A stretch of 35,357 nt of DNA from a virus (lineage: Duplodnaviria > Caudoviricetes): positions 1 through 35,357 of IMG/VR virus record IMGVR_UViG_3300050158_000041, one strand, 5' to 3'. This document shows positions 1-35,357 of the stretch, piece by piece. Positions within the stretch are counted from its first letter, which is position 1, and each line of letters opens with the position of its first letter. The position numbers and the translations under genes were made by a program. Under the pieces are notes generated by a model. That model was not told the origin of the DNA. It did not search any database and saw only the letters and a list, made by a program, of their open reading frames with translations.

Positions 1-2
1 AC

Positions 3-446
3 TCCGGTATTGGCAATGCAGATTGGGTTGGTGATACGACGACGAAGGAACAAGCCTTGATTGTTGCTTGCCAATCTCTCGATCTGCTCTACGGTCCAAA
101 GTTCTTGTCTAACCCGGAGGAAGGCAACCAGGCGCTTTTGTGGCCCCGTTACCCTTTCTATGACCGCAATGGCAAGACTCGTTTGGTCGGTATCCCTGCT
201 GAGCTGAAGAAGGCCCAGGCTGAGCTGGCTTTGATGTACCTGCTTGGCTCAAACCTGTTTCCTGAAGGTGCTACGGCATTGGACGTTCAGAGTGAGACGG
301 TCAAGGTAGGTGAGATTTCGACTTCGACCACATACAAGACCGCTGGCCGCGCAGAAATGGCTACGTTCGATGGCTTCCGTAAGGTTGAGCTCATCCTGTG
401 GCCGCTGATGAAGGGCCGTCAATCAATGTACTACCTGAGCCGCTAA
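3..446 (+). CDS. Head-tail connector/adaptor (DnaT-like family), 5'-truncated by the window edge
   Basis: Near-identical protein to 34242..34766, which has the full N-terminus. The frame is open from position 3. First neck gene by synteny. Confidence 0.8.
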   Translation, partial: SGIGNADWVGDTTTKEQALIVACQSLDLLYGPKFLSNPEEGNQALLWPRYPFYDRNGKTRLVGIPAELKKAQAELALMYLLGSNLFPEGATALDVQSETVKVGEISTSTTYKTAGRAEMATFDGFRKVELILWPLMKGRQSMYYLSR

Positions 447-455
447 GGAGACGCT

Positions 456-776
456 ATGGACTACCTAGCTCTAAACGGCAAAGCAACGGCGTTAATCAAG
501 AGCCTCGGCTTCCAAATCACAGTAACCCGCAATGGTTCTAGCGTCGGTAAGGCATACGGCGTAATCAGCCCGTCTAAGACAGAAACCCAGGAAGGCCCAA
601 CGGCGGCTACTCCTATGGCGATGCAGTCAAAGGTGATGTACGTAACTGCGGTTGGTTCATTCAGTCCGCAAGTTGGTGACCTAGTGACATCAAGCGTCGG
701 TCAATGGCAGATCACAGCAGTCTGTGATTACAAGCCTTCTACAACCATGATTGCATACCGATTGGAGCTTCAGTAA
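456..776 (+). CDS. Putative head-closure (stopper) protein
   Basis: 106 aa, TAAGGAG RBS, lies between adaptor and gp10-like gene. The PQVGD..W.IT.V...KP motif is typical of stoppers. Confidence 0.7.
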   Translation: MDYLALNGKATALIKSLGFQITVTRNGSSVGKAYGVISPSKTETQEGPTAATPMAMQSKVMYVTAVGSFSPQVGDLVTSSVGQWQITAVCDYKPSTTMIAYRLELQ

Positions 777-1108
777 TGGCTGACCGTGAGTGGGATGTGA
801 GCAAGGGCGGCGAAATCGACAAGTTCAACATTGACCTTGATACCCGCCTACGTCGCTTCAAAGAGGAATGGGGCGTGGAGTTCTTAGAGCGTGTTCGCGC
901 CCGCACTCCGGTTCGTACTGGCGCACTGCAAGGTGGTTGGGGTTTCGATCAGAAGAAGGAAAGCATTGATGTCTGGAACACGCAGGAGTACGCCGGGTAT
1001 GTTGAATACGGTACTGAAAAGATGGCACCCCGCGCAATGCTTCGTACTACCTTGCTGGAAGCAGAGCAGATTACAGAGGTGGCAAAAGAGAAGGCAGGTC
1101 TTAAATGA
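776..1108 (+). CDS. HK97 gp10-like neck/tail completion protein
   Basis: TPVRTGAL..GW and N..EYA.YVEYGT.KMAPR motifs. TAATG coupling to the upstream gene. Confidence 0.88.
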   Translation: MADREWDVSKGGEIDKFNIDLDTRLRRFKEEWGVEFLERVRARTPVRTGALQGGWGFDQKKESIDVWNTQEYAGYVEYGTEKMAPRAMLRTTLLEAEQITEVAKEKAGLK

Positions 1109-1506
1109 ACTATGCAGATGTAAAACAACAACTAGATACTGCGGTGGGAGCGGTTAGCGGTATTCCAGCGCTAGTGCTTGAGAACGTAATCAACAGGCCA
1201 ACGTCCGGTACTTCGTTCACTCGTACTACTTTGCTTCCGGCTCGTCCTAATCGCCTCACAGTCGGCGTTTCTGGACGGGATGAGCTGTTTGGGATGTATC
1301 AAGTAGACCTGTATTACCCAATTGGGCAAGGTTCCACAAATGCACTCACCGCTGCTGATCTGGTGGTTAACGCATTTCCAAGGACATGGAGTGTTGCGGT
1401 TAATTCTGATGTTTTGCGGGTAACTCAGTCGTGGGTCGAAGCAGGCCGAGAAGTTAACGGCTGGTATGCAGTCAGCGTAATACTGCAATGGTCGACGACT
1501 AGGTAA
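1105..1506 (+). CDS. Tail terminator-like protein
   Basis: 133 aa immediately before the tail tube gene, with a G.YQVD.YYP.G.G motif. Confidence 0.75.
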   Translation: MNYADVKQQLDTAVGAVSGIPALVLENVINRPTSGTSFTRTTLLPARPNRLTVGVSGRDELFGMYQVDLYYPIGQGSTNALTAADLVVNAFPRTWSVAVNSDVLRVTQSWVEAGREVNGWYAVSVILQWSTTR

Positions 1507-1525
1507 CAGGGAGCCTATCAAAACT

Positions 1526-1533
1526 TATAAATA
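1526..1533 (+). promoter_or_regulatory. TATAAATA box (exact T4 late-promoter consensus) upstream of the tail tube gene
   Basis: Intergenic, followed by an A/C-rich leader, AAGGA RBS and ATG 1577. One of 23 TAAATA boxes. Confidence 0.75.
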
Positions 1534-1576
1534 AGTCCAACGTGTTCCAAATAACAACTAAAACAAAGGAATTCTT

Positions 1577-2485
1577 ATGGCACAAGCAACAGGCTCTAAG
1601 CGTTGGCTAGCATTCATTCAGGAAGCTACTTTCGGCGCGACTCCAGCTACTCCACAAACTCAGTTGGTTGAGTTCATTAGTTTCAGTGGAAATCTAGACC
1701 GCCCAATCATCACAGATGCTTCGATTCGTTCTGACCGTCAAATCGCCTATGCGCGTGCTGGTAACGAGTCAGTTAAGGCTGATCTTGAAGTGGCAATGTG
1801 CGCAAGCAACTTTGACGTATTCCTTGAAGCTGCTTTGCAAGGTACGTGGGCTACCAACGTCCTGACAATTCCTGCTAGCTCGACCCAGCGTTCGTTTGCA
1901 ATTGAAGAAGGTTATACCGACCTTGCACAGTACCACACGTTCAACGGCTGCACGATTGACAGCGTTACGGTTGATGTTTCAACTGATGGCCTGGTAACCA
2001 CGAAGTTCAGCATTCTTGGTGCAACTGAATCTGCATTCAGCGCAACATCGATTGACAGCACTCCTACTGCTGTTGCAGCGAAGCCAAAGTTCTACCACGT
2101 CGGTGGTACGTTCAAGGAAGGTGGTACTGCAGTTGGCTATCTGTCTGCAATCAGCTGGACTCTGAAGAATAACCTTGTTGCGGCCAACGTACTAGGCACA
2201 GCTGGCGTTCGCAGTATTACTTCTGGCAAGGCAGAAGTGACGGGTAAGGCTACTGCTCTGTTCGAAGACGCAACTGTCTATAACAAGTGGAAGAACAACA
2301 CTGACACCTCCATTGAATTCACGCTGACAGACGGCACGAACAGCCATACCTATTTGTTCCCGAAGGTCAAGTACGTCAAGGGCAGTATGTCTAGTACCGG
2401 CGACGGTCCAGTAACAGTCGAACTTGAATTCAACGCGATTTACGACACTACAGCGGGTACTTCTCTGAAGATCACACGCGTGTAA
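1577..2485 (+). CDS. Major tail (tube) protein
   Basis: 302 aa, Thr/Ser/Ala-rich, E.TFG.TP N-terminus, located before chaperones and tape measure. Confidence 0.9.
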   Translation: MAQATGSKRWLAFIQEATFGATPATPQTQLVEFISFSGNLDRPIITDASIRSDRQIAYARAGNESVKADLEVAMCASNFDVFLEAALQGTWATNVLTIPASSTQRSFAIEEGYTDLAQYHTFNGCTIDSVTVDVSTDGLVTTKFSILGATESAFSATSIDSTPTAVAAKPKFYHVGGTFKEGGTAVGYLSAISWTLKNNLVAANVLGTAGVRSITSGKAEVTGKATALFEDATVYNKWKNNTDTSIEFTLTDGTNSHTYLFPKVKYVKGSMSSTGDGPVTVELEFNAIYDTTAGTSLKITRV

Positions 2486-2511
2486 TCCAAATAGCGGATA
2501 GCGAACAAGCA

Positions 2512-2547
2512 TAAATAAAAGGCCTCGAATCGAGGCCTTTTACTTTT
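2512..2547 (+). terminator. Intrinsic terminator whose 5' arm overlaps a TAAATA box
   Basis: TAAATA 2512-2517 runs into TAAAAGGCCTCG-AAT-CGAGGCCTTTTA followed by CTTTT. Confidence 0.8.
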
Positions 2548-2559
2548 GAGGAAATCATT

Positions 2560-2940
2560 ATGCAGCTATCTAAATTATTCCCCATCGCCGTTCCGCTAGA
2601 AATTGAAATGCCTACCGGTGAGAAAACGGGAATCGTTTTCCAAATCGTTGGTCAGGACAGTAAAGCGTTCCGCACAACCGCTAAGCGCATTGCGGAGGCC
2701 AACTTGAAGCGCCAGGACGCAGCTACCGTTGATGAGATGTATAACCAAAGCATTGAACTGGTGTGCTCATGTGTTGTTGGCTGGAGTGGTCTGGAGCAAG
2801 ACGGAAGCGATCAGCCGCTTGAGTATTCACCAGAAAAGGCATTGGAGCTGCTATCAAACCCCGAACTGCAATTCATTCGTGAGCAGGTTGAGGCGTTCAT
2901 TACGCAGCGTGCTACTTTCTTTCAACACACTAAAAAGTAA
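2560..2940 (+). CDS. Tail assembly chaperone (gpG-like)
   Basis: 126 aa between tube and tape measure, with G.DS..FR, VGWSG and terminal R.TFF motifs. GAGG RBS. Confidence 0.85.
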   Translation: MQLSKLFPIAVPLEIEMPTGEKTGIVFQIVGQDSKAFRTTAKRIAEANLKRQDAATVDEMYNQSIELVCSCVVGWSGLEQDGSDQPLEYSPEKALELLSNPELQFIREQVEAFITQRATFFQHTKK

Positions 2941-3322
2941 GATTTCGGACTTTGTAGCTCATAGCGTACGAATGAACACTCCCAATAGCCAGGGAGTTAC
3001 TAGAAAGCGCACGCTAGAGTTTGGCCGAGACATGATGCGTAAAGCGGGTCGGTCTGAGGAGGACTTAGCCCGCATCTATGCTGAATTGGATTATGAAGGG
3101 CCACCGAAAGGCTCTGAGTACATCACCAGCATCTTTAGTGCCTTGTCCTCTCGTCGTCAGTACGGAATGGGTGGCCCGATGCCTATTTCGTTTCTGGAGA
3201 TAGATGCATACCAACGGCTCCTTGATGTAGAGCTGTCTCCTTTCGACGTTGAGTTGTTGGTAGACATGGACAACCGGTGGCTGCATGAGCGTTCTGTGTT
3301 AGCGAATAGCAGCAGTGAGTGA
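2921..3322 (+). CDS. Tail assembly chaperone extension (gpT-like), probably reached by frameshift; start uncertain
   Basis: R..GMGG.MPIS..EI.AY..L motif. Overlaps the end of gpG in the +1 frame. No clear RBS before ATG 2972. Confidence 0.75.
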   Translation, partial: FNTLKSKISDFVAHSVRMNTPNSQGVTRKRTLEFGRDMMRKAGRSEEDLARIYAELDYEGPPKGSEYITSIFSALSSRRQYGMGGPMPISFLEIDAYQRLLDVELSPFDVELLVDMDNRWLHERSVLANSSSE

Positions 3323-3353
3323 TCGCGTCTAAATACTCGATAAGAGGTATCCA

Positions 3354-6300
3354 ATGGACATTCTGAATCTACTATTTCGTGTTAACACATCACAGGTTAC
3401 AGCAGCCCAACAGCAAGTTGCTGCATTGGGCTCCACCACTAACACCGCCGCTCAATCAGTAAACTCATTGGGTACTGCGGCTAGTGGTGCAAATAGCCAG
3501 ACGGCTCAATTGAGTGGCACTGTTAATACCGCTACTGGATCATTCAATTCGTTCAGTAATGCCGTTGGTAACAGCTACACAAACGTCAACTACTACACCA
3601 AGGCACTCAACGTCGTTCCCGGGCTTGTCAGTTCAGCGAGCGCCACACTAAACACGCATACCAACACACACAATAAAGCGTCTGTCAGTATTGGCAACAC
3701 AACTAAGGCACTGAACGGATTTACGGCCTCAGCTAACGTTGCACGGGGTGTCGCTGGTTACGTTAACTCCACACTGTCTTTAACACCGTCGATTGCTAGC
3801 ACTGCCACTTCTGGCTTTGCTACGTTGTCTAGTGGCTTAACCGGTGTCGCATCGGGTATGGGCTTGGTGGGTTCTGCGGTGCTTGGAGCGACGGTAGTGC
3901 TCGGGACATTTGCTGTCGCAGCTACGGCCGTTCTCGCAGCCGTCATTCCTCTCGCATCTGCCGCCATCAATGCGGCTGACCATTTTGACGAGATGTCTGA
4001 CCGTACAAACATCTCTGCTACTCGTCTGCAGTTGCTCGACGTTGCTGCAAAGCTTGGTGGCGCGTCACTGGATGAATTGATTCAAAGCTCCGAATCTCTG
4101 TCTGCCAAGCTGGCTAAGCAGGATGAGGAAACCGGCAAGGTTACCAATGCCATTAAGGCACTGGACGTAGAGCAAAAGAACGCTGATGGCACATTCAAGA
4201 GTTCCCTGCAATTGCAGGAAGACATTGTTATGGCCGTTAAGAAGAAGAAAGACGCGCTCAACGACGCTAAAGAAGCTGGTGAATCAGACAAGAAGCTCAC
4301 CGAGCTGAGTAACCAAGTGACTATTGCACAGTCCCAAGCCGTTACGGCGTTGGGTGCTCAGTACTGGAAGCTCGCTCCAGCGATTGAACAGACGGCAGAA
4401 AAGAAGGGTGAGTTGTATGACCGTATGGTCCGCACTAACCAACTTATCTCCGGTCCGTTTGCTAAATCATCCGGAGACTTTAAGGACTCGTTGGATCGCC
4501 TTAGTGGCGCATTTGGGGGCATTGGTAACTCAATTGCTGAGTTTGCATTACCCGGGATTCAAGGCTTTGTTAGCTGGGTCACTCAGGGCATTGAGAAGGT
4601 AGCGGAGTTAGTTAAACAGTTGCTGGGGCTCTCAACCGGATCTGAAACATACCTTAAGAAGATCCAAGACATAGACGAGAAGATTGCAAGTAAAGAGAGC
4701 AAACGTGATGGCTTACGTGCTGATGCAGCTAACGGAAAGTCTCTGTTCGGTGGCAATTGGTTTACGTCAGCGGAAGACAAACTTGCAAAGACCATTGATG
4801 GTGAAATTAAGAATCTGAGGGATCAGCGCGTCCGACTGAGTAACGCATACGCCGAAGAGCGGAAGAAAGCTGAGGAGGAGCGCAAGAAGGCTCTACAAGG
4901 CGAAAAAGGCGAGGGTACTGGCACAGCGGGCGGAACGGTAAACATTCCCACAGCACCAAAAGCTGAGCAGAAGATTGCTGAGAACCCGATCACTAAAGAC
5001 ATTGCAAACGCTCGCGTACAGCTTGCTCAGTTGGAGTCTGAGTACGCTGCGCTATTGTCTGGACGGACAGCAAGTACAAACGTTGACAAGCTTGAGGCGG
5101 CAATTTCAGCAGGCAAATACGATGCCAAGTATGCGATTGACCCGAAGACTGGCAAGGAAGACAAAACTAAGATGACGCAACAAGCAGCTACCCCCGAGGA
5201 GCTGCAAAAGATGCGTGAGGTGGAAGCAACCAAAGACAAGGTTGCTGCGATGAAGCTGGAGGAGGATCAGCAAAATCGGTTGGCTGATGCTGCAGACAGT
5301 GCTATTCGCCAAGAGGAGCTGAAACTTCAATCGTACAGGGATTCTATTGAAGAGCAAAAGATTGCTGACAGTGTTCTCCGGGAGTACGGCACAACACAAG
5401 CTGATGTCACTGTTGCGTTGACAGAATACCGTTTGCAAAAAATAGAGGACATGCTTACTGATGAGAAACGTATTTCTCTCGGGTATGAAGAGATTCGCGT
5501 ACTAGAGGCGAAGCGGGACGTTCTGAAACAGACTCTAGAACTGAATAAGAGTGAGCGTCAACGTAAACAAAAGGATGATACGAGCCAGAACACTTATACG
5601 GATGGATGGAACAAGGCGTTCAAGGACTTTGAAAAGGCTGCTACAGATTCTGCTTCTGCTGGTAGGAAAGTGTTTGAATCTTTTGCTGGTGCTACGGAGG
5701 ACGCAATCTATAACGCAATGACGACTGGTAAGGCGTCATTCAGTGATTTTGCCAAATCAGTACTCTCAGACATTGCAAGGATTGCAACCAAGCAGGCTGC
5801 TTTGTGGATTTTCAAATCGATGGGGTTGTTTGCTAATGGTGGCGTGTTTGGTTCCAGTGTTAGTGAAAATGCTAAGGGAGGCGTGTTTAGCAGCGGCGCA
5901 AAGATGTTTGCCAAGGGTGGAGCATTCACTGGCGGCGTAGAGGCATTCGCAAACGGAGGCTCGTTCACCAACAACGTTTATGACAAACCGACTATGTTCG
6001 CCATGAGCAATGGCGGGTTGGGCGTGATGGGTGAAGCTGGTCCAGAAGCTGTAATGCCATTGGTGCGTATTGCTGGCGGCCAGCTGGGTGTACAGACGGA
6101 AGGTGGTGGCCAGGAGGGTGTGCTGCCGTTGAGCCGGATGGCGAATGGAAAGTTGGGCGTTAACACTACCAGCTACGTGGCAGGTGACAGTAGCTCAACA
6201 AGCACTAGTTCTAATAAGACGTCGACGACAAGTGTCTCCATGTTTGCTACTGGTGGGACATTCACCAATAACACCTACTCCCGTCCAACGCTATTTAAGT

Positions 6301-6797
6301 TTGCGAAGGAGCGGCTGGGTGTTATGGGTGAAGCTGGTCCAGAAGCTGTAATGCCATTGTCACGTACGTCGGACGGCCAGATGGGCGTTGAAGCAGAAGG
6401 CGGCGGACGAACAAACGTCTTGCCTCTGATCCGGATGGCGAATGGCAACCTTGGTGTTGATAGCACAGTTGCTAAGACAGCCGATCAGACTGAACCTGCA
6501 TCAGACCTGTTGATGAATTCCGTTGGGAATGTCTTCGGGACATCCTCCTTTGACAGCACGTCGCAGAAGACAGCCAACGCAATTGCTGGGCCTGCGTACA
6601 CACAAAAGAGTGTTGTCGATTCATCGACTGCTACTGCTACACAGTACACCATCACCGTTGGAGACATCATCGTTCAGGGTGGCAACACCAACGAAGAGAC
6701 GGCGGCAACTTTACAGAAGACGATGATTGAAACGATGCGCAAGGTTGCCCAAGGCGAAATCTTGAGTGCTAAACGCTACGGCGGCGCGCTGGCTTAA
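3354..6797 (+). CDS. Tape measure protein
   Basis: 1147 aa, helical and Ala-rich, with lambda-family C-terminal FAxGG and MGEAGPEAVMPL motifs. TAAATA at 3330. Confidence 0.93.
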   Translation: MDILNLLFRVNTSQVTAAQQQVAALGSTTNTAAQSVNSLGTAASGANSQTAQLSGTVNTATGSFNSFSNAVGNSYTNVNYYTKALNVVPGLVSSASATLNTHTNTHNKASVSIGNTTKALNGFTASANVARGVAGYVNSTLSLTPSIASTATSGFATLSSGLTGVASGMGLVGSAVLGATVVLGTFAVAATAVLAAVIPLASAAINAADHFDEMSDRTNISATRLQLLDVAAKLGGASLDELIQSSESLSAKLAKQDEETGKVTNAIKALDVEQKNADGTFKSSLQLQEDIVMAVKKKKDALNDAKEAGESDKKLTELSNQVTIAQSQAVTALGAQYWKLAPAIEQTAEKKGELYDRMVRTNQLISGPFAKSSGDFKDSLDRLSGAFGGIGNSIAEFALPGIQGFVSWVTQGIEKVAELVKQLLGLSTGSETYLKKIQDIDEKIASKESKRDGLRADAANGKSLFGGNWFTSAEDKLAKTIDGEIKNLRDQRVRLSNAYAEERKKAEEERKKALQGEKGEGTGTAGGTVNIPTAPKAEQKIAENPITKDIANARVQLAQLESEYAALLSGRTASTNVDKLEAAISAGKYDAKYAIDPKTGKEDKTKMTQQAATPEELQKMREVEATKDKVAAMKLEEDQQNRLADAADSAIRQEELKLQSYRDSIEEQKIADSVLREYGTTQADVTVALTEYRLQKIEDMLTDEKRISLGYEEIRVLEAKRDVLKQTLELNKSERQRKQKDDTSQNTYTDGWNKAFKDFEKAATDSASAGRKVFESFAGATEDAIYNAMTTGKASFSDFAKSVLSDIARIATKQAALWIFKSMGLFANGGVFGSSVSENAKGGVFSSGAKMFAKGGAFTGGVEAFANGGSFTNNVYDKPTMFAMSNGGLGVMGEAGPEAVMPLVRIAGGQLGVQTEGGGQEGVLPLSRMANGKLGVNTTSYVAGDSSSTSTSSNKTSTTSVSMFATGGTFTNNTYSRPTLFKFAKERLGVMGEAGPEAVMPLSRTSDGQMGVEAEGGGRTNVLPLIRMANGNLGVDSTVAKTADQTEPASDLLMNSVGNVFGTSSFDSTSQKTANAIAGPAYTQKSVVDSSTATATQYTITVGDIIVQGGNTNEETAATLQKTMIETMRKVAQGEILSAKRYGGALA

Positions 6798-6810
6798 AAG
6801 GAGAAGAACA

Positions 6811-7155
6811 ATGCCACAAGCTTTACCTCTAACAAACATGATTGGCCAATCAAGCACTCGCACTCGCAAATACAAGACGCTGAGTGCCGAATTTGCTAAC
6901 GGATACAGTCAAACAGCACCAGACGGAATAAACGCCACCCAGGATTCGTGGGCGATTAAATACGAGAACCTTTCGTCTTCAGAGCGTGGTGCTGTGATGG
7001 CGGTACTAGATGCAGTGGGCTCGTGGGACTACCTAACGTGGCAGGCCCCTGGCGACGCATCAGTGAAGAAATGGAAAGTCTCGATGGATGGTTGGACTGA
7101 AAGTACAACAGGTGCTTTGTGGTCCATGTCATTCACGTTGAAACAGGTGTACTAA
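6811..7155 (+). CDS. Distal tail protein (lambda gpM-like)
   Basis: F.NGY.Q..PDGIN motif. AGGAG RBS favours ATG 6811. Confidence 0.88.
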   Translation: MPQALPLTNMIGQSSTRTRKYKTLSAEFANGYSQTAPDGINATQDSWAIKYENLSSSERGAVMAVLDAVGSWDYLTWQAPGDASVKKWKVSMDGWTESTTGALWSMSFTLKQVY

Positions 7156-8276
7156 TGACCGTCACTACAGCAATGGCAACAGAGCTTCAGAACCTGCATC
7201 AAACAGATGCGTGGGTGGAGCTATACACACTCGACTGCACAGCCATAGGCGGGGCGGTCTACAGGTTCACTCCACACTTTTCAGATTCAGGCGTCGTCTA
7301 TTTTGGCGGAGATGGATACATGTCTCTGCCGATTACCAGCGATGGATGGGAAGTCTCTGCAACAGGCACACAACCACGCCCAACATTATCTGTATCGAAC
7401 GTGGCGAAGACACTACTCAACGCTATTAACACATTGGGTGACATCGTTGGCGCAAAGGTAACTCGTATTCGCACTAAGGTGCGCTTTCTTGATTCAGCTA
7501 CTTTCAGCCGGGTCAATCTGCTTAACTACTCCGAAGACTTTAGTCAAGCTGTATGGGTAACGACCAATGCGTCAGTTAGTCGGTCTACTGCCTCCGTTGC
7601 AGCTGGAGCAAAGACTGCGTTCAAATTAGTAGAAGATGGAACAGCCTCAATCGCACACAAGGTACAGATCGGCAGTTTGGCAGTGGCGGTAGGGCAGCAA
7701 CATACCGTGTCGTTCTATGCAAAGGCTGGCGAACGCAGTTTTCTCTCGGTTGACGCGGGTGTTACAAACCGGTATTCAGCGCTTCAGCGTTGTGATGTGA
7801 ATCTCAACAACGGAAGCCTGTCGGCATTCAGTCAAGGCACATTTGGATTTGGGTCAACCGACGTTGGGAATGGATGGTTTCGGTACGTTGTCAGCTTGCC
7901 CCCGGTAACCGCAGCAGGTAACAACTCAATCACATTCAACCTCAAGCCCAGCGATACGAACAGTCGCGTCTATAACGGAGACGGCACTTCAGGCTGCTAC
8001 TTGACTGGCGTGCAGTGGGAGCTTGGAACTTCCGTTTCGCCATACCAATACACAACGACAAGCCATCAGCCGTTTGCGGATTCAAATGCGTTCCTAAAGC
8101 CAGATGTCTACTTTGTAGAGCAAAAGACCGCTCATACTGCGGAGATTGTTCAATGGCAGCTAGTAAGTGCGATTGAGCGATTAGGGATGAAGTTGCCGCG
8201 ACGCCAAATCTTCCGCGACGCGACTAAGAATAGCTCTGGCTTCCCAGGCGTATCACGGTATCGCGGATACAACTAA
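7155..8276 (+). CDS. Minor tail protein (lambda gpL-like) with an inserted carbohydrate-binding-like domain
   Basis: gpL motifs PRPTL.VSN, GAKVTRIRT..RFLD..F and LPRRQI flank a ~190-aa insert (NLLNYSEDF..W to GVQWE.G...SPY). Confidence 0.85.
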   Translation: MTVTTAMATELQNLHQTDAWVELYTLDCTAIGGAVYRFTPHFSDSGVVYFGGDGYMSLPITSDGWEVSATGTQPRPTLSVSNVAKTLLNAINTLGDIVGAKVTRIRTKVRFLDSATFSRVNLLNYSEDFSQAVWVTTNASVSRSTASVAAGAKTAFKLVEDGTASIAHKVQIGSLAVAVGQQHTVSFYAKAGERSFLSVDAGVTNRYSALQRCDVNLNNGSLSAFSQGTFGFGSTDVGNGWFRYVVSLPPVTAAGNNSITFNLKPSDTNSRVYNGDGTSGCYLTGVQWELGTSVSPYQYTTTSHQPFADSNAFLKPDVYFVEQKTAHTAEIVQWQLVSAIERLGMKLPRRQIFRDATKNSSGFPGVSRYRGYN

Positions 8277-8321
8277 ACCCCGAGTTGTGAGCTGGCGTAA
8301 ATACATGATCGGAGGAAGATC

Positions 8322-9050
8322 ATGATTACGCTGGAGCAAAGGGATGAATTTGAGAAACATGCAATTGCACATTACCCTGAAGAGGTGTGCGCAGTAATTG
8401 CTGGTGGGAACCTCATTCTTTGTCAGAACGAGGCGGAAGATAGGAATAGCACCTTCAAGATTTCAGCCGAGAAATTGATTGAGGCTGAGATTTTGCATGG
8501 ACCGCTTGATTTGGTGTTGCATACCCATAGCGGCGCATCAGCTGGTCGCTGGCCTCGTCATTGGCCTTCTGGACAAGACATGCAGTCGTGGATGCACGGC
8601 TCTACCCCTTGGCTCATTTTTGCTTGCAATGGCGAAGGCTTGGGTGAGCACTGTGTATTGGACGACGCTAACCCCGCACCACTAGAGGGGCGCGAGTTCA
8701 TTCACGGCATTAACGACTGCTACTCATTGATCCGCGACTATTTTCGTATGGAGAAGGGTATTACCTTGCCGAATTACCCGCGTGACATGGAGTGGTGGGC
8801 TAAAGATAAGGATTTATACAGCGAGAACTTTGAGGCGGCAGGCTTTGTGGAAATACCTGCTGACCAAGTTCGCTCAGGGGATTGCATGATGATTCAATTC
8901 CGTAGCGACGTTATTAATCATGCTGCGGTAGTTATTGATGAATCGAGAATCCTTCATCACATGATTCATCGTCTTAGTGGTTACGACGATTGGAGTAAAT
9001 GGCACCGTGTCGCTGCAAAGTATGTCCGCTACGTTGGAGAAAAACAATAA
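8322..9050 (+). CDS. Tail tip protein gpK-like (JAB/MPN + NlpC/P60)
   Basis: HTH...PS..D JAB-like motif, plus GREF.HG..DCY, NHAAV and ILHH NlpC/P60 motifs. Confidence 0.93.
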   Translation: MITLEQRDEFEKHAIAHYPEEVCAVIAGGNLILCQNEAEDRNSTFKISAEKLIEAEILHGPLDLVLHTHSGASAGRWPRHWPSGQDMQSWMHGSTPWLIFACNGEGLGEHCVLDDANPAPLEGREFIHGINDCYSLIRDYFRMEKGITLPNYPRDMEWWAKDKDLYSENFEAAGFVEIPADQVRSGDCMMIQFRSDVINHAAVVIDESRILHHMIHRLSGYDDWSKWHRVAAKYVRYVGEKQ

Positions 9051-9937
9051 TGATTCGTACAGTACACCTACACGGCCCATTGGCCGAAAAGCTAGGTTAT
9101 ACAGAACCGCTTACTTTTGATGCGGATAATGTGCAAACTCTTATCAACGGTCTAACGATGTCGTTTCCAGACATCCGATCCGTTATGTTGGAGTTTTCTG
9201 ATGTGGCAATTGTTTTGCGTGATGGTGAGGAGTTGAAATCTCTGTCAGCAGAGCGTTTGCAGTACAACTTCGGGTTTGAGCCAGAGATTCACATTGCTGG
9301 TGCCATTAACGGGGCAGGTATCGAGACATTAACAGCGTTCTTCGTCATGGAGATGGAGATTTCATACGTTGCAGCAACTATTGCTGCGTACGCTGTTGCA
9401 ATTGCCGGAATGTATGCTGTCGGTCAAATAATTCAGTCGATGGCGGAAGTTCCTCAGAGCGCCACCGCTGAGGAAAAAGCAGCTAACTCTTCGTATCTGT
9501 TTAACGGCGCAGAAACTGTCGTAGGGCAGGGTTATCCCGTTCCGTTGATTTATGGTCGCTATCTAGTGGGTTCAGCTGAAATTAGTACAGAGCTATCTGC
9601 TGAGCGACTAGCTGTGGCACTAAATGATAACGTCTCCATCGATTTGCTTTATGAATCAGGCAAATCTGGCAATGTGCTGACAAATGACGTGTTTGGCTCC
9701 AGTTCAACGGTTTCATCGTTCACCATCAACGGAGTTACCACAGCTGCTGGCGGCACGTATAACAACGGTCAGATTTCAGTCACGATTGCAGCGAATGGTG
9801 CCTACACCATTATTCCGACGGTAACAGGTGATTGGGCGGTTACATACAACGCAACCAATGCGGCACATGGAAGTTCAAGTGCTGTTATGCAGATTAACGT
9901 CTCTCTTTCATTCGTGGATAGCTACGGTAGCCCTTAA
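9050..9937 (+). CDS. Tail assembly protein gpI-like with a C-terminal Ig-like extension
   Basis: RTV.LHG.L start and SY.FNG....GQG.PVPLIYG motif. The extra C-terminus (GNVLTND...ANGAYT) resembles an Ig/VCBS-type repeat. TAATG coupling. Confidence 0.85.
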   Translation: MIRTVHLHGPLAEKLGYTEPLTFDADNVQTLINGLTMSFPDIRSVMLEFSDVAIVLRDGEELKSLSAERLQYNFGFEPEIHIAGAINGAGIETLTAFFVMEMEISYVAATIAAYAVAIAGMYAVGQIIQSMAEVPQSATAEEKAANSSYLFNGAETVVGQGYPVPLIYGRYLVGSAEISTELSAERLAVALNDNVSIDLLYESGKSGNVLTNDVFGSSSTVSSFTINGVTTAAGGTYNNGQISVTIAANGAYTIIPTVTGDWAVTYNATNAAHGSSSAVMQINVSLSFVDSYGSP

Positions 9938-9991
9938 AGACCGCTAAAAGAGACCCAGCCTAAATACCTCCGTTCCTATTCGGAGGTTTGA

Positions 9992-12900
9992 ATGGCTGAT
10001 TTTCATGACATTAATGGTTCTGGCGGTGGTGGTAAGGGTGGTGGTGGTTCCTCATTTTACGAGGCGGAGAACACCCTCAAGTCTCTTGTCACTGCACGCT
10101 CACTACGATTAATCGGCGAAGGTCGTATTGGTGGTGTGGTCGGTGGAAAGAAGGGTGTTTACATTGACAACACTCCTCTTCAGAACGCTGACGGTACAGA
10201 TAATTTTGCTGGCGTCATCTTTGACCAGCGAGAAGGGTTCCCTTCTCAAGAGCGCATGTCTGGGTTCCCACTGGCTGCATCTGAGAGTGTCGTCGGGGTT
10301 TCTGTTACCAACGCAGCTCCGGTTACCCGTACTACTTCTGCTGCGGACATTGATGCGGTTGCAGTCACTATTGGCCTGCCACAAGGTCTAGTAAATCAAG
10401 AGACTACAAGCAACTCTGTTAAGGGCACTCAAGTTCAGATTGCTATTGACCGCAAGCTGACGACTGCTGGTGCCGGTTCCTGGGAGCAGGTTGTTTCCAA
10501 GACATTTGACGGAAAGACGCTATCCGCCTACGAAGAGAGCTTTCGTGTAGCGCGCCCAGCTGGAACCGGTAGTTGGGACATCCGCGTCCGTCGTATCACA
10601 GCGGACAACGGTACAGCTACTCTCAAGAACGCTACCGCTTGGAACCGAATGACTGAGTACCGCGAAGTGATCGCGGGCTTCACCGGTGAGTATCCAAACT
10701 ATGCGTATGTTGGTGTTGCAATTGATGCAACGTCAGCTACATCGAGCCAGATTCCTAAGCTGTCATTCCTTGTTGACGGCTTGTACATCATGGTTCCGTC
10801 TAACTACAACCCATCCAATCGCGTCTATACGGGGCAATGGGACGGTTCGTTTAAGGTTGCTTGGTCCGACAACCCAGCTTGGGTGTTGTATGACTTGATT
10901 ACCAATTCTCGATACGGCCTAGGTGAGTACATCAGCCGTGACATGGTTGACAAGTACAGCTTCTACAACGCTGCTGTCTACTGTGACCAATTGGTTAGCG
11001 ACGGTAAGGGCGGCACGGAGCCACGTTTTACATACAACGGAACTATTAATTCGCGTCAGGACGGGCTATCACACTTGCAGACTGTTGCCTCATCAATGAT
11101 GGCAAAAGTTGTGTGGGTCGGAGGCTTGGTAACGGTTATTCAGGACCGCCCAAGTTCACCTGTTTGCTTGATCACACGCGACAACGTAGTAAATGGTGAA
11201 TTCTCGTACAAGGGCTCTTCCTTCCAAGAGCGTGTTACGGCAGTAAACGTTAAGTGGAATGACCCGTCTGAAAAGTACTTGACACGTGTTACCCCGGTTG
11301 AAGCTTCACAAGCGGATTTCGACCGTTATGGGTACAACGAAGTAAACATCGACGCTGTTGGTTGTACTCGCGCTGGTCAAGCGCTGCGTGTTGGTAAGTG
11401 GTATCTCGATACCGTCCTTAATCAAGTTGAGACTGTTACCTTCACCATGAGTTACGAGGGTTTCGGCCTCATGGTGAACGATGTAATCAAGCTATTTGAT
11501 GAGCAGCGAGCTGGTCAAGCTCTTGCAGGTCGATTGGTTAGTGGGTCCACTACTACCGTTCTTCAACTAGACCGTCCAGTTACTTTGGCTTCGGGTAGCA
11601 CCGTTGATGTGATGCTGCCTTCCGGTGTTGTTGAAACAAAGGCGATCACAGAAACCGGCACTGTATCCTCTGTCACTTTGACGACAGCACTATCACAAAC
11701 TCCTGCTGAATACGCAGAGTTTGTTATTACTACTACGTCACTTTCTCCGCGTCAGTTCCGCATCACAAAGGTTTCTCTCAAAGATCAGAATTTGGTTGCG
11801 GTTGAGGCTGTAACCTATGATCCAAACAAATACAGTCGTGTTGAGACTGGTTTGAGTATTCCAGCACCAGTCTTTAGCGTCGTAACAGAACAGGTTGTTG
11901 GCGCTCCAACAGCAGTAGTTTTCCGCGAAACAGCGAAGAACGAAGATAACACGATTATTCGGTCGCTCGTAGTTTCATGGACTCGTCCGGTCACTGGTAC
12001 GATTTCCTCTTACCGACTGCAGTATCAGATTGATAGCTCTGGATGGCAGACGGTCACACCAGAGCACACAACGTTTGAGCTTCGGAACGTTGTTGTTGGT
12101 GCATACCAGTTCCGCATTCAAGCTCTAGGCTCTAACGGCGTCTACAGCACGCCTACAACAGCGTCTTACACAATTTCTGCAATTGGTGGTGGTAGCACGA
12201 CCCTATTAGCTCCTACGACGTTGGTTGAGCAAATTGGTGGGGGAACCACATTTACTGGTCAGGATTTGTACGTTGTTTGGACGAACCCAGCTGGCAACGC
12301 TGGTAATTCTGCGACTCTGCGAGACTTTCAGGTAACTGTCAAAACGACCTCGGATGCGGTTCTGCGTACCGAATACATTGCCCCTGTAGCTGCAGGTTCT
12401 ACACAGACCTATTCCTATTCATGGGCAATGAACAATCAGGACGGCGGCCCTCGTCGCTCCGTCAAGATTGAGGTAAGGGCACGAGATACCAACAACAATC
12501 TCACTTCAGCTGTTGTTAACACCTTTGCCAATCCGGCTCCGGCTGTCCCTTCCAACGTGGTTGCTAGTGGTGGGCTAGGCGCCGTGTTCTTGAATTGGGA
12601 TAAGAGCACTGACAAGGATTACATCGGTACGAACGTTTGGTTGAGCACAACGAGTGGTTTTACTCCGTCTGCAGCAACATTAGTAGCAGAAGGTGCAAGC
12701 GACTTCTATGCTCAGACAGGCTTGAATGCAGCCACTACCTATTACGTCAAGCTGGCTCAGTACGACGCTTTTGGCAGTTCGCAAGACGGTACTGGTCTGA
12801 ACGTTTCTCCACAATACTCAATTACCACTGCTGCGGGCGCTGGTATTCCAAAGGGCAGTGCGTTACCAGGGTCGGGTACAGAAGGAGACTTGTACTTCAA

Positions 12901-15007
12901 TACGACAGACGGCAAGGTCTATCGCTTTCACGGTGGTGCATGGACGGCACTGGTGCCTACGTCAGACTTGTCTGGACAGATTACGTCCGCTCAGCTGACA
13001 GACGGCGCAATTAACACGGCGAAGTTTGCTGCTGGTATTGCTGCCGTCGAGATTGTTGGTACTTTACCTTCGGCAGGTAACTTTGTGGGGCGTCAGGCTT
13101 ATCTCACGACGGACAACAAGCTGTATCGCTATAACGGAACTGCTTGGGTTAGCTCAGTTGCTGCAACCGATCTTGTTGGTCAAGTGGTCGCAAGTCAGGT
13201 CGCCGACGGCGCGATTAACACGGCGAAGTTTGCTGCCGGTATTGCACCCGTGGAAATTGTGGCTACATTGCCCGCAACTGGTAATTTCTCAGGTCGCCAA
13301 GCATTCTTGACTACAGACAATAAGCTGTACCGGTACGACGGAGCGGCGTGGGTAAAGTCAGTTGATGGCGGAGACTTGATTGCAAATTCTATTGTTGCAG
13401 GCAAGATCGCCGCTGGTGCGATTAGTGCGACTGAAATTTCAGCGAGCGCTATTACGACCGCAAAGATCGCTGCTGGTGCCGTTACAGCGAATGAAATCGC
13501 AGCCAATACTATCACCGCAGGCCAGATCGCAACTGACACGATTACATCTGCGCAGATAGCCGCTGGTGCCATTACCGCGAGTGAGTTGGCTGCAAACTCT
13601 GTGGTCGCAGGGAAGATTGCTGCTGGTGCAATTAGTGCCACCGAGATTGCAGCCGGTGCCATTACGGCTAGTAAATTGGCTGTCACTGGTCAAGGTAAAG
13701 CTATAAATGATGATCCAAACTTCGGCGACGCTACAGCGTGGTATAGCAACTCTGGTTCCTATACCTTGGTTACCGAAGCTACGTCGCCTGTTGGACGTAC
13801 GGTTGTTCGCGCCACCGGCCCGACTCGCGTACTTGGTCAACGTAAGGCACCTGTTACTGCTGGCACAACTTATAAGGTTTCCGTGTGGGCTCGCCAGACA
13901 ACTACCGACGGGAAGATGTACCTACGGTTGTACTGCTACGATCAGAATTCGGTATTGGTGAACTACGTAGTTACCGGGTTATCACCGGTCAGCGGCTCGT
14001 TAGAGGCTATTACGTTACCGAGCGCATGGACGAAGTACGTTGGGTACATCGTCGCGGGAGCTGGCGTTATTGAAGCTACGCCAGTCCTCCATTTGAATTG
14101 GTCTGGTACTGCTGCTGGGGTCAGTGATGCAACCGATCTGCGCTTTGAAGAGTACATCGGTGCTGACTTGATCGTTGATGGCTCAATTCAGGCTCGTCAC
14201 ATTGCGTCTGAGGTCATTACCGCAGACAAGATCGCTGCGAATGCAATCACTTCTAGCGAACTCGCTGCCAACTCAGTTGTCGCAGGCAAGGTCGCAGCTT
14301 CCACAATCGGTGCAGCTGAAATCATTGCATCGTCTATCACCGGCGACCGTTTAGTAGCGAACACGATCACCGGCGACAGGATTGCGGCGAACACAATTAC
14401 CGCATCGAACATCGATTCTCGTGGGTTGTCGATTAAGGACGCGAGCGGCAACATTATTCTGGCCGCTGGCTCTGCTCTCAATGTATCCAACATCAGTGGG
14501 CTGGGTACGTTGGCGACACAGAATTCCGCTGTATTTGGATCAACGATTAGCGGTCAGATTACCGCTGCCACTGCGTCTACATACATTGCAAATTTGGCAG
14601 TAGGTACGCTTCAAATTGCGAACCAAGCAGTCACGATTCCTGTGTCAGCCTACACAGAGGCTCAATTGACCACTTCAGGTGGCGGCACGATGAACGCTCA
14701 ATCATGTGCGATCACATCCACCGGTGCGCCAGTGAACGTCTTGGCTGGTATGAACATTCTGACAGGTCTAACCAATCAGAGTTACAACATCACAATTAAC
14801 GTGGTACGGGATTCGACTGTGATCTATACGACGGTTATTAAGACGATGACCGTCTCTACCTCATACTCGACAAACATCATTGCAACGCTTCCGCCGATTT
14901 ACGACGTTCCCGGTGCTGGGGCGCATACATACTACTTGCAGATTAATAACCCAGGTAACGGTGGCGTTTCTTGCCGGTCGGTTCTGCTGTTGGAGGTAAA
15001 GAAATGA
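9992..15007 (+). CDS. Central tail tip/host specificity protein (lambda gpJ-like)
   Basis: GSGGGGKGGG start, WDG.FK.AWSDNPAW and EPRFT motifs, FN3-like segments, C-terminal repeats and a lectin-like domain. Confidence 0.95.
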   Translation: MADFHDINGSGGGGKGGGGSSFYEAENTLKSLVTARSLRLIGEGRIGGVVGGKKGVYIDNTPLQNADGTDNFAGVIFDQREGFPSQERMSGFPLAASESVVGVSVTNAAPVTRTTSAADIDAVAVTIGLPQGLVNQETTSNSVKGTQVQIAIDRKLTTAGAGSWEQVVSKTFDGKTLSAYEESFRVARPAGTGSWDIRVRRITADNGTATLKNATAWNRMTEYREVIAGFTGEYPNYAYVGVAIDATSATSSQIPKLSFLVDGLYIMVPSNYNPSNRVYTGQWDGSFKVAWSDNPAWVLYDLITNSRYGLGEYISRDMVDKYSFYNAAVYCDQLVSDGKGGTEPRFTYNGTINSRQDGLSHLQTVASSMMAKVVWVGGLVTVIQDRPSSPVCLITRDNVVNGEFSYKGSSFQERVTAVNVKWNDPSEKYLTRVTPVEASQADFDRYGYNEVNIDAVGCTRAGQALRVGKWYLDTVLNQVETVTFTMSYEGFGLMVNDVIKLFDEQRAGQALAGRLVSGSTTTVLQLDRPVTLASGSTVDVMLPSGVVETKAITETGTVSSVTLTTALSQTPAEYAEFVITTTSLSPRQFRITKVSLKDQNLVAVEAVTYDPNKYSRVETGLSIPAPVFSVVTEQVVGAPTAVVFRETAKNEDNTIIRSLVVSWTRPVTGTISSYRLQYQIDSSGWQTVTPEHTTFELRNVVVGAYQFRIQALGSNGVYSTPTTASYTISAIGGGSTTLLAPTTLVEQIGGGTTFTGQDLYVVWTNPAGNAGNSATLRDFQVTVKTTSDAVLRTEYIAPVAAGSTQTYSYSWAMNNQDGGPRRSVKIEVRARDTNNNLTSAVVNTFANPAPAVPSNVVASGGLGAVFLNWDKSTDKDYIGTNVWLSTTSGFTPSAATLVAEGASDFYAQTGLNAATTYYVKLAQYDAFGSSQDGTGLNVSPQYSITTAAGAGIPKGSALPGSGTEGDLYFNTTDGKVYRFHGGAWTALVPTSDLSGQITSAQLTDGAINTAKFAAGIAAVEIVGTLPSAGNFVGRQAYLTTDNKLYRYNGTAWVSSVAATDLVGQVVASQVADGAINTAKFAAGIAPVEIVATLPATGNFSGRQAFLTTDNKLYRYDGAAWVKSVDGGDLIANSIVAGKIAAGAISATEISASAITTAKIAAGAVTANEIAANTITAGQIATDTITSAQIAAGAITASELAANSVVAGKIAAGAISATEIAAGAITASKLAVTGQGKAINDDPNFGDATAWYSNSGSYTLVTEATSPVGRTVVRATGPTRVLGQRKAPVTAGTTYKVSVWARQTTTDGKMYLRLYCYDQNSVLVNYVVTGLSPVSGSLEAITLPSAWTKYVGYIVAGAGVIEATPVLHLNWSGTAAGVSDATDLRFEEYIGADLIVDGSIQARHIASEVITADKIAANAITSSELAANSVVAGKVAASTIGAAEIIASSITGDRLVANTITGDRIAANTITASNIDSRGLSIKDASGNIILAAGSALNVSNISGLGTLATQNSAVFGSTISGQITAATASTYIANLAVGTLQIANQAVTIPVSAYTEAQLTTSGGGTMNAQSCAITSTGAPVNVLAGMNILTGLTNQSYNITINVVRDSTVIYTTVIKTMTVSTSYSTNIIATLPPIYDVPGAGAHTYYLQINNPGNGGVSCRSVLLLEVKK

Positions 15008-15579
15008 AATACGCAGTCTATAGCTCAGATTCGGGGCAAATCGAGAAGATTATTAGTTGCGCACCTGACCAAGTGCAGATCCAAGTTCTTACAGGGCAGG
15101 GATTTATTGAATTGGATTCAGAGAGCGTTTCTGATGCTTCACACTATGTGTGTGATGGTCAGTTGGTCGCTTTTCCATCAGCACCGAGCGCTCTGCATAC
15201 TTGGGATTGGTCTTTGAAGGAATGGGCAGGTCCACCACTTGATGTTTTACGAGCTGAGCAGTGGCTGAAGATCAAAGAGGCGCGTGCAGAGGCAGAGTCT
15301 GCTGGAGTTACGGTGGGCGAGTATACCTTTGACAGTGATCCGGCCAGTCAGTCAAAGGTCCAAGGTGCTATGCAACTAACCCAGTATGTTCCGGACGACT
15401 GGACGGTTGATTGGACTCTTGCTGACAACACTGTGATAACTCTTAGTAAAAATGGCCTCATCGCACTTGCCCTGTCTCTCGGTAGTCACGTACAGGATGT
15501 TTACGCGAAGGCTCGGGATTTGCGTCTAGCAATCGATTCAGCCAGTACTGCTGAAGAAATCTTGGCGGTCTGTTGGTGA
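15004..15579 (+). CDS. Tail fibre-associated protein (DUF4376-like)
   Basis: FDSD..SQ and WTLADN motifs. Directly follows gpJ. GGAGG RBS favours ATG 15004. Confidence 0.8.
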   Translation: MKYAVYSSDSGQIEKIISCAPDQVQIQVLTGQGFIELDSESVSDASHYVCDGQLVAFPSAPSALHTWDWSLKEWAGPPLDVLRAEQWLKIKEARAEAESAGVTVGEYTFDSDPASQSKVQGAMQLTQYVPDDWTVDWTLADNTVITLSKNGLIALALSLGSHVQDVYAKARDLRLAIDSASTAEEILAVCW

Positions 15580-15656
15580 TTTGACATGGATTGGGTGTTT
15601 GAGTTCAGTGATCAACATCCAACCGATAAATAGTGACACTAGCTTTAGGGACTTGC

Positions 15657-16028
15657 ATGTCAAACCAATTAAACATTTCCATGGATCAGGGTAGTTCACT
15701 TGACTACCGGTTCACGATCAAATCAGCTTCTGGCGCAGCGTACAACCTGATAGGTCACAACGCTCAGTTGCAAGTGCGCCGTTCCTACGGTGATGTAGCA
15801 ACAGTGCTTGATTGCACGCAAGGCAATGGCCGATTGATCTACACCGATGCAGCTAACGGCCAGATGGTGCTTACGCTCAGCCCGACTGACACCAGTTCAA
15901 TTAGGTTCAACTCTCGTGATGACGATGCACTGGAGTGTGTGTATGACCTTGAGATCACGCGTCCAGACGGGCGGGTATTTAAGCCAGCAAAGGGCGTCTT
16001 CACGTTCTATCGTGAAGTCACGCGATAA
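15657..16028 (+). CDS. Putative virion structural protein (Ig-like; DQG..F...YDLEI family)
   Basis: N-terminal LNI.MDQG and C-terminal YDLEI...G.F....EVTR pattern. TAAATA at 15627. Confidence 0.6.
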   Translation: MSNQLNISMDQGSSLDYRFTIKSASGAAYNLIGHNAQLQVRRSYGDVATVLDCTQGNGRLIYTDAANGQMVLTLSPTDTSSIRFNSRDDDALECVYDLEITRPDGRVFKPAKGVFTFYREVTR

Positions 16029-16039
16029 GGGGCACACAA

Positions 16040-16234
16040 ATGGTTCAAAAAATAGTTCAAGTAGACGACGGCGCAGAGGCTCCCACGGTTTTGTTTGAAG
16101 CAACAGCAGACACGGACATGGGCGGCGTATCAATCTGGACGTATGGGGTTTGGTTTACGCCGACTCAGTTGGATCAGGTTTCTCAAGCACTCATAGAGTG
16201 TTCAAATTTCATTCAAGACAAAGGGACAGAATAA
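16040..16234 (+). CDS. Hypothetical protein (64 aa)
   Basis: AAGGGG RBS, fills the gap in the operon, TAATG coupling to the next gene. Confidence 0.6.
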   Translation: MVQKIVQVDDGAEAPTVLFEATADTDMGGVSIWTYGVWFTPTQLDQVSQALIECSNFIQDKGTE

Positions 16235-17055
16235 TGGCTATTACTACATTTGATGGCTACATTGGCGCTGCTAAACAGGTCGTGCCTCTATCAAAGACCG
16301 CAACCCGAACTTCCGTGACGGGTGGTTGGTTTTCAATGATTGACGTTGCGGGTAATCCGGGGGCTGGTGTTATCGCGGGGTCTGATGCTGTTGCTGGAGT
16401 GGTTCCTCAAGCCATTGCTGCGGGCTATCCAACACTGAATCCGTTTTCACCTTCGGCTACTGGTTACATCACCAACGTAGATTACAGCAATACGGTGGCA
16501 TGCCGACTGCAAGTGTTTGATAACGTCTATAAGGTCGGTTCATTCTCCTTCGCAGCTGGTACTTCCGTGCTTAGTGGTCAACCGTCCTACGCATCACGAA
16601 TGCCCAATGGCGACTTTGGTGGTACGCAAATTTGGGTTGAGGTTAGTACTGCGTTTGCTACAGGTACAGCTTGGCAGGTGCAAGTCACTTATACAAATCA
16701 AGCTGGCGTCACTGGACGTTCTTGTATTGCTCTCCCTGCCGCAACTGCTGCTAACTTAACTCTTGGCCGTATGTATCAGCTTGGACTGCAGGCTGGCGAT
16801 TCGGGGGTGCGTACTATTGAGTCTGTCGTGGTGACGAACGGCGGTACTGCGATGACGGCAGGTGCATTCAACATTCTCGTCATGCGTCCTCTTTGGACCG
16901 GTCGTGTTCGTTCCGCCAACGATGGTGATGTGCATTCTCTTGATCGTATCGGTATGCCAGTTGTGTTTGAGCAATCAGCTCTTACTTTGGCTATCGCTGC
17001 TGACAATACTTCGACTGGCTTTCCTGAGCTGATGATTGAAGTGTGCAACGGCTAA
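16234..17055 (+). CDS. Hypothetical protein, probably virion-associated (beta-rich)
   Basis: 273 aa from ATG 16234 (MAITTFDG...), Gly/Thr/Ala-rich, within a late operon. Confidence 0.7.
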   Translation: MAITTFDGYIGAAKQVVPLSKTATRTSVTGGWFSMIDVAGNPGAGVIAGSDAVAGVVPQAIAAGYPTLNPFSPSATGYITNVDYSNTVACRLQVFDNVYKVGSFSFAAGTSVLSGQPSYASRMPNGDFGGTQIWVEVSTAFATGTAWQVQVTYTNQAGVTGRSCIALPAATAANLTLGRMYQLGLQAGDSGVRTIESVVVTNGGTAMTAGAFNILVMRPLWTGRVRSANDGDVHSLDRIGMPVVFEQSALTLAIAADNTSTGFPELMIEVCNG

Positions 17056-17067
17056 GGAGTAGGGCTG

Positions 17068-17346
17068 ATGACAACAAATAAGTCACTGTTGGTCAGCCCG
17101 CGCCGCAAGTTGGTATTCACTCTTGTTCGTGCGCGGTCAGTAGGTGGGGCGGCAGATGATCTATTTGCCAACGCGTTTGGATGGACGGTTCCCACTGGGT
17201 ACGCTCAGACAGAGTTAGCGCTCGTCTGCTCAACATCACAATCAACTTGGATTGCGACTCAGGTTCAGGGTGGTGCTGAATTGCAAGAATCTACGCAGTC
17301 TGGTTTGACTTCTGTCAACACTACGTTCACTAAGTTGCTGCGTTGA
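17068..17346 (+). CDS. Hypothetical protein (92 aa)
   Basis: TAAGGAG RBS overlapping the upstream stop codon. Confidence 0.6.
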   Translation: MTTNKSLLVSPRRKLVFTLVRARSVGGAADDLFANAFGWTVPTGYAQTELALVCSTSQSTWIATQVQGGAELQESTQSGLTSVNTTFTKLLR

Positions 17347-17406
17347 TCTGTTGCTGCCATCTGGCTGAATGACGGAGATTGGGAGCTTCTTAATAGGGAG
17401 CTTCCC

Positions 17407-17661
17407 ATGCAATTTGAACTTGGTCAGGTCGTAGCCACTCGTACCGCTATCAGCACTGGTGTCAATCTGGTTGAATTGGTGCGGCGACATCACTGTGAGG
17501 ACTGGGGTGACCTTGAGGACAGTGACAAGCGGGCGAACTACGCTGCGTTGCAGCTAGGTGGTCGGTTGGTGTCGAAGTACATCGCTGGGGGCCACAGCTT
17601 CTACGTGATCACCGAAGCGGACAGGAGCGCCACGACTATCATGCTTGTGGAAGACTACTGA
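17407..17661 (+). CDS. Conserved plasmid/phage-related small protein
   Basis: F.LGQ.VAT...RH...DWGDL...D...N..AL..G.RL.S.Y...ITEADRS.TT motif, recognisable from mobile elements. Function unknown. Confidence 0.8.
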
Positions 17662-17663
17662 GC

Positions 17664-18004
17664 CGTATCAGCGTTATCACTTCTGCTGCGAGCACCCCTA
17701 TCAAAAGTCGTATCAGTCACATCATGCTCGCGCCCTATGCGTCACACCCGGAACGATCTAGAGGTCGTCGGATCGAAGAAATCCCTTGTAAAACAAGGAG
17801 TTGCTTTCAACGGGATCGGGATCGTGTGACGCATTCAACTGCATTTCGCAGGCTCCTCTACAAGACCCAGGTTTAACGACCGCTCAGCTCGCGCCGGGCA
17901 AACCTCACACGTAAGTCGTTGATTTAATTAGGGTTCCGGGAAAGAGTCGGTTTCTACCGACCGAAGCTACCAAGTTGTAGCCGTTATCAAAAACGACATC
18001 AGTC
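17664..18004. other. Candidate attP region
   Basis: Non-coding gap between convergent genes. Paired arm-like repeats TATCAAAA-N4-YATCAGTC at 17699 and 17985. IHF consensus at 17912-17924 (minus) and a near-consensus at 17791-17803. Confidence 0.6.
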
Positions 18005-18394
18005 CAAGTCGTCGGAGTCTTCTAGCTCGCTACCGTCTTCAGCAGCACCGAAGAAGTAGGACGGGCATGGCTCACCGTACTCGTTGGCGTATCGCTTTTT
18101 GTACTGCGACACCGCAGTCACGCGACGCCTGAATGGCCCGATCACATCGTAGGTGCCATCCTTCTTCTTGAAGCGTAGGTAGTAGAGCGGGCTGTACGCG
18201 GCCTTCGACTCTAGCTCCTCGTCTCGCCTCGACCGCTTCTCTTCATGGCAGTGGTAGCAGCCACCAGTAGAGGTCATGCGGATGATCGGAGTGTGGCCGT
18301 GCTGGCAAGCAATCCCGTTGTCATAGAACTTGAGGTCGTTTTCTCGGGCCACCTCACGGGTCATCTTGCGCGCCATTCTCGTTGTTTGTTTCAT
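17999..18394 (-). CDS. Zn-binding protein resembling the accessory domain of homing endonucleases
   Basis: Y..G..C.HGH....R....G.C..C motif with no HNH/GIY-YIG core visible. TAAATA at 18401-18406 (minus). The true start may be ATG 18376. Confidence 0.7.
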   Translation of the reverse strand: MKQTTRMARKMTREVARENDLKFYDNGIACQHGHTPIIRMTSTGGCYHCHEEKRSRRDEELESKAAYSPLYYLRFKKKDGTYDVIGPFRRRVTAVSQYKKRYANEYGEPCPSYFFGAAEDGSELEDSDDLD

Positions 18395-18475
18395 AAAGGG
18401 TATTTAGTTATTTTGGAAACATAGGACCTACCGCGCCCAATAAATACATCCACTCTGTAAATGAATGGATTAATC

Positions 18476-18730
18476 ATGGCTGGCACCTCCTCCGACCAAA
18501 AGAACTATGAAGTAGAAATTGCTCTCCTAAAACAGCGCGTTGAAATGGTAGAGACAAACATGAAAGAAATCGACAACGACGTAAAGGCGTTGCGGTCTGA
18601 ACTAAATGCAGGCATCAAGCAGCTGAGCGCACAGATTGCACAAATCAACATCACATTGGCTAAGTGGGGTGTTGGGATCAGCGTGGCTCTGTTCGTTGCC
18701 AAGCTGGCGGCCGACCACTTACTCAAATAA
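18476..18730 (+). CDS. Coiled-coil protein with C-terminal TM helix (XhlA/holin-like)
   Basis: Heptad-rich body followed by hydrophobic WGVGISVALFVA. TAAATA at 18441. The start could be 18461. Confidence 0.65.
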   Translation: MAGTSSDQKNYEVEIALLKQRVEMVETNMKEIDNDVKALRSELNAGIKQLSAQIAQINITLAKWGVGISVALFVAKLAADHLLK

Positions 18731-18747
18731 CTATAAGGAGACTCACA

Positions 18748-18939
18748 ATGTGGGCAAAGATCAAAGGCTCGTTGAAGAGCAAGACAGTTTGGTTCGCAGC
18801 TGTAGTAGCGGGCGTGCTACCGTACACACAAGACCTCATCGGATACGCAAGTGGCATCGATCCCAAAGCTGGTGCGTACGTAGGCGTTGCAATGGTTCTG
18901 CTACGCGCAATGACGAGCAAACCGTTGTCGGAGAAATGA
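18748..18939 (+). CDS. Putative holin (2 TM, 63 aa)
   Basis: TAAGGAG RBS. KSKTVWF...LR..T.KPL..K pattern typical of small phage holins. Confidence 0.7.
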   Translation: MWAKIKGSLKSKTVWFAAVVAGVLPYTQDLIGYASGIDPKAGAYVGVAMVLLRAMTSKPLSEK

Positions 18940-18951
18940 CGCTGACTGCTG

Positions 18952-18979
18952 TTTACGTTGAGTGAGTCTGTTGTATAGT
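18952..18979 (+). promoter_or_regulatory. Candidate sigma70 promoter for the H-NS-like gene
   Basis: TTTACG-N16-TATAGT upstream of the GGAGG RBS. No TAAATA directly in front of this gene. Confidence 0.45.
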
Positions 18980-19005
18980 CGCCGTGCCTTATTCGGAGGA
19001 ACAAC

Positions 19006-19356
19006 ATGGCAACTGCACCCGACATTACCAAGCTCTCGTATGCCGAACTCCAGAAGCTGCTCGCTGAGACGAATGCAGCGCTGACCAACAAGAAGGATGA
19101 GGAAATCAAGGTCCTCGTCAACGGCTGGAAGTTGAAGGCAGAGCAGGCAGGCTTCACAGTGGAAGAGGTGATCGCTGAGTTCACCAACTACCTGCCGCAA
19201 CGCAAGGCTCGCACGACTACCAGCAATGCAGCACCGGTGGTCAAGTACCGCGATCCGGCTACTGGCGATACTTGGTCAGGCAAGGGACGTACGGCTCGCT
19301 GGTTGCAAGCACACATCGATGCTGGCAGGAAGAAGGAAGACTTCTTCGTTGGCTGA
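19006..19356 (+). CDS. hns: H-NS family nucleoid-associated/silencing protein
   Basis: C-terminal KYRDP.TG.TWSGKGR...WL signature and an N-terminal coiled coil. Confidence 0.93.
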   Translation: MATAPDITKLSYAELQKLLAETNAALTNKKDEEIKVLVNGWKLKAEQAGFTVEEVIAEFTNYLPQRKARTTTSNAAPVVKYRDPATGDTWSGKGRTARWLQAHIDAGRKKEDFFVG

Positions 19357-19387
19357 GTCAAGACATAGCCAAACGATTTGGCAAAAG

Positions 19388-19413
19388 AAAAACCGCCCTA
19401 GAGGCGGTTTTTT
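19388..19413. terminator. Bidirectional intrinsic terminator
   Basis: AAAAACCGCC-CTAGA-GGCGGTTTTT between convergent genes. Confidence 0.85.
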
Positions 19414-19431
19414 CATGGGAGTTCACTCTTA

Positions 19432-19824
19432 TTAGTCCAAGGAAGTCCACGTGTTCGATACGATAAAGGCGATTTTGTCATTATCGATCCGGCAGCTTCC
19501 CACATTCGGTTTAGGCGTTAATTGGTCTTGTACTGAAGAAGGATCAATTTTCTTCTTGCCCGTAGATTTGTCCTCAATGTATTTCACAGTCATTGCGGCA
19601 TCCGTCACCCACAAACGAAATCCATTGGAATCACGAGCGAACAGCTTAGTCTTTACTTTGCTAGATGTTGACCAACGGGACGTGGCACGCGGGAGGCACT
19701 CGTTGATTAGTTCTGCTTCACGGTTGGTTAGGTTGACATCAGATCCGTCCGGGGTGTAATACTCGGGGCTACCGCCGCAAGCAACGAGGAAGAGGGGGAT
19801 GACGAGCGTGGTTAGTTTTTTCAT
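19432..19824 (-). CDS. Lipoprotein (paralog A)
   Basis: MKK + hydrophobic stretch + LVA-C lipobox. AGGAGG RBS. TAAATA at 19867-19872 (minus). Confidence 0.85.
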   Translation of the reverse strand: MKKLTTLVIPLFLVACGGSPEYYTPDGSDVNLTNREAELINECLPRATSRWSTSSKVKTKLFARDSNGFRLWVTDAAMTVKYIEDKSTGKKKIDPSSVQDQLTPKPNVGSCRIDNDKIAFIVSNTWTSLD

Positions 19825-19924
19825 GGTGCCTCCTGAGCGTGTTTGATAAGAGCATCCTATCGCTCTTATTTATGTCCAGCATCGAGAATTCCACGAAAAA
19901 TCAAAACAAGGCAACGGATTCGGG

Positions 19925-19951
19925 TAAAGAAAAACGGCCCGTAGGCCGCTT
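19925..19951 (-). terminator. Terminator after integrase
   Basis: Minus strand CGGCC-TACG-GGCCG followed by TTTTTCTTT. Confidence 0.75.
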
Positions 19952-19952
19952 G

Positions 19953-21080
19953 TCACTTGGTGTTCAGGTTGTCTAGCACTCCTGCTGCCTTCCTCGATAC
20001 GTCTGAAGGTACGAGGCTGGCATACACCATCGTCGTCTGAGGGTCGCTGTGTCCAAGCAGCTGCTGCACCTCAAACAGACTGACGCCGTTCTGCACAAGC
20101 TTGCTGGCGAACGTTGAACGCAGCTTGTGGAAGCGGATCTTCTTGCCGGTGATGCCAGCCCGCTCAACAGCCCTTTGAAACCACATGTTGTGATAGGGTC
20201 TGTGATCATTCCGCTCGTCATTCGGGAACACCCACTTCTCATGAGTCGGCTCAGCGGCACGGCTAGTCAAAATGGCCTTCACACGGTCAGTCATGAAGAT
20301 CGTGTGACGCTTACCGGTCTTCCACTGACGAACGAACATCACACCAGCTTGGAGGTTGACGTCCTTCCATTCCAGGTGCGTGATCTCGTGATAGCGGCCG
20401 CCTGAGTCGAGCAAGCACACAACGAAGTCGTACTGGTCCTGCAGACGCTGTTGGCGATGCTCAGGCCGCTTCTCGTAGCTTCCGTAGCCCTGAACGTCAC
20501 GCGTCGGGTCAAGAGAGGCGAGCAGCTTCTGTTCTTCGTCAGCGGTCAGGTAGACGGGTTCGCGCTTCTCCCGCTTGAACGACGGGAACTCCATCGCCTC
20601 ATCAACCATGTAGCCGAGGTTCTTGCAGTGCTTCCATGCACAGGCAACAGCCATCACGTGTTGCTTGATTGTTGCATCCGCATAGCCTTCCTTCTTGCGA
20701 GCTTGGACAAGACGATTGATGTCACTGCCGCGGAGGTGCTGAAGCTTCATGTCCGGATCAAGGCTGTACACGGAAACCTGCTTCTTCGTCTTGTTGTCGC
20801 GCTTGCTGCCGTAGAGGACAGGATTGCGAACACTCGTCAGAACCTTGTGGTAGGGAGTGCCTTCCTTCGATTCAAGATGAAGGTCGAACGCTTCTCCAAG
20901 AGTGATCTGTTCCAACTCCCGTCCAAGCGCGTCCTCCTTGACCAGTCGTTCGCGCTCTTTCGCTTCAACCTGACGAGCAATTGCCTTGTTCGTCGTCTTC
21001 GTGCTTTTGAATACCTTTTTGCCCTGGAACTGGAAGCTCATGTACCAGTAGTCCGAACCCTTGTGCTTAACGATCGTCAT
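19953..21080 (-). CDS. int: Tyrosine integrase
   Basis: Catalytic R (GGRYHE), K (KTG), HKLR, LLGHS and Y (TMVYA) are all present, with an N-terminal arm-binding-like domain. Confidence 0.97.
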   Translation of the reverse strand: MTIVKHKGSDYWYMSFQFQGKKVFKSTKTTNKAIARQVEAKERERLVKEDALGRELEQITLGEAFDLHLESKEGTPYHKVLTSVRNPVLYGSKRDNKTKKQVSVYSLDPDMKLQHLRGSDINRLVQARKKEGYADATIKQHVMAVACAWKHCKNLGYMVDEAMEFPSFKREKREPVYLTADEEQKLLASLDPTRDVQGYGSYEKRPEHRQQRLQDQYDFVVCLLDSGGRYHEITHLEWKDVNLQAGVMFVRQWKTGKRHTIFMTDRVKAILTSRAAEPTHEKWVFPNDERNDHRPYHNMWFQRAVERAGITGKKIRFHKLRSTFASKLVQNGVSLFEVQQLLGHSDPQTTMVYASLVPSDVSRKAAGVLDNLNTK

Positions 21081-21244
21081 TGTGTTTCCCCTTATGTGAT
21101 CTAGTTAACTTGATACCACTATCAGAGATTTCTAGATCAGAGGCAACGCTTTACCCTGCAAGAGACCGGCGAATTTTGGTGATCTTTCGGGCGGGGTGCA
21201 TAAATAAGTGTGGGCAAACAACCCAAACACTAAGGAGAACCACA

Positions 21245-21424
21245 ATGACTTTGATCGACCTATACACAATCGCACTGACCGTATCAACAGCTGGCGCCGT
21301 TGGCCTTATCTCTTACCTGATCTACAGCACAAAGCTAGAGAACAAACAAAAAGAGTTGATGCGTGTTAAAACCCAATTGAGTAAGGCACAGCTGCTCAAT
21401 CACTTCAACAGCACCAACGTATGA
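21245..21424 (+). CDS. Small membrane protein (59 aa)
   Basis: TAAGGAG RBS before ATG 21245, one TM helix. TAAATA at 21201. Confidence 0.7.
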   Translation: MTLIDLYTIALTVSTAGAVGLISYLIYSTKLENKQKELMRVKTQLSKAQLLNHFNSTNV

Positions 21425-21909
21425 TTAAAGACAGCCGAGTTGAATGCCCTACATGGACGTTCATGCCAAAAAAGAAGAAAGAAGCTCTAACGTGGGTTGA
21501 TACGGCAGCAATGCAAAAGCTGCTCGACAAGAAGCAGTACGCCACATTCGCAGACGTTCACTACACGCTGTCTTCCATGTACTCCGAAGGGATGCAACTC
21601 GGCGACGATTGGATTCAGTGCTTGCTGTATCCGTTCAAGCTGTGGGGTTCCGACGCAGTTACCAGACTAGATGAAATGAGGCAACAGCGCGACGAAGCTA
21701 TTACGACAAGCAAGTTCGTCAAGGCTACGGAGGTTGGCGTAATGGAGGGGGTAACAGGCGAGGATGCAGCTGAGCTAATCAAGAGCCGGGACTTCAATGT
21801 GCTGCGTGAATGCGTCAACGTCCTCAGAAGCGAGTTGATTGGTGAACTGGATGACGGGCAACAGGAGTTCTTAGACCTTGCTGAGCACTACCTTTTGAAC
21901 CGCCGTTGA
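21421..21909 (+). CDS. Hypothetical protein (162 aa)
   Basis: ATGA overlap with the upstream gene. No recognised motif. Confidence 0.75.
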   Translation: MIKDSRVECPTWTFMPKKKKEALTWVDTAAMQKLLDKKQYATFADVHYTLSSMYSEGMQLGDDWIQCLLYPFKLWGSDAVTRLDEMRQQRDEAITTSKFVKATEVGVMEGVTGEDAAELIKSRDFNVLRECVNVLRSELIGELDDGQQEFLDLAEHYLLNRR

Positions 21910-21976
21910 TCGAGTAGCATAAATAAAGACGGTTCATTCATAAACCAGCTCCTAGGCCTGACCGATTCAGGCAACC

Positions 21977-22004
21977 GAAACCGCCCTCTGTGGCGGTTTC
22001 GTCG
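21977..22004. terminator. Hairpin/likely terminator between convergent units
   Basis: CGAAACCGCC-CTCTGT-GGCGGTTTCG. Confidence 0.65.
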
Positions 22005-22005
22005 T

Positions 22006-22617
22006 TTATGGAAATACGCCTTCGGCCACACCCGTCCGAAGCTTCTCTGCTGCTTTCAAGTACCGACTGAACACAAGTTGCAGCTGCTTCCGGTCGTCAT
22101 CAAGCAAGGCATTCTTAGCCACTGGATGATTCTTTGCCAGCAGCTTCATCTTTTGCCACATCGGCTTGTCAGTTGCACCGTTCAGCGTCCATGCATCAAA
22201 GCAGAGGCTGAGGTACTCATTGTTGGGACGCCGCGCTAGCTTCCACTTCCCTTGTCGCTGGTTCCACTTCGGCCGGCCCGCTGCCCTAACGATTCCTAGC
22301 TCCTCACGCAGCTGGTCAACGTAGAACTGCACGCGCTTCGCTATGTCGTCGTCAGCAGCCTCAACGTCGATCACCAGTGCCAGATGGGTAGGTGCACGGA
22401 CGGATGAGCCTGGACGGGGCATCAGAGGCCCTTTGCGGCCACTCCACAGATGACGGTTCGCTTCAGCCCACTTCGCCGCATCACTGCCAGGAAGAGTCGC
22501 AAAGTCAGTCTGCATGTCACTGCTCCACGCCTCTACGGGAACAGTCTGCAGGTAGCGACACCACCAAATGATCGCTGTCCATTCGTTGTGCTGACCTATC
22601 AAGCTAATCCTCCCCAT
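22006..22617 (-). CDS. Hypothetical protein (203 aa), possibly a DNA-binding regulator
   Basis: Long ORF with a basic, helical C-terminal half. Function is inference only. Confidence 0.6.
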   Translation of the reverse strand: MGRISLIGQHNEWTAIIWWCRYLQTVPVEAWSSDMQTDFATLPGSDAAKWAEANRHLWSGRKGPLMPRPGSSVRAPTHLALVIDVEAADDDIAKRVQFYVDQLREELGIVRAAGRPKWNQRQGKWKLARRPNNEYLSLCFDAWTLNGATDKPMWQKMKLLAKNHPVAKNALLDDDRKQLQLVFSRYLKAAEKLRTGVAEGVFP

Positions 22618-22696
22618 TTGCTTGTCAGTTTACCTACCTAGCTGCGTTAGCCACCATTCCGCACGTGAGCGACTTTGCCACATACAAGGAGAAATT

Positions 22697-22966
22697 ATGT
22701 CGAACGGATTCATCCCAACCCGCTGTCTGATTGCGTACAAGGATACAACAACAGAGGAGCGTGTCATTGATTCGCTCAGAAGCCGTCACCTTCCCTTTAC
22801 GGTGGTTGCAAGCCGCCCGCAAGAGAGCTCGGTTACTGTGGTCTTGGGGATCTATGATGACGATGAGCCGGGTCACTGCGTCAATCTGCTCAACGAAGGC
22901 TGGAAACGTGACGGAGTTGAAGCGGGCATTGTGATGTACAGCGGCGTTTGGCGGGAAGACAGCTAA
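22697..22966 (+). CDS. Hypothetical protein (89 aa)
   Basis: AAGGAG RBS before ATG 22697. Confidence 0.65.
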   Translation: MSNGFIPTRCLIAYKDTTTEERVIDSLRSRHLPFTVVASRPQESSVTVVLGIYDDDEPGHCVNLLNEGWKRDGVEAGIVMYSGVWREDS

Positions 22967-23047
22967 AAATCTGCACAAAACTAGGCGCTCGTCATAAATA
23001 GGTAGTGGATGGCGTAAGGAACCGTCCACTACTTAAAGGAAAACACC

Positions 23048-23476
23048 ATGAACAAGAGCGCCTATTACGATTTTCTAGCTATCACCGTAACCGGTCTGAC
23101 TGCCGACTCTGTTAGCTACGTCCTCTCATTTGCATCAAGCAGCCGCACCTATCGCTGGTCTGCGTCAACTGGTTCAGACCGTATGGTGATTGCCCAGCTT
23201 GAGGTCGGCAACTCCTACAAGGTTCGTACCGCTGTCGATCAGTACGGCACCCAACACTGGACAAGCGCATCCCCAATGGAGCGTGTGCCAGGCCGTGAGC
23301 TAGATGTCAGCAAGAAGGCACGGAAGACGAAAGAGATTAGCCCACTCGTTGCTGAATTGCTCGACTTTGGCGCTGATCCTGCTGTACCCCCACCACAATT
23401 CCACGAAAACGCTGCTCACGAAATACTTGAAGCGATCCGCAAAGCAAAGAACGAGAAGATGCGTCACCCTAATTAA
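23048..23476 (+). CDS. Hypothetical protein (142 aa)
   Basis: TAAATA 22995, hairpin, AAGGA RBS, and a downstream terminator. Confidence 0.8.
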   Translation: MNKSAYYDFLAITVTGLTADSVSYVLSFASSSRTYRWSASTGSDRMVIAQLEVGNSYKVRTAVDQYGTQHWTSASPMERVPGRELDVSKKARKTKEISPLVAELLDFGADPAVPPPQFHENAAHEILEAIRKAKNEKMRHPN

Positions 23477-23506
23477 AAACAAAATCAATTGGGTAAAAGC
23501 ACAAAC

Positions 23507-23572
23507 AACCGGCCACTGAGCCGGTTTTTCTTTGGGCAAAAAAGAAGCCCGGGCAATTTCTCACCCGGGCTT
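23507..23572. terminator. Back-to-back terminators (plus 23507-23533; minus 23538-23572)
   Basis: AACCGGC-CACTGA-GCCGGTT+T tract on plus. AAGCCCGGG-N10-CCCGGGCTT+CTTTTTT on minus. Confidence 0.85.
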
Positions 23573-23617
23573 GTTCACACTTCTTGGAAAACACAATGAT
23601 TCAAGAAATAACGATAC

Positions 23618-24517
23618 TTAAGGAGTAGTACCGGCTGCACTTTGATCAGCAGCGGTATTTATGATAGTCGAATTTTCCTCAGACCCCAACAGCTTAGCCT
23701 TCTTGCGCTTCATGTATTCTTGCTGCAGTCGGCTCCTGTTCTTTTTCATTTCCTCTTCCGTCATCGGTACATGTGGAGACTTACCTTCACGAGCCAGCCT
23801 ACGCAAATAGACAGCCCGGTTGTATTCCTTCGACCTCTTCTTGGTTGGGCCTTTCCGTTCTACCGGCTCAGACGCCACAACTTCCGGTTCTACGTCGTTC
23901 CTTTGCTCAGCCAGCTTTTCTAGTGCCCTTCGGTTACGGGACTGGCGTGCTAGCTCCCTTGTCCGGGCTAGTTGCTCTTCAATCGTCCATGTCTTCAATG
24001 TGTTTGCTGGAAGACGAATCGTGGTGCTGGATTGAACTGGCGTCTTACCAGCATTGCTTCGTGGCTCAATGTCCCTCGTTGCGATCCCTTGAATGACATG
24101 CGTTGCCGTTGCACTGATGCCGCTTGCCAGGTCCCTCGTCAGCACACCGGAATAAACGAGCTCTGACAAATGAGCCCTTACCGCCTTCACCAGCTCGCGT
24201 AGGTCATTGCTGGTGATGAATGCCGTGTCCAAGCCGGGTATGCGAACAATGTACGTGTATGTGTCCGGGATGTAGGTGTTGGGTGCGTCGTCATTTGGAT
24301 TTGAGTTAGACCGGCCATGCTTCGTCCGCTGGTAGTAAGCCCGTTGGTATGCCGCCTGCCTTTCCTTGGTCCGCTCGTTGTACTCGCGGTTGTATTCCGC
24401 CTGCTTCTCTTTGTACTCGGCGGTCTTCCTGCGTTCAGCCCGCCGTGCCAAAAGCCGTTGCTTGTTCTTCTGGTAATAGGCCCGTTGCTTGGCTCGTTGT
24501 TCTTCTTGCGTTGTCAT
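23618..24517 (-). CDS. Highly basic protein with repeated R.Y...NKE-type helices; putative nucleic-acid binding
   Basis: 299 aa with repeats QRAYYQKNK / REYNERTKE / QRAYYQRTK. TAAATA at 24540-24545 (minus). Confidence 0.8.
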   Translation of the reverse strand: MTTQEEQRAKQRAYYQKNKQRLLARRAERRKTAEYKEKQAEYNREYNERTKERQAAYQRAYYQRTKHGRSNSNPNDDAPNTYIPDTYTYIVRIPGLDTAFITSNDLRELVKAVRAHLSELVYSGVLTRDLASGISATATHVIQGIATRDIEPRSNAGKTPVQSSTTIRLPANTLKTWTIEEQLARTRELARQSRNRRALEKLAEQRNDVEPEVVASEPVERKGPTKKRSKEYNRAVYLRRLAREGKSPHVPMTEEEMKKNRSRLQQEYMKRKKAKLLGSEENSTIINTAADQSAAGTTP

Positions 24518-25024
24518 ACATCACCTATGTCGTTCGATGTATTTAGCTGAGGCGAATACGGCGTATCTGATGTGGTTTGCCTCAATGAGGAAGCTGTGTT
24601 GAAAACGAAGTCGTGATGTGAATTCCGACGCAGGAGGAATGAACATGCACGGAATGCATTGAGTTGTGATAGATCCATTGAAGCGCTAAGTTGATTTCAT
24701 GAAGGAAACAAACACAAACACATCAATGACGAACGAAGTGAGGAGATTTGATGTGCTTCGTTGTTTTGCTCGCCAGAGCACTACATCTGCTGCCATTTCC
24801 TCCCTTTAAAGTACTCAGTGAAAACCTAATTCCTAGCGGGGACAACTTGTGAGTGGTCACGCCTGCGGCGAAACATCAGCAGATTCGCTTCCGCTTCGCG
24901 TCGCTAATCAGCAGATGTTTGGTGTTCTTACTAGTGGTTGACTAAAGACAAATCATCAAGTCCCTAGCCCGCGTTTTCGTAGCTGATTGGAAGTACCTCA
25001 CGGTTCACATAAGTGAACGATTTC

Positions 25025-25370
25025 AAAAAAGGAGCCATAACTCCCAAGGTGGTCAACTTTATGGGTGATCATCCCAAGGGCTCGTTAGATTGGCTCCACA
25101 ATCTCTGTTCCCACTCTGGCAGGAGAAGGGTATCACTGCCTGTCGTTTCTAGTTAGCCTGTTTGTTTCAGGTGATTTCATTCCTCAGTCTCAATTAGGAG
25201 AATAAGGTGGGGTGCAGATCAGGAAGCCGAGTTTGGACGTGGGCAAGAGTTAGAAAGCAGCGACATTGCATCGCATTTGTGATCTGCACCCCTGAAATCG
25301 AATCCTGGGAAATCACTGTACTTTGTAACTCTTCTTCTACGTTGGCGTCCACTCCAACGATCATCTCTGA
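25025..25370 (-). ncRNA. Candidate ~345-nt structured ncRNA
   Basis: TAAATA (25377-25382 minus) to a hairpin+T6. Contains 13-bp, 12/13-bp and 8-bp long-range stems. Confidence 0.55.
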
Positions 25371-25499
25371 TACTTCTATTTATGCTTGGGGAATGAAAGA
25401 GTGACAAAAACGCTGACGAGGACTAAAAAAGCTAATGAAATCAAGCAGTTAGCACAGTCGCGTCTGTTCCCATCTGTTCCGCAATTAGTGTAAAAGTTG

Positions 25500-25673
25500 T
25501 CAGGCGTCTTTGCTCTTGACGCGCCTGGGAGCTGCATCCACCACCTCTTTGGGCTTGATCACCGGCTTCCTCCACTTCTTACGCAGCCGCATCCTGCCCT
25601 TCGGAGCAATGTCGTGCCTCATTGTTTGGGTCAGATGGTGGTCGTGCTCGTTCGCTAAGTGTTTGTCCTTCAT
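25500..25673 (-). CDS. Small basic hypothetical protein (57 aa)
   Basis: GGAG RBS before ATG 25673 (MKDKHL...). Lies downstream of a structured leader. Confidence 0.45.
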   Translation of the reverse strand: MKDKHLANEHDHHLTQTMRHDIAPKGRMRLRKKWRKPVIKPKEVVDAAPRRVKSKDA

Positions 25674-26119
25674 CCTAGTCTCCAATTAAAAGGGGCCTGG
25701 ACCAAAATAGCCCAAGCCCCAGTTCCTCTCTGACTCCCCAGCCAGGAACAGGAAGTGAAGGCCAATCCCTCACATCCTGCACGTCTATTTAGTAGGGGAA
25801 CATAAACCCGGCCGCAACTTTGTCATTTAGCCGCCTGCAAATTCCCCTGCGAACATAAGCAACACAAATAGCAGAAGCAGCAAGTACAAGAGAAACAGCA
25901 ATTAGAGGAACAGCATCAGTAATAACAATAGACTAAAGCTAAGGGGAAGTACAAGAGGCAAAGAAGAAAGGGAAAAGCTAACGGGGAGGAAAGAACACAT
26001 CACGCCCACAATGTCTGACTCTCGTAAAGCAGTCCACCATTAGCAGCTGTGAGAAGTGAGTTAATCCTGGCCTGAGCTGAGTACATCCGGGCGCATTGCT
26101 TCCGTATTCATCTCACCAT

Positions 26120-26213
26120 TCAGCTGGCCATAAATTCACAAATCAGCTAGACACAGACAGAGCTACATCAGCTGGACATAAACTCACAAATCAGCCGTAC
26201 ATAAACTCATAGG
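26120..26213 (+). repeat. Four imperfect ~23-bp iteron-like direct repeats
   Basis: TCAGC..(A/C)CATAAA(C/T)TCACAAA units starting 26120, 26143 (degenerate), 26168 and 26191, followed by an AT-rich tract 26214-26253. Confidence 0.75.
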
Positions 26214-26776
26214 AATTTTTTTTTAGAAGGCAACAGGAAAATAAATTTATTTTGTGGGTATTTTCCCCCATGCCCATAAACACTATTCCACTGCCCATTC
26301 AACTGTTTTGCATTGACACGACAGTTACGCAGGCAGGGGACTTCACTAAACCTGTATGGACCACTGGGATTGTCGAATGCGCGGACAACCTAGGATGGAA
26401 TTTCAGGTTGCCTGTTGCTGCCTTCCCGGGGCTAGCAGGACAATAAAAGGTTTTGCCCCAATTAAATGTCCTACTAATTAGGGTGACTATCTGTTGACCT
26501 GGCAATAAGGCTCGTTCAGTCAACATTTATTTGAATGGCTGTCTCTCCGTAGGTACTCAGCTACAACTCATGCGCTTTTGTAGATAAACCCTAATTCCCC
26601 TGTAGTGATGCGCAGTTAGGGTAAGACTTCTGATTTATGCCCCGACTATTGATGCCGCTGCAAACCCACTATTCATGCGGGTGTTATGCGTTGTCTATCT
26701 AGCAGGGAGCACGGAGGATAGACGAGTGGGAAAGCGTGCCCGGTTAACAGCTTGGGGCTACTCGACTAAATAAGAA

Positions 26777-26982
26777 GGTGCTGTTGCCAAGAGCGGTCAA
26801 AGCCAGGAGTAATCCAGACGGCGATTCAATCCGACTAACAACAACCATTCAGGGCTCCGCAAACGCCATGCCCACTGAACGCTACAGGTCAACAAAGCGA
26901 TGCGTGTTTAACCCCATACGGATTGTGCTGTTGGGGATTTGTTGTTTCTGCAATAGGAAAAGGCCCCCGAAGGAGCCTTTTG
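26777..26982 (+). ncRNA. Candidate ~205-nt structured ncRNA
   Basis: TAAATA 26767 to terminator AAAAGGCCCC-CGAA-GGAGCCTTTT. Multi-branch pairing and no convincing ORF. Confidence 0.5.
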
Positions 26983-26992
26983 TGTGTCTGCC

Positions 26993-27169
26993 TCAATCAA
27001 ACGGCAGAACAATGTCTAAGTCCTGTTGCCTTTCCCACCAGTGTTCGTGTTCCTGGTGAGCGACTTGCCATTCTTCCATCGTGATCTCGGTGACTTCAAC
27101 ATCGAGTTCTTGACGACTGAACAGAAGCCGCATACGCATCGCTTCACTCAGCGGTATTTCCTTCTTCAT
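26993..27169 (-). CDS. Small acidic hypothetical protein (58 aa; below the ORF-track cutoff)
   Basis: AGGAG RBS. MKKEIPLSEAMRMRLLFSRQELDVEV...VLPFD*. Ends just before the bidirectional terminator at 26958-26981. Confidence 0.7.
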   Translation of the reverse strand: MKKEIPLSEAMRMRLLFSRQELDVEVTEITMEEWQVAHQEHEHWWERQQDLDIVLPFD

Positions 27170-27404
27170 TGGTAACTCCTAAATGCCATCCGATTGACGG
27201 CAAAGGTACTTTCCAATGAGTACCAAATAGAGGCTACCAATCAGCTTACGGTTTAGGCTGGTACTGGCATTCCTTTGGCTAAACCCTTCATCTTCAATCA
27301 AATGCTGGGGCTTGGCTACTAAAGAGCATTCATTTCAGGAGGCGTTTATGTCCCCTTGCATAAATAAGAGAGCCGGTGAAGGAATCCGGCGAAGGAGAAC
27401 AACT

Positions 27405-27665
27405 ATGAGTTCGCAGAGTGAAGGGGAAGCCATGACAAGGCGATGCGACATGACAGAGGACGAGCGCAAGGAACACGACGCAAACACAGCTTACGAATGG
27501 CGCAAGGAGGCCGGAGAGGCACACAAGGCGTACATGAGGAACTACATGCGCGAGTACCGGGCGAAGAACGTTGAGAAGCTACGCGCCTACAGGAATGAAT
27601 GGCGCAAGAAGAAGCGAGCGGCAGAGAAAGCAGCTGAACAGAACGGTCAACAGTTGCCCTCTTGA
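27405..27665 (+). CDS. Small basic protein with YMRNYMREYR repeats
   Basis: TAAATA 27361, AAGGAG RBS. Same repeat type as 23618..24517. Confidence 0.75.
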   Translation: MSSQSEGEAMTRRCDMTEDERKEHDANTAYEWRKEAGEAHKAYMRNYMREYRAKNVEKLRAYRNEWRKKKRAAEKAAEQNGQQLPS

Positions 27666-27718
27666 TCGAATTAGGGGACGTAACGACAATGAAGACATCA
27701 ACGCTAGGGAGAACGACC

Positions 27719-28063
27719 ATGAAGACACTACTGACCATCATCGCAACACTACTGATCACTGGCTGTTCGGCGGCTGTTCACAAGGGGGAGCCGCTGACAA
27801 ACCAAGAAGCACTAATGGTGAAGCGGTGCGAGAAGGCAATGGTGTTCAAGTGGCCTACATCGTCCAAGATCGTTCGCACAGAGACGGTGAAGCGGAATGG
27901 TCACGTTGATGTGCAGTCATTGGATGCGTCCTCTGATACCAACGTTAAGCATCTCGGCTGGTGTTCGATTGATGGCGGGGTGATTACTTCGGTTGCTTCT
28001 GACGGCCACACACTGAATGACGGCGAACTGTTATCTGTCGCAATGGCTGATCTGAACAAGTAA
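27719..28063 (+). CDS. Lipoprotein (paralog B)
   Basis: MKTLL...LITG-C lipobox, GGGAG RBS. Alternative in-frame start at 27689. Confidence 0.85.
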   Translation: MKTLLTIIATLLITGCSAAVHKGEPLTNQEALMVKRCEKAMVFKWPTSSKIVRTETVKRNGHVDVQSLDASSDTNVKHLGWCSIDGGVITSVASDGHTLNDGELLSVAMADLNK

Positions 28064-28083
28064 GCACACAGCCGCAAACAACG

Positions 28084-28107
28084 AAAGGGCCTCTAAGGGC
28101 CCTTTTT
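28084..28107. terminator. Bidirectional terminator
   Basis: AAAGGGCC-TCTAAG-GGCCCTTTTT between convergent genes. Confidence 0.8.
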
Positions 28108-28124
28108 CATTGGGGAAGACTGCT

Positions 28125-28283
28125 TTACTTCACTTGGACAACAGCAGTAATGCGCAGGTTCTTGATACCTTGTTCCTTCGCCATCGCCTTAACCTTTTGC
28201 TCAGCTTGTTCGGTGGTATCAGCTTCGACTTGGATGGTATAGACACGACCGACGCTAGAGCAGATGACGTTGAAGGTGAACAT
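28125..28283 (-). CDS. Small hypothetical protein (52 aa)
   Basis: GGAG RBS before ATG 28283. The I.VEA.T.EQA pattern is common in phage early proteins. Confidence 0.7.
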   Translation of the reverse strand: MFTFNVICSSVGRVYTIQVEADTTEQAEQKVKAMAKEQGIKNLRITAVVQVK

Positions 28284-28353
28284 TTGGAACTCCGGTTGCT
28301 TTGTTGCTTGCGATGAGTCCACTATCTAAGGGCAGTACCAATAAGACAACGAG

Positions 28354-28378
28354 AAAAGCCGGCTCAAGGCCGGCTTTT
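28354..28378 (-). terminator. Intrinsic terminator
   Basis: AAAAGCCG-N9-CGGCTTTT after the 28396..28773 gene. Confidence 0.8.
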
Positions 28379-28395
28379 GTTATGGGTGGTTTGCC

Positions 28396-28773
28396 TCACT
28401 TCTTCGACAGCTCCTTGGAAATGTTTGCGTAGTAGGTAGCAGAGCCAGCCGGAGACAGGCCGATCTGTGCGAACTGGGCCAGGATTTCTTTGCGAGACAG
28501 CTTGCCGAAATGCTTGGCCATGATCGCCCGAGCCTTGTCCACCTTGCTCTCACCCTTCGCTTCCTTGGTCTCTGCGGGCTTCGGCTCAGGCATCACCAGC
28601 TTGCCGCTCATCTTTTGCATCATCGCCTTCTGTTCGTCCACCAGCTTCATCGTGGCTGCATCGGCGATCTTGACAACCGGCTTGACTGCTTCGACTGCGT
28701 TTTCCGGAGCAGCGGTGTTGTTGTCAGCCTTCACAGCCTTGACGGACTTGGTAGCGGTGGTCTTGGTAGCCAT
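28396..28773 (-). CDS. Phage protein with Lys/Ala-rich N-terminus and a C-terminal HTH-like domain
   Basis: AAGGGA RBS before ATG 28773. SK..KARAI...RKEI.....GL..AG.ATYY.N pattern. Confidence 0.8.
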   Translation of the reverse strand: MATKTTATKSVKAVKADNNTAAPENAVEAVKPVVKIADAATMKLVDEQKAMMQKMSGKLVMPEPKPAETKEAKGESKVDKARAIMAKHFGKLSRKEILAQFAQIGLSPAGSATYYANISKELSKK

Positions 28774-28918
28774 TTGGAAATCCCTTCGTTGGGTTGGTTG
28801 CGGTGAAGTCAACTATCCCTAGGTCTACCAAACAAACAACTGCTGATAAACACCCACAAGACGACCGTTGCCTCCAAACGCCTAAATACCCTCCATAACA
28901 ACTACAAGGGATTTGGCG

Positions 28919-29362
28919 ATGTCAGACATCATTCCAGGCCGTGAGGCTCATCCGGGCAAGCAGGGACGTGAGCTGTCGCGTGCTTCTGAAGACCAACTGA
29001 AAACAATCCATCACCTAGCGTCACAGGGTAAGTCGCTCCGAATCATTGCGGCTCGTATTGGCATTTCGTACACAACGCTTGACGCATGGCTAGGAAACAG
29101 CAGGGAGAAGGCGAAATACGCTGATCCTCGCGTTCGTGCTGCGTGGGAAGCTGGTATTGCAGAACATGAAGACGCGTTGACAGGTGTTCTCCACAGCGCA
29201 ATTGATAACCCAAAGCACAAGATGCAGATTCCGGCAGCGATGTTCATGCTGAAGGTAAAGCACAAGTGGTCAGAACGTCATGAGGTTGCGGTAAGCGAAC
29301 AACCTAAAGCTCCCGTCAAGTTCAAAACCAAGGACATCACACCAGATCAGGACAGCGAATGA
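28919..29362 (+). CDS. terS: Terminase small subunit
   Basis: HTH (IAARIGISYTTL..W) and A.MF.LK..H.W motif. Immediately upstream of terL. TAAATA 28883. Confidence 0.85.
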   Translation: MSDIIPGREAHPGKQGRELSRASEDQLKTIHHLASQGKSLRIIAARIGISYTTLDAWLGNSREKAKYADPRVRAAWEAGIAEHEDALTGVLHSAIDNPKHKMQIPAAMFMLKVKHKWSERHEVAVSEQPKAPVKFKTKDITPDQDSE

Positions 29363-30744
29363 GTGAAGCAGTCTTAAATGGCTGCGAGGTGATGCCTTGG
29401 GACCTGCTAGACGAAGAAGTACATGACCAACAAACAGACGAACAGGATCAGTACTTTGAGGTTGAGCTTCTACGGCACCAGAAGCAGTTTGTAGACGACA
29501 CAACCACCCGCGAAATCGCTCTTGTCGGGGGTTTTGGCTGCGGAAAGACTGAGGCGCTGGTCTACAAAGCGGTCACGTTAGCGGCTCTCTGTGCAGGCAA
29601 GTTGAAGGACGACGGGATTGGCCTACTGATAGAGCCAAACGATACACAGGTAAGGCAGCTACTTCGCCCACGGTTTGAGGCGATCTGCAACAACCTCAGC
29701 ATTCCGTTTTCTGTCAAGAACTCACCACGCCTTATCTACACACTGCATTTCGAAGACGGCGACGTTCCGATTCTAATGATGCCTGCCGGGAGCGGTGCAG
29801 ACTCGTTCCGTGGCTTTCAGTGCGCGTTCGTAGGCGTTGATGAAGCTGACACGATGGACCCCGTTAACTTGTGGGACCTGTGGATTAGCTTGTCGTCTCG
29901 TATGCGCGGCTGTACTGATCCGAAGTACCCACACTATCAGCTGTTTGCTACGACGACTCCTGAAGGCTTCGGGTTTTGCTATCAGAACTGGGTTTCCGAT
30001 CTTGAAGAACGGCCTGACCTAAGTGCAAAACGGAAGCTGGTCAAAGGCAAGACAAAGTGGAATCCGTATTTGCCGTTTGACTACATCGATAACTTGGAGG
30101 CTCGTTATCCTAAGGTGTTGTTGTCAGCCTATTTGGAAGGCGAATTTGTCAACCTAGAAGGCAACATCGTCTATACCGAGTTTGATCGAGCATTAAATGG
30201 CACTTCAAAGACGCTTAGTGACTTCAACGAGAAACAGATTATCCACATTGGCGTGGACTTCAACAATAACAAGACATGTGGCATTGTGTCAGTTATTGAC
30301 GGTGGCGTTCCGTACATTGTTGATGAGATAACAGGCCAACGTAATACAAAAGCTCTGTGTGAGGAAATCAAAGAGCGTTATCCCAACCGTGCAGTCTACA
30401 TTTACCCGGACGCTGCTGGACGGCAAGTGACAACCAATGCGGACGCTTCAAACCTACAAATCCTGAAAGAAGCAGGTTTCCAAGTATTCGCGCACGGCAA
30501 GAACCCACGCGTCAGTAACCGTGTGGCGAGCGTTAATGCGATGTTTTGCAATGCCAAGGATGAACGCCGCATGTTTGTTAATACGAAGAAGTGCCCGGTA
30601 TTGACGAAAACGCTAGAGCAACAGAAATACCACAACGGCGAACCAGATAAGAAGCACGATCTTGACCACCCGAACGACGGCTTAGGCTATTTCGTTTGGT
30701 ATCGCTTCCCGATCATCGGTCGTCCTACTGCGTCCATTGGTTGA
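29359..30744 (+). CDS. terL: Terminase large subunit
   Basis: Walker A GGFGCGKT, Walker B VGVDE, TTTPEG coupling motif, and nuclease motifs GVDFN and DHPND. Confidence 0.97.
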   Translation: MSEAVLNGCEVMPWDLLDEEVHDQQTDEQDQYFEVELLRHQKQFVDDTTTREIALVGGFGCGKTEALVYKAVTLAALCAGKLKDDGIGLLIEPNDTQVRQLLRPRFEAICNNLSIPFSVKNSPRLIYTLHFEDGDVPILMMPAGSGADSFRGFQCAFVGVDEADTMDPVNLWDLWISLSSRMRGCTDPKYPHYQLFATTTPEGFGFCYQNWVSDLEERPDLSAKRKLVKGKTKWNPYLPFDYIDNLEARYPKVLLSAYLEGEFVNLEGNIVYTEFDRALNGTSKTLSDFNEKQIIHIGVDFNNNKTCGIVSVIDGGVPYIVDEITGQRNTKALCEEIKERYPNRAVYIYPDAAGRQVTTNADASNLQILKEAGFQVFAHGKNPRVSNRVASVNAMFCNAKDERRMFVNTKKCPVLTKTLEQQKYHNGEPDKKHDLDHPNDGLGYFVWYRFPIIGRPTASIG

Positions 30745-30791
30745 TGGGTGGACAGATAAATACCGATTACAACAAGAACAAAGGTTAGCGA

Positions 30792-32297
30792 ATGATTAAC
30801 AACAACACGAAAGACGAACAGGTACTCGTTGCAGGTCTTTCAGCTGGCGAATTGGTTGGGATGCTGAAGTGCGACGAAGCAGAGTTCGCAGCCAAAGCAC
30901 TGAACTACTACGACGGCAAGCAAGAGAAGGAAATGGTCGAACTGCTCAACCATCCCGAAAAGGGCCGTAAGCAGTGGAAGAAGCGTGGCTACATCGCCCG
31001 TCACCGCAATCTGACCAAGATGATCGTTGAGAAGAGCGCAATGCTGTTCAAGGACGCACCGCCGCAGCTGGAGGTTCGTCTTCCTGGCAGCGATCAACCG
31101 TCCGTCCCTGCGACTGAAGCGGTTGTTGATCTGCTGGACGGTACGGAATGGCAAGAGACGATGGCGAACCTAGACGCTGTAGTCCGCCTGCTGAAGACTG
31201 GCCTGTTGCTTGTTCAGTGGGATACGGCAGAAGGCAAGCCGGTGTTTGACATCCTGCACCGCGGAAACGCAGCTGTTGTGACGAACCCGCTGACGAAGGG
31301 TGTAGACGTACTGGTTCAACGCACGGGCTGCTCCGGCAAGGCTCACTACTACCGCATCTGGTCTGCTGAGACGATTTGGGATGTCGTTGAGCTTGACCAG
31401 GACGTATCGCTATCCGCCACGACTCCGAACACGTACGGCATCGTTCCGGTGGCTGTGTTCTATGACACCAACGCACCACGTAACGGCTTCTGGGTCGATG
31501 CGCCTCGTGACCTAGTGAACGTCAATGAGATGTACAACCTGCACCTGACTGACAGCGAATTTGCTATCAGCTGGATGAAGCGCCCGAGCCTGTTCACCAA
31601 CTGCACGCTTGATGGCTACACAGACGAACAGATCGAAGTCGCTGAGGTGTACGGCTCTGTCCTGCCTCGCGCTGTCTCTCGCACGCCTTCTCTCACAGCT
31701 GGCCCGGACATCGCAGTTGTGGTTGGCAGCAGTGGTGGTGACACGCCTTTCATCGATTACAAGTCTCCGCAGATCGACCTGAAGCCAATGGACGACGTTG
31801 TTCAGGGCTGGGTGAAGCAAACGGCTGCTGATTGGTCTGTCCGTGTTCGCGCTGATGGTGAAGGCAAGGCTACGAGCGGTTTCCAAGTCGTCGTAGAGGA
31901 AATGCCAAACCTAGAGCTGCGTCAGCTACGCCAGCGCATGTTTGAAGCGGGTTTTAAGCGTTTCTATCGCCAACTAGCCGCTGTTTCTCCTATCGGATTG
32001 CCTGTCGAAGCTCAGTTGTTCGCTGTCTTCGCTAAACCAAACCTGCCAGTCGATCACAAGGCTGAAGAGGATGTGTGGAGCGTTCGCATCAAGGAAGGCC
32101 GCGCTACTGAGCTTGACTACTACATGCAAACGCAAGGCCTATCGAAAGACGAAGCAATGGCTAAGTGGGTCGAGGTTTGTGAGTTCCGTCAAGCGAAGGC
32201 AAAGATTGACCAGCTGCTAGCACCAGAAGTAGAACAGGACGCACAGAAAGACGTTCAAGAAGAAGATAAAGCAGAGAACGAAAACCCAGCAGAGTAA
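30792..32297 (+). CDS. Portal protein (SPP1-like)
   Basis: 501 aa after terL, with YY.G.Q and N.YG.VP motifs. TAAATA 30757. Confidence 0.88.
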   Translation: MINNNTKDEQVLVAGLSAGELVGMLKCDEAEFAAKALNYYDGKQEKEMVELLNHPEKGRKQWKKRGYIARHRNLTKMIVEKSAMLFKDAPPQLEVRLPGSDQPSVPATEAVVDLLDGTEWQETMANLDAVVRLLKTGLLLVQWDTAEGKPVFDILHRGNAAVVTNPLTKGVDVLVQRTGCSGKAHYYRIWSAETIWDVVELDQDVSLSATTPNTYGIVPVAVFYDTNAPRNGFWVDAPRDLVNVNEMYNLHLTDSEFAISWMKRPSLFTNCTLDGYTDEQIEVAEVYGSVLPRAVSRTPSLTAGPDIAVVVGSSGGDTPFIDYKSPQIDLKPMDDVVQGWVKQTAADWSVRVRADGEGKATSGFQVVVEEMPNLELRQLRQRMFEAGFKRFYRQLAAVSPIGLPVEAQLFAVFAKPNLPVDHKAEEDVWSVRIKEGRATELDYYMQTQGLSKDEAMAKWVEVCEFRQAKAKIDQLLAPEVEQDAQKDVQEEDKAENENPAE

Positions 32298-32313
32298 TAC
32301 CGATCTGCACAGT

Positions 32314-32342
32314 AAAGAGGCCCTCCGGGGCCTCTTTGTTTT
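32314..32342 (+). terminator. Intrinsic terminator after portal
   Basis: AAAGAGGCC-CTCCGG-GGCCTCTTT+GTTTT. Confidence 0.85.
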
Positions 32343-32398
32343 GGGAAAGCATAAATACATCCAGCAACCCCGGATGGGGTCATTTAAGGAGAAGCTGG

Positions 32399-33022
32399 AT
32401 GGCTGACGAAAACAACGTTCAAGTTGTTGAACAAGAACAGACACAAGTGTCGGATGACACAACCCAATCCCAAGTCGAATCGCAACAGACGGATGTCGAT
32501 GTTGATGACGTAGAGGCAAAGATTGCTGATCTACAAGCGCAACTAGCGAAGCAGCAAGAGATTGTTGAGAAGGCCCGTAAAGGCGAGAAGTACCAAAAGA
32601 GCAAGGCAGATGCTGAGGTCAAGAAGGTACTGGCGCAATACGAAGCCGAGAAGGCGCGCGCAGACGCCCTAGAGCAAAAGATTCGCAACGGTGCAATGGA
32701 CGGTGCCCTCCGTCAAGCGCTCAGCGAGAACGGTGCTAAAGCTGTGGATACGGCTTTGAAGTTGGTTGACCGAAGCGCAATCAAGATCGGTGACGACGGC
32801 TCAGTAAATGCAGATTCTGTTAAGGCAGTAATCGATGCATTGAAGGCTAGCGACTCGATTCTGTTTGACGCAGTAACGGAAGCCGCTCAAGCAACCAAAA
32901 CTGCTCCACCTGCGGTACGAGCTACTGAGGCCGACAAGATTTCTGGTTATGCAGCTGAAATGATGGCTGCTAAAACATCAAAGGAAGTACAGGCGGTTCT
33001 AAAGAAGTACGGTAAAGCATAA
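32399..33022 (+). CDS. Capsid scaffolding protein
   Basis: Acidic N-terminus and coiled coil, lies between portal and capsid. TAAGGAG RBS favours ATG 32399. TAAATA 32352. Confidence 0.85.
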   Translation: MADENNVQVVEQEQTQVSDDTTQSQVESQQTDVDVDDVEAKIADLQAQLAKQQEIVEKARKGEKYQKSKADAEVKKVLAQYEAEKARADALEQKIRNGAMDGALRQALSENGAKAVDTALKLVDRSAIKIGDDGSVNADSVKAVIDALKASDSILFDAVTEAAQATKTAPPAVRATEADKISGYAAEMMAAKTSKEVQAVLKKYGKA

Positions 33023-33069
33023 ATACCGGTACGTCTCCAAAAACAACAACAACAAACGGAGTTTAGAAA

Positions 33070-33990
33070 ATGGCATTTACAAGCAACCTGACTGGTACAG
33101 CGCAAATTGACGACAGCATCGTCCTAGCCTATGACCAGCAATTCATCGTTACTGTCGGCGAAGAAACCGCAATGGACCAATTCGCACAGTACAAGCAAGA
33201 AATCGACGCTAAGTCGATTCAGCTGACCAAGTACAACCGTCTGTCCCTGGCAACTACGCCTCTGTCGGAAACTGTGGACATTACGTCTGAAGCAGTGAAC
33301 GACAGCCAGATCCTGATTGCGCCTGTTGAATACGGTAACGCTGTTACTAAGACAAATCTGGCATCGCTGCAATCTGGCGGCAAGATTGACCTCGCTATTC
33401 CTACCCTCGTTGGTAAGAACATGGCGATGGTTAAGAACAAGCTGGCAATGCTGGCTCTGGAAGCATCGAGCAACGCTCTGATCATGAACGGTAAGACAGA
33501 ACCTACTCTGGCTTCTACCGACATCATCACCGGTAACCAACTGAACGTCATGTACAACAAGCTGGCACGTGCAAACGTTCCTACTGTTGCTGATGGCATG
33601 TATGTGATGGTTGCACACGACGACGTTATTCACGACCTGCGCCAAGACGCTGGCTGGATCAACGTTGCTACCTACCAGAACGCTTCGATGATCCTGAAGA
33701 ACGAAGTTGGTTCGTACCGTGGCTTCAAGGTCGTTCGTAACAACCTGGCATTCGTTGCTGACCAGTCTGGTGCTGGTACGGTTGATACGTACAAGACAGC
33801 CTTCTTCGGCGCAAACGGTCTGGGTCTGGTTGAGAGCCAAGCTCCTCGCCTGACCATCACCGGTCCGTTCGATACCCTGGGCCGCACTATCAACATCGGT
33901 TGGTACGGCGTTTTCAAATACGCCATCGTTGATACCGACGCTGTGTGGACTCTGATGTCTGCTTCGAGCGTTGGCGCTAACTTGGTGTAA
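33070..33990 (+). CDS. Major capsid protein (N4-gp56/P22-coat-like HK97 fold)
   Basis: 306 aa with EYGN, Y....H.DV..DLR.D, EVG...G and D.LGR....GWYG motifs. TAAATA overlaps the scaffold stop (33020). Strong terminator downstream. Confidence 0.92.
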   Translation: MAFTSNLTGTAQIDDSIVLAYDQQFIVTVGEETAMDQFAQYKQEIDAKSIQLTKYNRLSLATTPLSETVDITSEAVNDSQILIAPVEYGNAVTKTNLASLQSGGKIDLAIPTLVGKNMAMVKNKLAMLALEASSNALIMNGKTEPTLASTDIITGNQLNVMYNKLARANVPTVADGMYVMVAHDDVIHDLRQDAGWINVATYQNASMILKNEVGSYRGFKVVRNNLAFVADQSGAGTVDTYKTAFFGANGLGLVESQAPRLTITGPFDTLGRTINIGWYGVFKYAIVDTDAVWTLMSASSVGANLV

Positions 33991-34007
33991 TCAACTGAGT
34001 AACTGAC

Positions 34008-34031
34008 AAGGCCCGCTTCGGCGGGCTTTTT
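34008..34031 (+). terminator. Intrinsic terminator after capsid gene
   Basis: AAGGCCCGC-TTCG-GCGGGCTTTTT. Confidence 0.9.
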
Positions 34032-34047
34032 CATTTGGAGATTAGAA

Positions 34048-34242
34048 ATGGCATACAAACGAAAGACAAAACCCGCCAACGAAGTGCAACCAATAAATAC
34101 TCAACGCAAATACGAAGTAATCGTTCGTGAACTGCGCGGTCAAGTAAATGCCCGCAAGTTTATTGGCAGGCAGGGCGACATCCTAGAAATGGAGCCATGG
34201 GAAGCAAAGTTGCTTTCCGCATACGTTAAAGAGGTTCAGTAA
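34048..34242 (+). CDS. Small hypothetical head-module protein (64 aa)
   Basis: GGAG RBS, TAATG coupling to the next gene. Contains an internal ATAAATA at 34093-34099. Confidence 0.7.
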   Translation: MAYKRKTKPANEVQPINTQRKYEVIVRELRGQVNARKFIGRQGDILEMEPWEAKLLSAYVKEVQ

Positions 34243-34766
34243 TGGCACTAATAGTTGAAACAGGTGGGGGATTGGCTACTGCAAACTCCTACTGCGATGT
34301 TGCATACGCAGACGCATACCACACAGGAATTGCAAATGCTGATTGGGCTGGCGATACGACGACGAAGGAACAAGCCTTGATTGTTGCTTGCCAGTCCCTT
34401 GACCTCTTATACGGCCCGAGGTTTGTCTCTGCACGTGAAGAGGGTGAACAGGCATTGCTATGGCCGCGCTATCCGTTCATTGATCGAAACGGGAACACGC
34501 GTACGACTGGCATTCCCGTTGAACTCAAGAAGGCGCAGGCTGAGTTGGCGTTGATGTATTTGCTTGGCGCGAATCTATTTCCAGAGGGTAATTCTGTCCT
34601 CGATGTTCAGAGTGAAACGGTGAAGGTGGGTGAGATTTCTACGTCCACAACATACGTTAATTCAGGTCGAACTGAAATGGCAACGTTTGACGGATTCCGC
34701 AAAGTTGAGTTAATTCTATGGCCGCTCATGAAGGGCCGCCAGTCAATTGTTCGGTTCTCTCGCTAA
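34242..34766 (+). CDS. Head-tail connector/adaptor (DnaT-like family)
   Basis: MALIVE.G.GL..ANSY, Q.L.WPR and IP.ELK.AQ.ELA motifs. Confidence 0.85.
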   Translation: MALIVETGGGLATANSYCDVAYADAYHTGIANADWAGDTTTKEQALIVACQSLDLLYGPRFVSAREEGEQALLWPRYPFIDRNGNTRTTGIPVELKKAQAELALMYLLGANLFPEGNSVLDVQSETVKVGEISTSTTYVNSGRTEMATFDGFRKVELILWPLMKGRQSIVRFSR

Positions 34767-34775
34767 GGAGCCGCA

Positions 34776-35096
34776 ATGGATTACTCAGTTCTAAGCGGGA
34801 AAGCAACGGGCTTAATCAAGAACCTCGGCTTCCAAATCACGGTAACACGCAATGGCTTAAGCGTCGGTAAGGCATACGGCGTAATCACCCCTTCTAAGAC
34901 TGAAGTACAAGAGGGTGTTACGGCTGCAACTCCAATGGCGATGCAATCAAAGGTTATGTACGTGACTGCCATTGGTTCATTCAATCCGCAAATAGGCGAC
35001 CTAGTGACTTCGACGGTCGGCCAATGGGCAATTACAGCAGTCAGTGATTACAAGCCTTCCACAACGACGATTGCATACCGATTGGAGATTCAGTAA
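34776..35096 (+). CDS. Putative head-closure protein (second allele)
   Basis: Homologous and colinear with 456..776. Confidence 0.7.
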   Translation: MDYSVLSGKATGLIKNLGFQITVTRNGLSVGKAYGVITPSKTEVQEGVTAATPMAMQSKVMYVTAIGSFNPQIGDLVTSTVGQWAITAVSDYKPSTTTIAYRLEIQ

Positions 35097-35357
35097 TGGC
35101 TGACCGTGAATGGAATCTAAACAACAGCGGAACGATTGACGCATTCAACATCAATCTAGACACCCGCCTTCGTCGCTTCAAAGAGGAGTGGGGCGTTGAG
35201 TTCCTAGAGCGTGCTCGTGCTCGTACGCCAGTTCGTACTGGTGCGTTGCAGGGCGGCTGGGGTTTCGATCAGAAGAAGGAAAGCATTGATGTCTGGAACA
35301 CGCAGGAGTACGCCGGGTATGTTGAATACGGTACTGAAAAGATGGCACCCCGCGCAA
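35096..35357 (+). CDS. HK97 gp10-like protein, 3'-truncated (second allele)
   Basis: Homologous to 776..1108 and runs off the window end. Confidence 0.85.
   Translation, partial: MADREWNLNNSGTIDAFNINLDTRLRRFKEEWGVEFLERARARTPVRTGALQGGWGFDQKKESIDVWNTQEYAGYVEYGTEKMAPRA

Follow-up and report, generated by a model that had tools for sequence, protein, structure and literature searches.

The window, by which we mean the whole 35,357-nucleotide stretch of viral DNA analysed here, likely represents a small temperate siphophage that is complete, encodes an integrase and has its attP in the dGTPase gene. A packaging and head module (28919..35357, plus strand) comprises terS, terL, an SPP1-type portal, scaffold, major capsid, adaptor, head closure and neck genes, while a connector and lambda-like siphovirus tail module (57..15579, plus) encodes a tail terminator, tube, two chaperones, tape measure, gpM, L, K, I, J and a DUF4376 protein. 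The capsid, packaging, connector and tail genes are all window-encoded, and the virion ORFs are all intact. A tyrosine integrase (19953..21080, minus) shares 76% identity with that of a Hydrogenophaga prophage (G002), and the attP region (17689..17883, plus) includes a substitute 5′ end (17724-17876) for dgt, the dGTPase gene of the host, with a crossover core near 17858-17872. The initial annotation described an integrated element, which is true of the relatives, whereas the window itself is a virus record in the attP form. Further genes encode an H-NS-like protein (19006..19356, plus), preceded by a weak sigma70-like site (9/12) that is within chance, and u125 (28396..28773, minus), whose C-terminal 50 amino acids show 47% identity to a protein encoded by the candidate helper discussed below (E 5e-6). 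No repressor, replicase, primase or endolysin is detectable in the window by family searches. As no gp55, T4-type replisome, gp23 capsid or contractile tail was found in it, and its modules are those of a siphovirus, the window is not T4-like.

The hexamer TAAATA occurs 26 times in the window against 7.5 expected copies, a count reached in none of 100 shuffles. All 23 positions listed in the initial annotation are real, and three further copies (6292 and 15976 on the minus strand, 6957 on the plus strand) all fall in coding DNA. The description of the boxes as nearly all intergenic holds for 20/26, compared to 2.4 in per-segment dinucleotide shuffles of intergenic DNA (maximum of 8 in 1000), so that AT content does not explain the excess; two listed boxes are, however, located inside ORFs and another overlaps a stop codon. 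Similarly, 18 of the 26 are situated no more than 60 nt upstream of a co-oriented start, making TAAATA the top-ranked hexamer in this position (p about 1e-20), while three listed boxes have no annotated gene close downstream. Automatic ORF calls place 14 boxes in co-orientation with the downstream unit and two in opposition, as had been claimed.

Within the tail module, boxes precede the tail tube gene (1528..1533, plus; 49 nt ahead of the start, and in the same place in G002 and two further relatives, G001 and G003), the tail assembly chaperone (2512..2517, plus), tape measure (3330..3335, plus), gpK (8298..8303, plus) and gpJ (9961..9966, plus), with a further box before a phrog_1084 gene (15627..15632, plus). 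In the packaging and head module they are found before terS-terL (28883..28888, plus; conserved in G001, G002 and G003) and, conserved in relatives in each case, before the portal (30757..30762, plus), scaffold (32352..32357, plus) and major capsid genes (33020..33025, plus), the last of these overlapping the scaffold stop codon. The box ahead of the head-tail adaptor (34094..34099, plus) lies inside u64b and is conserved inside its homologue in G002 and G003. Between the modules, a box stands 6 nt ahead of the ATG of u131 (18401..18406, minus), for which a leaderless transcript is predicted (5 nt in the G002 homologue), and others precede two small genes, called holin-like from their sequence with no family match (18441..18446, plus), a lipoprotein-like gene at 19432-19824 (19867..19872, minus), u59-u162 (21201..21206, plus; conserved in G002), u142 (22995..23000, plus; conserved in G002), u299 (24540..24545, minus) and u86-u124 (27361..27366, plus). 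The box at 21920..21925 (plus) has no close downstream gene and may drive a small or antisense RNA towards u203; in G002, the homologue of u162 likewise has a box at its end. No annotated gene follows closely on the box within the 3′ end of u299 (23656..23661, minus) or on that at 26767..26772 (plus), which, like the box at 25786..25791 (minus), lies in a non-coding region. The remaining box (25377..25382, minus) is located 200 nt upstream of, and on the same strand as, a structured element considered below. Nearly all virion genes have a box ahead of them. A few window genes have none, namely those for H-NS and the integrase, u203, u89, u125, u54 and u58.

In the T4 family, late transcription depends on gp55, gp33 and gp45 with a box at -13 to -6 (PMC2988020), and the promoters are described as a lone -10 box with no -35 element, a start approximately 5 nt downstream and a location before virion genes, with variants including ATAAATA in the jumbo phages CBB and GAP32 and NATAAATA in cyanomyoviruses (PMC2988020, PMC5259590, PMC2984593). 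Over 297 family sites, information content does not exceed 0.06 bits at positions -45 to -2, in keeping with the earlier observation that no -35 element is shared. An ATG is found 5 nt after the box in 18/296 family sites, three times the 2% background (p 4.5e-5 for one of 31 offsets), and the majority of these box-N5-ATG sites open long ORFs; such spacing would be expected if the box occupied -13 to -6 as in T4, the start being a prediction from ATG positions. Of the 23 listed sites, 22 have A or C just before the box, as noted initially, and A is the preceding base in 9/14 window sites and 35/52 sites of the jumbo phage G439. The full T4 octamer TATAAATA is not the window form (only 8% of its sites have T at -2), which instead corresponds to the short jumbo/phiW-14 form with a 6-mer core. 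Furthermore, the box is conserved in prophages of Hydrogenophaga and Variovorax, which contain 24 and 33 copies, respectively, while their host flanks of 44 kb and 60 kb contain none. These features support a role for the TAAATA box resembling that of a gp55-type late promoter with a lone -10 box.

A gp55-encoding jumbo phage that uses an identical box occurs in sequencing runs that also contain the window, which is consistent with the co-occurrence that the initial annotation wished to see checked. The candidate helper, represented by the pieces G439/G440/G441/G451, is an XacN1/RsoM2USA-like, T4-related jumbo myovirus rather than the T-even type that a T4-like helper might imply, and its genes include those for gp55 (E 1e-24) and for a replisome of the T4 type. 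Among hexamers preceding genes, TAAATA comes first in the gp55 phages phiW-14 of Delftia (7/12) and RsoM2USA (12/28), as well as in the jumbo phages G439 (50/81) and G445 (73/112). Boxes in G439 precede the portal, scaffold, sheath, tube, adaptor and hub genes and are not found before those for helicase, primase, topoisomerase or SSB, although its DNA polymerase gene also has a box, 80 nt upstream, which counts against the helper hypothesis. The small phage and the jumbo are both present in runs X5, X6 and X7, which are not marked as sources, were chosen as containing the former, come mostly from one habitat and year and maybe one campaign, and are not matched by a negative control, while coverage is uneven (9/30 and 17/30 bins in X6; 18/30 for the small phage in X7). 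Codon usage in part tracks GC, but the correlation between window and G439 reaches 0.91, with G439 pieces occupying the top seven ranks, against 0.61-0.74 for the window's own kin of similar GC, 0.45-0.49 for phiW-14 and 0.37-0.41 for the hosts. A second small phage, G442, is closer in codon usage to the other jumbo, G445 (0.93 vs 0.79). The nearest cultured relatives of the candidate infect Xanthomonas, Stenotrophomonas and Ralstonia, which counts against a pairing with a Comamonadaceae-type host. This jumbo is nonetheless the likely helper of the window copy, to judge from these sequence comparisons.

A covarying structured non-coding element of approximately 240 nt (24944..25182, minus) is common to the window, the candidate jumbo, which has two copies, and the small phages G010 and G442. 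Aligned with the jumbo, the window version is 83% identical across 223 nt and 82% identical across 152 nt, and 12 of 24 pairs show two-sided changes. The element is syntenic in a complete 350-kb jumbo relative and constitutes a conserved, previously undescribed two-copy locus of the XacN1/RsoM2USA-like jumbo clade. The window copy is nearer to that of G439 (83%) than to that of G445 (69%), and the window and eight further loci gave no match over the element in Rfam 15 at E up to 1. It may possibly act as a primer RNA, an origin or a trans-acting RNA.

A jumbo phage with gp55, the same box, the shared element and matching codon usage suggests that the small phage is likely active only via the jumbo transcription machinery. 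We thus propose, with good though incomplete confidence, that host RNA polymerase reads the boxes when carrying the gp55-type late sigma of a co-infecting jumbo, which would make the window a likely bacterial counterpart of a provirophage. Among other explanations, it is unlikely that the window is an autonomous temperate phage in which an unannotated small protein serves as a new, unrelated TAAATA factor, with the likeness to jumbo promoters inherited or convergent. Approximately 15 small window proteins are without annotation or family, and one relative, G014, the only one of 39 records searched to encode gp55, has this gene placed after its own box-N5-ATG, so that autonomy exists in the family. 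However, as the initial annotation had stated, no gp55 or other sigma was found in the window with PHROG, Pfam, a custom HMM on six frames or hhalign, for which the best probability over 26 window proteins was 0.9%, compared to 98% for a left-out gp55. Furthermore, no non-structural window gene is common to every box-positive relative, u203 shows a Trans_reg_dom-type resemblance and not that of a sigma, and the predicted model of u162 (pLDDT 89) has no match in a PDB search. Autonomy would also leave the shared element, the codon match and the missing replicase and endolysin unexplained.

It is similarly improbable that the boxes are gp55 promoters served by another gp55 phage of the host, such as a phiW-14-like phage, with the jumbo having only donated or exchanged the 240-nt element. 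The jumbo is a candidate by sequence, phiW-14 uses TAAATA and has a host of the same family, and the 6-mer specificity of gp55 looks broad, with TAAATA enriched at p<1e-3 in 16/70 gp55 loci. Against this, phiW-14 also uses TAAGTA (8/17 upstream), which the window does not (0/2), its codon usage is much further from that of the window than is that of G439, and the window element is closer to the G439 copy than to that of G445. Recognition by a host factor, or a function of the boxes as H-NS nucleation or repressor sites in place of promoters, is very improbable. The high-affinity consensus of H-NS is similar to this AT-rich box and the element encodes an H-NS, but the strict orientation, the fixed 5-nt spacing to ATG, the lack of any copy across the 104 kb of host flank and the enrichment in relatives with no H-NS match, such as G004 and G010, all argue otherwise. 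Least credible is a defective relic or assembly chimera of a formerly autonomous phage, as the missing replicase and endolysin and the ends overlapping by ~1030 bp at only 80% identity might suggest, since no virion ORF is broken, an identical architecture is seen both in a closed chromosome (G002) and in complete records that have terminal repeats, and a second record is 100% identical to the window over 12.3 kb.

Under the preferred reading of a jumbo-activated prophage, the phage would integrate in dgt of a Comamonadaceae-type host, as seen for the Hydrogenophaga relative and presumed for the window. The virion genes of the prophage would then remain unexpressed for want of a host factor that recognises a lone TAAATA box, no gp55 having been found in the genomes of two hosts (Hydrogenophaga and Variovorax), perhaps, more speculatively, with help from the phage's own H-NS. 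On infection, jumbo gp55 would give rise to many short monocistronic or leaderless late transcripts timed with the late phase of the helper. In the weakest step, the excised circle would be copied by the T4-type replisome of the helper, possibly primed at the 240-nt element, after which the phage would assemble the head and lambda-like tail that its genes encode and exit through helper lysis. The proposal that a late sigma is borrowed to make an own siphovirus particle is supported and can be refined, in that the element is probably helper-dependent for replication and lysis also: the window has its own capsid and packaging genes, and no sigma, replicase or endolysin was found in it, while sigma and replisome are present in G439. 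This dependence is not family-wide, given the relative with its own gp55 and four complete capsid relatives without the box (G017, G020, G022 and G024). Own primase-helicases are found in G001, G003 and G026, and an endolysin in G001. Both the shared element and a primase are missing from the Hydrogenophaga prophage, so that the replication step is not general. More tentatively, and less probably than not, an undescribed and widespread guild of complete small tailed phages lying silent in the chromosome could be envisaged, true bacterial provirophages that are switched on genome-wide by a jumbo late sigma, copy a jumbo 240-nt RNA as primer or origin to commandeer the replisome and, by draining late transcription, act as an inducible, self-spreading anti-jumbo defence, with gp55- or primase-capturing relatives as steps between parasite and autonomy.

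To our knowledge, known phage satellites steal virion parts, and the window was initially regarded as the reverse of P4, PICI and PLE. The full own virion agrees with this, whereas borrowing of a helper late activator has a partial precedent, since P4 late promoters respond to P2 Ogr. P4, PICI, cf-PICI and PLE are integrated and helper-triggered, as is proposed for the window, but it brings a whole virion and seems to borrow transcription, perhaps along with replication and lysis; membership of these groups was rejected on account of its full head and tail and lack of a primase. These satellites are described as using helper capsids and/or tails and an own replicase (PMC10690885), and for PLE, infection by ICP1 turns on transcription, a relief from H-NS repression having been proposed (PMC13595925). 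The window differs from the T4 family in being a temperate siphovirus of 34 kb in which gp55, gp33, clamp and replisome are missing, and in its 6-nt core with no leading TA.

The Streptomyces phage satellites MiniFlayer and MulchRoom have their own capsid and packaging genes, no replicase, and a virulent large helper with matching base composition; MulchRoom is thought to take the helper's tail and MiniFlayer has short fibres, and in the main text of that report, from which the word 'promoter' is absent, no shared-promoter mechanism is described (PMC10690885). The window likewise has its own capsid and packaging genes and no replicase, but has a full lambda-like tail and a host of a different phylum. 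A 2026 review names few hyperparasites of large phages and leaves open whether these rise with helper size (PMC13359090). The putative borrowing of a late activator most closely resembles the working system of the virophages. These and the provirophages (Mavirus with CroV; Sputnik and Guarani with mimiviruses) carry their own virion genes behind the late promoter of a giant helper (PMC6723459). The window is similarly small, with its own virion genes, a helper-type late promoter and an ability to integrate as in Mavirus. It differs in being a bacterial, tailed HK97-type siphophage without virophage descent and with a putative dependence, and what it borrows would be a sigma acting with host RNA polymerase, as opposed to a viral polymerase in a factory. 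Membership of the Maveriviricetes was rejected, as the window is a tailed phage with bacterial prophage relatives that works like a virophage without being one. If the proposal is correct, many 'ordinary' 30-40 kb virome siphoviruses would not be culturable alone, and promoter motifs, shared non-coding DNA and codon usage could pair parasites with jumbo helpers. A complete phage that takes only the gene-expression, and perhaps replication, machinery of its helper would represent a bacterial parallel of Mavirus and CroV.

The record represents a whole virus (95% complete), and scans of its 45 ORFs against PHROG and Pfam yield a complete siphovirus gene set, comprising head and packaging genes (terS, terL, SPP1-type portal, scaffold, capsid, adaptor, closure and neck), tail genes (terminator, tube, chaperones, tape measure and gpM/L/K/I/J), a tyrosine integrase and an H-NS protein. 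Neither PHROG nor Pfam recognises a sigma factor, repressor, primase, helicase, polymerase or endolysin among these ORFs. There is no cultured close relative, the best capsid matches being at most 30%, the non-structural region has no blastn match in cultured phages or plasmids, and no family member is found in E. coli by blastn. A capsid profile search retrieved 80 viral contigs and, from GTDB genomes, two prophages, one in Variovorax fucosicus J22R193 (G001) and one in a Hydrogenophaga chromosome (G002); a search of 401 genomes of the family of the latter found G002 alone. This prophage, inserted at the 5′ end of dgt, shares most of its gene order with the window (integrase: 76%). A matching replacement 5′ end of dgt (17724-17876) is present in the window, which therefore represents the attP form. 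The corresponding stretches are 17689-17883 in the window, C1:864590-864669 and 900414-900597 in G002, and 33849-33998 in the viral relative G003, and the phage supplies the host dGTPase gene, which in full scores best as housekeeping dgt, with a new N-terminus and upstream region. Expression of this dNTP-degrading enzyme, which is related to an anti-phage family, could change when the phage excises or integrates.

Several other features of the window can be observed. Its ends (1-1037 and 34270-35357) both carry the adaptor, head-closure and neck genes, in versions just 80% identical, and the near-identical record L001 has an end of this kind too; the assembly may have joined two strain variants, or the duplication may be real and divergent. 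Two 39-nt direct repeats and an AT-rich run at 26018-26275, weakly shared with the relative G005, form an iteron-like second candidate origin. Three small box-less genes on the minus strand adjoin terS (26993-27169, 28125-28289 and 28396-28773), two of them preceded by a GATAGT hexamer, and are candidate early or lysogen-expressed interference genes; u54 and u125 have homologues in G002, G003 and G005.

The T4-type late-promoter core, TAAATA, occurs 26 times in the window against 7.5 expected, and a recount found all 23 positions listed in the initial annotation to be correct. Its intergenic enrichment likewise held against shuffling, with 20/26 copies lying between curated genes, where shuffled intergenic segments give 2.4 (maximum 8 in 1000). 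A co-oriented start follows within 60 nt in 18/26 cases, making TAAATA the top hexamer (p ~1e-20), and hexamers of the same composition have at most three intergenic copies each, except its own overlap word ATAAAT. Enrichment at p<1e-3 was found in 27/84 loci, many of them short or AT-rich. Among 22 relatives taken whole (20 of 36 viral records, picked by length and partly by box, and the two prophages), 17 are enriched at p<1e-4 and one is borderline, with no enrichment in four complete ones (G017, G020, G022 and G024). The box is real and conserved.

No upstream conservation exists across 297 box sites in 13 genomes. An ATG lies exactly 5 nt after the box at 18 of 296 de-duplicated sites, against a background of 2% (p 4.5e-5 for one offset out of 31). 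Before de-duplication there are 19 box-N5-ATG cases, of which 15 open ORFs of at least 50 aa; among nine control hexamers, TAAAAT alone shows a bump at 5 nt, and a smaller one (8/153). The T4 box is 8 bp long, starts at −13 and lacks a −35 partner (PMC2988020), which places +1 at 5 nt past the box, and leaderless starts at this distance are what a gp55 promoter would predict. The same core is found upstream of genes in gp55 phages, namely phiW-14 of Delftia (7/12) and RsoM2USA (12/28), while ATAAATA has been published for the jumbo phages CBB and GAP32 (PMC5259590) and the cyanomyovirus late box as NATAAATA (PMC2984593). In phiW-14 (L095, L097) a second late-type box, TAAGTA (8/17 upstream), is observed beside TAAATA.

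The claim that the element encodes no gp55, the late sigma which reads such boxes, withstood both HMM and profile-profile searches. The gp55 family phrog_234 is absent from the window and both host genomes and matched only one of 39 records, the viral relative G014, which was also the sole hit of a gp55 HMM (44 sequences) on six frames of 23 genomes; this HMM recovered the gp55 proteins of T4 and phiW-14, both members of the profile. By profile-profile comparison the 26 window proteins tested have gp55 probabilities of at most 0.9%, against 98% for the left-out phiW-14 gp55. PHROG identified no sigma factor among 139 selected ORFs of eight relatives, and no non-structural window gene is common to all box-positive relatives, the widest such clusters spanning 5/15 genomes. 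The window ORF u203 resembles Trans_reg_dom-type proteins, and neither a feature comparison nor a fold search yields a match for u162. A factor of the element's own that has escaped recognition could read the boxes; given the searches above, this is unlikely. The gp55 of G014 (L096:1453-1935) sits behind its own TAAATA-N5-ATG and is 38% identical to that of the jumbo phage G439. Several of its closest homologues are on contigs of 235-497 kb, suggesting that the factor captured once by this family is of the jumbo type. Its position makes a self-amplifying loop possible, which may still need a seed.

A candidate helper emerged from four runs mapped to the window, which contain a deeper contig matching 25025-25116 only. 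A motif from the flank of this contig led to three large viral records of one phage at 99.99% identity (G439-G441), extended by G451. This jumbo myovirus encodes gp55 (L226:1456-2070; e-value: 1e-24), and among 64 ORFs scanned are a family B polymerase, DnaB-like helicase, primase, SSB, UvsX, SbcCD and topoisomerase, together with a gp23-type head and contractile tail. Among cultured phages it is closest to XacN1 (capsid: 62%) and RsoM2USA. TAAATA is its top upstream hexamer (50/81; p 4e-48), with A as the preceding base in 60% of sites as against 58% in the window, and precedes the portal, scaffold, adaptor, sheath, tube, hub and RuvC genes; no box stands in front of the helicase, primase, topoisomerase or SSB genes, and that of the polymerase gene lies 80 nt upstream. 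A gp33 profile matched nothing, controls included, and phiW-14 gp33 and gp45 gave a weak match (e-value: 0.15) and none, respectively, in G445, another jumbo of the clade; group 2 jumbos are described as having a gp33 orthologue (PMC7824862). In G443 (C1:132713) and G449 (C1:36279-37643) the gp55 match falls in two pieces inside a 646-aa open frame, which suggests an insertion such as an intein.

Co-occurrence with a gp55-encoding phage, proposed as a check in the initial annotation, was observed in runs X5, X6 and X7, possibly a single campaign and with no negative control among them: the jumbo gp55 region is covered in 30/30, 17/30 and 30/30 bins and the window element in 30/30, 9/30 and 18/30, respectively. 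Run X10 also contains the jumbo and is not among the runs counted. Two jumbo records have the same dataset number as L001. In codon usage the window correlates with G439 at r 0.91, and when loci of similar GC are ranked, pieces of G439 fill the first seven places; the values are 0.61-0.74 for the window's own kin and 0.37-0.41 for the hosts. The jumbo also encodes a short homologue of the window protein u125. The box core being common to other gp55 phages, one of these could be the helper instead; with the codon usage pointing to this jumbo, we regard that as quite unlikely.

The window and the jumbo furthermore share a non-coding stretch of ~240 nt (24944..25182, minus strand), window 24951-25170 being 83% identical to one jumbo copy and the second matching at 82% over 152 nt. 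A pattern scan located it in 18 places. Several diverged jumbos, among them the complete 350-kb genome G445, have the copies at syntenic sites, indicating a core locus of the clade rather than a recent insertion, and 7/10 newly found records with the element encode gp55. In the last two scans, 74 loci comprised 19 with the full element, three with its 3′ part only and 52 chance or core-only matches; 17 of the 19 have jumbo-clade neighbours, one is L001, and L372 has a single jumbo-like neighbour. The latter (L372:945-9037) is a large low-GC phage contig with what looks by eye like a type I-F CRISPR-Cas-like gene run. The two jumbo copies (60.2 and 136.7 kb in G439; 250.0 and 327.5 kb in G445) point apart at ~77 kb distance, after RuvC and before a NadM-Nudix-like gene, and a GOLLD RNA (L259:5515-5926, G445) lies ~2.5 kb from one copy.

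From eleven copies 24 pairs are predicted, of which 12 show two-sided changes, and 92.5% of cells are paired against 32-45% in slid controls, which are lenient because the structure was derived from the same sequences. Covariation, which related sequences can inflate relative to such controls, is the sole support for the structure; single-sequence folding z-scores are not significant. Flanking genes and G-U pairs favour the window minus strand. The element has no Rfam match and no copy in 50 kb of RsoM2USA, and its jumbo copy has no blastn match in cultured phages or plasmids beyond three 27-nt chance matches. The three small box-positive carriers, namely the window, G010 and G442, have no match to the primase-helicase genes of the family, and the relatives with primase-helicase (G001, G003 and G026) all lack the element, a distribution that fits a borrowed origin or primer; G002 has neither, and GC skew does not mark the two copies in G439 and G445 as origins. 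A trans-acting RNA is as likely.

The 29.9-kb phage G442 (L284, L285) has related tail and terminase genes and a capsid of another kind, together with two tRNAs, boxes (8/17) and the element, and its codon usage is closest to that of the jumbo G445; the strategy extends beyond a single capsid family. L322, L333 and L363 are islands that carry the 3′ part of the element; of these, L322 and L333 have an integrase ~40% like that of the window and no virion genes in the stretch examined, and are possibly capsid-less satellites of the same helpers.

The window thus holds a virion gene set, attP and boxes with no detectable sigma, replicase or endolysin, and the jumbo from the same runs has gp55 and, in common with the window, the boxes and the 240-nt element. 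Judged from sequence, we consider it probable that the window is a siphophage run by the gp55-type late sigma of the jumbo, with helper replication and lysis. The prophage would be silent in the host chromosome; jumbo gp55 on host polymerase would switch on its boxes, the helper replisome would replicate it, and its particles would be released via helper lysis. T4 gp55 alone is reported to give accurate basal transcription on supercoiled DNA (PMC2988020). That a host factor reads the boxes, or that they are not promoters, is very unlikely: the prophages G001 and G002 carry 24 and 33 boxes and their host flanks of 44 kb and 60 kb none. A sigma70 scan found fewer sites than chance (5 vs 7.6). 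A sigma28 reading, with TAAA as −35, was dropped by eye, there being no conserved −10 downstream. Least probable of all, with its virion gene set complete, is that the window is a relic.

Among known systems, P4 undergoes late activation by Ogr. Like PLE and PICI, it takes virion parts from the helper. Closer to a helper-run siphophage are Mavirus and Sputnik, whose genes carry the late promoter of the giant virus (PMC6723459); the window would work alike, despite standing outside the virophage class. MiniFlayer and MulchRoom also have their own capsids and no replicase (PMC10690885), but unlike the window have, in the available portions of that report, no described promoter link and no full siphovirus tail. 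For large phages, the accessible part of a 2026 review gives just these few hyperparasite cases (PMC13359090), and the titles and abstract openings searched, mostly open-access, do not describe any complete tailed phage driven by the gp55 of a helper. We suggest that the arrangement in the window is probably a new kind of phage hyperparasite.

What the first reader, a model, noticed from the sequence alone, without database searches (positions are those of the whole stretch)
8296..32401. Promoter-overlapping hairpins that lock RBS/start codons unless transcription starts at the TAAATA box
Seen at gpK: TAAATA-CATGATC-[GGAGGAA]-GATCATG (8298-8324), with the SD in the loop and ATG in the stem. 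At gpJ: ACCTCCG(9966-9972)/CGGAGGT(9981-9987) buries GGAGG. At scaffold: CATCCAGC(32358-32365)/GCTGGATG(32394-32401) buries ATG. At the 299-aa ORF (minus, 24516-24542): ATACATC/GATGTAT. At terS: AAAT(A)CCCT/AGGGATTT. At the tape measure gene: a weaker ATACTC/GA(G)GTAT. In every case the 5' arm begins in or right after the box. Known: T4 genes e, soc, 49 and I-TevI use this logic. Read-through RNA folds and is untranslated, while late-promoter RNA lacks the 5' arm. Inference: this is a safety catch against leaky expression from the integrated state, and evidence that TAAATA is a -10-type start site rather than an operator.
Basis: partly seen in the sequence, partly recalled or inferred. Interest (0 to 1): 0.85.

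Follow-up and report, generated by a model that had tools for sequence, protein, structure and literature searches.

The report
Promoter-gated ribosome locks in helper-wired prophage
A 34-kb temperate phage puts the late-promoter word of T4-type phages before most of its particle genes but has no detectable gene for the factor that reads it, and hairpins overlapping four of these promoters are predicted to hide the ribosome site unless the RNA starts there, a known T4 trick in a phage that likely waits for a T4-like helper.

Summary
The quoted stems exist at the stated coordinates, but only some beat chance: gpK and gpJ strongly (fold z -5.9, -5.5), terS and scaffold moderately; the 299-aa ORF is borderline and the tape-measure stem is chance. 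All collapse when RNA starts 6 nt after TAAATA. The box is a T4 gp55-type late promoter: leaderless ATGs peak exactly there in relatives, there is no -35 signal, T4-like phages of Comamonadaceae use the same word, and three relatives encode their own gp55. This phage, its Hydrogenophaga prophage relative (24 of 48 chromosome-wide boxes) and most relatives have no detectable gp55, so a T4-like helper likely supplies it. The hairpins are the known T4 e/soc/49/I-TevI device and a minority feature (13 of 156 family leaders, 5 expected). They also occur in lytic phages and integrase-less relatives, so 'safety catch for the integrated state' is only weakly supported; blocking read-through from upstream late promoters fits the tail-tip genes better. 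No RNA data. The scan noted helper wiring and such hairpins before on other DNA (unreviewed notes); my ten paper searches found no report of such a satellite.

The parts
8298..8303 (+). gp55-type late promoter box of gpK; predicted RNA start 8309
8292..8334 (+). gpK gate hairpin: core arms 8304-8310/8318-8324, SD GGAGGA in the loop, ATG 8322 in the stem, outer stem runs into the box and codons 2-4
   Evidence: z -5.9
8322..9050 (+). gpK-like tail tip protein with NlpC/P60 domain
9961..9966 (+). late promoter box of gpJ; predicted RNA start 9972
9950..10004 (+). gpJ gate hairpin: core arms 9966-9972/9981-9987 bury GGAGG; outer stems pair 9950-9960 with early codons
   Evidence: z -5.5
9992..15007 (+). 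central tail fibre gpJ
28880..28917 (+). terS box (28883-28888) and 11-pair stem burying the SD; predicted RNA start 28894, ATG 28919
   Evidence: z -3.2; opening test not significant; like stems in G001 prophage, G002, G005
32352..32401 (+). scaffold box (32352-32357) and gate stem 32358-32365/32394-32401 over the ATG (32399); predicted RNA start 32363
   Evidence: z -2.2
32367..32380 (+). inner GGAU-tetraloop hairpin of the scaffold leader, kept in box-initiated RNA; recurs family-wide with changed stems
   Evidence: 23 of 38 scaffold leaders, shuffle mean 0.9
24516..24545 (-). box (24545-24540) and 7-8 pair stem at the 299-aa basic ORF; borderline
3330..3356 (+). tape-measure box and leader; box real, hairpin not above chance
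18441..18478 (+). box and stem 18448-18470 before the 89-aa coiled-coil/membrane ORF, next to a holin-like ORF (labels by eye, no family hit over cut-off); extra candidate gate
17724..17876 (+). attP: replacement 5' end of the host dGTPase (dgt) gene, core at 17858-17872
   Evidence: contigs run across the joined form
19953..21080 (-). tyrosine integrase; no exact box here, exact box before the homologue in the G001 prophage
18952..19356 (+). H-NS-like gene (19006-19356) behind the only plus-strand sigma-70-like site of the window

Best explanation
TAAATA is likely a T4 gp55-type late promoter that starts RNA 6 nt downstream, and the stems overlapping it at gpK, gpJ, terS and scaffold are predicted to block ribosome loading on any RNA arriving from upstream while leaving RNA started at the box open. 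Shown: stems, box placement, collapse of the predicted fold at box+6, leaderless ATGs at box+6 in relatives, no detectable gp55 in this phage or in a relative's host chromosome, gp55 in three relatives. Inferred: an infecting T4-like phage supplies gp55 (and probably replication and lysis functions), switching on the prophage gene by gene. Inferred purpose: each gated gene is translated only from its own promoter, which limits low-copy tail-tip parts, terminase and scaffold when upstream late promoters read through, and secondarily mutes stray host transcripts while no helper is present.
For: Box 26 times vs 7.5 expected; before portal 35 of 66, scaffold 38 of 54, tail tube 25 of 34, terS 7 of 11 family leaders, but terL 1 of 61, neck 0 of 34, terminator 0 of 28. 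No upstream conservation; A at T4 position -12 in 55 of 73 and at +1 in 36 of 73 leaders; gp55 pockets A-12, A-9, A-8 (PMC7892883 passages). ATG at box+6 in 12 of 279 boxes vs 0-4 at the other spacings from 0 to 15 and 0-2 for five control hexamers; gpI, gpK and the 131-aa homologue confirmed by alignment. Opening cost falls to its floor by +5/+6 in 16 of 17 selected family leaders shown (one G005 leader earlier still counted; G004 scaffold stays partly folded). 24 of 48 boxes of a 3.28-Mb Hydrogenophaga chromosome lie in the 36-kb prophage. phiW-14 and ACP17 encode gp55 and use bare TAAATA with like hairpins. gp55 in 2 of 29 family virus records plus L167; none else among 19,186 ORFs; G004 gp55 keeps 5 of 7 pocket residues. 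Only virion proteins are shared by all 7 genomes compared. Gates in 14 of 67 terS/scaffold/tip leaders vs 5 of 88 capsid/tube/portal/adaptor/chaperone leaders (p 0.004, classes chosen after seeing the data). No strong plus-strand terminator between the tape-measure box and gpJ (one 5-pair match at 7470).
Against: No RNA, translation or infection data. Family-wide there is no general shift in opening cost (Wilcoxon p 0.99 over 156 leaders; only 13 top all 30 shuffles). Gates are not kept at the same gene: relatives gate gpM, gpI or none. Tape measure fails, 299-aa is borderline, terS fails the opening test. No helper is identified: the close clade prefers A before the box (15 of 26 here, 19 of 24 in G001), phiW-14 and ACP17 do not (6 of 23, 6 of 24). 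Several ORFs remain unassigned, so a diverged own activator, replicase or lysin is not excluded. T4-like phages often degrade or silence unmodified DNA (recalled), which the prophage would have to survive.
Confidence: 0.62

Rival explanations
1. One reading: the gates evolved mainly as a safety catch against leaky host transcription of the integrated prophage.
For: 9 of 54 leaders in integrase-bearing members vs 6 of 107 in members without a detected integrase (p 0.026; 0 of 19 in the GC-matched integrase-less group). terS is first in its cluster and overlaps terL (nuclease) by ATGA; the 89-aa membrane gene and 299-aa basic ORF lie near the only sigma-70-like sites. Sigma-70-like sites are absent from the virion strand (0 vs 9.5), a sign of selection for silence.
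Against: Same device in lytic T4, phiW-14, ACP17 and integrase-less relatives. The strongest gates (gpK, gpJ) lie deep in a region with no predicted host promoter but several upstream late boxes. Groups are related genomes; AT-rich ones include chance boxes; serine integrases were looked for in only 6 of the 20 'integrase-less' records.
Confidence: 0.25
2. The boxes are read by a factor of the phage itself (an unrecognised activator or very diverged sigma) or by gp55 of a co-resident small relative, so no large helper is needed; the gates work as described.
For: G004, G418 and L167 encode gp55. The window has unassigned ORFs, among them a 203-aa YdfE/Trans_reg_dom-like lead and a 162-aa ORF without match.
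Against: No gp55-like ORF in the window by family model or custom profile; none in 131 genus and 301 family host genomes searched; the 203-aa and 162-aa ORFs occur in only 2 of 7 genomes that all carry boxes; no replication or endolysin hit in the window.
Confidence: 0.2
3. The stems are not translation gates but by-products (terminator-like or RNA-stability hairpins, or protein-binding operators) that happen to overlap leaders.
For: Real terminators also start at boxes (2512, and 880336, 883128 in G001); the scaffold 3' arm GCTGGATG is kept in relatives lacking the 5' arm and sits beside a conserved GGA-loop hairpin; most leaders have no gate.
Against: gpK and gpJ stems lack U tracts, pair exactly with SD or ATG, and end within 1-2 nt of the independently placed start; terS stems in 4 of 5 close relatives differ in sequence but keep pairing.
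Confidence: 0.12

Closest known systems
T4 promoter-in-hairpin translational control of genes e, soc, 49 and I-TevI (PMC3014915, passages read)
   Same: Late promoter embedded in the 5' arm; SD and/or AUG paired in long RNA, free in promoter-started RNA; similar predicted strength (T4 e 12.5, I-TevII 13.3 vs gpK 11.9, gpJ 16.5 kcal/mol).
   Different: Here in a 34-kb temperate siphophage, on tail-tip, terS and scaffold genes; arms reach 4-8 nt past the box, whereas in T4 e and I-TevII the arm lies upstream and the box is mostly in the loop; no early or middle phage transcription to guard against.
T4-family late promoters read by gp55 with gp33 and gp45 (PMC7892883 and PMC2988020, passages read)
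   Same: -10-only element, no -35, A at -12 common, start 6 nt after the box; bare TAAATA as in phiW-14 and ACP17.
   Different: The window encodes no detectable gp55; gp33 and gp45 gave no hit in its family scans. Leading T of TATAAATA is not kept (7 of 62).
Satellite phages MiniFlayer, MulchRoom and Ando of Streptomyces (PMC10690885, PMC13587820, passages read)
   Same: Own capsid genes, no obvious replicase; MulchRoom and Ando are temperate, MulchRoom has a nucleoid-type protein (Lsr2, cf. H-NS here); virulent large helpers.
   Different: 13-17 kb and tail-dependent or helper-attached, while this family has a full head and tail in 30-39 kb; the word 'promoter' does not occur in either paper's main text; helper dependence is shown or strongly indicated there, only inferred here.
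PICMI and PLE satellites of virulent phages (PMC10803314, passages read; PLE recalled)
   Same: Chromosomal elements woken by infection with a virulent phage.
   Different: They use helper virions; how the helper activates PICMI is stated as open. Here the likely trigger is written in the promoters.
T7-like-promoter genetic islands of enterobacteria (Chen and Schneider 2006; recalled, paper not held)
   Same: Integrated element with phage-specific promoters and no polymerase of its own.
   Different: T7 RNA polymerase rather than gp55; no virion genes as I recall; not checked here.

Membership tests
T4-type promoter-in-hairpin translational gate | Stem pairs SD and/or start codon in read-through RNA, above chance | tested here: met
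   gpK, gpJ, terS, scaffold by folding z; gpK, gpJ by opening test; tape measure not met
T4-type promoter-in-hairpin translational gate | Proximal promoter starts RNA inside the hairpin and removes the 5' arm | tested here: met
   Start placed at box+6 by leaderless ATGs; folds collapse there; computational, no mapped 5' ends
T4-type promoter-in-hairpin translational gate | Measured drop in translation from long RNA | not testable with these tools
   No RNA holder listed; needs reporters
T4-type promoter-in-hairpin translational gate | Pairing kept by compensatory change in relatives | tested here: inconclusive
   terS stems in 4 of 5 close relatives with changed arms; one G-C to A-U swap in the scaffold stem of L009 (read by eye); gpK and gpJ gates have no aligned counterparts
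gp55-dependent late promoter | -10-like TA-rich box, no -35 conservation | tested here: met
gp55-dependent late promoter | Start site 6 nt after the box | tested here: met
   numbering from PMC7892883
gp55-dependent late promoter | Cognate gp55 in the same genome | tested here: not met
   Absent from window and G001; present in G004, G418, L167
gp55-dependent late promoter | Transcription requires gp55 | not testable with these tools
   needs expression or in vitro assay
Satellite phage (own virion proteins, helper needed to multiply) | Encodes virion proteins | tested here: met
   Full head and lambda-like tail
Satellite phage (own virion proteins, helper needed to multiply) | Lacks replication, late activator and lysis genes | tested here: inconclusive
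   None recognised in window or G001 prophage; G002 and G409 have primase/helicase, G407 spanins; many ORFs unassigned
Satellite phage (own virion proteins, helper needed to multiply) | Multiplies only with a helper | not testable with these tools
   No cultured member among 50,697 phage records by portal search

The most novel reading that the evidence does not exclude
A widespread family of 30-39 kb phages with complete virions that have handed their late transcription to T4-like lytic phages: the prophage is silent because only an invader's gp55 can read its promoters, and promoter-embedded hairpins add a second key at translation. It would be a bacterial counterpart of a virophage, with intermediates that still carry their own gp55.
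Probability: 0.55. Interest if true: 0.85.

Novelty: new variant of a known kind. Interest (0 to 1): 0.6.

Why it matters
The hairpins alone extend a known T4 device to a temperate phage and to tail-tip, terminase and scaffold genes. Their value is as part of a readable wiring diagram: if an invading T4-like phage's sigma factor is the inducer, this gives a direct mechanism for how a prophage senses a virulent phage, a question left open for PICMIs (PMC10803314), and predicts parasites of large lytic phages that look like ordinary prophages. It is testable with one gene (gp55) and short reporters, and a family portal protein is recorded from Ramlibacter sp. AN1015 (its DNA not seen).

Tried and rejected
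Tape-measure hairpin: chance. A general family-wide gate: rejected. A host sigma regulon for TAAATA: rejected by the 24-of-48 clustering in G001. Box as a sigma-70 -10 element: TAAATA lacks the final T (established consensus), and the scanner finds no plus-strand site there. 162-aa ORF as a hidden gp55: no match. Exact helper: phiW-14, ACP17, RSP15 and Xanthomonas phage BUDD have gp55, BcepSauron gave none; none shows a clear preference for A before the box. No RNA holder listed. Contigs of 7 runs laid on two stretches gave no variants in the gpK/gpJ leaders and no host junction at att (contigs show presence only). No family portal in 50,697 phage or 72,556 plasmid records, no capsid DNA match in E. 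coli genomes; only G001 among 401 host-family genomes searched. Rfam: one chance-level match. Tail-tube and first metagenome scans empty. Ten paper searches found no prophage or satellite with T4 late promoters; the library lacks most subscription papers and no supplements were read. In one search the first control row repeats TAAATA by a slip and is ignored; the control-mean column includes overlapping words and is not used.
Full report
What the window is. A circularly permuted phage genome of about 34.3 kb (the ends overlap by about 1 kb at 80% identity) with terminase, portal, scaffold, capsid, connectors, a lambda-like tail (gpM, L, K, I, J), a tyrosine integrase and an H-NS-like gene; 45 ORFs scanned against PHROGs and Pfam gave no sigma factor, CI-type repressor, replicase or endolysin. 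It carries a replacement 5' end of the host dGTPase gene at attP. A close relative is integrated in that gene in a Hydrogenophaga chromosome, with a 16-bp direct repeat at both ends. Other family portals are recorded from Ramlibacter and Acidovorax, so the host is probably a Comamonadaceae bacterium (inference). The portal profile finds 157 proteins.

The observation. The quoted arms are present. Against dinucleotide shuffles the read-through leaders of gpK (z -5.9), gpJ (-5.5), terS (-3.2) and scaffold (-2.2) are unusually stable; the 299-aa ORF (-0.3) and tape measure (+0.8) are not; started at box+6 none is. The extra energy to open the ribosome site (-13 to +5 around ATG) in read-through RNA was 11.9, 16.5, 7.5, 5.5, 3.9 and 3.2 kcal/mol for gpK, gpJ, scaffold, 299-aa, terS and tape measure, with shuffle p 0.003, 0.003, 0.063, 0.10, 0.37 and 0.51; capsid, tail tube and portal leaders showed nothing; the 89-aa ORF after box 18441 gave 6.6 (p 0.033). 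The same test on T4 (150 of 169 kb fetched, 19 of 24 box-gene pairs kept) flags e and I-TevII but misses soc, so it is conservative.

The box. TAAATA occurs 26 times against 7.5 expected. Across 160 loci and genomes, reduced to 565 distinct leaders, it precedes portal (35 of 66), scaffold (38 of 54), tail tube (25 of 34), chaperone (15 of 23) and terS (7 of 11) but not genes inside operons (terL 1 of 61, neck 0 of 34, terminator 0 of 28). In 73 leaders (of 101 pairs; GTG starts, weak SDs, long spacers and duplicates dropped) there is no conservation upstream, A stands before the box in 55 and at box+6 in 36. In T4 numbering, gp55 pockets A-12, A-9 and A-8 (PMC7892883, passages), which puts +1 at the sixth base after the box. 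Independent of any hairpin, an ATG opening a long frame sits at exactly that base in 12 of 279 boxes from 46 GC-richer sequences, against 0-4 at other spacings and 0-2 for five control hexamers; alignments confirm gpI, gpK and a 131-aa homologue, and ACP17 has two such genes. T4-like phages of Comamonadaceae, phiW-14 and ACP17, use bare TAAATA before their late genes and encode gp55. Most telling, three relatives encode gp55 themselves (G004, G418, L167); G004's keeps N13, L54, F86, Y97 and T99 and is itself a leaderless gene at box+6.

Who reads it. The window, G002, G003 and the whole G001 chromosome gave no gp55 match where phiW-14 did; 27 of 29 further family virus records, including 17 of 18 judged at least 90% complete, gave none; a custom profile over 19,186 ORFs found only the three relatives, the next hit at E 0.89; 131 genus and 301 family host genomes gave none (positive controls only). 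Half of the 48 boxes in the 3.28-Mb host chromosome lie in the 36-kb prophage, so it is no host regulon. Among 7 genomes that all carry boxes only virion proteins are shared by all. The simplest reading, which I stated before seeing earlier notes, is that gp55 comes from an infecting T4-like phage; gp55 alone gives basal, accurate initiation on supercoiled DNA (PMC2988020, passages). This is inferred, not shown. Against it: no helper with the same preference for A at -12 was found, many ORFs are unassigned, and some members have primase/helicase, spanins or their own gp55. Not all of the 29 records show a genome-wide box excess; in AT-rich ones counts are near expectation.

What the gates are for. 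They are a minority feature: 13 of 156 family leaders top all 30 shuffles (5.0 expected, p 0.002) with no overall shift (Wilcoxon p 0.99); the smaller, GC-richer set of 73 gave p 0.01 against swapped heads. They fall on terS, scaffold and tail-tip genes (14 of 67) more than on capsid, tube, portal, adaptor and chaperone genes (5 of 88; p 0.004, a post hoc split that includes this window). Relatives gate other tip genes with unrelated sequences (gpM and gpI in G001, gpJ in L178), and terS stems recur with changed arms in G001, G002 and G005 but not L009. Integrase-bearing members have more gates (9 of 54 vs 6 of 107, p 0.026; G005 left out as partial, the window's scaffold leader dropped by a filter), but lytic T4 (5 of 19), phiW-14 and ACP17 (3 of 21, one before a lysozyme-like gene read by eye) and integrase-less relatives have them too. 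In the window the virion strand has no sigma-70-like site (0 vs 9.5 +/- 3.1; weaker depletion in G001, G002, G005) and no strong terminator between the tape-measure box and gpJ. The RNA most likely to cross the gpK and gpJ leaders is thus the phage's own late RNA from upstream boxes. I favour a dosage role there (each low-copy part translated only from its own promoter; copy numbers recalled from lambda), with silence in helper-free cells as a plausible second role, best for terS, the 89-aa membrane gene and the 299-aa ORF.

Comparison and novelty. As a device this is the T4 e/soc/49/I-TevI gate (PMC3014915, passages) in a new setting. As a system it works like a satellite phage (MiniFlayer, MulchRoom, Ando; PMC10690885 and PMC13587820, passages) but has a full virion and a legible trigger; membership is untested because helper dependence cannot be shown here. 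Ten searches of the held library (listings, plus passages of PMC13492144 and PMC10803314) found no such element in print; subscription papers and supplements were not seen. Unreviewed notes of this scan describe the same helper wiring in at least eight findings on other DNA and TAAATA-linked hairpins in an E. coli prophage; they are not independent support.

Verdict. Observation partly confirmed (4 of 6 supported, 1 borderline, 1 chance); interpretation partly supported; new variant of a known kind; interest 0.6, rising to about 0.85 if helper-supplied gp55 is confirmed.

Noticed in passing
window 32367-32380 and scaffold leaders of relatives: A hairpin with a GGA(U/G) loop and freely varying stems lies 8-31 nt before the scaffold start in 23 of 38 leaders (shuffle mean 0.9, max 4; 0 of 22 tail tube, 2 of 31 portal; one locus counted twice, some loops are the SD itself). 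More conserved than the gates; looks like a protein-binding translational operator (scaffold autoregulation or CsrA/RsmA-type, both recalled leads).
   Followed up: partly
window 17724-17876; G001:C1 about 864,640 and 900,590: Integration into the host dGTPase (dgt) gene, with the phage supplying a new 5' end of about 50 codons; seen in the window, G001 and G002.
   Followed up: yes
G004 2482-2961, G418 11178-11597, L167 near 4950-5410: Small phages of this family with their own gp55-like sigma upstream of the terminase region; they lack the C-terminal tail seen in T4, phiW-14 and RSP15 gp55. G004's is leaderless behind its own box, a possible positive feedback loop, and G004 has a serine integrase.
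   Followed up: partly
window 2512-2546; G001:C1 880336 and 883128; L002 1758: Intrinsic terminator hairpins that begin at the box, so the upstream RNA ends where the next late RNA starts.
   Followed up: no
window 24550-27300: About 2.7 kb with no convincing gene, three boxes (25382-, 25791-, 26767+), a 28-bp direct repeat (26120-26147/26168-26195) and an A/T run; candidate origin or small RNAs; no Rfam match.
   Followed up: partly
window 6-1037 vs 34326-35357: Terminal overlap at only 80% identity, probably two strains joined in assembly.
   Followed up: no
window boxes; T never follows the box in 62 close-family leaders and rarely stands at -13 (7 of 62), which would avoid a sigma-70-like TAT; untested.
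   Followed up: no
L253:9506-10582 (G418): 358-aa ORF without PHROG hit that by eye has DNA polymerase A-like motifs; possible minimal replicase.
   Followed up: no
L092:5712-6125 and ACP17 28150-28545: A phrog_240 gene shared by G001, G002, G005 and the T4-like phage ACP17 (33-43% identity), behind a TAAATA box in all four.
   Followed up: partly
L222 (2.2-Mb metagenome contig) and L183 (51-kb contig): Further likely prophage members with boxes; L222 drops from 70% to 55% GC at its left edge.
   Followed up: no
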